A stretch of 64,000 nucleotides of DNA from Rhynchopus sp. YZ270_cl-10. Taxonomy: Eukaryota. The stretch covers positions 2,418,001-2,482,000 of the forward strand of contig OZ037833.1 of the NCBI GenBank assembly GCA_964035575.1, in the 5' to 3' direction. Positions 1 through 64,000 of the stretch are shown in pieces. Positions within the stretch are counted from its first letter, which is position 1. Each line of letters opens with the position of its first letter. A model generated the notes under the pieces. The model searched no databases. It saw only the letters and a list, made by a program, of their open reading frames with translations, and was not told the origin of the DNA. The translations under genes and the position numbers were made by a program.

Positions 1-239
1 TTTTTGAAAGATGTCTGCACGAGAGGTTTCATCTTTCAAGTTTTTTTTTTTTTTTCATCTGTTTTTGCCAGCCCCTCCGCTACGTTTTCAGATTTTTTTT
101 GAGTTCTGTTGCGGGTGTTTTTTTTCACCCTGCGCCAGTGAGTCTTATCCAGGGATTCAGATTTCAAAATAGGGGGTCAGCTGTTTTTGTGCCCAAAAAA
201 TTTTCAGCACTGCTGACCAGGTACATTGGGAACATAGGG

Positions 240-475
240 AACTGTATTTTTTTTTGCGAAGAAAAAAAAAAATCAAACAAATGGCGCCGCAGGCGAAAAA
301 AAATATAGGGTACAGTGTAAAAATCTAGCTTTTTACAGCACAGAGTCACACATCGAATCCTTTTTTGCGGAGCAAAAAAGGAAATATGGCGCCGCAGGCA
401 AAAAAAAATTGAGGTACAGCCTGGATGGTGCGGTCAGCAACCCAGTTCCCCATGGTACTCTCGTGGTTCAACCAT

Positions 476-476
<1 letters not shown>
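240..476 (+). repeat. Dispersed repeat; related copies at about 22120-22235 and 51714-51840
   Basis: Shared ttttgcggagcaaaaaa..tggcgccgcaggc..aggtacagcctggatggtgcggtcagcaacccagttccc blocks. Confidence 0.75.
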
Positions 477-518
<42 letters not shown>

Positions 519-1677
519 AAAATTTTCAGACTTCTGTTGCGCCGCAACAGAACTTTATACGGTAGCGGAGCCCCTGGTTTTTGCTGAATCATTCTGTTTG
601 GGTAAAGCGAAAATAAGACTGGTCGTCATTATATCAAAAGGACCGGACACCTTTGGTTTATTCTGGTTTTTTCATTACATTTCAGGTCAAGAAAAAATGG
701 TCAGACCAGATGTATTTTCTTTCTTTTTTCATGTGTGTGCACAAGAGGCACATTCATCTTACAAGTTTTCATTTTTTCTTTTATATTGTCTCATACTCGG
801 GCTGTTAGCTAATTCACTTCCGCTTCTGGCGAAAATCCGTGGGAAAAAAGTTAGGGAGATATCTAAATGTTCGCTGTTCTCAATCACTTCGATTGTTCAA
901 ATAAAGCGATTTTTTTGGGGTTTTTTATTCACCACCTAAGACCCAAGGGCTGAGAGGTATCTTCAGGGCTTACAAGGCCTATATAAAGCCATTTTTTTTT
1001 TGTCAAGGGTGCTCATCAGAAAAATATGAAAATATGTGCGAATTATTCCAAAAAAACAGCCCTTTTGAGGTGGTTCGGCAAAAAATTCCCGCCTGTGGCA
1101 ATCCTAGACCTATTTTCACCCTTTTCTCCGTACAGGGGGCTGAATACCCACTGTTTTTTTTTTCCAGGGAAAACATTTGTTACAGGATGTCGGAATTTTC
1201 CGGAAAATTTTCCAGAATTAGCTGACAGCCTGCATAATCTACCCACACATCTGGAGATGATTCATGCAGTTTGAAACCATCTTTGTTGTCCTTCCCCTCT
1301 TTGGTGGCCTAATTGTGCATATCATTTCTTTTTGAAGCCGCGGTATTTTTCTTCTCTTTAAATTTTTGCTGGGGGTGTGTATTGTATTAAAACCCCCCCA
1401 GTAATGTAGATACTCAGCGAACATCAGTTTTTTTTTTTTTTTTACAAATGCGTGCAGAGTTTATTTTTCGATCCGGTTTTTCAGGCCTCAAGGGGGGTCG
1501 AAAATTTGTCAGCCGGGTCCCCACCTTAGCTCAAGTTGGGGGCCTCCGGCGGAATGTGAGAATTCCGCGGAGTTCGGCACTTCACTGATATTTACACGAG
1601 GCAGACGGGGCATACGAATTATCAGTAACCTCAGTACATTTACAAAAGAAACGGCGGTCATGGCACCCATAGGTTCC

Positions 1678-1800
1678 TGGCGAAGCCACGGTACGCAACA
1701 TTTCAAAAATTTGCGCTTAAAATTACACATTTAACCGCCAAACTATGTCATGGGAAGGGTGGGTTGCAAGCTTGCGCCGCAGGCGCACGGTACGCTACTT
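1678..1800 (+). mobile_element. Dispersed non-autonomous repeat with two GNA-triloop hairpins (rolling-circle-like). Other copies: 2877-3007, 6756-6915, 51515-51635, 46706-46796 (minus); partial 4031, 5694, 6302
   Basis: tggc-GAA-gcca-cggtacgcaac ... gcgcc-GCA-ggcgc-acggtacgctactt shared between copies. Confidence 0.7.
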
Positions 1801-3215
1801 CGGCGCTTGACTAATTGAGTCGCGTTCTGGCTGCACTTTGTTCACGAGGCACGAGGCTGAATATGGCCCCATGGCGAGTGTGGGTGCATGCCGGGCCACC
1901 CCCCCTGTAAATTTTTCGGCCCCCGGATTTTTTTTTTCTCCACCCCCTGGACACGTCTGAAAAACCCCCCAAGGGGGGGTCGAACCCCCCCCCCCCCCCC
2001 ACCCCCCCACAAAAAAATCTCTGAATGCGTGGAGCCATATTCATCCATCTTTCAAAATTTACCCCCCCTTTTTCTTTGTATTTAAAACCACCCCCTTGTT
2101 TCAACCCTCCCTGAGGGTTTTCTTTTCAAGATTGACTATTTCATGAGAGGCTTAGGTTCATCTCATGACCATTTTCTCTTTTCTCTGTCCCCCCGCCACT
2201 ACAGGGTACCGGCATTTTTTTATATTATTACTGGCATCAGGGGATATAGGGGGTTTTACCCCCCCTTGTAAAATGTGATTTTTTTGCGTGACAAACGTTT
2301 TTTTTTACCCATCTCGTAACCTCTACAACTCTTTTACGGCTGGGCGGTAGAAAATGAGGTGTTTTTACTTTCTCTTTTAGTGTTGTTGTTTTTAGGGATG
2401 GGGGGGAAAGCAGTTTTCTTTATTTATGTGAAAGGTAGGAAGAGAACTGGCCGAACCACTCCTTTGCAGGGTCGTACCAGCGCCGGGTGAAACAATCCGT
2501 TGTCCTAAGGGGTGGGTGGACAATAGCTACCTGCTGCACAACTCTAACTTTTTTTTTCAAGGTACACTGTCACGAGAGGGCTTTGTATTTCAATATATTT
2601 TTTTTTTTTTTTTGGTTTTCAGACAGGGTTTCCGCTTATCTTCATGGAAAAATTTTTTTTTCCAAAACCGTGAAGATATGAAGATATGTCCAAAAAGGGG
2701 TCAAAAAAATTTTTTTCGCGCTCCGCGCGAAAAGGTCCGTCCATTTCAGGTAAATACGTGATGACGTGGGATGGTAATGTACATCAAGAACCAAACCAAC
2801 CCTTTTTCTCATGTTTTTTCTACGCCTGCCCTCCCTCAGTATAGGGAGAAACGGCGGTCATAATATCAAAACTTTTTGGCGAAGCCACGGTACGCAACAT
2901 TTCAAAAATTGTGACTTAAAATCAACCATTTTTACAGACAAACTATGGTAGAGGGCTGTGGGATTCCGCTCATAAGTTTTGCGCCGCAGGCGCACGGTAC
3001 GCTACTTTTTTTATTTTTGTCGATCCCTTATTCTCACTCTTTGTCAAATGGTGCAAAGATTGAGGGACTTGGGGCACGGTCTGAAACTTTACCTCGCTAT
3101 ATCCTCTTCACAATGATACCAGGAAGGGGATAAGACGCGCTTCGCGCGCGCGCGACGCCCTGCCTCCCCTTTTTTTCTGGGTTTTTTTTTTTTTTTTTTT
3201 TTTTTTTATTCCCCT

Positions 3216-3564
3216 GGGAAATAAAGTATACGAAGGATTTGGCACTTTTAGCGGGATTTTATTTAATGATAATTTCACGCTAAATTTTGGTACATGTAGG
3301 TAGTAGGGCTGGAGGGACCGTCCAGCCTTTTTTAGCCTCCCTCCAGCCTCCTCAATCCCGCCAGCCCCTCAGCGGGCCTATCTAGGGGTCCGCGGGACCC
3401 GGTAGCGCTGGCGGGAGGGTAATGAGAGCTTTTTTTTTTTTTTTTTCACGCTCTTTTTTTTTTTTTTCCCTGAGAGCTTCCTGTGAGGACACATACTCGT
3501 TAGTTATTGCACAATAAATAAGTCACGCTAAAAGTGCCAAATCCTTTCGTATACTTTATTTCCC
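3216..3564. mobile_element. MITE-like element with about 40-bp terminal inverted repeats
   Basis: gggaaataaagtatacgaaggatttggcacttttagcg versus cgctaaaagtgccaaatcctttcgtatactttatttccc. Confidence 0.7.
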
Positions 3565-3580
3565 GTGAAATAAAATTACG

Positions 3581-3746
3581 TATTCACCTCCTTTTAGCGG
3601 ATTATTTTGCGATACTTCACTTATTTTTTTCCCAGGCTCGTGCACTCAATTTGCCTCGCTTCGCTCGGCAAATTAAGTAGCCCTCGCCTGGGAAAAAAAT
3701 GCGTGAAGTTATCGCAAAATAAAACCCCGCTAAAAGGAGGTGAATA
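3581..3746. mobile_element. Fully palindromic MITE-like element
   Basis: tattcacctccttttagcgg ... ccgctaaaaggaggtgaata with centre aatttgcctcgcttcgctcggcaaatt. Confidence 0.75.
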
Positions 3747-4821
3747 AATAGTTATTTTTTTTTTCTCATGAAGATATCTTCATGGGAAAAAACGGGAAAA
3801 TCCCAGATTTTTTTTTTTTTTGAAGATTTTTTGGGTCATATCTTCATAGCGGAAACACTGTTTTCAGAACACTCCACTATATACCCGCCCACCCCTTTTT
3901 GTTCTGGCCAGAGTTTATGTTCACAAAAACAAATGCCCATCCCACCCCCCTCCTCTGGCAGAAAAGGCAGCTTTGTATACTGGTGATCCACAAGCCGTAG
4001 TGGGTGATCAGTGTCCTCAGTATAGGTTCCTGGCGAAGCCGCGGTGCGTAAACATTTCTAAAAAAAAAGATGTTGTCATAAAATGGCACTGTCGTTGGTA
4101 ATTATCGACAGGAAAAAAAATGCCCGTGAAAAATGCTATCAGAGCCAATACTGTATTGCCAGCAATTTTTATTTACATATTCTGGCCGAAAAAAAGGTCA
4201 ACCTGGTGTTCTGCTTTCATCTTCCACACCATTTGGTCGAAGCCCTACCTCCCCTGCCCTTCTCCTTTTATAATTTTATTTTTCAACACTGTCCTGATTT
4301 TTCGCCCATTTTGACACGACCATTTTTACACCCCGGGTTTTCTGAAAAAAGGAGTCAGGCCAGACCCATCTCTTGCCACACTTTTAGGGATGGTTATCTG
4401 TAAGCATCCTGGCCTTTCAAAGGGTATTGACCAGAACCCTTGAGGTGAGTTGACGATCAACAGAAAAAAAAAGGTTTGGTCGGAAGGATAGAGATAGCGA
4501 AGACTGTCTGAATGGCAACTACACTAAACAGAGTATCAAAAAAAAAAAAGAAAAAATAGTGGAACTCATCCTAGGGAGTCTGCACTAATACAACCACGTT
4601 TTCAAACAGGCTTCGCGCTAACTTTTGGAAAAAAATCTGAAAAATCGTGTTTCGGGACCAAAAAAACGCACCTCAAATAGTTGTGCGTCAGGGGGTGAAA
4701 AAACAGTGTTTTGTGGCATTTCCGAGCCAATCCCGCGCTGTGGTGGGGCATATTCGGGAAAATGGACAAAATTTTAGTGACTTAAATTTTCACAAAATAT
4801 GAACCCATACTCTTAAACAAG

Positions 4822-5623
4822 TGGGGTGGCCCGGGGGCACGGCGTTTTTTTTTTTCAAAAATAAAAAAAATAAAATCACAAAAAATCACAAAAAATCACA
4901 AAAAATCACAAAAAATCACAAAAAAAATAATAGTAAATTATCACGGCAATATAAAAAAAAATCACAAATAATCACAAAAAGTCACAAATAATCACGGCAG
5001 TCAAAAAAAAAATCACAAAAAATCACAAAAAAAATAATAGTAAATTATCACGGCAATATAAAAAAAAATCACAAATAATCACAAAAAGTCACAAATAATC
5101 ACGGCAGTCAAAAAAAAAATCACAAAAAATCACAAAAAAAATAATAGTAAATTATCACGGCAATATAAAAAAAAATCACAAATAATCACAAAAAGTCACA
5201 AATAATCACGGCAGTCAAAAAAAAAATCACAAAAAATCACAAATGATCACCAAAAATCACAACAATAAAAAAAAAATCACAAATAATCACAAATAATCAC
5301 AACAATCAAAAAAAAAAATCACAAAAAATCACAAATAATCACCAAAAAATCACAACAATCAAAAAAATAATCACAAAAAGTCACAAAATAATCACGGCAA
5401 TAAAAAAAAAATCACCAAAAATCACCAAAAATCACAAATAATCACCAAAAATCACAACAATCAAAAAAAAAATCACAAAAAGTCACAAATAATCACGACA
5501 GTAAAAAAAAAATCACAAATAATCACAAATAATCACAAGATTTTTTGTGATTCTGTTGCGACCTCTTGTGATTTTCTCCTAAAAAAAAGAACACAATTTC
5601 AGCCGCGCCCACGGGCCACCCCA
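4822..5623. mobile_element. TIR element (TG...CA ends, 5-bp TSD ACAAG) filled by an AATCAC minisatellite
   Basis: TIR tggggtggcccgggggcacggc / gccgcgcccacgggccacccca; TSD at 4817-21 and 5624-28; uninterrupted host copy at about 6016-6060. Confidence 0.8.
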
Positions 5624-5683
5624 ACAAGGGGCATTTTCAGGTCTGAAAACCCAAATTCAGATGAAATTGTGGTGTTTTGACTG

Positions 5684-6486
5684 GGAACAGGTAGTGCCGC
5701 AGGCGCACGGTACCCAACTTTTTTCTTTTTATTTTTCCCTTTTTTCTGCTTTCTTTTGATTGCACGAGCCGATTGCTCTCCACGGTGGGGTCACATGTGT
5801 GCGCAAAAACACTCTAAAGTACTCTTACTCTGAACGATGAGATTCCTCTGGTTTTAGTAAGGAACCCCCTGTTTGCAAAAAGTGCGTAAATTTCCTGTGG
5901 CTTTTTCCCGCCAAGAGGTCGTTTTGTTGCATTTCCGAACCAATCCCGGATTGTGGTGGGGGATGTACGGAAAAATGGACAAAAATGCAGCGACTTAAAA
6001 TTTGACAAAACATGAGCCCATACTCGTAAACAAGGGTTATTTTCAGGTCTGAAAACCCAACGTACTGAAGAGCTATCGGTAATGTAGTGATGGCGGTGGG
6101 GTTTCAGTGACCACAGAGAAGAGTGAGAAAACCCAGGACGGTTATGGCCTCGGAGGGGGTGTGCCCCATGGCGTCCTAATCAATCTTTATCCGTGAGGGA
6201 GGGGGGATCATCCTCAGGGGGGATGTGGTGCCGTACTCAAAATAAAATGAACTGTACATAAGTACATCGTGTTTAAACATAAAGGAGGGTAGGAACAGGT
6301 AGCGCCGCAGGCGCACGGTACCCAACTTTTTTCTTTTTTTCTTTTCCCTCTTCTCTGCTTTCTTTTGATCGCGCGAGTCGATTGCTCTCCACGGTGGGGT
6401 CACATGTGTGTGTGAAAACACTCTAAAGTACCCTTACTATGAAATATGAGATTCTCTGGTTTTCTTAAGGAACCCCCGGTTTGCAA
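5684..6486 (+). repeat. Local direct duplication (about 5684-5880 versus 6292-6486; 5925-6060 also matches 4710-4820 plus 5624-5655)
   Basis: ggaacaggtag.gccgcaggcgcacggtacccaac...gattgctctccacggtggggtcacatgtgtg...aaggaacccc repeated. Confidence 0.75.
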
Positions 6487-7853
6487 AAAAAAAACGCACC
6501 ACAAAAATATCCAAAAATCCCGGGACAAAGGACAGAAGTTAGCGCAAAGCCTGTTTTCAAAAAAGAAAGAATTTTTTTTTTGGGGGTGGGGTGGGGCAGG
6601 GGACATTGGTAGTTTGAGATTTTGAAAAAAAAGCCGGTGTGAGCCAAAAAAGCCGGTGTGAGGCAATTTTTTTTTCCCCACGCATTTTTGGCAGAGACCT
6701 CCACAACTCTTTCCCCTCCGCGCCCTTGTCTAACCATATGACATCAAAACTTTTCTGGCGAAGCCACGGTACGCAACATTTCAAAAATTGTGACATAAAA
6801 TCGCACGCTTTTATAGCCAAACTATGGTATAGGTAGCTGTGACTATGGCATAGGGTAGAGCTGTGGGCTACCGCTCGTCATTTTAGCTGCGCCGCAGGCG
6901 CACGGTACGCTACTTTTTTATGAGAGTTGCGAACATCTATTTCTTTTGATTGAACGGACCGATTGGTCTTTATGGTGGGGTCACATGCACATAAGAAACC
7001 GCTACAGATGTGGTTGTAGCCTTGTATGAGGAGATAAAATTCAGAAAAAATTTCAAAAATCCGCCTTTTTCTTTTTTTTTTTTTTTTTTTCTCAAAATCC
7101 CACACCGGCACACCGGCATACTAATGTCCCCTGGGGTGGGGGAGAAGCGTAACGATTGCCATAGCATAGTTGACCCCGAAAAGATAAAGTATCGTCACAT
7201 TGGGTATTGTTTTTGCAGGATTGTTTTATTTTTCAACGTTGACAAAAAAAAAATTGGTTTTGTGCGATAGTGATTGAAAGCTGGGAAAAAAAAATGGGGG
7301 AAAAAAAAAAGAACTGTCAGACCATGAGGAAAAGTGTGCTGCCTGTCACCTAAAAACAAAAAAGTCAGTTTCAGGAGTAGAAAAATTCTAAACCCCTGAT
7401 CAAGATTGATGAAAAAGAGGGGGGAAAAAACGAAGAAAAAAAGACAAATATCGCACTTTACGCAAAACCCGTTCAATCAGTCTACATATTATGTCAACCC
7501 GCTCGCAAAGACACCGATGGTACGCCCTGATGCTGTCTTTATTTATTTTATTTTATTTTTTTTTTATAAATGAACGAAACCCATCGTTGATTCTTTTTTT
7601 TTTTTGGAGTGAAAGCATGGCCTCACGATGTATTTTTTTTTCTTCTATTTTTTTGGTCTTTCCCTCAGTTCAGTACTAAAACCAAAACAGCTTTATCAAA
7701 AAATTAAAAAAAATGCCACAGAAAACAAAAGCCCCAGATGGGTACGATGTCAGTATATACCCCACTCTTCACAGTGCGTGACCACACCCCCCCCTCCTTT
7801 TTACCTCCATTCTAGCACTCTTCTTCTCACCTCACCTTCCACGGCAGACTGAT

Positions 7854-7960
7854 CAGGGGGACTACTAGTAGTGTTATTAGGCCAAATGACTAGTGTTTTT
7901 ACAACTAGTTTGATATCATTAGTCGAGTGAGCAACTAGTTCCACTAGGTAGTACCCCCTG
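7854..7960. mobile_element. Small MITE-like element with CAGGGGG...CCCCCTG ends and internal ACTAGT repeats
   Basis: cagggggactact / agtaccccctg. Confidence 0.5.
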
Positions 7961-8221
7961 ACTAGTCGTCGTGTCCAAGGCTGTCCCCTTATACCCCATC
8001 TACGAAGAACATTTATTCGAGTGGCATTGTACCTATTTCCCCCACAGCAGTTCCAATCACGCTGAAAGTAGCTTCCCCTCCCCTTTTCCATCAAGTTTAT
8101 CCTCCCTCCTCATCCTTCCCCCTTACAAAACCTTACAAAAACACCCACTCCCACCACATCTACAGGATACTAAAAAAACACCCACCTTTTTTTCTCTCTC
8201 CTTTACCTTTTTTACAACACA

Positions 8222-8896
8222 ATGTGCTCTTCCATGTACAGCAAGCCCTCCACCATGCAGACCTACAAGGCGTACGGTCTGGGGCGTATCAGCAAGATGG
8301 AGCTGGAATGCACGCTGAAGAACCTGGGAATGTCGCTTGCCCCGAGAGGACTGCACCTTGAGGGTGAGGATGGGCGGTTCAACGCTTTTGTGAACTGCCA
8401 CCCTTCGGTTGATGCTGGCACTGTCAAGCAGCGTTTGAGAAGCATTGGTGCCAGGCACGTTAAGACACTTGACAGCTACAACGCGCCCACCGAAAGCAAG
8501 AAGGGAAACGTTCTGCTGCTTATCGTGGTGGCCTATGATGAGACTATGAGCACAGAGGAAATGCTGCTTCAGGTGGAGGGGATTGAGACGTTCACCATGG
8601 AATACATCAAGACACAGACAGGGCGTCAGCCGAAGTCGGTCTGCGCATACAACCATGCAGGCACTATGTGCAAATTCGGGATCGAAATGCAGAACGCAGA
8701 CGACGCAAACGCCGTCCTCGCAGCCGGTCTCTTCGACGCTCTCTGGTACAACAGAACTCTGATGTACTCCCTCCAGAAGACCAAGAAGCAGATCCACTAC
8801 AAGACCGTCACCCCCGAAGTCCCACCGCCAGTCGCCACCCCGCAGGCAGTCGAGATCCCGGAAGACATCCAGCTCCTTCTGGCCCAGTGTGCTTGA
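8222..8896 (+). CDS. Hypothetical 224-aa protein, probably two divergent RRM-like domains
   Basis: GC-rich ORF with ACAATG start context after a pyrimidine tract. Segments TYKAYGL..SKMELECTL..NAFVNC and LLQVEGI..FGIEMQNADDANAVL..RTLMYSL have RRM-like beta/alpha spacing (inference). Confidence 0.65.
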   Translation: MCSSMYSKPSTMQTYKAYGLGRISKMELECTLKNLGMSLAPRGLHLEGEDGRFNAFVNCHPSVDAGTVKQRLRSIGARHVKTLDSYNAPTESKKGNVLLLIVVAYDETMSTEEMLLQVEGIETFTMEYIKTQTGRQPKSVCAYNHAGTMCKFGIEMQNADDANAVLAAGLFDALWYNRTLMYSLQKTKKQIHYKTVTPEVPPPVATPQAVEIPEDIQLLLAQCA

Positions 8897-9165
8897 AGGA
8901 GAGAAGAAAAAAAAAAAGATATGAGAAAGAAAATAAGAAGGTGGTAAGTATTTTTTTCCCAATGTATCCGTTTTTTTTTAGATGTGATGGGATTTCTCCT
9001 TGAGGTTTTTCATTCGTCTTCTGAAAAAAAAAATGCCGGTATTTTTTTTTCTCCATTTCCCTCCCCCTCCCCAAAAAAAAAAATCCACAAAAAAGATAAA
9101 CGTTTCTTAAGATACAGTTTCTGTTCTTCATTTTTCGACAAAAAAAAGTTAACAAAACTTTGGTT

Positions 9166-9199
<34 letters not shown>

Positions 9200-10193
9200 T
9201 TACTCTCCCCTCGCCTGCTGGTGGTACATCGTCGATGTTACCTCCTGCCAGGCAATGTGGTCCTTTCCTTTGATAGGTATACAGTAAAAAAAACCAAAGT
9301 GTTTGCGAAATACTTAGTTTCTTTTTTGTGTATTCTAACGAAGGAAAAATGCCACACCGCTTCGTTGTCTCGGTGGAGACAAAGAAAAAAAGAGTTCTGG
9401 GTTTATTCCCTGTTCTTCTGTTCCTTTGTACTCTGCTCAGATAACTCGCACCCCCCTATAAAAGCAAATTCCCAATTTTATTTTTTCCCCATTTGGCTAC
9501 GTTCTGGTTCTGTATTTTTTGTTTTTTTTTTTTTTCGTACCGAGTGTTTTTTTGAAAAGCGATAGCGGCATTTTTAAAAGATCTGTTTCAAGTTCAAAGT
9601 GTAAACAAGGATTTAAAAAAAAAAAAAGTGGGATCGTAAAGTTTTGAATGAATAACGCTATGTGAACTGTTGCCTGTCTTTTGTGTAGGGTCACTGATGC
9701 ACTTTTTTTATTGGTTTTGCTTATTAGCCCTGGAGGCTTGTATGGATTGCTGAGAAAAAATCGTTGTTTTTCAGATTCACCCTAGATAAATCAATTCAGT
9801 CACTTTCATGGCGTTGTTCGGTAATTTCGATGCTTTGCTTTGTCCATTTTTTTCTTCTTCTTATTCTTGTCCAAACTGGAGCAGAAAATTCAAATTTGGG
9901 CTTGTCTGGTTGATATGTACCTGGACTCAGAGGTTATTTCACCGTTTCGGTCGTGCCTGTTGCAGTCAGCCTGACAAATCTATATTTTCGAATTTTTTTT
10001 CATTGAACGTCTTTTACTTTTTTCCACAACAGTGTTGCGTAATTTTGTTGTTCAAAGTTTAAAAAGTGATGTTTGGATGAATGTGCCCCATAGGTTCATT
10101 GCATCCATCTTTTCTTAGAGAATTAGACAAAAATATGCACACCCTTTTCAATGGTATTTTTTTTTTTTCGTGTAGATTTTGACATAAGTTGTT

Positions 10194-10293
10194 CAAACAA
10201 ACAAACAAACAAACAAACAAACAAACAAACAAACAAACAAACAAACAAACAAACAAACAAACAAACAAACAAACAAACAAACAAACAAACAAA
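10194..10293. repeat. (CAAA)25 microsatellite
   Basis: Perfect tetranucleotide array. Confidence 0.97.
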
Positions 10294-12422
10294 ACTGTGA
10301 AGGAATCTACTTTCTGTTCAGGGCAAGGGGCTTGCGCATGTCTCTTGAAGTGCACAGGCCCCTCCGTTGAGCATGAAGCTTTACTCTTACACAGGCAAAA
10401 TCGTCATTGTCGAAGAGACAGCACAAAAGAAAAAAATGGAGATTGTAAACACACAAATTCCAATTTTTTTCAAATCAAACAAAAACAAAAAAAAGATCAA
10501 AAAAAAAACCCCCCCACCCCCACTCCCATATCAAAAGGCCATCACAGTGACCCAAACAGAAGGGGTCCAGAAACAGCAGAAAACATTTGTTTGAAGCAGC
10601 TTCTTGGTGGTTGTGGGATTTTTTTTTTTTTTTTTTTATTCTTTCGTTTTTTTTTTCCGTTTTTGTCCCTCTTTTCAACCCTTTTTTTTGGGGGGAATTT
10701 TCTCTTTAATACCCTCCCAACATCCATTTTTCACTAATACCCCATGGGGATGAACGAGAATGGGTACGGGAATTGGGGATTAGAGTCAACCCGTCCCCTT
10801 TTTTTTAGCTTTTTATTTTTATTTTTATTTTTATTTTTATCCACGCTTTATTTTTGTTGTAACCCCGCTCACACACATGTAAGGTGAGACCAGCAGCCGT
10901 TTGTAGCATCACCTTCTCAAGCTATGTAAACACACTACCTTAGAAAGGTAAGGGAACAGGACAGTACAGAGAGGCGAGACCCCCCTATCATCTAGGGGAA
11001 ATTTCCACTGCAAAATGCTTCAACGCAACAAAACGAACAACAACAAAAGAGACACAAGTAACTTTTTATTTTTTTCTAGTGCGATCCGCTGATCTACGGT
11101 GCAGTGTTTGCATTGAAAACTTTCACTTTCTCTGTTGTATTGTCCCCTCCTTAGTGCATCAAACCGTGGGTAGGCCCCCTTACAATCGTGTATTCGCCAT
11201 TTTTTTTTTTTTCTTTTCTTTTCTCTGGCGAGAAAAATTGGTGAAAAATAAATAGTGAAGCACACTCTAGGGTGGCTACACTAATACAACCAAGTTTTCC
11301 AAAAAAAAAAAAAAAAAGGTGGAAACAAAAAAGCGACTATGCAGTGTGTCTGTTCGCTTTTTTCTTTTAGCTTTTTTTTTTTGCAACATTTTTTTTTTTT
11401 TTGACGCGACTCACCCCCCTCTCTTAAGATGACTAAGTATTGTGCTTAGATTCAACTTATCAGTTTTTTTTTTCTTTCTCTCGTTTTTTTCTTTTTTTTG
11501 ATCATCATTCGTTTGATGCTTCATATTTTCATCATTTTCTTTATATCCGCATCTGGTCGTACCTTCGAAAACAAAAAAGGGGTAAACATATACAACAAAA
11601 TCCTCCTCTGGAAGATGATTGCGATGTGTCAGTGTAAATAAATGCTATTTTTTTAAAAAAAGGCGTTCAACGATACACCGTATTACCCTTAAAATTCGGC
11701 GATTCACAAACCTTTACTAAATTAGCACAAAAAAAATTGTGAGTATTTTTAGTTTCGTTTCAAAAAATATGAAAATAAACGAGACCATAAATGAGGAATG
11801 AATACAACGTCTTCATTATGATTTTTTTGTCTAAAAAAAAACGCAAAAAAAAGGATGGAAACCCCATTTAAAAAAAATCGTGAATAAAACTGCCGTTTGG
11901 GTAAAAAATACAAAATTATATTTACCCCAGATTTTCAAAAAAAAAAAAAAAAAGGAAACAGAGAGAAAATATGTCTCGGGACCAAGTGGTCTGAGGCAAA
12001 AAAAAAAAAGTGGGACATAACCTGCTTTGGTGGGAGCTATGTCACCACAACACACAAAAAAAAAATGGTAAGAAAAGAAAAGACTACAAAAGCAAAAGTA
12101 GAAAAACAAACAGACTCTATTTCCTTTTGATGTAAACCACGAAATGGATAGCAGGACTGCATGGTTGCGTCCACCCCCCCCCGGTACACTGTCGGGCTTT
12201 GTATTTCAAGCCAACTTTTATCAGATGAAAAACCTCGAAAATAGTGGAGTTCATCTTCGGGTGTCTACACTAAAACAACCAGGTTTTCAAAACAAAATAT
12301 CGAAAAACCTCAAAAACTGCATGGTTGCGGGGTCCACCCCCCACCCCACTGAAAGCCTCACCTACATTCACACCCACTAACAGCCCCTCCCCTTTCCCTT
12401 TTCCCTTTCTCAATACACAAAA

Positions 12423-14424
12423 ATGCTTCGTGGTGTGTGCTCCGCTATGCAGCGTCGGGCTGCGTCGAACTACGTGGTGCCTGGGGTGACCCCTGACGCG
12501 AGGAGAGCGAGTCTGAAGCAGAAGATTAAGGACCAAGGCTTTGTGCGCGCAATGGAAGCGCACAGCGGTCTGTCCGGTGTTATTGTGGAGCACGCACGGG
12601 GCGCAAACGGCGAGCGTTTCGACGCAACCTGGAGCAGCTCCTTGACAAGCAGCACAACATGCGGGAAGCCCGACATCGAGACCGTCGATACCACCGCACG
12701 TCTCCGCATTTGCGACGAAGTGCTCGACGTCACCTCCCTCCCAATGATCTACGATGGTGACACCGGAGGCCACGCTGAGATCTTCCACTTCACCGTGAAG
12801 AGCCTTGAGCGTCTCGGAGTCTCTATGTGCATTATTGAGGACAAAAGCGGGCTCAAGCAAAACTCTCTCTTCGGAACCGAGCGTGCCCAGCAGCTGACCC
12901 CTATCGATGAGTTTTCGGAGAAGATTGCGCGTGGTAAGGCGGCGCAGGTGACAGATGACTTCATGATCATTGCACGTCTTGAGGCGCTCATCGCTGACCT
13001 CGGTCACGAAGAAGCCATCAAGCGCGCAAAGGCCTTCATCGATGCTGGTGCCGACGGAGTTATGATTCACTCCAAGAAGTCCGACGGAGCAGAGATCATG
13101 AAGTTCCTTGATGAGTACAACACCTTCCGTGGGGACAAGATGGCCGTTGTTGTGCCAACTACCGTATGTTCATTTTTGATTATTTTTTTTGGCTATTGTT
13201 CGAGGGTCCATAGAGTATGTTACACACACACAATGAAACAGTACAACACCTTCACGGAGAAGGAGCTCCACGAGGCTGGAGCGCAGGTTATCATCCACGC
13301 GAACCAGCTGATCAGAACCGCGTACCCTGCGATGATGGGCTGTGCAGAGTCGGTATGTTCCCTTTCGCATGAAACAAAAAAATGATGCGGGTCGAGATGT
13401 TTGTGTCAATGTCTTGTAAGTGGATCAATGTGAACACCGCAGTCATAATAGTGTAGTGTAATTGTCGAAGAGTCCAACAATTTCTTCTGGCGTGGGAACT
13501 TGAAAGAGTAACTTCAGTTTTTCTTTGTGTTTTTGACTTAGTAGAGAGTCAACGTTGTCAGATTGTCCTTGTGTCACAACAACTGTCGGGTTGCTCAGCC
13601 CGTACGTGTCATCTTCGTCGCCAACATCCGAAGCAATTTTCCTCTCCAGCCTTCGCATGGTGCCTTCAAGGGACGTCACCGTACCTGAAGTTCGACAGCT
13701 CACTCAAACAAATAAACATGAGTCCGTCCACGACGGGGTAATTCGCCAGTTCAGCCATTTCCCGGATCACGTCCCGCATTTGGCTCCCTTCGGAGTTCCC
13801 CCCGCTCAGGTCGTACCTAAGGTGTCGGCACACACTGTCGAAGACACCGCTGGTCTGGGGTTGCATGACATCGCGCAAACACTCAGCCATACCCTTGAGG
13901 TCGTGCAGGGGGGGGCTGACGAAGTGAGCGTTTGGGGCTACTCCTGCGAGGAAAGAAGGAAAGCCGGCATCCGACATCTCTTGCAAGGAGAGGTGGGGAA
14001 AGCGGTGCGTCATGAGCAGCCACTGCGACCTTGGGATGGCGCACATGGTACATTTTGGGGACTATTTGTTTCTACAGTTTGCCACCTAAAGCAACAGCAA
14101 CAACAATAATAGCCCTCGGGCAATATTGAGTCCAGCTCCTAGCAGGTAATTGTCGACACAAAAAAATGCGGTTTTTTGTACCTTCATTTACAAAATGAGA
14201 ACTGTCTTGTCTATAACCAAAGTTTGGCTGGGACGGTACATCATGTACATTGCAAGGTGTCCCCTTAGGTAAGCTCAGTGAGAAGAGAAATTTCATTAAA
14301 AACTGATCAAAAATACATCATAATTCTACAGATTCTGACCCACTCGCGTAGCAAGGAAGCCGACAGCAACTGCCTCTCGGTCAAGCAGATCCTCAACCTG
14401 ATCGACGATGGTGCCCGCAAGTAA
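12423..14424 (+). CDS. pepM: Phosphoenolpyruvate mutase (PEP phosphomutase), 3 exons: 12423-13163, 13242-13352, 14332-14424 (314 aa)
   Basis: EDKSGLKQNS matches the PepM EDK-x5-NS signature; MEAH, DGDTGG and IIARLEALI also present. Removing two phase-0 GTATGT...CAG introns restores VVVPTT|YNT and AES|ILTHSRSKEADSNCLSVKQILNLI, the usual PepM C-terminus. Confidence 0.93.
13164..13241 (+). other. Spliceosomal intron 1 of pepM (78 nt, in frame, no stop)
   Basis: Donor gtatgttc, acceptor aaacag; read-through inserts non-homologous VCSFLIIFFG... into the conserved VPTTY motif. Confidence 0.85.
13353..14331 (+). other. Spliceosomal intron 2 of pepM (979 nt)
   Basis: Donor gtatgttc, acceptor tctacag; the downstream exon supplies the missing C-terminal helix. 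Confidence 0.85.
13443..14046 (-). pseudogene. Coding-like antisense insert inside pepM intron 2 (two overlapping minus-strand ORFs, apparent frameshift)
   Basis: GC-balanced, homopolymer-poor block; ORFs 14046-13666 (126 aa) and 13703-13443 (86 aa) overlap in different frames; no family recognised. Confidence 0.4.
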
Positions 14425-15543
14425 GCATCATGTTGAACTACGGCAAGAAGGAAAAAAAATACGATTTGACAACATTTGTGTGGTTTTGTTTAAAAAAAAT
14501 CTTTATCGTTGTATTATTTGAAAAGGGATGTGTGTGTTGTGCCCTCCTATCTTTCTACTACGTTGTGCAAAGCGCCGAGAGCATTTCCTGTGTGACAAAA
14601 AAAAAAAGTTAAAATTTGTCCACACAGGGTTTTATTCTCCGTTTGCCAATTGAACTCCCCCCCCTTTTGCTGTACTTCCCTTAGTGGTCAATCGTTGAAA
14701 GCAAGAAATGTGCACTGCAACATTGCGAAAAACCTGCCTCTTTGGTGGCTGATTGTCGAATACAATAAAAAAACGTTTTTTTTTTTTTCCCCGTTCATTA
14801 TCTTCATTTTTTTCTTTGATTTGATGCCGGTACTGCAGTACCTTAGCATTTTTTTTATGCAAATGTATTGCAACACACCCTGACCCAAACTACTTCGAAA
14901 ATCTTGAGGAGTTGTAAGAAGGCCTAGGCAAATTATCTTTGTTCAAGAAAAAATTTAAAATGACACCACAAGATGGAGGGTTAGCCTCTCTTGGCTGGAT
15001 CACGCAATAACAAAAAGTTAGTTTGTATTACTGGAATGCCCCCCGTTTTGGGTGTGTACACTAATACAACCAAGTTTTCAAAAAAAAAAAACGTCGTTTG
15101 CTTCTCATTCCCGAATATATTTATAGTGCATCCATTGAAATGTACTAAAAAAATAGTCCCATAGAGTGTTCAGAAAACCATCATTGGCTGGTGTTGCGTC
15201 GTAATTCTCCTTGAAGCCTGTCTTAAGAGTCTTGCGTCCTGCACAAAGAGCCTCATGTTTTCTTGAGTCCACCACCCCTAAACACAACCCACTACCTTTT
15301 TAAAAAAGTACTCTCATAAAGGCCAAACGAACGGGGAACAAGCAAAACCTTCGAAACTCCCCTCCCCTTTGTTTTCCCCCCCTTGAAGCCTTACTCCACT
15401 ATCACTATACCTTCTCTGGAAGGTTCTTCGACCGGCATTTGCATCTTGCAGTCTTTTGCGTGATTCGCACTTCATTGGCAGATTTTTTGACCGATATACT
15501 CGTAACTAACTCAAATCAAAGGGGAAAAAAATATACATTCAAA

Positions 15544-17136
15544 ATGGGTGACGAAGTGAAAGTCGAGAAGTACACCTGCGATGTGTGTGAGGTGGAGGTG
15601 GAGGTGAGTGAGAAGGAGAAGCACGAGGCGAGTGCAAAGCACATTACTGCGTTGGAGAGCTATGATGTGATTGATGTATCGGCTGTGGTGAGCACGGAGG
15701 CGCCAGAGTGGTTCAAGGGGCCGCGGGGGCGGGGGGGCGCACGCGTTAAAACGAAGAAGGTCGAGGAGTCCATCAACACGAGGGAGTACCACTGCGAGGT
15801 GTGCGATATTGCGATGTTCGAGGTGAACAAAGCGCAGCACATCGAAGGACGCCGCCACAAGGCCAACGCCGCTGCCGCAGCCTCAGCAGGATGTGAGGTG
15901 TACCACTGCCCCCTCTGCTCCAAGACAATGGCACTTAACGAAAAGGCGCGTCACAAAGAAAGCAGACTGCACCTGCAGAACGCAGCCACCGAGGCGAACC
16001 TGATGTGGAACTGCAAGGTCTGCGGCGTGGTCATGCCCATGGGCAACAAAGACGCGCATGAGAAGGGAATGATCCACCTCTCCCGTGCAAACCCAACCAA
16101 GGCGATAGAGAAGCAGAAGGAGAAGCGCGCAGAGCAAAGACTGCGGCGGGACGAGCGTATCACCGATGCAGAACATCTCTGCGTCACATGCAACACATGC
16201 CTGGCAGTCAAGGACAAAGCAGAGCACCTCAAGAGCGAGAGACACGAGAAGCCGCATGAGACGCAGTTCTACTGCGAGTTCTGCAGACGCTCCATGAACA
16301 CAGACCAGCGTTCCGAGCATTTGACAAGCTGGAAGCACAAACAGCAGGTCGAGACACGCGCCCTGCCTAAAGAGTCGGGTACATGGAAGTGCGAAGTTTG
16401 CGACCGCACCATGCCCCTTGCCAGCAAAGAAAGCCACAACGTCGGTGCAGCCCACAGGCGGAAGCTCAACCCCGTCCCCCAAGGCCCTGTCAGAAGCCCT
16501 TCGGAGAAGCGCCGCCAGAACGCAAGTAGGATGGCGCATAAGGGCAAGCACCCCAACGGCAAGCGTGCGGTCCCTGTGCGCGACGTACGCAAGGTGTACT
16601 GGAACACCGTCGACATCCCGGTGACTGCATACATCAACTCAGGCGAGGCGCGCACCATTGACGACATGGTGACACCTGATGGAGTGGGGCGTGCTAAGGA
16701 GCACTACAGAAGCGGGAAACCACCTGTGAACAAGGGGTCGGGACGGTACTCACAGTCGTCTTCGCAACAACAGCAACAACAGCAACCACAACACCAACCC
16801 CAGCAGCAACAACAGCAGCACAGGCAGCAGTACAACTCTGGAGGCGGCTACTCCTCCTCTGTGCCCCAGAGGCATGTGTCGCAGCAGCAGGCACAGCACC
16901 AGACATACCAGGTGCAGCAGTCGCAGCAGGACTTCGGGCGCAACAGAGGCCAAGCCGCAAACAACACCCTCAACGACGCGCTCCTGAGGAACAGCAACGT
17001 CTCCTCCCAAGGCTCCGCACAGCGCATCCTCGCAGACCAGGCCCGCGTAACTCTCCAGCCACAGTTTGTTGCACCCCTCGGATCCAACATGGTGGTCCAA
17101 AGCATGGGGAACATGGGGCAGTACTACCAGTCATAA
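15544..17136 (+). CDS. Multi zinc-finger protein (7x C-x2-C-x11-H-x5-H, matrin/U1C-like) with Q-rich tail; likely RNA binding
   Basis: Seven repeats such as YHCEVCDIAMFEVNKAQHIEGRRH; first ATG in AAAATG context at 15544; poly-Q C-terminus. Confidence 0.85.
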   Translation: MGDEVKVEKYTCDVCEVEVEVSEKEKHEASAKHITALESYDVIDVSAVVSTEAPEWFKGPRGRGGARVKTKKVEESINTREYHCEVCDIAMFEVNKAQHIEGRRHKANAAAAASAGCEVYHCPLCSKTMALNEKARHKESRLHLQNAATEANLMWNCKVCGVVMPMGNKDAHEKGMIHLSRANPTKAIEKQKEKRAEQRLRRDERITDAEHLCVTCNTCLAVKDKAEHLKSERHEKPHETQFYCEFCRRSMNTDQRSEHLTSWKHKQQVETRALPKESGTWKCEVCDRTMPLASKESHNVGAAHRRKLNPVPQGPVRSPSEKRRQNASRMAHKGKHPNGKRAVPVRDVRKVYWNTVDIPVTAYINSGEARTIDDMVTPDGVGRAKEHYRSGKPPVNKGSGRYSQSSSQQQQQQQPQHQPQQQQQQHRQQYNSGGGYSSSVPQRHVSQQQAQHQTYQVQQSQQDFGRNRGQAANNTLNDALLRNSNVSSQGSAQRILADQARVTLQPQFVAPLGSNMVVQSMGNMGQYYQS

Positions 17137-17897
17137 AATAAGTTAGGCAGGTTTTTGAGGGGGAAAAAAAATGATGCTGTGTGATGGTGTGGTGGGAGGG
17201 GGGGGGTTCGGTATCTGGCCTTTGTGATGGAACGTTGTGGGTTGAGCAATGCAAAATTCGACCGAGGACACCAAACCTGCCGCTTTGGCGGGTCCTGATG
17301 GACTGCAAACGTTGCCACTTAAAATAAATAATTGTTGTGAGTCATGCAGAGCAGAAGGAAACGGGGTGTGGGAGGGGAAAGGAAGAGGAACTGATATGTG
17401 CCAGGGAGTCTCTTTAATAGCAAAACTTTGAGCACCAAATATATGCGACTAATGGGTACCTAGGATAAAAGAAAGATTCGAATACAAACGACAATTCCCC
17501 TCTTTATTAGGGTCAGACCAAGGGGTTAGCTATGCCTTGCCACACTCACGGGGGGATGATGTGACGTCTGTATTTCCCCCAGTTGTCTGGAGGGGTATGC
17601 GGGACTATTCTGTACTGTCCTCAGGGAGGCCAACGTCCCTGCCCCTACTAATTGCAAGTTCAACCCTGGCTAGGGTATATAAATGCACGACAGAAATTTG
17701 TTTTTTGAAATTTGGGTTCGTATAACCCGCGGAGAACCAGGTGTCTGCGTCCGCCGATGAACGGTGAGGCGTTTGCGCTTTCAACTTCTCTTATTTTTTT
17801 TATTTTACCCCCCTTCACAGTTTTAGTTTCGCTGTGTTACACACTCCTTCTATTACTCAAATACCCCTCTCCTTCTCCCGTAACAAAAAGAAAAACG

Positions 17898-18017
17898 CAC
17901 GGGTTGGGAAAAGACTTTATATAATTCCGGATTTTGGGGGGGGAAAGGGAAAAAAAAATTCTTGAAAAAAAAGTCTTCACCAAACAAAGTCTTTAAAAAG
18001 ACTTTTCCCAACCCGTG
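17898..18017. mobile_element. MITE-like element, TIR CACGGGTTGGGAAAAG
   Basis: cacgggttgggaaaag ... cttttcccaacccgtg. Confidence 0.65.
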
Positions 18018-18645
18018 GAAAAAAGAAAACCTAATATTTCAAAAAAAAAAAAAAAAGAAAAAAACCTTCCGTAGTACAAAGGCCTCGGCCGATATTGAGT
18101 ACAGATCTTTTTTTCCAGTAGGTGTAAAGTGATTGTCGATACAACAAAAAAGGACAAAAAAAAAGGGTAGTAATTCGCAAAATTTCAATGAATGACGTAC
18201 ACACAAAAAAAAACACAGTGGAGCTTGCACAGGTGGCAACTACACTGTTCCAACAATTCTTCACAAAAAAAAGCAAAACCAAAAAAAAAAAAAAAAAAAA
18301 CAACAACACAACAACAACAACAACAAAGAAAACAACGTGGGTGGGGTTCTTAAAAGCTTCAAAAATACTGATTCCCTATTTTCCCCCCACATGGTACGAT
18401 AGCCTTCTCATAAGCCCTTAGGGGGATCATTTTTTTTTTCTCATCACCATTTTGTGGGAAAGTTTGGGTACATTTAGTGCACCCTATTATACCTTCTATT
18501 CAGTAGAATAGTTAGTATATGAAACAAAATCGCCATTTTTGGGGGGTGTATTTCAAGCCATTTGTTAAACATTTTTTCACCTCTTCTTCTGCACATCCTC
18601 ACCACCCTCACACCAGGTAGAAAGTCTACCCCCCCTAAAGGCATC

Positions 18646-19983
18646 ATGGCACCACCTAGGAAACGAATCGGTACAAGCACGAAGTTCTTCGCCATCTTGG
18701 TGCCGACTGCGGTGACACTGCTGTGGGTGGTTATTCTGCAGCGCCGTGTGTCCTCGGAGGGCATCCACAATGTGCATCGTATGAAGGACAGCCTTCAGCA
18801 GCAGTACCGCAGCGACCACGTGGCCGACTACCAGGACCACCACGTGGAGGAGGACCTCAACTCTGGTGAAAACGGACACTCCATACCGACCATCTTCATT
18901 GCTATAGCATCCTACCGTGATGTGGATGCGAAGGACACAGTTCGATCGATTTATTCTAAGGCACGCCATCCAGAACGCGTCTTTCTCGGTTTGGTCTGTC
19001 AACGTGATTACACAATTGAAGTGCCCGCAAACGAAGAATGCATTCCCGAAGAATATCTCGAATGTGACGGACAAGGTTTCTGCCCGCTGTCAAACATCAT
19101 TTTGAAGGAGATGCAGCACAAAGAGGCGAAGGGGCCGACCTATGCTCGACACCTTGCATCGAAGATGTATACTTCTGAAGATTATTTTATGATGATTGAT
19201 TCGCATAATTTGTTTGTCAAGCATTGGGATGAGATTATCATTAAGGAGCACCATGCATGCTCGAAGATATCCGAAAAATGCGTTCTCTCCGTCTACCCGA
19301 TGGGTCTGGACCGCCCCCTCAAGCAACCCTTGGAACACCGCTCCCAGGTAGCATACCTTTGCTCAAACTCAAACTGGGATGAAGGCGGCTTCCCTGGCCC
19401 CTTCCGCGGCGGTGTTTACGCTGCGGTGAGCGAGCCACGCCCCCAACCCTACGTTGGCTCGGGGTTGATCTTTGGACCAGGGAGGATGATTACTGACGTG
19501 CCTTTGGACCCTCATTTGCCGTTCCTATTCCACGGAGAAGAGATTCTTCTGACCACCAGGCTGTGGACATCTGGGTACGACTTCTTTTCGCCTGGAAACA
19601 ATGTGTTGTTCCATCATTACTACCGCCCTGGGAGGCCGAGGATGGAGACAGCGAGTGTCGCGTGGTATGCTATGCAGTCGCACTCCACAAAGCGTGTACA
19701 GTACATTCTGGGGTTGAAGAACCCTGCCAACGAGTCGCAGCCGCTGGTGGATTTCGCAACGTTGCCATACCAGGTGACCGATGAGGTGGCGACGTACGGT
19801 ATGGGCACCGTACGGTCCTTGAAACGTTACTGGGCCTTCTCGCGGATCGACATCAATAAGCGTGATCATACAGAGGCCAACGACTATTGGTGCGATAAGT
19901 ACCGTGGTGCGCCGCCGTACTCCACAGAGTGGAAGATCGCTGCAGGATACAAGCCTGACGGATCCAGCTCTGATGGCGAATGA
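18646..19983 (+). CDS. GT60 family polypeptide/Skp1-type alpha-GlcNAc transferase, type II membrane protein
   Basis: TIFIAIASYRD, GPTYARHLA, MMIDSH, LFHGEEILLTTRLWTSGYDFFSP motifs; N-terminal signal anchor FFAILVPTAVTLLWVVIL. Confidence 0.88.
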   Translation: MAPPRKRIGTSTKFFAILVPTAVTLLWVVILQRRVSSEGIHNVHRMKDSLQQQYRSDHVADYQDHHVEEDLNSGENGHSIPTIFIAIASYRDVDAKDTVRSIYSKARHPERVFLGLVCQRDYTIEVPANEECIPEEYLECDGQGFCPLSNIILKEMQHKEAKGPTYARHLASKMYTSEDYFMMIDSHNLFVKHWDEIIIKEHHACSKISEKCVLSVYPMGLDRPLKQPLEHRSQVAYLCSNSNWDEGGFPGPFRGGVYAAVSEPRPQPYVGSGLIFGPGRMITDVPLDPHLPFLFHGEEILLTTRLWTSGYDFFSPGNNVLFHHYYRPGRPRMETASVAWYAMQSHSTKRVQYILGLKNPANESQPLVDFATLPYQVTDEVATYGMGTVRSLKRYWAFSRIDINKRDHTEANDYWCDKYRGAPPYSTEWKIAAGYKPDGSSSDGE

Positions 19984-20999
19984 TTGAAGGCAGTGTAGAT
20001 GTCCAGGGGGGGTGTTGAAGTGTTTTCTGGGATTCATTGGTATGGAATGGTGAGGTGGCTGGGGCGTGGGGGTCGGAATCATATGTTGCCGTGTTCCAGC
20101 ATTGTGCAGGAATTCACCTAAACCATTGAGCTTAGGTTCATCTTAACTATAGGATGGGGTTCGATATTCCTGGGTACCCTTCGTTGCGTTGCGTTGAATT
20201 GATTTTCTATTGATTTTTCCAGAGGGAAGGGGGGGTTCAAATCTTACAAAAAAAAACTTTCAAAGATGTGAGAGGTATATCTTTTCTTTTTGTGATGTGC
20301 ACGATCATGCACATCTTCAATTTTTTCTTCTTTTTGCTTTTCGGAGTGGGTTCGGGGGGTGTGTGCGTGAAGTTTCGTCAGGGATGGGGTGGGGGGAGGA
20401 GGGGAAGGGGGGTTTAGTAATTGATGATGTCCCCCCACATTTGGAAAAAGTGCGGCAGTTTGTAACACCATCCTTTTTAGACAGTATCGTTTCTTTCAAA
20501 TGTGACTAAGCAGAGAGGCTTAGGTGCATCTCTACAGCGTTTCTCTTTCTCTTGAGACTGTGTGTGTGTGTGACACGCTTTGCACAAAGTATTTTTATTG
20601 TTTTGTATTGTCTACGTACTCGCGTTTGCATCGTCAATTTTTTGGGGTCGAGGTGACTGAGAGGCTTAGGTTCCCCTTAACCATTTTTTTTCCGATGCCA
20701 GCGTCCGCCGATGAACGGTGAGGCGTTTGCACTTTCAACTTTCTCCTTCTTCCCCCTTTTTTAACGTGCCTGTATCTGCCTCGAGGTGTCCGTACGTTAT
20801 CAAAATTCATCTTTTTTTCAAGGTGCTTGGTGGCTAAGCAAAGTGAGGCTTAGGTTCATACAAACTCTTCCTTTTCTACGCTTTTGTCCGCGTTCGTTAG
20901 ATTTTTTTTTTTATTGCAAGAAATCAGGGTTTCCGCGTTCTTCCGGTGTTTTCGAAGGGGGCGGACGAGTTTTTTTTTCCCCCCAAATTTTTTTTTTTA

Positions 21000-21047
21000 C
21001 TAGTGCTTAACACAATACAGGTCGAGCCCGGCGCGCTTCGCGCCGGG
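21000..21047 (-). mobile_element. Helitron-like 3' terminus (GC hairpin followed by CTAG|T)
   Basis: Minus strand reads cccggcgc-gaagc-gcgccggg ...about 23 nt... CTAG T. Confidence 0.45.
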
Positions 21048-23759
21048 TCGGGGGCCTCCGGCGGAGTTGTCTCGCCTCACGGTCTTTCGTGAGACACAAC
21101 AAGTGAGAAACTCACGTTACGAGATACTCGAAAACAAAGCGTGGCGGAGCGTCTGCATGGCCGCCGGGGTGGGCTTCGTCGATGGCGGCGTCGGGTTGGC
21201 GACCGCGATCTTCCCTTCATCATGCGCTTTGATGAAGAGCGCTTGATCGCTCACAAGGAGATAGCTAGTCCCGGTCGGGAGCTTCAAGCCCCGGAGCTTG
21301 GCTGCTCCAGGCAGACCTGCCACTCCACGCGCTGTAATCGAAGCGCTTCTTCGTAGTAGGGGGGTCGCTCATACTGCCAAATAGCGTCATCTGGCGAAAT
21401 CACCAAACATAAATTTATATTTAACTTTTCAACCATGCCGGCTAAAAGCCTTCCGCAAAGAAAGGACTCCAGTAGGGAGTGGGGTAGGTGGGGGACAGGG
21501 GATGCCAGGGGAATGATAGAGGGGGATACCATAAGTGCGGCCGCAGATCTGCGCGACGCCAAAGAGGGGAGGCCTTTACTTTTCTATACGGGGTGGGGTG
21601 CGTCCCCTGCGGGGCCGCACCCCACCTCGTCCACTTTACAATGCACCCCGGGCCCTCTCCCCACCCATTTTTCCCACTCCCCGGATGAACTTCGTCCGGA
21701 CGAACTTCGTCCGGCAGTTTTTTTTTTTTTTTTTCCTACCGGACGAACTTCGTCCGATTTTTGGGTCGCGGAAACACTGCAAGAAATAAAGCAGGGTAGT
21801 AGCTTGAAAGGTGCACTTTTCAAATGTTGCTGGTTTGCTGGTTTAGAAAAAAAAATTTCCCCAGTTGAAAGCGGTCGTCGCGCGCTTCGCGCGCGCCTCC
21901 CTGACAGCCAGAGTGGAGAGGTACAGGGTAAGGTTTGCGAGACAAAGAAAACGGGATATAATCCTTTGTTAACGGAGCTTGGTCTTGCACCTTACGTTCC
22001 ACTAACCGTATAAAATCAATACGTCTTCCAGAAGCAGGGGCTGTTGCAACGGTGGGTCATTTTGAAAAAACGGTCAACTTTTTGCAGCTTTGGCCAAGTT
22101 GCATTTTGAGACATTGTAAACTCTATTTTTTTGCGGAGCAAAAAAATAATATCAAGTGGCGCCGCAGGCGAAAAAAAATTAGGGTATGGTGCAAAAAATG
22201 TAGCTTTTTACACCACAGAGTCACTCAATGCACCCTTTTTAGGGGTTCGCTTACGTGGGAGGCTTTCTTCTGTGAGGAAAGTGGTGCAGGGGGGATGCGA
22301 AAAACTGAATCCCGAATCCCACTTTTTTTTTTTTATTTTTCCCCAAACCAGTAAACCAGCTCGTTCTGGTTTTGAAACCAGCAAAAGTACCCAAGCTATT
22401 TCCCTGAATAAAGGATGGTGTGATTCAGGGGGTACGGACAACCCATGGACAACCCACGGAAGAACCACGGAGAATCCGTTTGGGTGATCACACCAAAGAA
22501 GGTATTTCTTTATTGCTCTGGAGGATATAGCTATTTTTTTTTTTTTTTGTGCGTCCCTTGTGCGTCTGGAAGAGTCTGTAATGGTGTCCCCTTATTCCGC
22601 ACGCTTGCTGGATATGCTGTTAAAATAGCATACAAAGAAGTGAAGGAGAAGGCAAGGATACCCAAAACGAAACACACATTTTTATCAGAACAAAAAGTAA
22701 AAAAAAAGAAAACAAAAAAAAATCTCAAAGTGTCATCTCTGCCTGAGGTGACAGCTTCAACCCATTTGACGAAAACGATTTTGCCCCACTTTTTTGGATC
22801 AGTCTTTTTTTTTGATCACTACTTGATTTTCCCAACAAAAGATGTGCACGCGAAAAAAAAGCAAAAACTGACAAAAAAATGCACTATATTTCTCTCCTTC
22901 CACATACCAAGTTGTGTTTACGATTGCTTTTTTTTTCTCTCTTTTTTGACTGCCAAAGTGGGGAAGGGGGGTGGAGGGGGGTGAAGGGGAAGAAAGAAAA
23001 CAATACAAAGCAAAGCAAAATTTCAGGGGGGGAAACCATTTCTTTTTTTTTCTCTATTTTTTTCACTATCAACTTCATTTTTTTGATGATACACTATCAC
23101 ACGAGAGGGCTTATCATCTTGCAAAGCTCTTCTCTTCTTTGATGGTACCCATCCTCGCTCGATATGACTTATTTTAAAAAAATCAGAACGTTGAAGACTT
23201 GAAGACAGTACCCGCATCTGGTCTAGCTTGTCCTCTTGCACGACTTGACTTGGTTTCACTGTTGCAATCCAACGCATTTTTGTCAGTGCTCACGTCCTAG
23301 AGATGTTTGTACTTATCAACTTCACCATTTTCTTCACCGTCGTGTGTTGTTGCCGCAACGTAGAGGTGAGTGCACCACGTACCACGGTGTGTGAAGCTGC
23401 TGGGCAGTCGTGCTATGGCTCAACTGACAAAGTGGACGACTGCAACGATCCATAAAAGCCACGTAATAGCTTCATATTGTGGTGTACGGTATGGTGCGTT
23501 AGGCGCTGTCAGCTTCTCTTCAGATTATGAATTCACCCCCATGCACGGGTGTATTCTATTGTCCAACTTTAGTTTGAGATGATGCCAAAAATGGCATCCA
23601 TCCTTCAACTTTTTTTTAGATTTTTTTTCTTTTTTTTTTGAAACAAACAAAAACTCATCAAATTACGTTTCTTTTGGACCTTCAATTTTCGGAGTTCAAA
23701 TACCAAATGGAATATTAGTGTGTCCCAGAAGCTAGAAGCGTTTTTTTTTTTTTTTGCAC

Positions 23760-23874
23760 GGGGGGCGGGGTTTCACAACGTTTCACAACTTTTTACAACT
23801 ATGTACCCACACTGTTGTGAAAGGTTGTGGATAGGATTGGAGTTTTGCAAAATTTTGTGAAACCCCGTCCCCCC
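23760..23874. mobile_element. MITE-like element with subterminal TCACAA repeats
   Basis: ggggggcggggtttcacaa ... ttgtgaaaccccgtcccccc. Confidence 0.65.
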
Positions 23875-25008
23875 AGAGAGCACCAACTATTCAACTTCAC
23901 CCCTTTCTTTTACCTACAAAAGCGTAGCTAAAAGGAGAAATAGTTTCCTCCGATACGGTCGCCCATCACCCCCTCCAACAGGGTAATTGAGCAATCAACG
24001 AAAAAAAAAAAAAAAAAATCTTTTTTTCCCTTTTACCTTACCCTATCAGAGTTACCTATTTCTTCTCCTCACGTAGAAGATGCTGCGGCAAACGCGGAGG
24101 CGTTTGTCTATTGAGGCCCTCTTTGTCGTCCGGCCCTAATCTACAGAGACATGAAATTCTATTGTGGGGTAAGATGCACGCAAATCCCCCCTTTTCCCCC
24201 ATACACATTTTTACCAATCAGTTATGGGTCCGTTTTGTTTTGTATTTTTTTATTGTGGAAAAAAATGTGTCTCAATTTGCTTGTTTCGCATTTCCACAGG
24301 GTGGGTATTGTTGCATCTACACCAGATATTTTTTTCCTCGGGAAAATGGCGGCCCAAAGAAAGAAGAAAATAATTGGACGCCAAGTTTCTTGGATTACTG
24401 TATCCCGAATAACATGCGTTGTGACAAGGAAACGAACTCCTGGCAACAGGAGTGTGGGACACCTTTGATAACGCTTTGTGGAAAATATCTGTATGCATAA
24501 TAAAGTCGCTCAAAACCGATTCCAGGGGGGTTCTGGGCACCTGTCGGGGCTCAAATGGTGTAGAACCCGAAAAAATGGCCGTGGAACTTTTGAGGGGGGG
24601 GTTAAAAAAGCGACCCATATTCATCTATCAACTTTTTCTCTTTGTATTTTTTTGTCTTTTCCTCAGGGAAGAGAGAGAGAGAGAGAGGGAGGATGTGGTT
24701 GTCTATTGTGGTTGTCTTACCAAAAAAATTTTTTGAATGCAAAAAGGCGCGTTCATCTCTTCAACTCCCCCTTTTTTTTTTGGGTGCACAAAAAGGAAAC
24801 AGCTTTTTGTTGATTTGTTACTTTCACAATCTGCGTGCGGACCCCTTGCATAATATCCGTACGTTGGTCAAAATTCTGATAGGAAAGAAAAGAAAAGACA
24901 TTGATTGGGTGATTCCCGAAGATGAGGAAAAATAAAGTGGCTGTTGTCAGGAAACCTGACAGTTTTTTATTGATAGGTGTTTGCACTATCAGCTTCACTT
25001 TTTTATAT

Positions 25009-25613
25009 ATATGGGTCGATTTCAAAACCCCCCCCCCCCAAAAGTTCTTTTTTGTCTTTTTCATGATATAGGCAGTTTTTTTGCAGTCTGAGGTCCGGAA
25101 CCGCCCCAAAAACGATTTTCTGGGAGGTTTTGGGTGGTTTTGGGGCGAAATGGACCTTTTTTGACCATTTTTATGGTATTTTTAGGCTGTTTTTGGCCCT
25201 TCTTCTTACACAGCCTATTGGGGGTCAAAATAGCTATTTTTGACCAAAAAACACAATTTATTTGACGCCAGGAGGCCTCCGTTGGCCCAAATATATCCCA
25301 AAAATGGGCTGTGAGCCCAATCCGACCTGTTTTGGGCACATTTGGCACTTTTCTTGGTGCTTATTTGATGTTTTTTGGTCAAAAATAGCTATTTTGACCC
25401 CCAATAGGCTGTGTAAGAAGAAGGGCCAAAAACAGCCTAAAAATACCATAAAAATGGTCAAAAAAGGTCCATTTCGCCCCAAAACCACCCAAAACCTCCC
25501 AGAAAATCGTTTTTGGGGCGGTTCCGGACCTCAGACTGCAAAAAAACTGCCTATATCATGAAAAAGACAAAAAAGAACTTTTGGGGGGGGGGGGTTTTGA
25601 AATCGACCCATAT
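25009..25613. mobile_element. Foldback element: about 245-bp inverted arms (25009-25253, 25369-25613), 115-bp spacer
   Basis: Arms are reverse complements (identical ORF translations on both strands); a related end ...aagcgacccatat lies at 24620. Confidence 0.9.
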
Positions 25614-26062
25614 GAACGTTTCGAGGGCCCAAACGACTCAACAAAAGGACCCAATTCAAGAGAGCGTTATTTTGTGCTGTTCTTCGTGTTGCTTTTTTTT
25701 CGATTCCGAATGGGGTTTTTGGGGTCACAACTTTTGGGTGGGTTTTAAAAAAATGACTGCGCTTTGATCTCTGTATGGTAACTAGAATACCTATGCGAAT
25801 TATTCTTTTGATTTTTTCTTCTTTTTCTTCAGATTTCATAAAATCAAGGAAAAAAACACTACGCGCATTTCAACGTCACCCTTTTTTTTTTTTTTTTGAG
25901 GATTTTTTTTCTGTGTGTTGTGTACTCTAGATCGTGGGTTTATCCTTTATTCCCTCCTCCCCTCCCCTCCCCTCTGTCTTTCCTACAAACCCCATTTTTT
26001 TCCTCTTAAACCCCTCTCTCTCACTTCATTTCAGGTTAATCAAAACAACTTTTTTTACCACA

Positions 26063-27118
26063 ATGTCCACTGTTCACACTATTCGTGGAAAGGATAGAGA
26101 GTCGACCTTTATTATCACAAAGGTTAATGAGACCGTGGTTGGTCTGCTGCAGAGGCAGGCTGATGGTGCGGAGGTGGTGCGCCAGGTGGCAGATGCGGGC
26201 ACCTTCTTAGTGCATGACCCTGAGAACAAAGCGCGCTATTTGGTTCCGTCGTACCTGGCGTTGGACACAGTGGGGAGGCGTGACTACAAGGAGAAGCGCC
26301 AATCCTTCCTGTGTATGTTGCATCACAAAGGCAGCTGCAGAGCGGGGATCTCATGCAATCAGCTGCACCTCCCCAACCCTCTGGTAGGAGGTCTTCGAGT
26401 CTTCGCTGCAGCGCAGGAAGGTGCCTATGTGGTTGCAAAGAGACAGAATTTTGTTGCCGCGCTCAACGTCTGGGACCCCAATGCAGAGCAAAACGTTGTC
26501 ATTGCTTACCATTTGACGCACTCCACCGCAGGACGCCATGCAAGCACCAAAGGAGCCTCCGTTCAACTCTGCCCCTTCCACATGGCAAACGGTTGCCGTT
26601 ACGGAGCAAACTGCAAAGGAATTCACACGAAAGCCTCCTACCAACAGGTCCGGAGGGCGAAGTGCTGTCCGGAGCATGAGGGAGTGCAGTGTGAGGTGGG
26701 ACCTGATATCATGATTACCGGCCAACAGGGGAGTTGCAGTAGTAAGAGCAGCAGCAGCAGCAGTGCGGGGGGAGTCTTGCTTGGTAGGGCAAGAATCTGT
26801 GCAACAAAGGGGTTGGAGAGGTTGCTGGGTAGACAGGCGGAGGAGGTGAAGGTGTGCAGAAGGCATCTGCAGGCACGTTGTGTGCACGCTGATTCATGCA
26901 ACAACATTCATGTCTGCAGAAAATGGTTCGGCGACAGCGCAACAACCAACGCTGCCTGCTACCTCGCAACCCCAAAGAGCCCCACCACCGCCAGTCTCCT
27001 CTCCCTCAGCACATCAGACACCTCCCACCTCGATCTCGAAGATGATGAAGTCCCTGCCCTCATCGAAGACCAACTGATTGATGATTGGGAATCTTCTCTG
27101 GTCCCTGCCGTTCTCTAG
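26063..27118 (+). CDS. CCCH zinc-finger protein (3x C-x7-C-x5-C-x3-H)
   Basis: CMLHHKGSCRAGISCNQLH, CPFHMANGCRYGANCKGIH, CRRHLQARCVHADSCNNIH; ACAATG start. Confidence 0.82.
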   Translation: MSTVHTIRGKDRESTFIITKVNETVVGLLQRQADGAEVVRQVADAGTFLVHDPENKARYLVPSYLALDTVGRRDYKEKRQSFLCMLHHKGSCRAGISCNQLHLPNPLVGGLRVFAAAQEGAYVVAKRQNFVAALNVWDPNAEQNVVIAYHLTHSTAGRHASTKGASVQLCPFHMANGCRYGANCKGIHTKASYQQVRRAKCCPEHEGVQCEVGPDIMITGQQGSCSSKSSSSSSAGGVLLGRARICATKGLERLLGRQAEEVKVCRRHLQARCVHADSCNNIHVCRKWFGDSATTNAACYLATPKSPTTASLLSLSTSDTSHLDLEDDEVPALIEDQLIDDWESSLVPAVL

Positions 27119-28157
27119 GTTATTCAAAAGGTTCACAGATGAGAACCAATCTTTTGCGTTTTTTATTCATTTAGGTGACCTTCATTTTAACCTTAGGAGA
27201 AGGCTTTGTATAGTAAAATTTTATCGGGGTGACGAAGCACGAGAGGCTTACGCTCATCTTTAAAAAAAACTGTTCTTTTTTCTTTCATTTCTGTCAAAAA
27301 AAAAGGTTGTGTGTTGGGGGGGGACAAAAAAAAAATGTGTAATGCTTTCCGAGCTTTTCTCGGAGGTAAAAAAAGGAGTGTGTTTGTATGTGTGTCCCTC
27401 CCCTACTTTTTCTCCCCTTTTTCCCTGTTTTAAACGTAGCGTTTTTCCAAAATAAAAAGCCATGAAAAATAATTACATTGGTCAGACCAGAAAGGTGTAT
27501 TTTGTTTCATCTTTTTTGAAGTCAGTCCAGACCTTTTTTTATGTGACTAAGCACAAGAAGCTTAGTTTCATCTTCCATTTTTTGATTTTTCTTTTTAATT
27601 GCCTTTTTTTGCTGCATCTGTCCCACAATACTCTTTTTAAAAGCATGTGCGACAATGACAGTGTCTGTGATGCGCCGTTTCCCCCCTTTTTTTTTGGGGG
27701 GGGTAATTTATTGTGGTACACAATCCGTCCTTTTTGTTTGGTGACAAAATGGGGCCTCTTTACTACAAAAAAAAACGAAACACTTTTTTTTAATACGATT
27801 TTTTTTTTTGCTTTTGCTGTTCCTATTTCCCTCTTGATTTTTCCCCCCCTCCCTGCTGTTTTACCAGATGTAACGAAATGAATGTAAGACTGCATGGTTG
27901 GGTGTCCACCTCCCGGTACACCCGGTCATACCAAAGGTACACTGTTAAGAGGGCTTTGTATTTCAACAGGCAACTTTTATTTTACCTCTCCCCTCAATTT
28001 TAGTTTTGCCGTGCTGCACATTTTGTTGATTGCTCAAAAAACATCCCCTTACGTGAAAGAAATTGAGGGGAAGATCGTTCTCTTATCTTTATCTCATCTT
28101 TGCCATCTTCAGAGACGAGGGTCGCATCGTCAGGAATACATCTTGAGTCTTTCTTTT

Positions 28158-28192
28158 AAGGTGACTAAGCACGAGAGGCTTAGGTTCATCTT
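28158..28192 (+). repeat. Type copy of dispersed hairpin family A (aaggtgactaagc-acgagag-gcttaggttcatctt); 20 or more copies in the window
   Basis: Copies at about 2128, 11426, 20499, 20829, 27228, 27541, 28158, 28895, 29950, 30414, 31558, 32025, 34337, 39075, 40602, 44199, 45298, 49843, 52325, 53036, 57518, 61547, 61628. Confidence 0.9.
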
Positions 28193-31100
28193 ATAAATTT
28201 TTCTTCTTTTGACAACAATGCGCACTGCTTTCTCTTCAGGGTGACTAAGCACTGAGAGGTTCAAGAGCATCTTTTCCCCTTTTTTAGAAAACGGTGATTT
28301 TTTTTGAAGTATTCGTCTCCAGTGCCCTGCGCTCCGCTGATGAACGGTGAGGCGTTTTGCACTTTTCAACTTCTTTTTGATTACCTGAAAGCACCTAGAA
28401 AAAAATCATTTCCCTTATTGTGGAAACGATGTTTGATGGATACGACAAACTCCATCTTTTAAATAATTTGTCTTTTAATCCTTTTTGGTTACGCTACACA
28501 GCAAAACAAGGAAGTGAGAACGACACGGTTCGGCCATAGTTGCCAGATTCCATTTGATCTGTTCAGGCTTCACTTACCAATGAGATTTTCCCCCTCCCCT
28601 CCCTCTTCCCCTCATATCTGCACCAAAAGGCAATTTTCATTCAAAGTTTTTCTTCACTCTTCCCCCCTTCCCCATTCACGCTTAACGCTTCACTTCTTAC
28701 TCGATTTTATTCCCTCACATTTCCCCATGCCCTTCGTACTTCACGGCAATCTGTATCAACAACAAATGAATTTTTTTTTAAAATGGTGCCAACAATACAT
28801 CATTCAAGCAAAGCTTTCAATTATATGGGGTCAAACAAAGGAAATGGTCACATACCATTGTTAGTTATTTCTCTTTCCTCCCCCTTTTTTCTTTAGGTGA
28901 CTAAGCATAGGTTTAGGTTCACCTTACATTTTTTTTCTCTTTTTTTAAAAAATCCCCTTCTGAACACAGAAAGGGATTTGATGTTCCACGGTGGAGCACC
29001 TCCTTTCACAATTATTTTTATTATTTTTTTTTTGAAAATGAACGAATTTGAAAATATCAGACGATTTTAAACCACTCTGGGGTTTGACAGTACAAAGGAA
29101 CACTTTGTGATTAACACGGTTCATATGTGAGGCTATGTACAATGTTGATTGACTCTACATACAAGGAGAGACCTGCTGGGTTGCAACCTAACTATGAAAA
29201 AATAATTCTGTGGAGTCAGAGACGGTGCTCTACCGCATGGTCTGTGTCAGGTCTAAATCAAAGCAAAAAAAAATACTACAAAAAACAAAACAAAAAAAAA
29301 AACCTGGTACAGATCTCAAAGAAACACAGAGTGTTCCTCAATTCCTTGATTCCCCTTGACACTGCACTGCGTGCCTGCTTTTTTATTTTTGTTTTTTTTT
29401 ATATTTCATGGATGACCAATCACTGAGCAGAGAGGCTTAGAGATTCATCTCATAATCCTTTTTTTTTTATTTTTTTTCCTCTTCATCTTCACAGAAAGCA
29501 GCACTGCGCAATCCGATCATATCACCCCCTTCACTCCCCCCCTCCCCTTTTCAATGAACTCCCATGTTGTGGGTATTATATACCATCTTTTTTTAGCGTG
29601 TGGACTTTGTGTAAAGATATCCCCCCGTTTAGAAAATATGAGTGTTTCCTCATATTCTCTATTTAAAAAAAAGTTGCTCTTTAGGGTTCAGGACGGCCTA
29701 CGTCTATACCTTCTGCAGTACAAAGGCTTCGGCCAACTTTGAGTACAGAACTTTGTTCCGTTTTTGGAGCGAAGTGAATTGTCGACACAACAAAAAATCC
29801 CCCCCCAAAGTGCACGGAGTTTGATAACCCCACGGAGCGTCGGTGTTTGTATCTCAAAGGCGTGTTGCACTCTCAACTTCACTTTTTTTTAAATGATGGC
29901 GTGTTTTTTTGTGTTCCTGTGATGCTAATTCCATCTTTCCTAGCTTCAAAAGGTGACTAAGGGTTTGCGAGGCTTAGGTACATCTTATAAACTTTTTTTT
30001 TTGCAGATCTTTTGGAAGAGAAATAATAAGGACAGCCTCCACCTCGGGACTGTTGTTGTATTTTCCCTCCGAAAATCTCCCCTTTATCCTATATCATCCC
30101 ACAAAAAACCCCTCAAAATTTGTGAACGAAGAAAATGAATTGAGAAGCCTAGATCGGGAGAGGGGGGGGTTTTTTTTTGTGCGAAAACCTCGGCTTTCCA
30201 CAAATAAACTCATTTTTCCCCCTCACCCATTTCAGACTTTTTTGAGGAAATGTTTAACGAAAAAAAATTAATGGCGTGTTTGTAGCTTTGTCATGGTGGT
30301 TGTTGTTCATGGAAACAGCACACTTTGCTGACGATCCCCTACATTGTGATTTTTACATCATCGCGACCAAGAACGAAAAACAGATCCTCACTTTCGAAAC
30401 TCCTCCACCTTTTGGTGACTTAAGCATAAGAGACTTGGGTTCATGATATGTGTGTACGAAAGATATATTCATGACTACTCAACCGATTAATTAAGTACAA
30501 TAAAGCACCTTACCAATCCCCCTTTTTTTTCATTGAAATAAATCGTGTGCATAACTACATGCACATTTTTTCTTTTTTGCACAACTCAACTTTCACTTTT
30601 TTGGAGGGAAATTAACGTAGCACATATCAACACGTTGTTTATTTTGTCTCTTTCTTTCGTACGTAGGGTGTTGCAACAAATGTTCCATTTGTTTTGATTC
30701 CTATGTATTTTAATTTTTTTGCATCATTTTTTTTTTTGGTGGAAAACAAATAAAATAGGAAAGAAAAGAATGGAAAATATACTAGAAACGTTTGTTGTGT
30801 TATTGATCATTTTATGTTCCCCCCACCGCCACACCCCCATCATCCCCCTCCCCCTCCCAGTCTCATTTCACAAGGGTAAATCTTCCCTTTCGAGAAACTT
30901 CGAAGTATTTCAAGTACTTTTCAAGTTTCTTTTTCTATTACTCCGTTTTCTCCATACACCCTTTTTTCCCGTTTTATCTTATTTTTATTTTGCACGCGTG
31001 GTTTCTGTACATCTTTTTTTAAAAGTATCGTGTAACAACACATCCTTGTGTCCCGAGCACAAGAAAAAAACCCCTCCTTTGGGTGCCATTGAACACATCA

Positions 31101-34100
31101 CCCATGAGAGTCATTGTCGATGAACAACAATGAAGTAAGAATGACACGGTTCGGCCATAGTTGCCTGATGGCATCTGATCTGTGTTTTCCCCTTTTTTTT
31201 GCAAGATCTGTACTGTGTGTTAACTATGCGATTTATCCACTCCTTCAATTATCCATTTTATTTTGGGGGGAAACGACAAATGTGGACTCTAACATCTAAC
31301 TCACATTGTCGTAGTCCATTTTAGAGTTCACATTGTTTCCCCTTTTTTTTTTCTTTTCGTGAAATATGTATTGTATGTTAAGAGTCATACCATCTTTTCA
31401 AAATTTTGCCATTTTTTTTTTTTACCAGGATTTTTCTGTTTCCGGTTGGGATGACTACCGAAGCAGTATATTTTCTTCCTGCTATTTTTTTTTGAATGTG
31501 CACGAGAGTAACATTCATCAGTTTTTTTTTGTTTTTTAAATTCTGTTTCAATAAATCAAGGTGGCTAAGCGCGAGAGGCTGAGGTTCATCTTACAAAAAC
31601 GTCAATTTTTCTCTTTTTCCCCGCAATCTTACAGGGTAAAAAGCCCCCAAAAAAAACAACGAGAATCTCACATTAAATTCAAAAGGCTCTTGCCAATACC
31701 AGCAAAATATGCCAAAGCTATCAAGAAGGACTGATTTTACAGTTCTTCGACGTTGTGTGTCGTATTGACGTTATCTATGTGTGGATTGGTTGTGCGATTT
31801 CCCCCCGCAAGGCTCCCCTGTGTGATACTCAGCCATTTTTTTTTTCTCAAGGCTTTCTTTTTGTTTAAATGACTAACCACAGGAGGCTTAGGCACTCAAC
31901 TACCTGTTCTCGTTAGACACGAGAGGCACAGTCATCCGAGTTTTCTTTTCTTTTCTTTTCTCTTGACAGGTGTGTCGTGTGGGAACACCTCCCCAAGCAC
32001 CCAGTCAATATTAATTTTTTTTGTAAGATGGCTAAATCATGCGAGGTTTCGGCTCATCTTGCAAATTTTTTCTCTTTCTCTTTTAAACAAATCCTGTGTA
32101 GTTCGACTGCAACGCGAGAAGAACAACGTGGTGGAGGGGAGAAATGATTGTGTTGTGCGATCCATTGTACGAATGAACAATCTGTAGTTGATTATTGTTT
32201 TGATAAAAAAAAATGTTTCCTGCCACCATACGGCCACCACTAGCGGGTACAGGCAAAGTGTCAACATCACAGCACAAGGTTTAAGGTTGTACCTGCCTCC
32301 ATTTGAGACCACTCATTTACGAGGTTTTTTTTTTTCACCACAACCTCACCTTAAGATGCGTGATGTCTCTGTACGGACAAAAATCCAAAAAAAAAAGAAT
32401 TTTTTTTTCTCTTCTTCTCACCTGCATCCAGAGCTCCGGGTTATGTTAACTGTCTGTGTTTCCCCCCTTTTTTCTTTTTCTATTTCTTCTCAAAAAGATG
32501 TGTTGTGCCCCTCTCTTCCCTTCCCCCCTTGAGGCCATTCATCGATGGGGTTTCTGTTTTCTGTTTTTTGGCCCAAGACTGTCTTTCAATTTTCGGAAGC
32601 TCACATAAAAAGAAAGTTGGGAACATTGTTTGTTCCCTCTTCCTATGCTATCAATTCATTGAATGAATATGTTGAAATCCTTTTTGTGGAAGCTGACACC
32701 GCCTATTGTGCATCGGGGGCGGGCGGGTTGATTTAATTGTCAAAGAAAAGATGGGATAAGCAAGTGGCTTTGTTTTTTTAGTGTTGAGTTCTTAGCATTA
32801 AAAAAGTAGCCACTTCGTATCATTCTCCTCGTTTTAATAGCAAAAAAAACGAGAAACTACTAAATAAACAAAACAGAGGAGAGGACCCACCCTTTTCAAT
32901 ACAGAACATTCACACAACCCACTGATCACCCTTTCCATCTCTCTTTTTTTTTTGCGCGAGTGTAGCGTTTAACTTTGATAACAGTGTAAATAAACCAATA
33001 AATATCGGGATTTTCGACATTTTTTTGGTAACCGTGTGCATACCAATGAAGTGCTCTCTGGGGGGTTCGATAACCCGCAGAGAACCCGCCTGGGTCTGCT
33101 GATGAACGGGTGAGGCGTTTTTTTTTGCACTTTTCAACTTCTCTCTCTCTTTTATTTTATTTTATTCAGTGCCTGCGTCCGTATCCGTTACCGCATATCT
33201 GTGGTAACATCCAAACAGGCCAATTACAGTACTCCACATATGTCCAAAATCCCCACCAAACTTGGCCTTTTTGGACTACTGTCTGTCAAATAATACAGTG
33301 CACCATCTCCTAAGAACACTACCTTTTTCTTCACCCTTTTGTGCAGAATATTTTTATTTTGTTACACAGAACGATACGATTTTTAGCGGATTCAGCAGCC
33401 TTTTGGGCGACTTTTTTTTTTTGTGTACTGGACTCGTCCTAGGGGTGGTTTTGTCGATACTACAAAAAAAACAAAGAATACAGTGTTCCCATTTTTCCCG
33501 CTCGCCCCCCCTTCTTTGTCTTTGTTTTTGTTTTTGCTGTAGCAAAAACAAAAAACAAAAACGACAAAGTTGAAACAAACTTCTTCAAGCCCCCCTCTTC
33601 TTTTTGGTGAAGGGTGCCTCACCACCAAGAGGCTTCGACTCATCTTACTACCTTTTCCCTATAGGTGTGTACAACGAGGTGTATTCATCTCTCAAGTTTT
33701 TCTCGTCCCCCTCTCCCCCCCTTTTTTTTCTGGATTGTCGATTCTTCGGCCCAGGAAGTAGTTACCACTAAAAGCGGAAGGCTTTCGCTGGGGTGTGGAT
33801 TTTTTATTTATTTTGTAATCATTTTCCTTGAGGAAGTGTTTTCATTTTCCATTTTTTTTTTCTCTCGTGATTCCCATATAATAAAACACAAACCAACCCC
33901 TTGGGGAATATATTCCGTACAGCAGGAATCACCCAAACTGATTTTTTTTTAACACTCACCCCTCACTCTCTCGAGTTGTCGAATATCTGAAAAATAATGG
34001 AAACCCTTGGACAGCAGAGTTAACAGAGTAAATGTGGTGACCTCTCTTCCCCTTTGGTCTTTCATTTTTTTTGTTTAAACACAAGCCCAGATGGATTTCT

Positions 34101-35224
34101 TCGCTCTGCTGGGCAGAAAGATGAAGGCCAAAAGAAGTCGTTGTTAAACACATTATATTTTGGCGGTCTTTGTACAAGGATTTTTTTTTTCTCATCCCCC
34201 CCTTTTTTTTCTGATATGTGCACAGCGATGCACCTTTCAGTTGTTTTTCAATTGTGCTTACATCCGTTTTTTGAGTTCAGTTTTTGACTTATTTGAGATG
34301 TCTGCATTTTTTTTTTTAAAGTTCGTTTATTTCTCTAGGTGACTATGCATGAGAGGCTTAGGATCATCTCATCAAACTTTTCTCTTCGGTGACCGGGTCA
34401 ACTGAATAAGGGGAGACGAATTTTTGGTACACTATCACTCTTGCGGCGTCTCAGAGTGTCTCACAACGTCTTACAGGGTTTCACAGGATTCCCCTTATCA
34501 GATAGCCCTTTTCAGATGACCCAGTGACCGAGCGGAGTTGTCATCTCATCAAAAAAATCCTCCTTTTTTCTCACGCTGTTTACCAAGCCTTGGACACAAC
34601 TGATGTGTGTGTATCAACAATGAATCACATTCATCTTCAAAAACGTTGGGCCACCACCACAAAGGGCATCTGTAATTCTAAGTGATATAAACACTTTCGG
34701 ATATCCCTGATACCCCTAGGTGGTTACAGGTGGGCTCGTCCTCGTCCTCGTTGGTTAAGTTGGCATTTATTCCCTCCATTTAAGTTCTAACCCTCACTTT
34801 CCCACATTAGTTTCCCCTCCCTAAAAAATCCCTCCCTCCCCTGCCAGATTAATTTTAGCATCACATTTTTTTTCTCAAAAAAAAAGTTTTCCCCTTTGCT
34901 CTCTTGCATCAAGACTACGCGGCTAGACCCCACCCACACCATCCCCCTTTGTGCATCCCAATAATTTCACATTTCACTTCACCCTCCGTACATAGCACCC
35001 CTGGATGAAACGTTGTCCTCTGTGGCCTGCAAACCCGCAAACCTCTCTGAATCCACCTACAGCGACGGATTGCATGAAATTTGCAAGGTCTCTTCTCTGA
35101 TTTTTGTTGTTTGCATAAGAGAAGTGCTCTGACACTTGTACCCCCACCTTTGCTGTCACATCCTCACCTTCGCACTCCACCTACTCAACTAACACCACCT
35201 CCTCCTCCTCCACAGGCCCACAAA

Positions 35225-38200
35225 ATGCCTCCCGGGGGCTTCACCCCCATAGATGAGACCTCCTCACGGAGTAGGGTGGGGCTGCGGGCTGGTGGGTACC
35301 GTTCACAGAGCGCTGCACCACCGTCAGGCAGTGTGGGGGCATCAAACCGGGACGAGCTGAGCCGGCTGGCGGCAGGGGTCAGTGCGAAGGGGCGGCTTGG
35401 GGAGAGCACAGCGGGGTCCTTCATGGACGACGACGACGACGATGAGTTCATGCGTCTCGAAGCCTCTTTGGGTAGCCGTCCTGCCGTTCCACCACTGCGC
35501 TCTGCACTGACACAGCAGCAGCCTCGGGCACAGAGTGTGGCACCCCCGGTTATTGCACCGAGTATGCGCAGTCGGGCAGTCACACCGAATCCATCATCTA
35601 CAGACAGCAACCCACCTGCATCACGCAAAACAAAAGCGTCGGTGCCTAGAGTATCCGCAGATGCTGATGAGACTGCGGAGTTTGAGAGGTTGGAGGCAGA
35701 GCTGGCTTTGGCTTCGGCGCGTGGAGGTGGAGGTGGAGGTGGAGGAGGTGCACAACGAACCACAGAGCGTGCAGAAATATCAAACCCAGGGCGTCTTCAA
35801 ATGAGACGACCGCTTAGAACAACGACGCCACCACCGTCAACGGGGGTTCGATCGATGTCGGTGCCAGATAGAAATGCGCGTAAGGAGATGGCTGCAGAGA
35901 GAGAGCGTAGTGACGCCATGCCCGACAGAAAAGAACGCATCGAGCGCGCCATGGAGCGCGGGAAGGATACCGGCGCAAGCGGCACCTTCAGCAGCCGAGG
36001 CGCCTCCATGCCGCAACCCGTTGCACAAACCTCACAGCCCCTTCGCTTTCCTTCCCCGGTCCCCCGCATTGCGGACACCAGGTTTCTCAGAGGCGACCCG
36101 ACCCCTACCCCGACCCCCACCGCCACCCCCGCTTCTCCTGCCGAAGGAGGGGGTAAGCTTACCTTCCGGAATCGCCTCTCATCTCCACGAGGTGGTGGGA
36201 ATGCGACTGCGTCGGACCCTCCTGTCGTTTCAAACGGTCTCAAACCCGGTGCAGGTGCAGGGTCAGGATCTGGTACCACACAACGTGAGGACACCCCTGC
36301 GCTTCAATCCTCTGCCTTTTCTCGCACTGCGTTGGCTTCCTCTGCAGCGCTTCGGAGCTCTCTTACTGCCGCGCCTGATGCTCCCATCTCCCCTAAGGGA
36401 GGCGCAACGACGACCAGCTCAGGTCTGGTTATCCCGATGAATATAATGTTGGGTAAGCGTGCCGCGCCTCCACCGTCTATTGGGGAGAGAGACAAAGAGA
36501 CGCCGAAGGAAGAGTTGACAAGGCAGTCCACGATGCCGCAGTTTGAGGAGAAGGTGAGCAGGGTGTCTGAACCTGGTGAGGCGAGGAGGGTTTCGGTCGA
36601 GAAGGGATCCGTGAATGTGTCGGGGCAGAGCTTCAGTAGAAGGAAGGTGACAACGTCGTCGACCCCTGAAGGGGAGACGCAGACGGTGCAGACTGTGAGG
36701 CGTGGGGTGCGCGCGTCGTTGGAGTGGGGTGAAACCGCGTCGCCAGAAGGGAGTCGTACGACATCGCAAAGGCATTCCCCTGCATCTCATACTTCACCAG
36801 AGGCCAATATCTCTCCAGAGTCTGTGGTGGTGTTGAATCCTAGTGGTTTTGGTTTGTCTGAAAGTCCTGCCAGAACCGTGGCAGACGATGACATAGCATT
36901 CCTCGACCACATAGAGCAGTTGGTAAGAAATCTGCAAATGAGTAGTGCAGAGGATAACCCAGAAATTCGCAGGCTCTTTGATGATGGCAACCATGAGGGT
37001 GTGTCTGTGTATGAGCGTCTTTGCAACCATATTCTTCCGGGGCTGCAGAAGCAGGCGGAGAGGCTGGATTTGACGGAGACGCAGAGGGGAGACCTGAGGG
37101 GGCGTCTTACGCAGATCCGTGATACGCTTGCGGGGTCGCCGACTCCAGAGGAGGAGAGCTGGCTTCTTTCGAATGATTCGTTTACGCGAATGGGGGAGTC
37201 TCCAGCAAAGGCGCCGACGTCGCAGCCGATCAGTAGACGTACCGTGCCAAATTCGTCGCAACTCCGCAACTCTGCTAGTCTGTCAAGTCTGCCGAACGGA
37301 AGTGAGCACGAAAGAGACAGCGAAAAGGCGGAGCGTTCCTCCCTCCCCGCCAGTACCAGTTCAAAGAACAGTAGCGTAAGAGGGAAGAACGGTGGGGGTC
37401 CAATCAAATCATTGGAAATGAAGATAGAGTCGCAGGACCGGAAGCTGCAGAGGCAGTCGCAGAAGGTGAACCGTCTGCAGCAGGAGAACTCTGAGCTGGC
37501 CCTGCGTGTCAAGGCGCTGTCCTCTGTCAAGTCGCCGACAAGCACGCCAAACAGCTCCTTCCACGGACGCACCTCTCCAGGACGTTCTGATCCGTCGATA
37601 AACCGATTCCAGATGTCCGGGATAAGCAGTCCGTCCACGCAGCCAGCCAGCAGACCGGTCACACCAGGGGCGTATGTGAACATATAAAAATGAAAACAAC
37701 ATGGGAATAAATCAATCCACAACACAGCCGCGCAAAGACCCAGCGAAGAAGCGTCCCCAGCAGTGAGGGTAACCTCTCCTTCTCCCAGGAGCGCACCTCG
37801 CCCAGAGGAGGTATGTCGTAGCTCTTCCCCTTTTGTACAGCTGATGCTCCACGACAATGATTGTGAAGGTGACTTAGAAAGCAGAATTTTGGCACAAGAA
37901 AAAGACAACAACAACACAACCCCCCAACAGGAGGAGCTGTGGTCATCCCAAGCTCACGTCTGAACACCCCTGGATCATATCTGGGCCACTCTAGCTCTCC
38001 GAGTATGTACCCCCCTTTTTTTTCCCCCAAATTTTTTTTGTTATAGGCGAATCATAGCACAACGATTTGGCATCATCATCAACAATTTCTTCTCTCTTTT
38101 GCCATGCCTGGCATTGTACGCGGGTCAGCAAACCCGTAAACCCGCAAAGGAGGTGCCTGTATCAAAAACCATTCTTTGCTTGCAACAAATACCAACACAA

Positions 38201-38271
38201 CTCTACTCTCAGGCGACCTAGCGTTCCGATGCAGATCTCCTACAGGGGGTGAAAAGAAGCGGAAGGTGTAA
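35225..38271 (+). CDS. Long S/P/R-rich disordered protein with coiled coil; predicted exons 35225-37671, 37728-37810, 37931-38002, 38213-38271
   Basis: 2.4-kb GC-rich ORF; three GTATGT...CAG introns keep the frame open to ...GGEKKRKV*; coiled-coil-like IKSLEMKIESQDRKLQRQSQKVNRLQQENSELALRV. The gene is well supported; the 3' exon model is inferred. Confidence 0.72.
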
Positions 38272-39497
38272 GTAAGCTGCTATAGTGTACCGCTGTTCTA
38301 CCCTTTTTGTTAAGTCTTCAAAAGTGATGATTTATTTACGGTAAACAATGATACATCATTTGAAAAATTGTAAATATCCTAGCCCTTTTTTTTTGGGAGT
38401 GACTTTTGAATACATAAACCATCCCTTGGATGGGGTGATTGTTGATAAAAAAAATAGTATACCGGCTAACCACAACACGGTGATACGAGAGGACAAAAAA
38501 AAAGGCGATGTACTGCATGTATCAGCTCCGCGTTTTTTGTCACATCAAAAAGTAATTATAATCAAAGAATAAGGGGGGGTGATGATACGTCAAGAAGGTA
38601 CCCGTTTTTGTTGGCATTTGTGTTTACTGGTTCAACTTTGGGAACATTTTATTCTTTTTTCTTGATAAGACAATCAGGGTATTAGCTTGCTTTCGGGATT
38701 TATGTCTGGCATAATTCTACCAAGGTAATGCCCTGAATACAAAACGGTTGTAACCAGCGCGGGAAGAGGTCGGATAGTGTAGAAAATATTGAAAAGCAAC
38801 TTATTTTTACCGCTGCTGATAATTGTTTTTGTATTTTTTTTTTTTTTTGGTCATTTTTTCTTTTTTGCTAAAATGCAAAAAATGTCAGGTCTGGTTCTGT
38901 TTTTACAATTTTTTTTTTTTTTTTTTTATCTTTGCAGTGCCTGCATTCGAGATGATAGCACTTTCCACCTTTATTTTTTGAGATCCCACATGGTGACTAA
39001 AGCACTCAGGAATGGTGCCATCCTCATAATTCGCTCGTCGGCTAAATGTGGGGGTGGGTCACGTTAACTAGTTTAAGGTGACTAAAGCACTCAGGAAGCT
39101 TAGGTTGATCTTACCAAATTTTTTTTTGAAATGGTTATTGCGAAGTGCCTCAATCAAGGTACCTGTTCTTCTTCTCTCTTTTTCTAAGATATGCGCACAG
39201 TCTCGTGCATCCTTCACCTTCAATGAGGGGGGTGCTTTGCGCACCATCAGAAAAATTTCCAAACTTTGCAAAAGGATTTATCAACGAAACTCCCCACTAT
39301 TTCCCAAATAAAAATAACTTTTTTTGTGAAGACTGTCTGAATGGCGTCTACACTAAACCAACAGATCATCGAAAAAAAAACTTTGTTCCCTTTTTTGGAG
39401 CGAAGTGATTGTCGACACAAAAAATTGCCCCCCCCCGATGACGTAGTGTTTCAGGGCTAGATTAGAGCATGCTTTCCTACCCCCTCCCCTTATACCC

Positions 39498-39771
39498 TAG
39501 TGGCTGTATTGTGGTGATTGCCCATTATAATACATAATACACATCACGATACGTACTATAGACAACGAGGCAGAACAAGCCTCGCTAAGGCCTGAGATAC
39601 AGGGAGTGGTTGAGGCGTACTCATAATACTCAGGCGTGGCTGAGGCGCGATTTGTAAGTACCTCAGCCACGTCTCAGATAGATTTTCTACGACATGCCTG
39701 TTTTTCAGGCGTAGTTTGCCAGCTGTATTGTGATATGTATTATGTATGATAGGCAATTCTCACAGCCACTA
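39498..39771. mobile_element. hAT-like palindromic MITE (TAG...CTA) carrying an internal insert; empty relative at 52694-52811
   Basis: tagtggctgtattgtg..gattgccc / ggcaattctcacagccacta; degenerate 8-bp flanks ttataccc and atatgccc. Confidence 0.6.
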
Positions 39772-41811
39772 ATATGCCCCACCTCCCCCCCCCCTTCCCT
39801 TTTCACCCTTTTCCCCGTATTATTTATAAGCAATTTTTTGGTTTGAAACGTAAGGTGTCCCTCAGAGTGGAAAACGCTGCTTAGAGGTGTTAGGGGGAAG
39901 GGGGAGGGGGGGAGGGGAAATAGTGAAGCTCATCCTCGGGATGTGTACACTAAATAGCAACAAATTTTTTTCAAAAAAAAAAAAAGGAAATCAGTTTTGT
40001 GTGGGTGATTCCTTCACGGAGCATTGCTTAGGATGTGTGGTGGATACTACAGGATTATTCTCAGAACATAGATACAAAGGAAGGGCGTATTGTGGATAGG
40101 GAGGGGGGGTGGGTAGTAGGGGAGATAGCAAAGTTCAGAGTATTGCCAGTTTGCTGTGAACGTTAAAGCTTTTGGGAAAAGGGGGGGGAAAGAACGAACA
40201 AAAGGCTTGCTTTGCATATCAAATTAAATTGACAAAAAAAGTAGGAAGCAGAAATATTGTGAGTGTGTTCCCGCTTGTGTTTATTTTGTTGTTGTTTTTT
40301 TTGTGTGGGTAAAGTGATGAGTTGGAAATGTGGAAATTGGGCCACCCCAATTACCGTCTTCGTAAAAATTTTCGACCTAATAAAGTTCGTCCTTTTTTAC
40401 GGTCGAACATTATTACGAAGACGGTAGTACCACGGTTCAACATATTTGCCCATATTATGGTTCTTTTCATAATAGACTTCGAGAAAAGAGGAAAATAAAC
40501 AAATAAACACCATTGCGGAGAGAGGAAAATGATTTTCATTTTGATTTCTTTTCTATGCTCACGTATTTTCTGTACATAGCTTTCTATTTTTGATAAAAGA
40601 AAAGGTGACCAAGCACAGGAGGGCTTAGACTCCTCTTGCCAGAAAACCTTTTTCTTTGCTCTTTTGATGTATCTGCCCAACGCTTCATTCTGTCATTTTC
40701 GTATCATGTGTTTTATTTGCTTTTTTTTGCTTTCTTCACACAGTAGGGTACCGTTCCTACAAAGAGCGAAGACAAAAGGAAATTTTCTTGGTTCGGATAC
40801 AACGAAATTGAAGATCGAGATACAATCGGTTTTTTGCACCAATCAAGACTGAGCACTCATGGTATTTAGATTCATCTGGCCAAACCTTTATTGTTTTTTT
40901 TTAGATAATATTATATGTGCATAAAGTGGTGTGGCGCATTTTTTGCGGTTTTGGATGGCCCAAGAATAACCCAAAAGGGGTTTAATTTTTCTGTTGCGCC
41001 GGCACATTTCTTCATTTATTTTTGTTTTTTAAACCGGTCTTATTCAGAGGCATCCGTACCCCCGAACTTCATTAAAAATTTGCACAAAAAAATGTTGATA
41101 CTAAGGTCCATATCCCCAACCAAAAAAAGAAGGGATGGGAAGACAAAAGAGTGTTGCTCTTTTTTTTCTTTCAAAAATTTGTTTCCTTTTTTTATTCGTT
41201 TCACTGGGAGCTTCTTCAAACCTTTCATTTGCCCAATAAAAGGGTATTTCTTTCCCGATATTCCTCCCCCTTAGGTTTTTTTTGTTTCAACCCTTCACAT
41301 GATGAATGCAAAACAAAAGCTTCTTATTCCCCCCCCTTTTTTTTTTCATAACATCTCCTCCTCTTCCAACTTCACCTACTGTGGTTTTCGTATCTTCTGT
41401 TGTCCGCAGGGTACTGTTTTCATCTGAGGATGACATTGCATAGGTCAGTAGGAGAGGTGCAAGGTATCAATTCCTGCCATTTAGCATACAATGCAACAAG
41501 GCTGACTGAAAATAGAGTGGAAAAAAAATCGTTCTGAGGTGTGGATGAGGCGTACTTCAACCTCCAAACCCCTCCTGCTGCAAACAGAGCCACAGCCTCG
41601 AGAGTTTCCTGTTAACTACGTTACAATGTAATGAGGCCGTTTTAATTGTATTTTAAACCTGCCTTTCTCTGTTCCAGGTTTTGGTACTTCACCCCCCTCA
41701 ACTACCCCCCTCTCCTTCCCATTCACTCTCTTTCTCTCTACAGACACACGAATTCCTCATTTTTTTCCTCCCAATATCGCATTCTTTCATATAAACGAGG
41801 AAGGTACGGAG

Positions 41812-43098
41812 ATGGTGTTGCAGCTAGAGGCGGAGGGTGATAATGTTATGTACTGTTCTGCGATAAGCACTGCACCGCCCACCCCTACCACACGGTTACG
41901 CAAGGCGGAGGAGGGGGTATTTGAGTCCTCCTCTGGATCGCAGTCTTCTTCTGGCTCTTCTGAGCCTTCTTCTCCTCCTCAGATTCCTCAGGTGCAGAGT
42001 ATTGAGGAATTTTGCGCGCTTCTGAAGGATTGGGAGGCACAAAACTACTATGACATAAAAACGAAATATTCCAAGGCAATTGACGGCGTACAAACCCCTC
42101 CATTGGAAACACCAGAGGACTCCTTGGAGGATTGGGAATTCCGTACATTTGCCTTTTTTATTGCGTTTTTTAAGAGGTGGTATGCATTTTACCCTTCCTT
42201 CAAAAAGCAAGATGGATTAGAATTTACCCGCAGATTCGCATGGTTATACCACCAAAACCCGGCAGGGTTGCAGTTTGTTACTACATTTCCTGGGGTAGAG
42301 ATTTGCCGGCAATTTGTAACGTTAAATGGAATGAAAATGGATGATCCGGCCTCAAAATCTGTAGCAGAATCTTGGATGGCGGAGATTGGGGAGAGAATGA
42401 AGGATTTTATTGTCCCTGAGGTAGGTTTTCGGAATTTCAATGAGTTCTTTGCGAGGAAGATTAAACCGGAGGCGAGGCCAATCAGTCGGGCAGACGATCC
42501 GGCTATATTGTGTTCCCCAGCAGATTCTATTGTGAATATGGTTGTGAACGATCTTACCCTGCACAAAAGCGACATTCCGGTCAAAACCGTTGAGCTTTCT
42601 TTGTACAACCTGCTCAGTGGATCTGACTATGCTGCACGCTTTGTCGGAGGCTCGGCAATGTCGTGTATTCTAATGCCCGATGACTACCACCGTTTTCATG
42701 CTCCAGTTGCAGGGAAGGTAGTTGCCGCGACTGATGATATTGCAGGAGGGCTCTTCGAATTTCCGGATCTACCACAATTTATGAACAAAGGCAATGTTGC
42801 AGGTGGACAAGATTGTTCAGCGTTTGAACGGTTCAGGAGGGGCTATGTCATCATCGAAACAGAGAAATTTGGGTATGTCGGGATGGTGCCTGTTGGGTTG
42901 ACCTCTGTTGGTAGTGTGGTCTTGACAGAAAAGTTTCGGGACATCGGAGAAGGTGTGCCTATCACGAAAGGAGAAGAAATTGGGTACTTCCAATACGGCG
43001 GGAGTCTGTGCATTCTCCTCTTCGAAAAGGGTGTCTTCCCGTCCGTGAGAATACCCCAGGGGCAGATGCTCGGATCGCTCATTGAGAAGACAGATTAA
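41812..43098 (+). CDS. Phosphatidylserine decarboxylase family proenzyme, paralog 1
   Basis: FNEFFARK, SPAD, DYHRFHAP and GYFQYGGS (pyruvoyl self-cleavage site). Confidence 0.88.
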   Translation: MVLQLEAEGDNVMYCSAISTAPPTPTTRLRKAEEGVFESSSGSQSSSGSSEPSSPPQIPQVQSIEEFCALLKDWEAQNYYDIKTKYSKAIDGVQTPPLETPEDSLEDWEFRTFAFFIAFFKRWYAFYPSFKKQDGLEFTRRFAWLYHQNPAGLQFVTTFPGVEICRQFVTLNGMKMDDPASKSVAESWMAEIGERMKDFIVPEVGFRNFNEFFARKIKPEARPISRADDPAILCSPADSIVNMVVNDLTLHKSDIPVKTVELSLYNLLSGSDYAARFVGGSAMSCILMPDDYHRFHAPVAGKVVAATDDIAGGLFEFPDLPQFMNKGNVAGGQDCSAFERFRRGYVIIETEKFGYVGMVPVGLTSVGSVVLTEKFRDIGEGVPITKGEEIGYFQYGGSLCILLFEKGVFPSVRIPQGQMLGSLIEKTD

Positions 43099-43557
43099 AA
43101 AGATTTTTTTTTATACATTTTACCGTGCTGATTAATATTGGATAAATTTAGACTTTACGGGGGGAAAAAATGGACCTTTTAAGGAGCGCTTCGGTCCATC
43201 GAAGCCCCTCATAGGTTCAGCAAACTTCCCGTAATATCTTCTTTTTGTACAATACTATTATAAGCACAGTATTGTACGCGTGAACGATAAAAACCAGACT
43301 AGAATGATGCTATGAAACTATAAAACTACCCTTTTTTTCATCCTTTAAATAATTGTTGCTTCGACTCAGATTGATTTTAGTGGTAAAAAAAAACGCCTTT
43401 TTTTCTTGAGTTGAGGACGTCAGAATATTATTTTTTGTCTATTTCTTCAACAACAAAAGCCCGTCAGACAACGTTGTGTGTATGTGTTCTCAATTGACCC
43501 TACCTTCTTGGTAATGGGGTTTTTTTTGTTCCAGCGCGATACTGATAAGAGGTAAAT

Positions 43558-43587
43558 ATGTGTGTGCACGAGAGGCACATTCATCTT
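43558..43587 (+). repeat. Type copy of hairpin family B (atgtgtgtgc-acgagag-gcacattcatctt)
   Basis: Copies at about 6, 731, 31495, 43558, 45470, 45875, 52042, 53838. Confidence 0.8.
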
Positions 43588-45071
43588 TGCAAAACCTTGG
43601 CTGCGAGATTTTGTTGAGAATAGAAATTCAGACACACCTACCTTAACCTGCTCTTGTATCCTTTCCCCCTCTTCTGGTATTTGGTTTATAGTTTCATGGT
43701 GTCCTAAGCAGTCTGCGTTTTTGAAGTTGTGTTTGCAAAAAAAAGCTTCATTTTTTTTTTTCTCTCGAATTTAAAAAAGTCCTTGTACCTTCTCTTTGGA
43801 AAGGATATGGATCGATTTGTCCCCATTATAATCCCTGATTTTTTTTTGAAATCTCGACATCTATTTTTCACAAATGCAAAAATAATTTTTGACCCACATG
43901 AAAAACTAATTAATTTTAGTAACGAAAAATGAGTCTCAGCAACAGAGAGCCCCTTTCTCTCAAGGCTCGCCTTCGTTACTGTACTAAATTTTTTTTTTTA
44001 TATCTACAAGCGTTAACTTAAAGGAGAAACAGTTTCCTCCGATACGGTCGCCAATCACCCCTTGGGTAATTGAGCGCAGTCAACAAAAATAACCTTTTTT
44101 CCTTTTTAGTTACCCATCAGAGTGCCGTTTTTTTTCTCTTTCCGACAAAGAATAATGGATACTTCCTCATGGAAGACAATGGGCCGTTTTTTTTTATCAA
44201 GGTGACTAAGCAAATGAGGCTTAGATTCATCTTACAAACCTTTCTTTTTTACATAACGACTGCAAGGTGACTAAGCGAGAGAGTTTGTGTACCTTCAGCA
44301 ACACAAAAAGCGCAAAAATAAGATACACTCATTTTTCTAAGCTTAGCCTGACATGTGGCAAACAAGAAAACATTGCAACAAGTTGGCGACTATTAAATAT
44401 CACCAACATGCACCTTTGTTCATCCAAGATAAAAAAAACAAAAGAAACAAACAGATGTAAGCAATCAAGACAGCGCTTCTGCATAACAAATGATAGAGTC
44501 GATGTCGATAGCTAACTTTTATATTTTACTTCGTGCCTGATAGACAAGCAATGGCGAGTATGGGCAGCCAACCCATTCCGACCAAGGGCAAGCTTGGGCG
44601 ATGAACCCATTAAGACCCACAGGGCGAGCCGGGATATATACCCGAGCCGACCCTGCCCCCAACCCCCAACCCCCTGCCGAGCCGAGCCGAGCCGAGCGAG
44701 TGTGCCGAGCCGAGCCGAGCAGAAAAGACTTGATCGACCAGAGTTACAAAGTTTCTTCATAAAAAAAGCTAAAAAAATGGTTGAAGATTAAAATCTACTA
44801 ACAACCTGCAAACCACCTGTGTCACTATTATGCTGACTATCGACCCACGTGGCGAGTCAGTAGTGGCGTTATATTTGACCCTTTTTTTAACAAAGTACCC
44901 TGCTATATGCAGAGTAACTGCCTTGGATGAGGTGAGCTACGATCATCCGAAAATATAAAACAAGTTTTTTTTGAACATGATCCACTTTTATTTTTGCAAT
45001 TTTGATTTTTTCATTCTTTTACAATGTAGGTTTCGAAAACTGTCTGGGCCTTGAGCGACAGCGGAACACTA

Positions 45072-45162
45072 ACTACAAGTCCACAGAGGGTCATGCACTG
45101 ATGAAGTCCACCTCTGTTTACAACTAATGTATGCGTTTAGGACTGAAACATGGACTTGTGGT
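45072..45162 (+). ncRNA. Candidate hammerhead ribozyme, non-circularly permuted
   Basis: CTGATGA 45098-104 and GAAA 45145-148; stem II agtcc/ggact; stem III atgt/acat; GUA cleavage triplet 45129-131; stem I atgca/tgcgt; extra helices cagagg/cctctg and actacaagtcc/ggacttgtggt. Confidence 0.7.
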
Positions 45163-46975
45163 ACAGATGTACCACCCTACAAAAACTTTTGAATATGCAT
45201 ATTTACAAAAAAACAAAAACAAAACAAAAAGGATCCAAAAATACAACAAAAAAGATTGATGAATAACCAATGTTCAAAACATTAAGTAATCTAATCAGAC
45301 TAAGCGAGAGAGGCTTAGGGTCATCTTACAAAGAAAAAATTCTTTCTGTTTCTCTTCTTTCTTCCCCAAATCTAACTGGTGTTTCCCTCCCCCTCTCCCA
45401 TTGATATCCCCACACTTTTTTCCCCCAGAGAATGTGACATTGTTTTTTTTTCAAAATGTGTGTGTGTGTGTGTGCACGCGAGGCACACTTCATTTTACAA
45501 TTTTTTTAAAAGTTAATTTTCAGACGTCCAGCAAACGGTGGTGTAAAAAAAAAACCCACCAATTTTTTTTGACTCCCTCGACTTCACCAACTTTTTTTTT
45601 CCGAACCAACGTTTTGTTGGACGTCTGTACTTTCATTAACACCCTGGTTTGTCCCTCCCCTCATATCTCTCTCCCCTCTCAATTAAGCTTGTTTGAGCAG
45701 CTTTGCTGCGTATCTGGGGGGTAGGCTTGTAGATACAAAAGGCCTCCCTCCTTCCCCTAACATTTGGTTGACTGAACACAGAGACGCAGGTGCATCGTAC
45801 CAACCTTTTTAGTGTTGGATCTACCAAATCTCCTTTCCGTATTTTTATAATTACGGCATTCAGACAGCTTTTTTAAGATGTGTATGCACGAGAGGCATGC
45901 TCATCTCACAAAGTACATTATTTGCCTTCTCTTTCTGAAGAGGAAGGATTGGTTTTTGTCGATAATCAAGGAATCTTGTATTACCTGCGGATGCATAGGA
46001 GCTGTTCGATGCCCCATGTGCACCAGTGGCTACTGCAAACTAGAGTCTTCATTGTGTAGACAGCCTTCTTAACCGTTTTGTTCAGCATCGTATTTTTAAG
46101 GAAACCAAGAAATACCAATGTATTTTTCGACCTTCTGTCGAAATTATCACAGTATATTATACTATAGTAGTACAGTTGCCACTAGTTGGCTCGGATCACT
46201 TTACCCCCTTTTCTTAAACATTATTGTGTTGCAAAATAAAGGGGGGACCCGTCGATTATTTACCTATTTTGGTGTGTTCCGGGGTATCGGAAAATACAAA
46301 TTTTCACCAATCTTCACCAATCTTCACAAGTTTTCACAAGTTTTCACAACATAATTTTTGGCCATTTTTTTGTGAAGAATTGTGAAGAGTTGTGAATAGT
46401 TGTGAAGAGTTGTGAATTGAAATGAAAATTTGGATGAAAAAAACACAGATGTTGTGAAGATTTGTGAAGAGTTGTGAACAGTTGTGAAGAGTTGTGAATT
46501 GGAGGGAAAAAAAGGGGGGTGTTTTTTTCCAGGGTTTTTGCAGGACTGGTCAGGTAAAGTGTGCTGTGCAGAGGGCTAGCTAGCGTGGGTCTGTGAGTCA
46601 AGCTGGCCGTACCACCCCACCCCCTGTGCGGAGGAGGACGACGGAAGTCCGCGGCGTGTTCGTTTGTTGCCTTTTTTTTTTTCAACATGTTCACAACTCT
46701 CAAGAAAGTAGCGTACCGTGCGCCTGCGACGCAGCTAAAAATTACTAGCGGTAGCCCACAGCTCTACCCGAAATGTTGCGTACCGTGGCTTCGCTAGAAA
46801 AGTTTTGTACCAGTGGCACTACCACTTGTTTCCCTGTTTTTTGTACCGTTTTACTCAAAACACAGCTGGGCGCAACTAGCACCATACTCACCTGAACTGT
46901 GCCTATATTAGGCACAATTTCAGCACACTTTCAGCACAAGTACACACACGTACACGTCGGGGCCATATGTAGTGT

Positions 46976-47594
46976 AGTACTGTACTGTACTGTACTGTAC
47001 TGTACTGTACTGTACTGTACTGTACTGTACTGTACTGTACTGTACTGTACTGTACTGTACTGTACTGTACTGTACTGTACTGTACTGTACTGTACTGTAC
47101 TGTACTGTACTGTACTGTACTGTACTGTACTGTACTGTACTGTACTGTACTGTACTGTACTGTACTGTACTGTACTGTGTACTGTGTACTGTGTACTGTG
47201 TACTGTGTACTGTGTACTGTGTACTGTGTACTGTGTACTGTGTACTGTGTACTGTGTACTGTGTACTGTGTACTGTGTACTGTGTACTGTGTACTGTGTA
47301 CTGTGTACTGTGTACTGTGTACTGTGTACTGTGTACTGTGTACTGTGTACTGTGTACTGTGTACTGTGTACTGTGTACTGTGTACTGTGTACTGTGTACT
47401 GTGTACTGTGTACTGTGTACTGTGTACTGTGTACTGTGTACTGTGTACTGTGTACTGTGTACTGTGTACTGTGTACTGTGTACTGTGTACTGTGTACTGT
47501 GTACTGTGTACTGTGTACTGTGTACTGTGTACTGTGTACTGTGTACTGTGTACTGTGTACTGTGTACTGTGTACTGTGTACTGTGTACTGTGTA
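46976..47594. repeat. Compound satellite: about 40x TGTAC followed by 59x TGTGTAC
   Basis: Perfect arrays with an abrupt switch at 47176. Confidence 0.97.
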
Positions 47595-48036
47595 AAAACC
47601 ATAGGGGGGACCCTATGGATTTCCGATGTCCGAGTTTGAGGACCAAAAATTCCATTAAAGCAAGAATTTTTAACTTTGGAGTATCTGTGGTACTCTCATA
47701 TTTTTTCCTAACTCGCACAAAATTTCTAAAAACGGTGTTAATAATCCCCACCAAAAAGGCGGATAAGACGAAAGGAGACGAAGTAACCGCCAAGGACTCA
47801 CCAGTGCGTCGATCCATAATGTGTGAGAGATGCAAAACAACCACCGCCATAATGGAATTAACCTGTAGGTTAACCTCACACAGGACAGTCTCGTCGCCCA
47901 CAAAGGTCAATAATACACTCCGGATTTTGGGGACAATTTTTGACCGAAATGGGCCGCCTATTAGTGACCGGGCTCATATTTTCCGAAATTTAAGAGGTCA
48001 TAAAATTGTCCAATTTTCAACGTCGGCCCCACCACT

Positions 48037-48723
48037 CATACTTGGACCGCCCGAAATATATTTCGGGCATTTCGGGCGGATTAGGGGCGGATTTCGGGCG
48101 ATTTTGTGCGCCCGAATTTGCCCGAAAACGCCCGAAATGCAGATTTCGGGCGGATTCGGGCGCTTTTTCCTTAGTGAAAACCGACTAGGTAGGTTTCTAT
48201 TCATTTTTGCAAAAAACTTTTTATATTTGGAAATATTTGATGTCAAATCTGTCAAAATAAGCAAGAATCGAAAACTTTTGTACACCTGAGTGCACTTTGG
48301 GAATCACCACCAAACACGGGTTTTCTGACTATCATGTGCTTATTCCCACCCAAAACACACTATGAACCGGGGTTTCACCATTTTTTCGTATTTCAAGGTG
48401 AATTTTTGTGAATTGTCGGGTCACAGGGTGGTTCTGACCCATTCTCGGGGTGTTTCGGACTTTTTGCTCAATTTTTTTTTCTTTGAACAAATTTTGTGCC
48501 AATCTTTCAAATAAAGCGTAAAATTTTTACACTGGTGGCATGCTTCCCAGCACACATAAGATACTCCAGTGCACCGATTGTGCGCCCGAATTCGCCCGAA
48601 TTACGTATAAATTCCCTTTAAAACGCCCGAAATATATTTCGGGCACATTTCGGGCGCTCGGGACCCGCGCCCGAAAAATCCGCCCGAATTCGCCCGAAAT
48701 TTTTTTCGGGCGGTCCAAGTATG
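48037..48723. mobile_element. Innermost TIR element with CCCGAA/TTCGGG subterminal repeats
   Basis: catacttggaccgcccgaaa / tttcgggcggtccaagtatg flanked by the direct repeat ACCACT. Confidence 0.8.
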
Positions 48724-51700
48724 ACCACTGCACGGGGATCCCAAAAATGCAATCCAAGTCAAAAAGTTGAAAAAAAAACACACCTAAAAACACATGGCCC
48801 AAGAATGGCCCAAAAGGGTCCAAATCGTCCCGTCAGCCGCACCATTTTAGGCACTTTTTGCACATAGAACCTCCTGTGTTGCCAACCAACGTCCTCCAAA
48901 AGGTGTCCTGTACCTACCTGGGTACCTGGGTGCCCAGGCACCACCCAGACTTCGCCAACTTCACAACTCTTCACAACTCTTCACAACTCTTCACAACTCT
49001 TCACAACTCTTCACAACTTTTCACAACTCTTCACAACTCTTCACATACACGTTTTTGTGAAAATTTGTGAAGAGTTGTGAAGAGTTGTGAAGAGTTGTGA
49101 ATTGAAATGAAAATTTGTATTTTTCGATACCCCGGAACACACCATATTTTAATATTTACCTTCGTGTATTATTTACCTTTTTAATGCCAAACATTGTATT
49201 ATTTACCTTTCGTGTATTATTTACCTTTTGAATTGGCATTTAATTAATTAATTTTCCGCCCCGCTTTTTTTGGGTGAAGTTCTGAGGCACTGGACGTGTC
49301 GCTGAAGCTCTCAACGTCCAGGTCCAGGCTCGCCACGCTTGCCTCGTCGAGGCCGACGACCATCTCGCAGCGGCCACGGCGCACCTCATCCCACTGGTGG
49401 TTCAGCTCTGCAAGGGTCGAGGCGTTCAACATGACGGCGAGAGGGGTTCCGGGGAGGGGGAAGGGCGGGGTGTGAAAATGTGTTGTGCAGTGAGTCGGGG
49501 GTCTAGTGGGTGTGCATCGAAAACAGGACCGTTTACCCGCAATAGGTCAAACCGTATATTATTTACCTTTTGAATTAATAAAGTCCAAATATTGTATTAT
49601 TTACCTTCCATGTATTATTTACCTTTCGCGTATTATTTACCTTTCGTGTAATATTTACCTTTTCAAAAGGTAAATAATCGACGGGGCCCCCCTTTAGGCG
49701 GTCGGCGCGATTGGGGAAAAAGCGAATCTGCTTTTTATTGTTTAGTAAGTGTTGAAACCGTGTCATGAATCTGATCTAGGGTTTTTGCCTGCGGCTTTGC
49801 GCACAAAACAAACGGTGTGTCCTATTTTTTATTGTCTTTCAGAAGGTGACTAAGCACAGCTTTTTTAGGATCATCTTGCCAACATTTTCTGTACTTCGTT
49901 GGCGCTCTACCAGGTATTTATTTATTTATTTATTTTTTAAAACTGAGGAGTGCTGTCGCAGCTCCACAAAGGAAAGCAGATATTTGAACGCAACCAAACG
50001 TGAGCCCTTCTGCATTCAGAAGCGCGTCCAATCGGTCGCAATATTTGCAAAAATTTTCCAATATATTTGATGCGGTTTCTCTCCGAAGACCTGGGTGATA
50101 TGAGAGTAGAGAGCCTCTTGGTGGATCGATTGTCCTCCTGGGGGTGCAATATACTTAACCCTTTATTCTCTGAGTGTTCTTTTTCACTTTTACATTGTTT
50201 TTTTGAAACCTTTTACCATTCCCTTTAGGGAACGGAGCATGCACGGTCCTAGAATCTCCACGAAAATGGAGTCGGCGGACTTAAAAGGAAGGTGTCTTCC
50301 TAAACGTGCACATTCATTGTTCAAGATTGTTTTTTCACCTCGTGGTTTAGGTATCAATCACTTTAGTGTTGTCTTTCGACTTCTCTCCAGGTTGCCTAGC
50401 CACAGCGGTGCACTATCAACTTCGCTTTTGTTTGATAGGGTGTCTGTGCCTGTGAGGCTAGCTCTGCATCAAGTTTTCTTTACGTTTAACCTTCGCAGCA
50501 CTCCAGGGGTTCGATGGCACATGGAGCGTCAACGTGCCTGTATCCCAGAGGCGTTTGTACTAGCCACTTCCCTTGTGTTGCTCTGATACGGTCAGCAGGT
50601 CATTGCACTTCCTAAAGGAGTGTTCCCCGTTGATACGTCAGGCCCAGGGGCTTCTTTTTGCATCTGAATTAAAAAAGCTTTAAACGTTTCGATTACGATT
50701 TTTGTTCAAAATGAAACCAGCATTTTATTCAAAACGAACGGTCCAATTCTTCTTTTGGATGTGTCCGTGTACTACCACCTTTGTCCACTACATTGCTGCG
50801 TTTTCCAGCAACCTAACTACAACTTGAACTCAATCATCTCTCCTCGCTCGCTCTCTCTCACTCTCTCTTTCTTTAATCACATCTTCATTGTGGAGACACC
50901 CGAGCATGCATCTCCCGATCTACACTACATTCCCCCCTCTTCACCTTGCGCACTGTGATTAGCAACCAACAAAGCAAGCCAACGTTTGATCTCAGGCAAC
51001 AAGCCTTTCCCCCCCTTTTGAAGCAGAGTTTGACTCCTATTTGGCTGCGTTCAACGAAAAGCACTGTCTTTACAGAGATCAGTTGGAGGTTATTGTTTGG
51101 TTTTATGCGTGCACACAAATGAGGGAGATGCATTTTTGAGTTCTTTTTTTTTTTTTTTTCAGTGGCAGTCAGGGTATAAGCTTGGATTTTGGATTTTTTC
51201 CAGAATTAGGTTTTGAAATTTTTTTTTTGGTGGGGTTATAGCAGGGTATTATATAGCCCCCCTAGCCCCCACCAAAAAGGTGGTTTTGTGTGAGGCAGTC
51301 ATTTTTTTCTGTGGGGGAAACGAAGCGAAAAATTTTCTCGGTATTTTGTGACCACGGCAAACCACCCCAACCCTGCGGAAAAGCCTCCCCTCCTCTGTGC
51401 AACCTTGGTAGCTTTCAGCCACTGGTGATCCGCAATCCGTAGTGGGTGTCAGCCTTATTGTCGGTAACCTCAATACATTTACAAGAAACGGTGGCCATGG
51501 CACCCAAAGGTTCCTGGCGAAGCCACGGTATGCAACATTTCTAAAATCGCGCTTTAAAATTGCACTATTTTACAGGCAAACAATGTCATGGGAAGGGTGT
51601 GAAAGCTTGCGCCGCAGGCGCACGGTACGCTACTTTTATTCTTTTCGCCACATCTTTTTTCTCACTCATAGTTGGGTTTTTCAAGCTCCGTCCGTCAAAT

Positions 51701-52416
51701 GGAGCTCAACGAACCCTTTTTTGCGGAGCAAAAAAGGAAAAATGGCGCCGCAGGCAAAAAAAATTTAAGGTACAGCCTGGATGGTGCGGTCAGCAACCCA
51801 GTTCCCAAGGGTACTGCGTACTCCCGTGGTTCAACCACGGTTCTTTCCCCCATATTTCCCCCCCCCCCCCCCCCCCCGAAATCCAAATCTATATATATTT
51901 TTTTTTTTTTCCCCGAAAAATTTCAGAATTAGGTTTTTGAACCTAATTCTGAGTACCAAGCTTATACCCTGGTGGCAGTGCCTGCGTCCCTGAGGCGTTT
52001 GTACTATCCTATACTATAACTTCACTTATTTCCTTGCCTGTTGATGCACATCTGCACAAGAGGTCTTATCTCCTGGTTTCTAATTTTTTTTTCTCTCGAA
52101 AGATACACCTGCAGATGGGGTATGTCCATCTCTCCAATTTTTCTTTGTTCTTCTTGCTATCTAGAGAGAGTGGTCTATAATCAAACAAAAATTATTTGTT
52201 CTTCTTCGATGGACCCCCAACCGGGTATTTTTCCATTTGTGATTTACGTGGTGTTGCGACATCTTACTTATTTTCTCGTTTTCCCTCAGGATCTGCTTTC
52301 AACGAAACGATCTTCTTTTCTCTTGGTGGCTAAGCATAAGACGCTTAGGATCATCTTACATTTTTTTCTATTTTGTTTTCTTCCCCACCCAAGCCCAAAA
52401 CCCCACTTTTTTTTCC

Positions 52417-52464
52417 AGTACCTGCGTCCGCTGATCAACGGTGAGGCGTTTGCACTTTCAACTT
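52417..52464 (+). repeat. Type copy of hairpin family C (cctgcgtccgctgat(g/c)aacggtgaggcgtttgcactttcaactt)
   Basis: Copies at 17741, 20695, 28321, 33093, 52417; short-loop relatives at about 29841, 50534, 51977. Confidence 0.85.
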
Positions 52465-54293
52465 CTTTTTGTTTTGTCTTTTTGCTTTTAATTGCTTTTT
52501 GTCACAATTCTCTGGTCCCCATTTGGATTTTTTTCCCTTCAAAAAGTGTAGTTATTAAAGAAACCCCTCTTGAAAGCCTGTCTATACCTCTCTCTCTCTT
52601 GGGGGTGAGAGTGTATCGTCTGTTCAGTGTGTATTTACCTCAGCTCATTTGTGTTTGTCCATCTTATTGAAAAGCGTGTTCACCTTCTTCCCTTAGTTGG
52701 TTGTATTGTGAGAATTGCCCATAATACATAATACATAATACACATCACAAAACAGCTGTATTGTGATGTGGGTTATGTATTTATGGGCAATTAACACAAT
52801 GCAGCGAACTACTCTCTCCTCCCCTTCCCCCGTCTGTTTTCGTTGGGTTACCAACGATTTCTAGTTATGTACTCTTCGTTCTAGTTATAGTTCTGGACTT
52901 CTCGTGATTTGTTTTATTCTATTTTTGAAAACCCCACCCCATCTGTTGCTCTTCACAATTAAAATACTCGGACTGTGGACGAACCCGGTTCTCCTTGTCT
53001 TTACCTGCCAAATGAATTCGTTCTTTTTTTTCTTCAAGGTGACTAGGCAAAAAGCTTAGGTTCATCTTATAAATTGTTCTTCTCGACTCCTGTTCTTCTT
53101 GTAACCGCGGGCCACCTTTTGGCCCCATTTCACAAAAAAAAATGGGAAAGTGACGCAGAATAATTCTAATAAATAACGCAGAAAAAAATATATTCATACA
53201 ACAAAAACCATAGATAGAGACGCATCAGGCTCAATTGTGTGTTTTTTTAATTAGAAAAATCACAAATTGTCATGCGCATTCTCTAGCTATGAAAAAGGTA
53301 CAAAAAATGTGGTTCTGTTCTTATCCCCGTTTTTTCGTTTTGTCATAATGATTAACGGGGGAAAAGAGCGTTTCAATGCAAAAATCGCAAAACGTAAAAA
53401 AGAAAACAAAGGGAGCACGCTGGAGGTACTGCTATATGGAGTTGCCACGTGGTATGACTTCTAAAGCACGCTGGTAATAGCATTTCCCCCCGGTAGATTC
53501 CAGTGAAACCAAATTGAAAAGAGAGCACTCATCTAATTCGGATGAGTTTTTTCAGTAGACACATATCAGATGGAACACGTGTTGCCAATCTGACTTCAGT
53601 TCGTACATACACAGAAAAGTAAGGATTCTTGCCAGCGGCTTTGCAAACTGAAACGCCCGATCTTTTTTCTTTGTTTTGTCTAAATACCACAGCTCTCTCC
53701 CCACAAAAGGGGCTTTTTGTCCTAACGAATGTCTATCCACACGCCAGTTTATGGCCCTCTTCTCCCTCTCTTCATTTTAAAAAAACACTTCGAATTTTTG
53801 TCCGAAAAATCTTTCGTAATGTCATGTGCATCTGTTCGATGTGCCCGCACGAGAGGCACATTTGATTCAGGTACAGTTTTCTTCAAATGACAAACTACGA
53901 GAGACTTTCGGTTTTATCGCACAAAACTTTCCTCTTTTTTATGGTGTTACATTACTCGTATATTTTGTTTTCTTCTATTTCTTGCATTTTCCTCCATCCT
54001 GAATGGGTTTGGGAGAAATGCTTCCAAGTGTGCCAGTGGACTTTTTAAAAAAAAGTTGGGGGTATTTTTTTGATTCCTTTTTACACGCCTGCATCACCTC
54101 TCTCTCTCTCTCCCCGCACATTAACAACTTCACTTTTGTAACCAGCCTTCTCCTTCCTCTTTCCCTTAGGCAACTTAATCACAGAGGCTTAGGTAGGGAC
54201 CATCCACACTGCCTTCTCTTTTCCCCTTCTTCCACACTGTCATCAACACCAACACCAACACCTGACAGAGCCACCACAACACTACCTACAACA

Positions 54294-54572
54294 ATGTGCA
54301 CCACCTACCAGGAGTTCTCTGACAAGCTTGACCGTCTCGATGCTGAGTTCGGCAAGAAGATGGAGGAGCAGAACAAGAAGTTCTTCGCGGACAAGCCCGA
54401 CGAGAGCACGCTCTCCCCCGAGATGAAGGAGCACTACGACAAGTTCGAGAAGATGATCAAGGAGCACACCGACAAGTTCAACAAGAAGATGCGTGACCAC
54501 TCTGCGCACTTCAAGCAGAAGTTCCAGGAGCTTCTCGAGCAGCAGAAGAACGCACAGTTCCCTGGAAAGTAA
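54294..54572 (+). CDS. KMP-11: Kinetoplastid membrane protein 11
   Basis: 92 aa MCTTYQEFSDKLDRLDAEFGKKMEEQNKKFFADKPDESTLSPEMKEHY...AQFPGK, near-identical to trypanosomatid KMP-11 as I recall it. Confidence 0.97.
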   Translation: MCTTYQEFSDKLDRLDAEFGKKMEEQNKKFFADKPDESTLSPEMKEHYDKFEKMIKEHTDKFNKKMRDHSAHFKQKFQELLEQQKNAQFPGK

Positions 54573-55511
54573 GACTACCCTCCAAGGTGAGCTGAAGCAC
54601 AGACGAGATTACCCACACACTTTTTATTAGGTGAGCCTGAGACTCTCCAATTTAACTCTTTTTTTTGATGAATCAATGCAAGAAAACAATGAGAAGAGAT
54701 CATAACCGTCACGTTGGATCAAAGATGTGGTGTGGGGGAGGATCTATTAATAAATTCCTCCTTTTCACATCATGTCAGCCGCGTGATTGTTATGGTATTT
54801 TCTCCATTTTACCACTTTGAAGACGTTCATAGTTTCAATTTTTCAAAAGAAAATGTGGATTTTTTTTGGGCTTTTATTTTGTGTTTTTTGAAGAAAAGGA
54901 CGCAAGGTTAAAAAGACCGTTTAAAAAAAATAGACACAGAGAAAAAAAAAAAATACAATTTGTTTTAGAAATGGCCCCGACTGGAGCCAATAGTTCTCTC
55001 TTGCCGGTCTTTCTTTCTATGTAACATACCGCAACACTGAGACTGGACAATTCACCACTTCAGGAGAAAACAGAGCATAAACATACTGTGGGTGTTCTAA
55101 CGTTATCGATAACGGTATAACACCCACAGTATGCATAAAGAGAAAAAAAGCTCCGTACTTTAATGTACTCAAAGGGAAACCCTTCCCTTCCCTTCCCTAC
55201 GCAACTATACACAATTAGTAAAAAAAAAAAACGGCGTTTTCTTCCAATATTTTGCCACCCTCCCCATTTTTTTGAGGTACATAGTACTCTGTCACGAGAG
55301 GGATTTGTGTTTCTAGGATGTGTGTTTGCAATGATCCTTTCATATGACTGAGTGGAAGCGGGAGTAGCGCATATCAGATGCAAACAACGAACTGGATGGA
55401 CTGCATGGTTGGGGTGTCCCCCCGGTACATCGGGCTTTTGTATTTCAAGCCAACTTTTTTCTTGTCACGCCTACCATACACCTCAGACACGAATACGACA
55501 ACAAACTCACT

Positions 55512-56819
55512 ATGGGAGAATGCAACAGCAAGCCCGCGGATGGCAAGACAAACAAGCCCTCCACCAAGCCGGCACACCACACGAACGAGCCTATTGAATC
55601 CAAGGTGCCCGCTAAGATGCAGGCACTCAAACTCACCAGTCACGTTCCCAAATGCAGGGATTCGAGTAAGGCTGTGAGGGACGAACCCGAACTGCCTTTG
55701 GTGACAACAATTGAGGCGTTCCAGGCACTGCTGAAGTCATGGTACGACACGGACTACCACGGCTTCAAGACGAAGTTCACTGCCGCAATGGCAGCTGTCA
55801 CCACCCCACCGTTCCCCGCAGGGACCGACCCAAACAACACCGAGAACTGGAAGAACTCCGACTTCGCGCACCTCCAGGACTTCTTCAATCGGTGGTACGC
55901 CTTCTACCCTTCCTACTCTAAAGGGAACGGCTTGGAGTTCATCCAAAAATTCTCCTGGATCTATGTCAACAGCCCTGTTGGACTCAACTTTGTCACGACC
56001 TACCCAGGAACGGAGATGTGCAGACAATTTGTTTTCCTGAACGGCGCGAAGATGGATGACCCTGCAAGCGTCAAGATCGTCGAGCAATGGGAGTCTGAGA
56101 TTGGCGAGGAGGAGATGAGCAACTACATCATTCCCCCAGGTGGCTACGCCAACTTCAATGAGTTCTTCCGTCGTGAGCTGAAGCCTGGCAGGCGCCCTAC
56201 TGCGAACCCTATTGGGAACGACAAGCAGGAGTGGTTGGTCTCGCCTGCCGACGCCGTCCTCAACATGATTGACGACTCCCTCACCCTCAACGACAAAAAC
56301 ATTCTCGTCAAGACCCAGCAGATGAGCGTCAACCAGCTTCTCAACGGATCCAAATACGCGCCAGGCTTCGTCGGAGGCACAGCCCTCTCCTGCGTCCTGA
56401 TGCCCGACGTCTACCATAGGTACCACTCCCCCGCAAACGGGACCGTGGTGGAATCGGACCAGGACGTCATGGAGAACTACTTCGGCATCCCCGACTTCCC
56501 TGCCTTCCTGAACGAAGGGAACGTCGGGTACGGCGAGACGTACTCGATGTTTGAGAACTTCCGTCGTGGCTACCTTATCATCAAAACGGAGAAGTTTGGC
56601 AACATCGCAATGATTCCTGTCGGGCTGAACACAATCTCTTCAGTTATCTTCGGTGAAAAATTCAAAAAGGTCACCAGCGACAAACCCGTCGAAATCACAA
56701 AAGGAGAAGAAGTCGGCTACTTCCAATACGGCGGCAGTCTGTGCATTCTCCTCTTCGAAAAAAACAGATTCCCTGCGATTCGGGTGCTCCAAGGTGAGAC
56801 TATTGGGTACTCCAGCTAA
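55512..56819 (+). CDS. Phosphatidylserine decarboxylase family proenzyme, paralog 2, predicted N-acylated
   Basis: FNEFFRRE, SPAD, YHRYHSP, GYFQYGGS; collinear with 41812-43098; N-terminus MGECNSK fits myristoylation/palmitoylation. Confidence 0.9.
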   Translation: MGECNSKPADGKTNKPSTKPAHHTNEPIESKVPAKMQALKLTSHVPKCRDSSKAVRDEPELPLVTTIEAFQALLKSWYDTDYHGFKTKFTAAMAAVTTPPFPAGTDPNNTENWKNSDFAHLQDFFNRWYAFYPSYSKGNGLEFIQKFSWIYVNSPVGLNFVTTYPGTEMCRQFVFLNGAKMDDPASVKIVEQWESEIGEEEMSNYIIPPGGYANFNEFFRRELKPGRRPTANPIGNDKQEWLVSPADAVLNMIDDSLTLNDKNILVKTQQMSVNQLLNGSKYAPGFVGGTALSCVLMPDVYHRYHSPANGTVVESDQDVMENYFGIPDFPAFLNEGNVGYGETYSMFENFRRGYLIIKTEKFGNIAMIPVGLNTISSVIFGEKFKKVTSDKPVEITKGEEVGYFQYGGSLCILLFEKNRFPAIRVLQGETIGYSS

Positions 56820-59226
56820 AAAAGAGAGAAACTAAAGATTTTTTTTTTTTTGCTTTTTTTAAAAACGTGAAGGGGTTCGATGATTGTAATCGCTGAGAAA
56901 GATTGGGAGGGGTCATTAAAAAGGCTCTCTCGCGCAATTATTAACTGAATGAAAATGCGAAAGGTTTTCTTTCATTCTTTGATCAATTTATTGATTGCAT
57001 ATGATGAAAATATTCTTTGAGCCAAGAGAGAGGCCCGAAAACGGCAATGTCCGCATTCACCATGGGGTAGAGGAACCCTTTTTGACTGAGCCTCACCCCT
57101 TCCTACTCAGATGCCCTATTTTTTAATTTCAATTTTTTTTTTTTGTATATTTTCTACGCTTCCTTGTTTTGCATACCCAAAAAGGGTATCGCAATGCAGT
57201 ACAAAAAAAGAGGGGAAAAGTGTACTTGAGATGGTGCCAACCACACTATTCATGCCCTTCCCCCCTAAAAAAAGCATAGCATTTTGTTTTGCCCGAGTTT
57301 TGTGTATTTTGTGAGTTTCTTGTATTTTTTTTTTGCGCTTTTTTTTTGTTTGAGGAGTTAAAAACATAAAGCTAAAACCACCAAAAAGAAAGGGTGCATG
57401 TGTTGACCCTCTCACATACTTTCAATTCTGTGAATTGAAAGTATATGAATCTAATTTGTTTGGTAGTGATGGCGAATCCAACAGAGGCTCGGTAGTTTCA
57501 TATTCACCATTTGTTATAAGGTGACTAAGCACGAGAGGCTTAGGATCATCTTATAAACTTTTCTTTTTTTTAGTGTTGAAAATTCGATTCAATACTGGTG
57601 AATATACTTTAGTTTTTTTTTTTGTTCCACACAGTTTTCCCCCTCCATCAAGTACATTGTTAATAAAATTCAATCTCCTTGGGGGGCTTTTTTGATACCT
57701 TACAACCCCATGGTTTCGGAGTGCTCCGCAAACGTGTGTCTTTTACATCCCTTCATTTTTTTTTTTTTGTCGTTACCACCGTATGTTACCTCCACAGGCT
57801 ATACATGCACACTCGAAAACGTTGCCCCCAAAGAAAAAAGGCTTTGCTCTGGGATTGCGGTTTTGTTGTTAATCGTCCCTTCCCCCCCTTCTTCTGCTCG
57901 CCATTCAACGGAGGAGGGGCCGTCTAGGGTTATAAACTCTAGGTAATAGTGGTGTGGCTGGAAACAGTCTGTGCCAAAAACAGTACTAAAGTTACACTTT
58001 GGCCCAGCCACATCAAAAAAGAGATTTTTTTTTGGGGTATTTTTGTGTCTGGACAAAAGCCTATTTTTGATGCAGCTCTGCTGCTTTTTAAAAGCACAGA
58101 GCGGTTCGTCGTGGTGACATACATTTTTTTTTTCTCTTTCCCTTTCCCATCCACGCTTTTTTGTTTTTTGTTTTTGTTTTTGTTTTTTGGATATGACTCA
58201 AATAACCCCGTCCACACCCCAGCTGCTGAGTACATATTTGCAGAGTTTGGTTCCAGACTCTCCCAATCAACGCACTTCAATTTCTTTATATCGCCAGTTT
58301 CTATCTCTTTGCATTGCTGTTTATTCCTACCCCCATATTGTCTCCTTGTTGTATTCCTTCAGCACTCAATGGTCGTGCAGTGTATTTTGCCACTAGAATA
58401 CATCAGCATATATTTTGAGGAAGAGGGTAGGAGCTGGGGAAGGGGGTAAAAGTGTGTGCCAACGTTTTACAGATCCCCTTCTTTTTTGATTTTTTTACTC
58501 TTCATCGTTCACCCCTTTCCCCTCGATGCAAAAAAAAGTTTGTAAGTCACCAAACCCTTTAGGGATATTTGAGAACCCAATTCTTGGGTGATTGGCAATA
58601 CAAATAACAACAAAAAAATAATCGATGTCTAAGTGACTCACCAAGGTACTTAGGCGATTGGAAAAGAAGAAAAAATCGTGCGGACGTAACAATCTGCAAT
58701 AAAGGGCTTTATCCTACATAGCCACGACCCCCCCACAACCAACGACCTTTTCAAGGTGTGACTCAGCACCGGAGAGACTTAGATCCATTCTTACTCACAC
58801 CCCCTCCCCCTCCCTCTACCTTTTTAACTGATCCTTTGCTGTCTTTTTTTTCTGTTTTCTTAATCTCTGAGGATCCATTTTTTCCTTTTTAACAAAACAT
58901 GTAATTACAAAACGCGTTTACCCCACACAAAAAAAGTTCCTCCCTCCCCCAATCAATAGAATTTTCTTCTGCCACCTCATGAAATGGAGATATAAACAAA
59001 GCATTTTGAACACACCTTTGCGGTTCTAGGGACGAACCGCACTGCAGAGCCACCCCCTCACCAAACAGGTTGAGGTGTTGTGCGTTTCACCACAACCTGT
59101 CTCCCATGGGTTTTATCGTGTGATGAGTGTTACGTGCATGAGTTTCTATTTTCCCCTCCCAAAAAAAACCCCCCCTTCTACCAGGTGATTGTATACAAAC
59201 CACAAGAAAGGACAGAAACAGCATTA

Positions 59227-61476
59227 ATGCCTATCCGGAAAAGGGGTCGTCTTATCTCTCAGGATGATGCTGTATCTTCTGTTGAATCTACTACCACCAG
59301 CCTTCCCGCTGCAGAACTGCGTTACCATGAAGCAAATGGGTGGTTTGGTGGTGTAATGTGCAGTGTGTTGGTTGGAGTGGTTTCAACAGCATTGTATTTG
59401 CGGAGTGCAAGCGGATCGGTGAGTGGTGGGGATAGCGGTGAGTTGATGAGCGTTGCGAAGGAGTTTGGAGTGGCACACCCACCGGGATATCCATTATGGG
59501 TAGGGTTGTCGTATGGAGCAGAATCGAGCGGTGTGGGGATGCATGTTGTGTCACCTATCTGCGGGGGCATATCAGTGGCGGCTGTGTTTTTAACGGTGTT
59601 TACGTTTACGTACTCTCGCGGGGCTGGTCTGGCAGCTGCAGGGAGTTTTGCGATATCGCCTTCGGTATGGCGTTATTCTGTGACCCCCGAGGTGTTTGCG
59701 TTAAACAATGCAGCGTGCGCAGTGCTCCTGTGTATCGGAGTTAGGTATATCGTTCTTAAGAGGACCCGGTCCTTCGCAATGCTGCTGTGTTCGATAGTCA
59801 CCCCGCTTGCATTATCAAATCAACACACTTCAGCGATTTTGATTGCCCCTAGTGGAGTAATGCTGGTTGGACACTATGTTTTTATGGCGAGCGGGTTTGA
59901 TACAGAGAAGATGGTTGTACTGGGATTGTCTGCGGTTGCGTTTTGCTTTGTATTTGGCTTTGTTTATAGTCAGTTGTTGTGGGCAAGCTATGGGAATAAT
60001 AGTAAACACTCTTGGGGTGCTGTATTTGATTCTGAAGGATTCTGGAACCATGTATTGCGGAAGGAGTACGGTACGTTTTCTCTGGCGAATCAGAAGGCAG
60101 ACTATGCAAAGCCCGACGTCGCTGCGTCTGTCCGCAACTGGGTGTACTTCCTCTCGAAGAACCTAGACATCCCCTTGGTGTGCACAGCATTCATCGGACT
60201 CACCACACCGCTTACCATGAAAGGCCACGCCCTGCTCTCCACGCAATCCTTCTTCATCATCAACCTCGTCTGCTACATTCTCTTTTTCGCCTATCTCGGG
60301 AACCTTCCATTGGACACTGCACTGTTCCGTTCAGTCCAAGAACGCTTTTGGTTACAACCGTATCTATTAATCTGCCTTGGAGTAGGGGCGGGGTACCATG
60401 GAATCGCTTCGTTGATTACGCCAAAAGAAGGGTTCATGAAGAATCTCATTAAGACCTCATTGGTGGCGTTGTGTATAGCATATTTAGTACAGACAGGGAT
60501 GGAGAGATTTCCAGAGCAGGATCAAAGTGAGAACTACGTTGTAGAAACATTTGGTGATGCAATGTTAAAGCCTCTCGCAAAGAACAGCATTCTGCTCACA
60601 AAGGGGGATATTTTGACGAATTCGGTACGTTATGTGCAAACCTTTCGTGACTATCGGCGGGATGTCATGAATCTTGACGTAGAAATGCTTACCTCACTTT
60701 GGTATATTCCGCGAATCAAGCTTTTTTATCCAAAAATAAACTTTCCTGGTGCGTCGTATTCTCCTAAAGGGTTTAATGCACGGCATTTTTTAGAAGCGAA
60801 TTCGAATCGCAAAATATATGTCGCATATGACCTTAACCCAAAGGATAAATCATGGGAAAAGGGGTATGATAGGGTTCCGGTGGGCATGGCTGATTTGTTT
60901 GTTACAAAAAAGCAGAATGAAGAGTTTTCGAAGAAGTTCATGCAGAGCATTCTGAAGAGCATGGCAATGACCAGCGAGGAAATGGACCACACCCTTCTAG
61001 CGGTGAATTCCGAACCGTGGGATGAAGTCTGCGTGAATGACTATTGGGCGTCGATTTTTAGGATGGGGCATTATCTGGCGAGGAAGGCGGATGAGATGTC
61101 AAAACAGGGGAAATTCAGGGATAGAGGGGACGATGTGGAGCATTTGCGTGAACGGGCCACAGAGCTTTTCTCGCATGTTCTCAGGAATGGGGTGAATGGA
61201 ACGAAGCCGTATGTCCGTGCTCTCTCTGCCAAAACAATGTCGACAGTGATGGTTGCCCGCATGATGAAGCTGCCCGATGAGGAGGTGGAGGAGCGTACCC
61301 CGCTTGTCAACGAGGCCAGCTTTGCTATCACAGTCTTCATCGCCACTGCAGAGCAGCTTCCTGATAAGTTCGGAGCTGCGGAAATCGGTCAATACCGTGA
61401 ACAGCTCGCAGCATTCAAAAAAGCCCTTGCATCTGGAATTCCTGGAGGCATGCCAAAAGGAGCGAAATTCAAGTAG
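59227..61476 (+). CDS. TMEM260: TMEM260/DUF2723 family multi-pass GT-C glycosyltransferase (protein O-mannosyltransferase-like)
   Basis: GGDSGEL...GVAHPPGYPLW, EVFALNN, LSNQHT, HVLRKEYGTFSL, ERFWLQ; many hydrophobic segments. Confidence 0.87.
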   Translation: MPIRKRGRLISQDDAVSSVESTTTSLPAAELRYHEANGWFGGVMCSVLVGVVSTALYLRSASGSVSGGDSGELMSVAKEFGVAHPPGYPLWVGLSYGAESSGVGMHVVSPICGGISVAAVFLTVFTFTYSRGAGLAAAGSFAISPSVWRYSVTPEVFALNNAACAVLLCIGVRYIVLKRTRSFAMLLCSIVTPLALSNQHTSAILIAPSGVMLVGHYVFMASGFDTEKMVVLGLSAVAFCFVFGFVYSQLLWASYGNNSKHSWGAVFDSEGFWNHVLRKEYGTFSLANQKADYAKPDVAASVRNWVYFLSKNLDIPLVCTAFIGLTTPLTMKGHALLSTQSFFIINLVCYILFFAYLGNLPLDTALFRSVQERFWLQPYLLICLGVGAGYHGIASLITPKEGFMKNLIKTSLVALCIAYLVQTGMERFPEQDQSENYVVETFGDAMLKPLAKNSILLTKGDILTNSVRYVQTFRDYRRDVMNLDVEMLTSLWYIPRIKLFYPKINFPGASYSPKGFNARHFLEANSNRKIYVAYDLNPKDKSWEKGYDRVPVGMADLFVTKKQNEEFSKKFMQSILKSMAMTSEEMDHTLLAVNSEPWDEVCVNDYWASIFRMGHYLARKADEMSKQGKFRDRGDDVEHLRERATELFSHVLRNGVNGTKPYVRALSAKTMSTVMVARMMKLPDEEVEERTPLVNEASFAITVFIATAEQLPDKFGAAEIGQYREQLAAFKKALASGIPGGMPKGAKFK

Positions 61477-61823
61477 TCTTTTACGTCGTATGGGGGAAAA
61501 CGTTTTTATTCTTTCAAGGTACACTGTTTTTGTATTCCAACTTTCTTGATGACTAAAATAACTTAGCTTCATCGTTACCATTTTTTGGGGGGTATTATGA
61601 GGTTACAAGCAGAACCCTTTTTAGGTCGATTGTGACCTAATCACAGGATTAGGTTCATCGTTCCCATTTTTTTCTCTCTTTTATTATGTTCTGTGTTTTT
61701 TCCATATTTCCGTGGTCGCTCCTTAACTGCGGTGTCTGCTCTTTTTTTAAAAAAGGCTTTTTTTTTTTTGATTTTCTGCCACTTTCTTACCTCTCTATTC
61801 TCATCGACAGAATTGTACACAAA

Positions 61824-63122
61824 ATGGCACAACAACCCAAAAAACGGCAAAAGAAAGCGGACCGTGGGTTTGACATGAGTAAGTACGAACGGCGTCATAT
61901 TGCCTTGAAGTATTGTTATATGGGGCAGGGTTATCAGGGCCTTGCATTGCAGGAGCACAGTGTGGCGACTGTAGAGGGGGTGCTGTTTGAAGCGTTGCGA
62001 AAGGTACGTCTGATTGGGCCCGACGAGAAGGTGCCTCTAGGATACAGCAGGTGTGGACGTACCGATAAGGGTGTGTCCTCCTTAGGCCAAGTCTCTGCAA
62101 TGATGTTGCGTTCAAACCGTACCCAAGCCGAGCCCAACAAAGCGGAACACGATTTCTGCGGAATTCTCAACCGCGTGCTTCCAGAAGATGTGCGAGTCAT
62201 AGGGTGGTCTGATGTTCCCGAGAAGTTTAGTGCTCGGTTTTCGTGCTCAGGGAGGGTGTACAAATACTTCTTTTTGAAAGGGAAAAAGGATCTTGAAGCA
62301 ATGCGGGCTGCGGCAGCGAAATTGGTTGGAGAACATGATTTCCGCAACTTCGCGAAGATGGATGTTGTGAATGTATCCAACTTTGTCCGCACCATCCATT
62401 CTATGACGGTCACCCCTGCTGCAGAGTCTCTGAGCAACGAGGTTTATGTCATCACCGTGGTGGGGACTGCGTTTCTTTATCATCAGGTTCGGTGCATGGT
62501 GGCGGTTCTCTTTGAAATTGCGGATGGAAACGAAACGGCAGATGTTATCACCTCTCTGTTAGATACAAAAACCTGCCCTGGACGCCCCATCTACAACATG
62601 GCAAGCGATCTCGGTCTGGTCCTATGGGACTGTCTGTTTCCCTCTATTATTTGGAGTGTCAACCACGATGCGTACACAAAACTTCTCCGCCATTTTGCCG
62701 CACAATACGAACTGAACCTCATCACCCCTATGATTCAAGGGCACATCCATGACCATCTTCGTTGCAACGAACCAATGAGGTTTCTTTCGGTAGAAGGCAC
62801 CATCATAGGTGAAGAAACAACATACGACACTATCCCAGAAGGAAACACTACAGAGGTAATAAAAAAGCGTGCTACCGGGGGAGAGTACATCCCACTAATG
62901 CAGAGAGCGCGAGAAGCAACATACGAAGAGAAAATCAGTGGTCTAGGAGGATCAAAGAAAAGGCGTCATGAAGAAAACAAAGAAAAGGGGAAAAAGCGGA
63001 AGCACGATGACGGTGGTGAGGAGGAGGACCTCAAGGAAGGGGACGACGAGGCGGAGGAGGGTGAAGAGGAGTTTGCACCGCGTGCTGCGCTTTTGCCTCA
63101 ACATATCGCAAAATATGCGTGA
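61824..63122 (+). CDS. PUS3: tRNA pseudouridine(38/39) synthase, TruA/Pus3 family
   Basis: RRHIALKYCYMGQGYQG, YSRCGRTDKGVS (catalytic Asp), FSARFSC, GEHDFRNFAK, AFLYHQVRCM. Confidence 0.92.
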   Translation: MAQQPKKRQKKADRGFDMSKYERRHIALKYCYMGQGYQGLALQEHSVATVEGVLFEALRKVRLIGPDEKVPLGYSRCGRTDKGVSSLGQVSAMMLRSNRTQAEPNKAEHDFCGILNRVLPEDVRVIGWSDVPEKFSARFSCSGRVYKYFFLKGKKDLEAMRAAAAKLVGEHDFRNFAKMDVVNVSNFVRTIHSMTVTPAAESLSNEVYVITVVGTAFLYHQVRCMVAVLFEIADGNETADVITSLLDTKTCPGRPIYNMASDLGLVLWDCLFPSIIWSVNHDAYTKLLRHFAAQYELNLITPMIQGHIHDHLRCNEPMRFLSVEGTIIGEETTYDTIPEGNTTEVIKKRATGGEYIPLMQRAREATYEEKISGLGGSKKRRHEENKEKGKKRKHDDGGEEEDLKEGDDEAEEGEEEFAPRAALLPQHIAKYA

Positions 63123-63572
63123 GATGTTCGAGGCGGTTGTTGTGTTGATTCAAATGCAGCGATTTTATTATCAAAAAAAATTGCCGAAGTCTTTGGGTAT
63201 TTAGGTGGTTGTCGTAAAAGGGGGGGGAGGGGAAGGAGGGAGGGGGGATATAAACGATCGTTACTGCCGCCACCAATCACAATTTCTTGCCCCAAGGTTT
63301 TTTGGTTCCGGTTTATTGCAAAGACAATAGTAAAAATGATCTCTTTTTTTTGTCATTTTCCCCCATTTTACCCCACATTTTCTCAGATCTCATATTACAC
63401 CTTTCTTCCCCACCCCGTCTTTAATCTTTATAACCCTCTTTTTTTGTCCTTTTTTTTTTAAATTTTGTGCTTTCATCCGGGGTTGGCATAGTACTTGGGT
63501 TAGTCAGAGGTGCTTGCTACTTAAAGCTTCTCTTAGACTCTTTTTGGTTCTTTTTTTATTTACACAGAAAAT

Positions 63573-64000
63573 ATGAGCAGAGAGGGTCGTCGTGCCTCAC
63601 GAACCCAGAACTCTCATTCCTCCACAGCACCCTCCACCTCCACCAGCTCCAACTCTGCCTCTTCACACCCTTCCACTTCTGTCCACTCGACCACCACCGC
63701 CACCGATCTTACCAAGCTTACCGCCCAGGAATACCTAGACAAATTCACGGTTACTGCGTATCTCAAGGACGTTACAACATTGCTGTTGGACAATCGCCCC
63801 TCTTGCCCGGCTTCATTTATTGCAGATTACTTCAAGAATGTGGCAGGGGGGACGTCACCTTTGGTACGAAGCTACCGATACATTAAATTAACGGCATTGA
63901 ATCGACAGTCCTTTTGGGATAACCTTGTTGCTGCGTATGCTACTATAGATGATAGGAAAGAAGGGGCAGGGGTGGGGATCACCGGCGCCGATATGAGACG
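63573..64000 (+). CDS. TPGS1/CSTPP1-like tubulin polyglutamylase complex subunit, 5' part (runs off window)
   Basis: Own translation, absent from the ORF track: MSREGRR...AQEYLDKFTVTAYLKDVTTLLLDNRPSCPASFIADYFKNV...LVRSYRYIKL...SFWDNLVAAYATI; RIIa/Dpy-30-like dimerisation helix pair. Confidence 0.7.
   Translation, partial: MSREGRRASRTQNSHSSTAPSTSTSSNSASSHPSTSVHSTTTATDLTKLTAQEYLDKFTVTAYLKDVTTLLLDNRPSCPASFIADYFKNVAGGTSPLVRSYRYIKLTALNRQSFWDNLVAAYATIDDRKEGAGVGITGADMR

What the first reader, a model, noticed from the sequence alone, without database searches (positions are those of the whole stretch)
6..61660. Co-oriented superfamily of ~35-nt hairpins sharing the loop C-ACGAGAG-G on unrelated, covarying stems
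Seen: 30 or more dispersed copies, all that I could orient lying on the gene strand, usually between a T-run and catctt(a)(c/t)aa plus a T-run. The same loop caps different stems: ctaagc/gcttag (family A, 28158, 57518), tgtgc/gcaca (B, 43558), gtatgc/gcatgc (45875), gtc/ggc (D, 2559, 55289). Substitutions often keep pairing: ctaatc/gattag (61636, double compensatory), aggtga/tcacct (28895), aagatg/catctt (32025), ctaggc/gcttag (53043, G-U), ctaagt/gcttag (11433, U-G). G-U pairs work only on the + strand. Inference: selection on a single-stranded + strand structure rather than neutral MITE decay (the MITEs here are symmetric or occur in both orientations). Candidate roles: protein-bound processing/stability signals in polycistronic pre-mRNA (analogous to trypanosomatid SIDERs), tiny ncRNAs, or REP/IS200-like ssDNA hairpins mobilised by an HUH enzyme encoded elsewhere. 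I know of no description of this family.
Basis: partly seen in the sequence, partly recalled or inferred. Interest (0 to 1): 0.85.

Follow-up and report, generated by a model that had tools for sequence, protein, structure and literature searches.

The report
Tiny one-way hairpin repeats in diplonemid
The DNA between the genes of a marine diplonemid protist carries many short (about 45-base) hairpin repeats that in this window all point the same way as the genes; they are likely tiny mobile elements, probably copied through RNA, rather than dedicated gene-control signals, and my literature searches found no description of them.

Summary
The repeats are real. A covariance model finds 32 copies at E<0.01 (27 were training copies) and 41 at E≤1, all on the + (gene) strand and none in coding DNA. 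The window is diplonemid nuclear DNA. Contigs of public runs show the element is high-copy genome-wide (4,161-5,506 contigs per run), with a sharp 5' edge and T-runs on both sides; all 15 listed neighbour joints are head-to-tail. No target-site duplication was detected. Stems diverge less than loop and bulge (11% vs 22-33%), and the G·T-rich subfamilies fold better as + strand RNA than as DNA. The loop is not conserved in copies (3 of 23 intact; CpG decay), the G·T excess among copies is not significant (16:8), and the stems are related. Co-orientation is shared by every polar repeat family in the window (117 of 119 pairs). Copies cluster (0-19 per interval) with no fixed distance to genes. 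Best reading: an undescribed set of sense-oriented micro-elements, likely spread via hairpin RNA into T-tracts. An ssDNA/HUH route is the main rival; a primary regulatory role is less likely. No RNA data or whole genome were available.

The parts
28152..28203 (+). Family A, best copy: T-run, lower stem AAGGTGA/TCATCTT with one G·T pair, 2-nt 3' bulge, upper stem CTAAGC/GCTTAG, loop ACGAGAG, tail ATAAA, T-run
   Evidence: CM 72.9 bits; folds; genome-wide edges
57512..57563 (+). Family A copy, intact loop, stem extended to 17 bp
   Evidence: 69.8 bits
44193..44244 (+). Family A copy, loop changed
34330..34381 (+). Family A copy
32019..32071 (+). Family A copy, lower stem AAGATG/CATCTT, GCGA loop
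52317..52368 (+). Family A copy
31552..31603 (+). Family A copy
28888..28936 (+). Family A copy, loop shortened
27534..27585 (+). Family A copy
53030..53079 (+). Family A copy, loop replaced by an A-run
29944..29997 (+). Family A copy
20493..20543 (+). Family A copy
39069..39123 (+). Family A copy; a sister 5' arm lies 90 bp upstream (about 38985)
49837..49888 (+). Family A copy
27220..27271 (+). Family A copy, intact loop
11420..11469 (+). Family A copy
28232..28284 (+). Family A copy, 80 bp behind the 28152 copy
2123..2175 (+). Family A copy
45287..45338 (+). Family A copy, 5' arm eroded
33605..33657 (+). Family A copy
20821..20870 (+). Family A copy
61623..61672 (+). Family A copy with a double change in the upper stem (CTAATC/GATTAG)
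40596..40648 (+). Family A copy
20636..20689 (+). Family A copy, not in training set
   Evidence: E=0.0012
61540..61586 (+). Family A copy, not in training set
   Evidence: E=0.003
45758..45809 (+). Family A/B-like copy, not in training set
   Evidence: E=0.005
29403..29462 (+). Family A copy with enlarged loop, not in training set
   Evidence: E=0.009
45869..45918 (+). Family B copy (GTATGC/GCATGC, intact loop)
43549..43598 (+). Family B copy (TGTGC/GCACA, intact loop)
722..771 (+). Family B copy
2..46 (+). Short B-like copy with a 10-bp perfect outer stem and intact loop
45457..45507 (+). Family B copy with GT-repeat expansion, GCGA loop, not in training set
   Evidence: E=0.002
23080..23131 (+). 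A/D intermediate (C), intact loop
   Evidence: E=0.62 (weak)
53835..53872 (+). B-like copy, intact loop
   Evidence: not a CM hit
31860..31945 (+). Decayed A copy followed by a second hairpin with an intact loop
   Evidence: E=0.016
2556..2597 (+). Family D solo hairpin (GGTACA/TGTATT + GTC/GGC, three G·T pairs, intact loop)
55272..55315 (+). Family D-like hairpin, intact loop
61512..61545 (+). Family D solo copy, loop deleted
27860..27975 (+). About 95-115-bp element that ends in the D hairpin; high-copy genome-wide
12125..12222 (+). Long D element, loop deleted
55372..55461 (+). Long D element, loop deleted
17742..17806 (+). Family E hairpin (other loop; same CAACTT + T-tract end). Further copies at 11069, 20684, 28318, 33088, 52407; short forms at about 50531 and 51975
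51457..51672 (+). Family H, about 200 bp, two GNA-triloop hairpins, ending TAC + T-run. Further copies at 1618, 2847, 6738
46237..49696 (.). Nested inverted-repeat (MITE-like) composite. It holds the only reversed copies of polar families (46687-46817, 47970-48035) and serves as an internal control

Best explanation
These are likely tiny non-coding mobile elements that are probably copied through a gene-strand hairpin RNA and re-inserted, without a detectable target-site duplication, into T-rich tracts in the direction of transcription. SHOWN: a ~45-bp polar hairpin between T-runs; high copy number; a sharp 5' edge; head-to-tail neighbours; no TSD; stems spared while loop and bulge decay; several sequence families sharing a hairpin + short spacer + (C/A)AAC + T-run 3' end; and solo hairpins that are also the 3' ends of longer elements (D, E). 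INFERRED: polycistronic transcription reads all intergenic DNA from one strand, so each sense copy yields a U-flanked hairpin RNA. Only copies that keep the stem would serve as templates, which explains stem conservation and stem swaps between subfamilies. A reverse transcriptase encoded elsewhere would prime on an A-run of the template strand and leave through a second U/A micro-homology, giving T-runs on both sides, no duplication and sense orientation. After insertion the copies decay, including at the loop CpG. Some copies in long 3' UTRs may have been co-opted secondarily. A mobile-element origin of any route I put at about 0.8; the RNA route is the less certain step.
For: Copy number and edges: 4,161-5,506 contigs per run lie on one 120-bp stretch; summed depth peaks at 1.0-3.0 million against about 100 for single-copy contigs (overlap-inflated, not a copy number); loose ends pile up at 28158 with T-run consensus on both sides. 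All 15 listed joints of 17 are 'goes back' (head-to-tail), none changes strand. Density is one CM hit per 1.5 kb of non-coding DNA, with 0-19 copies per intergenic interval and no fixed distance to the next gene (51 hand-listed copies). No TSD: p=0.31, 0.064, 0.35 in three permutation tests on 26 copies. Substitutions: stems 66/594, non-CpG loop 25/111, bulge 15/46. RNA vs DNA fold z-scores on +: A -4.8/-4.0, B -3.6/-2.5, D -1.3/+1.0, E(17740) -2.0/0.0, E(20694) -2.6/-0.8; for D and E the - strand z is above 0 as RNA. Consensus stems carry 8 G·T and 0 A·C. D and E hairpins occur alone and as 3' ends of longer elements. Precedent in the sister group: SIDER retroposons are about 4-fold sense-biased and have a T-rich motif upstream (PMC2689281, PMC2323293; passages). 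P. papillatum encodes many reverse transcriptases and has unidirectional gene arrays (PMC10161547; passages).
Against: No enzyme or autonomous partner is in the window. No RNA run was available, so transcription and folding are untested. Trypanosomatid retroposons leave ~12-13-bp TSDs and end in an A-tract on the sense strand; neither is seen here. Insertion in T-runs without TSD is the published signature of Helentron-type rolling-circle elements, and co-oriented family H has GNA-triloop hairpins typical of DNA mini-hairpins. Family A folds well as DNA too (z -4.0), and nearest-neighbour parameters favour G·U in RNA by construction. The RNA z-scores for D (-1.3) and short E (-1.15) are not significant. 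A sharp 5' edge is unlike random 5' truncation. One window cannot separate transcription from replication direction. No empty site was found in five paralogous flank pairs inspected.
Confidence: 0.45

Rival explanations
1. Miniature single-stranded-DNA elements moved by an HUH (Helitron/Helentron-like) enzyme: the hairpin-bearing strand is pasted between T residues of an exposed single strand (lagging-strand template or displaced non-template strand), which fixes the orientation.
For: No TSD and T-runs at both ends match HLE2/HINE insertion (PMC4067079, PMC11417382; passages). Hairpin 6-12 nt before a short shared 3' motif (CAACTT 35 on + vs 11 on -). Head-to-tail tandems and modular ends. Family H carries GAA/GCA triloops, and the C-GAGA-G loop fits a GNNA DNA mini-hairpin (PMC13037366; passages). 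Rep-mobilised transposons insert orientation-specifically (PMC10288648); IS200/IS605 follow fork direction (PMC5371812); Paramecium Helitrons show absolute strand bias (PMC13085455). Helitron-like ORFs exist in P. papillatum.
Against: D and E stems are G·T-rich and fold no better than shuffles as DNA. No 12-15-bp subterminal repeats plus separate 3' palindrome, and no CTRR end. At 45 bp the element is no longer than the 38-60-bp stretch between a HINE's 3' subTIR and its end. No partner seen.
Confidence: 0.27
2. Host-selected RNA cis-signals (processing, stability or protein-binding hairpins in polycistronic pre-mRNA or long 3' UTRs).
For: Strict sense orientation, stems spared, GNRA-type loop and G·U pairs on the transcribed strand. 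The covariation score exceeds shuffles (2/500 in A1; 0/500 in the structure-fitted A2). Diplonemid 3' UTRs are long, and SIDERs were co-opted this way.
Against: Loop intact in 3 of 23 and decaying at CpG on both strands (7 C>T, 6 G>A). Most copies differ from the best copy at about a quarter of positions. 0-19 copies per interval with no positional rule, and 4 of the 12 intergenic or terminal intervals plus both introns hold 0-1 listed copies per interval with several at 0. Unrelated families are equally polar. No hit in 83 kb around 22 euglenozoan KMP11-like loci (these loci are probably distant relatives). Covariation among related subfamilies is not independent evidence.
Confidence: 0.15
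3. Ordinary T-tract-targeted repeats inserted in either orientation, with antisense copies removed afterwards (for example because they make antisense RNA that feeds RNAi or disturb pyrimidine tracts).
For: T-tracts are already 62-77% on +. P. papillatum has RNAi and 5mC pathways.
Against: Removal would have to be nearly complete (0 of 41). Two reversed copies of polar families persist inside the nested element 46237-49696, and long palindromic MITEs are tolerated.
Confidence: 0.08
4. Spliceable micro-introns or introner-like inserts, tolerated only in sense orientation and akin to the end-paired non-canonical introns of Hemistasiidae.
For: The family A consensus contains a 23-nt GT...AG segment (16 of 23 copies). 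A. motanka non-canonical introns have a median of 37 nt, paired ends and a proposed MITE origin (PMC12621601).
Against: 0 of 41 hits lie in 14.9 kb of CDS. GT/AG are stem positions no better kept than their neighbours. B lacks them. The window's introns use GTATG...AG.
Confidence: 0.05

Closest known systems
SIDER1/2 and ingi-clade retroposons of trypanosomatids (PMC2323293, PMC2689281)
   Same: Dispersed non-coding repeats in intergenic DNA of directional gene clusters, sense-biased, T-rich sequence upstream, sister lineage.
   Different: About 45 bp vs about 540 bp. No 79-bp-type signature seen, no 3' A-tract on the sense strand, no 11-19-bp TSD. 41 of 41 sense vs about 4:1. The whole element is one hairpin.
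HINE / DINE-1 non-autonomous Helentrons (HLE2) and Helitrons (PMC4067079, PMC11417382, PMC4683698)
   Same: T-rich target, T-runs at both ends, no TSD, hairpin near the 3' end, high copy number, modular ends.
   Different: No subterminal inverted repeats plus separate palindrome, no CTRR, far smaller, G·T-rich stems. In my searches absolute strand bias was reported only for telomere-targeted Paramecium Helitrons, not relative to genes.
IS200/IS605 ends and bacterial REP sequences (PMC5371812 passages; REP details recalled)
   Same: Short imperfect hairpins with bulges, polar, orientation tied to an exposed single strand.
   Different: Eukaryotic. No Y1 transposase found, no inverted REP doublets, T-run flanks. 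Replication coupling untested.
MITEs (TIR/DDE)
   Same: The lower stem can be read as a 6-10-bp terminal inverted repeat.
   Different: No TSD, asymmetric 3' tail, strict polarity. True symmetric MITEs lie in the same window (25009-25613, 39485-39804, 46237-49696).
Non-canonical introns / introners of Hemistasiidae and Amoebophrya (PMC12621601, PMC7789003)
   Same: Similar size to A. motanka introns (median 37 nt), paired ends, necessarily sense-oriented.
   Different: Never in CDS here, no direct repeats, splicing untested.

Membership tests
SIDER / ingi-clade retroposon | 11-19-bp target-site duplication | tested here: not met
   Permutation tests on 26 copies: p=0.31, 0.064, 0.35; old copies could have lost TSDs
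SIDER / ingi-clade retroposon | 3' adenosine-rich stretch on the sense strand | tested here: not met
   Short A(C/T)AAA then T-run
SIDER / ingi-clade retroposon | 79-bp 5' signature | tested here: inconclusive
   The element is shorter than the signature and has no shared upstream sequence (loose-end agreement 0.42-0.44). No Rfam hit. The signature itself was not aligned.
SIDER / ingi-clade retroposon | Sense bias in gene clusters; T-rich upstream motif | tested here: met
   41 of 41 on +; T-rich left flank; one window only
HLE2 / HINE (Helentron) | Insertion in T-rich sites, Ts on both ends, no TSD | tested here: met
   not confirmed by an empty site
HLE2 / HINE (Helentron) | 12-15-bp subterminal inverted repeats plus a separate 3' palindrome | tested here: not met
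   Single hairpin; pairing outside the 7-bp lower stem is at chance (p=0.25)
HLE1 (Helitron) | 5' TC, 3' hairpin 10-12 bp before CTRR, A|T target | tested here: not met
   The genome-wide 5' flank consensus ends in TC, but 3' ends are (C/A)AAC or CTAC + T-run, not CTRR
Helitron-like elements | Autonomous RepHel partner sharing termini | not testable with these tools
   No genome held; none in the window
MITE (TIR/DDE) | TSD and orientation-free insertion | tested here: not met
Known structured RNA families (Rfam 15) | Match to a family model | tested here: not met
   0 at gathering score; none of 28 weak hits at E<=5 overlaps a hairpin copy except a T-rich Phe_leader hit ending near one; no tRNA
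Spliceosomal or non-canonical micro-intron | Removal from RNA | not testable with these tools
   No RNA holder listed

The most novel reading that the evidence does not exclude
A new class of minimal selfish RNA hairpins: ~45-nt elements made by constitutive polycistronic read-through, selected on their RNA fold, and re-inserted only in the sense direction through a transcription-coupled route. They would polarise the whole repeat landscape of a diplonemid genome at around 10^4 copies per family, and could be the raw material of the ~37-nt end-paired non-canonical introns of other diplonemids.
Probability: 0.2. Interest if true: 0.85.

Novelty: new variant of a known kind. Interest (0 to 1): 0.58.

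Why it matters
If the polarity holds genome-wide, this protist has a repeat landscape whose direction is set by transcription (or replication). Such an absolute bias exceeds the roughly 4:1 of SIDERs and would reveal a strand-specific insertion route in a eukaryote. At about 45 bp the elements would be very small for high-copy mobile units. They offer a direct way to test two open questions in Euglenozoa: where hairpin-type non-canonical introns come from, and how repeats enter the long 3' UTRs that control expression. In practice they also mark transcription direction and fragment short-read assemblies.

Tried and rejected
No whole genome is held, so orientation at strand switches could not be tested. 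No RNA holder was listed; this is not evidence either way. The runs laid (X1-X4) cover coding and non-coding DNA evenly and showed no empty-site allele among the listed joints (15 of 947 shown); X6 gave only 5 short pieces. One search listed no substitution rows, so no genome-wide mutation spectrum was obtained. Exact-pattern scans found nothing in metagenome contigs, viral contigs or prokaryote genomes. HMM and CM searches of 22 KMP11-related loci (83 kb) gave 0 hits. Rfam and tRNA scans were negative. TSDs seen by eye were not significant. Pairing between flanks beyond the lower stem is at chance. Local duplication as the cause of co-orientation was rejected: neighbours <400 bp apart are not more alike (p=0.32; Mantel rho -0.01; 34 copies), although 2 of 11 close pairs are clearly sisters. 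T-tract bias alone gives P<=3e-4 for 32 copies and <=1e-2 for 18 clusters (that call counts 15 clusters among the 32 hits, so the clustered value is somewhat optimistic). A palindromic scaffold search could not tell strands apart. RNAalifold gave no consensus for D and E because of gappy alignments. An H/ACA reading was rejected: no pocket, and the ACA after the stem is poorly kept. A hammerhead reading of E was rejected by eye (core incomplete). The loop resembles the rRNA sarcin-ricin tetraloop, and the 3' motif resembles some bacterial HUH-element ends; both are recalled from memory and untested. No transposase or RT remnant was found in 24 ORFs scanned with Pfam. Earlier scan notes held nothing for this genome or sequence; the eight word matches were other genomes. 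Literature: searches found no description of this family. The repeat section of the P. papillatum paper (Additional file 1) was too large to read and may bear on this; its seven other files had no hit.
Full report
SETTING. The window is nuclear DNA of a diplonemid. The pseudouridine synthase at 61824-63122 has its best outside hit in a Rhynchopus humris transcriptome protein (63%), KMP11 is present, and the PEP mutase gene has two GTATG...AG introns, the 5' splice motif reported for Diplonemidae (PMC12621601; parts 1-2 of 8 and passages). All recognisable genes are on +, as expected for the unidirectional arrays of diplonemids (PMC10161547; passages). No whole genome is held.

OBSERVATION. CACGAGAGG with at most one mismatch occurs 33 times against 7.4 expected, and all 11 exact matches are on +. 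Iterated nhmmer gave 30-36 hits at E<0.01, all +, none in a reversed decoy at that cut-off. A covariance model built from 27 copies found 32 hits at E<0.01 and 41 at E<=1, all +, none in 14.9 kb of CDS. Family A reads: T-run, lower stem AAGGTGA/TCATCTT (one G·T), 2-nt bulge, upper stem CTAAGC/GCTTAG, loop ACGAGAG (predicted as RNA: bulged A plus C-GAGA-G), tail A(C/T)AAAC, T-run. B and C share the lower stem; D has a related one.

GENOME-WIDE VIEW. Contigs of public runs were laid on the window. On a 120-bp stretch around the best A copy, 4,161-5,506 contigs per run align. Summed depth peaks at 1.0-3.0 million against about 100 for single-copy contigs; this is inflated by contig overlap and is not a copy number, but it points to thousands or more. 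Loose ends pile up just before AAGGTG, with T-run consensus on both sides and low agreement (0.36-0.48), so most A copies stand alone in unrelated T-rich flanks. All 15 listed joints (of 17) are head-to-tail. The long D element and E are also high-copy. No RNA holder was listed.

WHAT IS CONSERVED. In 23 family-A copies substitutions are 66/594 in stems, 25/111 in the non-CpG loop and 15/46 in the bulge (p=1.5e-5). In the 10 indel-free copies the figures are 19/260 vs 17/70 (p=3e-4). Thirteen copies have loop-region indels and one has a stem indel. Only 3 of 23 keep the exact loop, and its CpG decays on both strands (7 C>T, 6 G>A), as methylated neutral DNA would (inference; P. papillatum has 5mC enzymes). 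G·T vs A·C among copy substitutions is 16:8 (p=0.15) and 9:10 in the 14 non-training hits. Double changes are few (5 cells; 23/500 shuffles). The higher figure on the model-fitted alignment (13 cells) mixes subfamilies and leans to the model. The strand asymmetry lies in the consensus stems: 8 G·T and no A·C over A, B, D and E (hand-defined). The + strand folds better in 34 of 40 copies as RNA and 32 of 40 as DNA. Against shuffles A folds well as either, whereas D and E fold better as + RNA (z -1.3, -2.0, -2.6, -1.15) than as + DNA (+1.0, 0.0, -0.8, -0.1); only two of those RNA values are notable. So the fold matters, the loop letters mostly do not, and the evidence fits selection on source elements or mutation at hairpin tips as well as selection on each copy.

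POLARITY IS GENERAL. Self-comparison shows a dozen other small families. Diagnostic motifs are 9:0, 5:0, 6:0 and 6:0 on +. Outside one nested inverted-repeat composite (46237-49696), 117 of 119 repeat pairs are co-oriented, and the two exceptions belong to a symmetric element (local inverted pairs, microsatellites and T/A-rich matches were dropped first). The only reversed copies of polar families lie inside that composite, which suggests orientation is set at insertion rather than policed later (n=2). Many families end in hairpin, short spacer, (C/A)AAC and a T-tract (CAACTT 35:11). D and E occur alone and as 3' ends of longer elements. T-tracts are 62-77% on +, too weak for 32 of 32 (P<=3e-4) and for about 15-18 clusters (P about 1e-2 or less). 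Neighbours are not more alike than distant copies. There is no TSD and no fixed position relative to genes.

MECHANISM. High copy number, sharp edge, unrelated flanks, tandem stacking, modular ends and decay make a mobile origin likely (about 0.8). Two routes can give strict polarity. (i) RNA route, preferred (0.45): all intergenic DNA is transcribed from one strand, sense copies yield U-flanked hairpin RNAs, and an RT would prime on template-strand A-runs. This fits G·U-rich masters, the GNRA-type loop, solo 3' modules and the SIDER precedent (about 4-fold sense bias, PMC2689281; T-rich upstream motif but TSD and A-tail, PMC2323293; passages). (ii) ssDNA/HUH route (0.27): T-run insertion without TSD is the Helentron signature (PMC4067079, PMC11417382; passages); family H has GNA triloops of the DNA mini-hairpin type (PMC13037366; passages); HUH elements insert directionally (PMC10288648, PMC5371812, PMC13085455; passages). 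No enzyme for either route is in the window. A primary host-signal role (0.15), purging of antisense copies (0.08) and a micro-intron reading (0.05; 23-nt GT...AG in 16 of 23 A copies) remain. Every step from transcription onward is inferred.

KNOWN OR NEW. The family fails defining tests for SIDERs, HINEs, Helitrons and MITEs (see membership table) and matches no Rfam family. It is absent from the collections scanned. Searches of the open literature (and 33, 39, 45, 66, 83, 84) found no description; the unread repeat supplement of PMC10161547 and paywalled papers could hold one. I also saw passages of PMC4683698, PMC7789003 and bioRxiv 10.64898/2026.07.29.740908. It works like a non-autonomous mobile repeat but is not a member of a named family, so I rate it a new variant of a known kind. 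That rests on one transcription unit plus local head-to-tail joints elsewhere, and needs the genome to confirm.

Noticed in passing
window 1618-1800, 2847-3044, 6738-6987, 51457-51672 (also 4022, 5682, 6281): About 200-bp family with two GNA-triloop hairpins, each followed by CGGTAC(G/C)C and a T-run; Helitron-like 3' anatomy, all +. A related hairpin lies in family 201/22081/51707.
   Followed up: partly
window 46237-49696: Nested composite of at least three inverted-repeat elements around GTACT / GTACTGT microsatellites, carrying reversed copies of two otherwise + families.
   Followed up: partly
window 25009-25613: Perfect 245-bp inverted repeat with a 115-bp spacer (young foldback or MITE).
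   Followed up: no
window 4499, 11244, 12219, 15047, 39328, 39918: Co-oriented family with core TACACTAA that ends in an A-run on +, unlike the T-ended hairpins.
   Followed up: partly
window 14150, 18064-18151, 29708-29806, 33451, 39379-39434: Co-oriented family ending TTGTCGA(C/T)AC + A-run; one copy is in the 980-bp PEP-mutase intron. It joins other modules head-to-tail.
   Followed up: partly
window 17715-17730, 33060-33080, 50505-50515: The long form of family E has a GGTTCGA(T) motif resembling a tRNA B box (recalled consensus); possible Pol III/SINE origin.
   Followed up: no
window 12423-14425: Phosphoenolpyruvate mutase gene with two GTATG...AG introns whose 3' ends are A/C-rich rather than pyrimidine-rich; suggests phosphonate metabolism.
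   Followed up: partly
window 41812-43098 and 55512-56819: Two paralogous phosphatidylserine decarboxylase-family genes 12 kb apart, intronless, with different codon bias.
   Followed up: no
window 4850-5560: About 700-bp array of AAAAATCAC(A)-type units; related inverted arrays at 23760, 46270 and 48951.
   Followed up: no
window 13400-14110: A 190-codon open frame inside the PEP-mutase intron with no Pfam match; possibly a decayed insertion.
   Followed up: partly

What the first reader, a model, noticed from the sequence alone, without database searches (positions are those of the whole stretch)
45072..45162. Hammerhead ribozyme core with a non-circularly permuted ('jumbled') strand order
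Seen: every catalytic-core position is present. CUGAUGA (45098-104), A10.1-U11.1 opening stem II (agtcc 45105-109 / ggact 45140-144), GAAA (45145-148), stem III (atgt 45127-130 / acat 45148-151), cleavage triplet GUA (A17 = 45131), stem I (atgca 45093-97 / tgcgt 45132-136). The substrate strand lies INSIDE what would be loop II, so the order is [I-CUGAUGA-II] > [III-UH-I] > [II-GAAA-III]. Known: types I, II and III are circular permutations and none has this order; non-circular hammerhead permutations have been reported only rarely, and standard type I-III descriptors miss them. Two extra helices (cagagg/cctctg, 6 bp; actacaagtcc/ggacttgtggt, 11 bp) would staple the fold, and the 3-nt TTA linker joins the tips of stems I and II, which are neighbours in the active structure. 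A downstream hairpin gtggtac/gtaccac (45158-175) could compete with the closing stem. Inference: a self-cleaving RNA on the gene-sense strand, 2 kb after the PSD gene, that could cut the polycistronic transcript or mark a retroelement.
Basis: partly seen in the sequence, partly recalled or inferred. Interest (0 to 1): 0.9.

Follow-up and report, generated by a model that had tools for sequence, protein, structure and literature searches.

The report
Scrambled hammerhead ribozyme in kinetoplastid retroelement
A jumping element that inserts at one fixed spot in a common repeat of this single-celled flagellate's genome carries, near its tail, a complete hammerhead RNA motif wired in a rare scrambled order; it likely cuts the element's own RNA, though cutting is untested.

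Summary
Observation confirmed. 45072-45162 holds every hammerhead core position with stems I/II/III (5/5/4 bp) in block order C-S-G: type CSG of Eckert et al. 2023, published from two soil-metagenome sequences. It also has their I-II interaction helix (7 bp) and short linker, plus an extra 11-bp closing helix. Chance is excluded (0 CSG hits in 600 shuffles). New context: the host is a kinetoplastid, and the motif lies 135 nt from the 3' end of a 1,014-bp insertion (44284-45297) with an exact 15-bp target-site duplication. Contig depths suggest roughly 40-70 near-identical ribozyme copies. Four further left junctions and short tail-only copies sit at the same point of an abundant coding-strand hairpin repeat: a target-specific, 5'-truncating retroelement. 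The PSD gene link looks incidental. Not shown: cleavage, compensatory base changes, the element's reverse transcriptase and clade. Likely role: cutting element RNA out of read-through transcripts, as proposed for Penelope-like elements. This scan noted a type-CSG hammerhead once before on other DNA, and differently rewired ones in animal retroelements (unchecked notes). Verdict: new variant of a known, very rare kind.

The parts
44284..45297 (+). Retroelement copy, 1,014 bp, 5'-truncated; no reverse transcriptase or endonuclease frame recognised in this copy
   Evidence: Bounded by an exact 15-bp duplication. Contig breaks at 44284 in three runs; depth about 12-16x single copy in two deep runs; one contig runs 343 nt further upstream into other sequence at depth 1337. 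No Pfam or protein match
44269..44283 (+). Left target-site duplication (15 bp)
   Evidence: Identical to 45298-45312; occurs only twice in the window; not extendable
45298..45312 (+). Right target-site duplication (15 bp)
44264..44283 (+). Left part of the interrupted host hairpin repeat (insertion target)
   Evidence: Same motif at 20 other sites of the window, 20 of 20 on the + strand; same left part precedes 4 further junctions
45298..45327 (+). Right part of the host hairpin repeat, followed by a pyrimidine-rich tract
44964..45029 (+). Pyrimidine-rich tract ending in AG (45028-29) inside the element; possible trans-splice acceptor (inferred). Contig depth steps up about 3-fold near 44964
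   Evidence: 68% pyrimidine, AG positions; depth 7.2 to 22.4 in one run, about 1,700 to 4,000-7,800 in two others
45072..45082 (+). Closing helix P0, 5' strand (not in the published CSG alignment)
   Evidence: 11 bp with 45152-62; inner pairs at probability 0.98-0.99
45083..45089 (+). Stem I-stem II interaction helix, 5' strand
   Evidence: 7 Watson-Crick bp with 45111-17; same place as in CSG-1/2
45093..45109 (+). Block C: stem I 5' strand, CUGAUGA core, stem II 5' strand
45111..45117 (+). Interaction helix, 3' strand
45127..45136 (+). Block S: stem III 5' strand, predicted cut after A45131, stem I 3' strand
   Evidence: cut position by analogy with PMC10085705
45137..45139 (+). 3-nt linker joining stem I to stem II
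   Evidence: published descriptor allows 0-8 nt
45140..45151 (+). Block G: stem II 3' strand, GAAA, stem III 3' strand
45152..45162 (+). Closing helix P0, 3' strand; can also pair with the stem II 5' strand (7 bp), an inactive alternative
45158..45175 (+). Downstream hairpin competing with the outer end of P0
   Evidence: 7 bp, pair probabilities 0.09-0.40
45163..45297 (+). A-rich 3' tail of the element, with no poly(A) at the junction; constant 3' end
   Evidence: tail-only copies join the target at the same point (tables 5 and 5c)

Best explanation
This is a hammerhead motif in type-CSG order, with a fifth closing helix, near the 3' end of a multicopy element that inserts at one fixed position of an abundant coding-strand hairpin repeat in a kinetoplastid genome; it likely self-cleaves after A45131 to process the element's RNA for retrotransposition. 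Shown: the motif and its pairings, the 15-bp target-site duplication, the shared target, variable left ends with a constant right end, and multicopy depth. Inferred: (1) insertion is by target-primed reverse transcription starting at the constant 3' end; (2) because the target repeat lies on the coding strand of a one-strand gene cluster, copies are transcribed by host read-through; (3) two hairpin loops (closed by the interaction helix and by stem III) pair with each other to form stems I and II, and P0 stacks on the short stem III and holds the fold; (4) where the 3' unit occurs twice on one transcript (terminal repeat or tandem copies), cuts would release unit-length RNA that may be joined into a circle and copied, as proposed for Penelope-like elements. 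P0 and stems I-III leave 25 base pairs across the cut, so the two pieces would stay together and could be re-joined or crossed by the polymerase.
For: Core, three stems and order; chance excluded. The interaction helix and short S-G linker sit where CSG-1/2 have them, and both of those cleave in vitro. TSD. Contig depth over 45059-45181 is 4,413 and 7,800 against single-copy flanks of about 105-107 in two runs of two studies, about 42x and 73x (rough, the tool warns that depth is no exact copy number). Four distinct further left junctions (45032, 45137, 45152, 45159) are each preceded by the target's left part, 11-15 nt past the same point (4 of 4 target-type junctions among 24 of 27 loose-end rows shown). 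Joints 44212>45285 and 44214>45287 show tail-only copies with both ends in the target. In a diverged variant (about 2 copies) the alignment breaks off at 45075 and 45159, and 4 of the 5 listed changes fall in unpaired linkers (16 of 75 positions; post-hoc p about 0.009), none in the core or stems I-III. An abundant second family (about 20-50x) changes the core only at the variable position 7. Three of the four junctions lie 5-27 nt 3' of the predicted cut and none in 45033-45131 (p about 0.02 if uniform): a weak hint of cut templates. Hammerheads lie in the terminal repeats of Penelope-like elements, with cutting and circularisation proposed (PMC4209133).
Against: No cleavage data. No compensatory base-pair change was seen: the main family is invariant; in the second family both stem I 5' (45093) and position 10.1 (45105, to U) change, and its 4 differences on the partner side were not displayed. 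The diverged variant breaks the terminal pair of the interaction helix (45117) and has 2 unlisted changes, probably in 45150-59. One single-copy variant seems to lack part of the core. A10.1-U11.1, a 4-bp stem III and a 17-nt linker fall outside the two published CSG descriptors seen. The nested minimum-energy fold sequesters the core, and the pseudoknot-ready state is 6.1 kcal/mol above the nested ensemble before stems I and II are counted. An internal 8-nt duplication allows a strand-swapped inactive fold. Published CSG ribozymes are slow, 0.004-0.03 per min. Most copies keep both sides of the cut, and no head-to-tail joint appears among the 15 of 70 joints shown, so step 4 is unsupported by direct data. 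No RT frame was found in this copy.
Confidence: 0.62

Rival explanations
1. The ribozyme is active but acts as a brake or switch. It nicks read-through element RNA once, 166 nt before the 3' end, so that cut RNA decays or yields only short insertions, while P0-clamped or misfolded RNA serves as template. No circle or tandem is involved.
For: Single cut position near the 3' end; 25 bp across the cut; strand-swap alternative; 3 of 4 junctions just 3' of the cut; no head-to-tail joint among those shown.
Against: The 3' unit is about 3-4.5x deeper than the body, which a terminal repeat would explain. Only 15 of 70 joints were shown.
Confidence: 0.17
2. The unit from about 44964 to 45297 is mainly a separate short non-autonomous element (SINE- or retrozyme-like) that borrows the 3' end of a longer partner. 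The fold is a conserved binding site or a slow, largely inactive relic rather than a working ribozyme.
For: Discrete depth step near 44964, with a ratio that differs between runs (2.8x, 3.1x, 4.6x); competing folds; A-U at 10.1-11.1 and U at 10.1 in the second family; one core-damaged copy.
Against: All catalytic positions are intact in the main family and the diverged variant; changes avoid the core and stems I-III. A short non-autonomous family and an active ribozyme are also compatible.
Confidence: 0.15
3. A host regulatory ribozyme that cuts the PSD 3' region of the polycistronic transcript.
For: On the coding strand, 2 kb after a PSD gene.
Against: It lies in a young multicopy insertion with a perfect TSD; the PSD paralogue at 55512-56819 has none; several target-type hairpins with pyrimidine tracts lie between the PSD stop and the element. 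A side effect on host RNA is still possible.
Confidence: 0.04
4. Chance arrangement of short motifs.
For: Very many windows are scanned; short stems; Rfam finds nothing.
Against: 0 CSG in 600 shuffles; about 1e-7 expected scan-wide with all five helices; 0 of 216 viral loci matching the core pattern and spacing had credible stems (4 reached 3/3/3 bp, each with four G.U).
Confidence: 0.01

Closest known systems
Type-CSG hammerhead ribozymes CSG-1 and CSG-2 (Eckert, Friedrich, Weinberg, Weinberg 2023, PMC10085705; read parts 1-6 of 8 of the main text and all 28 'CSG' places in the supplement)
   Same: [quoted passage not shown]
   Different: Unrelated stem sequences; A10.1-U11.1 instead of G-C; GUA instead of GUC; stem III 4 bp with an added 11-bp closing helix P0; 17-nt II-to-III linker. 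Published examples are two similar soil-metagenome DNA sequences with no known host or element; this one is in a eukaryote genome, multicopy, inside a mobile element.
Penelope-like elements with hammerheads in their terminal repeats (PMC4209133 and PMC6765202, passages; PMC8557442, passages and supplement hits)
   Same: Hammerhead on the sense strand near the 3' end; truncated copies; very short tail pieces; no poly(A) at the junction. Craig et al. note Naiad cores that fit no standard descriptor, some with the two core halves 35-50 nt apart (40 nt here).
   Different: Described PLE hammerheads are type I or minimal. No PLE was confirmed in 57 trypanosomatid genomes (PMC12278014, passages). 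No PLE-type RT, GIY-YIG domain or inverted/tandem arrangement could be seen here.
CRE/SLACS/CZAR site-specific RLE retrotransposons of kinetoplastids (PMC12278014, passages)
   Same: Kinetoplastid host, fixed insertion position in a repeated target, target-site duplications of variable length.
   Different: CRE elements target spliced-leader RNA genes and generally end in poly(A); this element targets a dispersed intergenic hairpin, has no poly(A) at the junction, and carries a hammerhead.
INGI/L1Tc retroposons with the Pr77 HDV-like ribozyme (PMC3185411, abstract; PMC12278014, passages) and R2 (PMC6765202, passages)
   Same: A self-cleaving ribozyme carried by a non-LTR element that is co-transcribed with host RNA.
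   Different: Those ribozymes are HDV-like and sit at the 5' end; this is a hammerhead 135 nt from the 3' end. No HDV-like Rfam match in the element, but its true 5' end is missing from this copy.

Membership tests
Type-CSG hammerhead ribozyme | Blocks C, S, G intact and in the order C-S-G | tested here: met
   definition
Type-CSG hammerhead ribozyme | Conserved core: CUGAnGA, GAAA, U16.1-A15.1 pair, H17 | tested here: met
Type-CSG hammerhead ribozyme | Stems I, II and III can pair | tested here: met
   5/5/4 bp, one G.U
Type-CSG hammerhead ribozyme | [quoted passage not shown] | tested here: met
   7 bp; 3 nt against the alignment
   A-U, 17 nt, 3 pairs; explains why such a search would miss it
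Type-CSG hammerhead ribozyme | Covariation in the stems | tested here: inconclusive
   Changes avoid core and stems I-III in one variant; partner strands of the second family not displayed
Type-CSG hammerhead ribozyme | Self-cleavage at the predicted site | not testable with these tools
   needs an in vitro assay
Non-LTR-type (target-primed) retroelement | Target-site duplication, variable 5' ends, constant 3' end, many copies | tested here: met
Non-LTR-type (target-primed) retroelement | Reverse transcriptase frame in the element or a partner | tested here: inconclusive
   None in this truncated copy; upstream part and genome not available
Penelope-like element | PLE-type RT and GIY-YIG endonuclease | not testable with these tools
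   coding part absent from the window
Penelope-like element | Hammerhead near the 3' end | tested here: met
   135 nt from the 3' end, though of a different order than those described
Penelope-like element | Tandem or inverted terminal-repeat arrangement | tested here: inconclusive
   3' unit over-represented about 3-4.5x; no head-to-tail joint among 15 of 70 shown; this copy has a single 3' unit
CRE/SLACS clade | Insertion in spliced-leader RNA genes | tested here: not met
   Target is a dispersed intergenic hairpin repeat; no Rfam match in the window
CRE/SLACS clade | Poly(A) 3' end | tested here: not met
   3' junction has no poly(A)
INGI clade | 5' Pr77 signature with HDV-like ribozyme | tested here: inconclusive
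   No match in this 5'-truncated copy; full 5' end unseen

The most novel reading that the evidence does not exclude
An undescribed clade of kinetoplastid retroelements homes into a genome-wide host RNA hairpin signal on the coding strand, rides polycistronic transcription, and replicates through an RNA ring or clamped nicked RNA made by a five-helix, non-circularly permuted hammerhead. It would be the first biological role for a type-CSG ribozyme and the first natural hammerhead in kinetoplastids.
Probability: 0.3. Interest if true: 0.88.

Novelty: new variant of a known kind. Interest (0 to 1): 0.72.

Why it matters
Type-CSG hammerheads rest on two similar metagenome sequences with no known host or function; their discoverers called the biological case weaker than for type SGC. 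This example is unrelated in stem sequence, adds a fifth helix that bears on the open geometric question of how the ends of stem III and the interaction helix meet, and lies in a young, multicopy mobile element of a eukaryote. That makes function testable: natural variants, insertion junctions and RNA ends can all be read in one genome. It also points to a target-specific retroelement outside the four clades reported for trypanosomatids and Bodo saltans, and to the long-open question of what a ribozyme does near the 3' end of a retroelement.

Tried and rejected
No whole genome was held, so paralogues could only be seen through contigs laid on the window. No RNA holder listed: no evidence either way on expression or cut ends. 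Rfam: 0 matches at gathering score in the window; 3 chance-level matches in 44200-45400. Relatives elsewhere: 0 in viral contigs with a family pattern; 87 metagenome loci matched a looser pattern, 6 of 87 had stems of 3 bp or more in any order, none convincing, and none resembled the element by BLAST; 216 viral loci matched generic CSG patterns, 0 credible; 0 in prokaryote genomes. No second ribozyme copy in the window. Coding remnant: 9 frames gave no Pfam match above cut-off; the 76-codon open frame at 44285-44512 gave 0 of 8 candidates among longer proteins and 2 hits among 1.84 billion representatives, both tandem-repeat proteins with summed weak stretches, rejected. The protein atlas gave no answer. 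A GC-rich stretch at 44555-44665 folds at z = -2.1, not taken as evidence. ViennaRNA cannot model the pseudoknotted state, so folding energies are only indicative. Literature: 'hammerhead+CSG+permut+ribozyme' from 2023 gave only PMC10085705; searches pairing hammerhead with kinetoplastid or Bodo, kinetoplastid with Penelope, hammerhead with HERO/RLE terms and one search listed no report of a natural kinetoplastid hammerhead or of this element (listings only). A 2026 preprint on free-living kinetoplastids had 0 occurrences of Penelope, ribozyme or transpos- in its main text (its supplements are closed). The library lacks most subscription papers.

Full report
1. The observation. The sequence at 45072-45162 is as described. 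It holds CUGAUGA (45098-104), GAAA (45145-48) and a GUA triplet (45129-31), with stem I (5 bp, one G.U), stem II (5 bp, opening A-U) and stem III (4 bp). Two further helices form: a 7-bp helix (45083-89/45111-17) and an 11-bp closing helix P0 (45072-82/45152-62). My descriptor for all six block orders gave one hit on both strands of the 64-kb window, this one. In 600 shuffles it gave 0 hits of this order and 8 of other orders at 4/4/4 bp, and 0 of any order at the real stringency. The composition-based expectation over 250,000 windows is about 0.07 for core and three stems, 2e-4 with the 7-bp helix and 1e-7 with P0 as well. Rfam misses it.

2. What the fold is. In the scheme of Eckert et al. 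2023 (PMC10085705; main text parts 1-6 of 8 read; supplement searched for 'CSG') the order C-S-G is type CSG. They found two similar CSG sequences in soil metagenome DNA; both cleaved at the predicted site, at 0.004 and 0.026 per min. [quoted passage not shown] The window's motif has both, with different stem sequences. It differs by A10.1-U11.1, a GUA site, a short stem III, a 17-nt linker and the extra helix P0, and so falls outside the two CSG search descriptors I saw. The authors state that none of their RNAs except one GCS candidate came from a known organism's genome. That A-U at 10.1-11.1 and GUA are tolerated, at lower rates, is recalled knowledge, not a call result. The fold can be read as two hairpin loops that pair with each other; P0 is contiguous with both the interaction helix and stem III, which fits the paper's remark that these two helix ends must come close in such ribozymes. 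Nested folding supports P0 and the interaction helix (pair probabilities up to 0.99 and 0.91) but prefers a core-sequestering fold; the pseudoknot-ready state lies 6.1 kcal/mol higher, before about 7 and 9.5 kcal/mol of stacking from stems I and II and unknown loop costs. An internal 8-nt duplication allows a strand-swapped inactive form.

3. The host. The window encodes KMP11, and 9 of 10 long reading frames lie on the + strand: a kinetoplastid gene cluster. Its KMP11 is 91-95% identical to mostly unnamed sequences and 84-85% to the named Perkinsela and Trypanosoma rangeli proteins, so a non-trypanosomatid kinetoplastid is likely (inference).

4. The motif is part of a mobile element. An exact 15-bp direct repeat (44269-83, 45298-312), found only twice in the window, brackets 1,014 bp. 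Removing the insert restores one copy of a repeat that occurs at 20 other sites in the window, 20 of 20 on the + strand with the strict pattern (a looser pattern gave 31 on + and 14 on -, several of the latter the reverse readings of the same near-palindromes). This repeat folds as a 13-bp hairpin with a G.U pair and a 2-nt bulge, more stably on the coding strand in 6 of 6 copies tested, and is usually followed by a U-rich tract. Public contigs laid on the region (contigs only; six runs in all from four coded studies, one of which may be the window's source) show single-copy flanks at depth about 105 in two deep runs, the element body at 12-16x, and the ribozyme at about 42x and 73x with no difference over 45059-45176. 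These ratios are rough. Contigs break at 44284, and one contig continues 343 nt upstream into other sequence at depth 1337, so this copy is 5'-truncated. Four further left junctions, at 45032, 45137, 45152 and 45159, are each preceded by the left part of the same target repeat, ending 11-15 nt past the same point (24 of 27 loose-end rows shown). Joints 44212>45285 and 44214>45287 carry 16-24 letters resembling the element's tail (compared by eye) between two target halves: very short copies with the same right end. Variable left ends, a fixed right end and a duplication of variable length are the marks of target-primed reverse transcription (established knowledge). All junctions seen have the same orientation, so copies lie on the coding strand.

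5. Natural variants. A variant at about 2 copies aligns only from 45075 to 45159. Its five listed changes are at 45110, 45117, 45119, 45125 and a 1-nt loss in the T run at 45136-38; four are in unpaired linkers, one breaks the last pair of the interaction helix, none touches the core or stems I-III (post-hoc p about 0.009). Two more changes were not listed and probably lie in 45150-59. A second family at about 20x and 51x changes 45093, core position 7, position 10.1 (to U) and 45110; its four differences on the partner side were not displayed, so compensation is neither shown nor excluded (I link the contig and the loose end by position and length). One single-copy variant seems to lack part of the core. 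Selection on the fold is therefore suggested, covariation not shown.

6. How it likely works. Copies on the coding strand are read through by the host polymerase (inferred). The fold would cut after A45131 (inferred from CSG-1/2). The puzzle is that the cut is 166 nt before the 3' end, while most copies keep both sides. For Penelope-like elements, whose hammerheads are similarly placed, cutting of tandem precursors and circularisation were proposed (PMC4209133, passages; PMC8557442, passages). The 3' unit here is about 3-4.5x deeper than the body, with a step near 44964, which fits a terminal repeat or a short partner family; no head-to-tail joint was among the 15 of 70 shown. Three of four junctions fall 5-27 nt after the cut and none in the 99 nt before it (p about 0.02 if uniform), but stalling at structure or microhomology could do the same. 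The 25 base pairs across the cut would hold the pieces together. A pyrimidine tract and AG just upstream (44964-45029) could also define an RNA by trans-splicing; untested. I put 0.62 on an active ribozyme that processes the element's template RNA, 0.17 on a brake or switch, 0.15 on a largely inactive fold in a short partner family, 0.04 on host-gene control.

7. Comparison and novelty. It meets every structural feature of type CSG tested here; cleavage is untested. The element works like a site-specific non-LTR retroelement, but its clade is open: no RT was found in this copy. It fails two CRE features (spliced-leader target, poly(A) end), and only four retroelement clades, none of them PLE, were confirmed in 57 trypanosomatids, with the same four in Bodo saltans (PMC12278014, passages). 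The known kinetoplastid retroelement ribozyme is HDV-like and at the 5' end (PMC3185411, abstract). Craig et al. mention Naiad hammerhead cores that fit no descriptor, some with halves 35-50 nt apart (18 labelled places in the supplement, 4 rows seen); I did not test those sequences. Searches listed no CSG paper after 2023 and no natural kinetoplastid hammerhead; the library lacks most subscription papers. No relative was found in metagenome, viral or prokaryote collections. Earlier unchecked notes of this scan report one CSG hammerhead in another genome and differently rewired hammerheads at the tails of Naiad and Hero elements; none matched this sequence or genome.

8. Verdict. A real, non-random type-CSG hammerhead variant in a young, target-specific kinetoplastid retroelement. 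New variant of a known, very rare kind; interest 0.72.

Noticed in passing
window, 20+ sites, e.g. 28158-28192, 44199-44233, 53036-53068, 57518-57552; second subtype 43555-43587, 45467-45500, 45875-45906: An abundant intergenic hairpin repeat found on the coding strand (20 of 20 strict matches), with a G.U pair, a 2-nt bulge and a U-rich tract behind it. Two subtypes share loop and 3' end but have different, each self-complementary, upper stems. Summed contig depth points to hundreds or thousands of copies. It may be an RNA-processing signal or an old short retroposon; it is the element's target.
   Followed up: partly
window 51170-51971: An 802-bp non-coding element with perfect 16-bp terminal inverted repeats and an 8-bp target-site duplication: a MITE of a DNA transposon (hAT- or Merlin-like by recalled TSD length). 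DNA transposons were not found in 57 trypanosomatids but Merlin is reported in Bodo saltans and Perkinsela.
   Followed up: partly
window 46237-49696: A 3.4-kb element with 32-bp terminal inverted repeats (30 of 32 alike), internal inverted arrays of a 10-bp unit and a 620-bp block of 5- and 7-bp microsatellite; probably a non-autonomous DNA transposon.
   Followed up: partly
window 41812-43098 and 55512-56819: Two divergent phosphatidylserine decarboxylase paralogues on either side of an 11-kb gene-poor, element-rich stretch and KMP11.
   Followed up: no
window 44555-44710: GC-rich structured stretch inside the element (z = -2.1), followed by short 5-bp tandem repeats; no Rfam match.
   Followed up: partly
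window 43994-44138 and 23904-24067: A diverged repeat pair (74% over 167 bp), another dispersed family next to the insertion.
   Followed up: no
window 12423-13385: A PEP mutase family gene, which may point to phosphonate biosynthesis.
   Followed up: no
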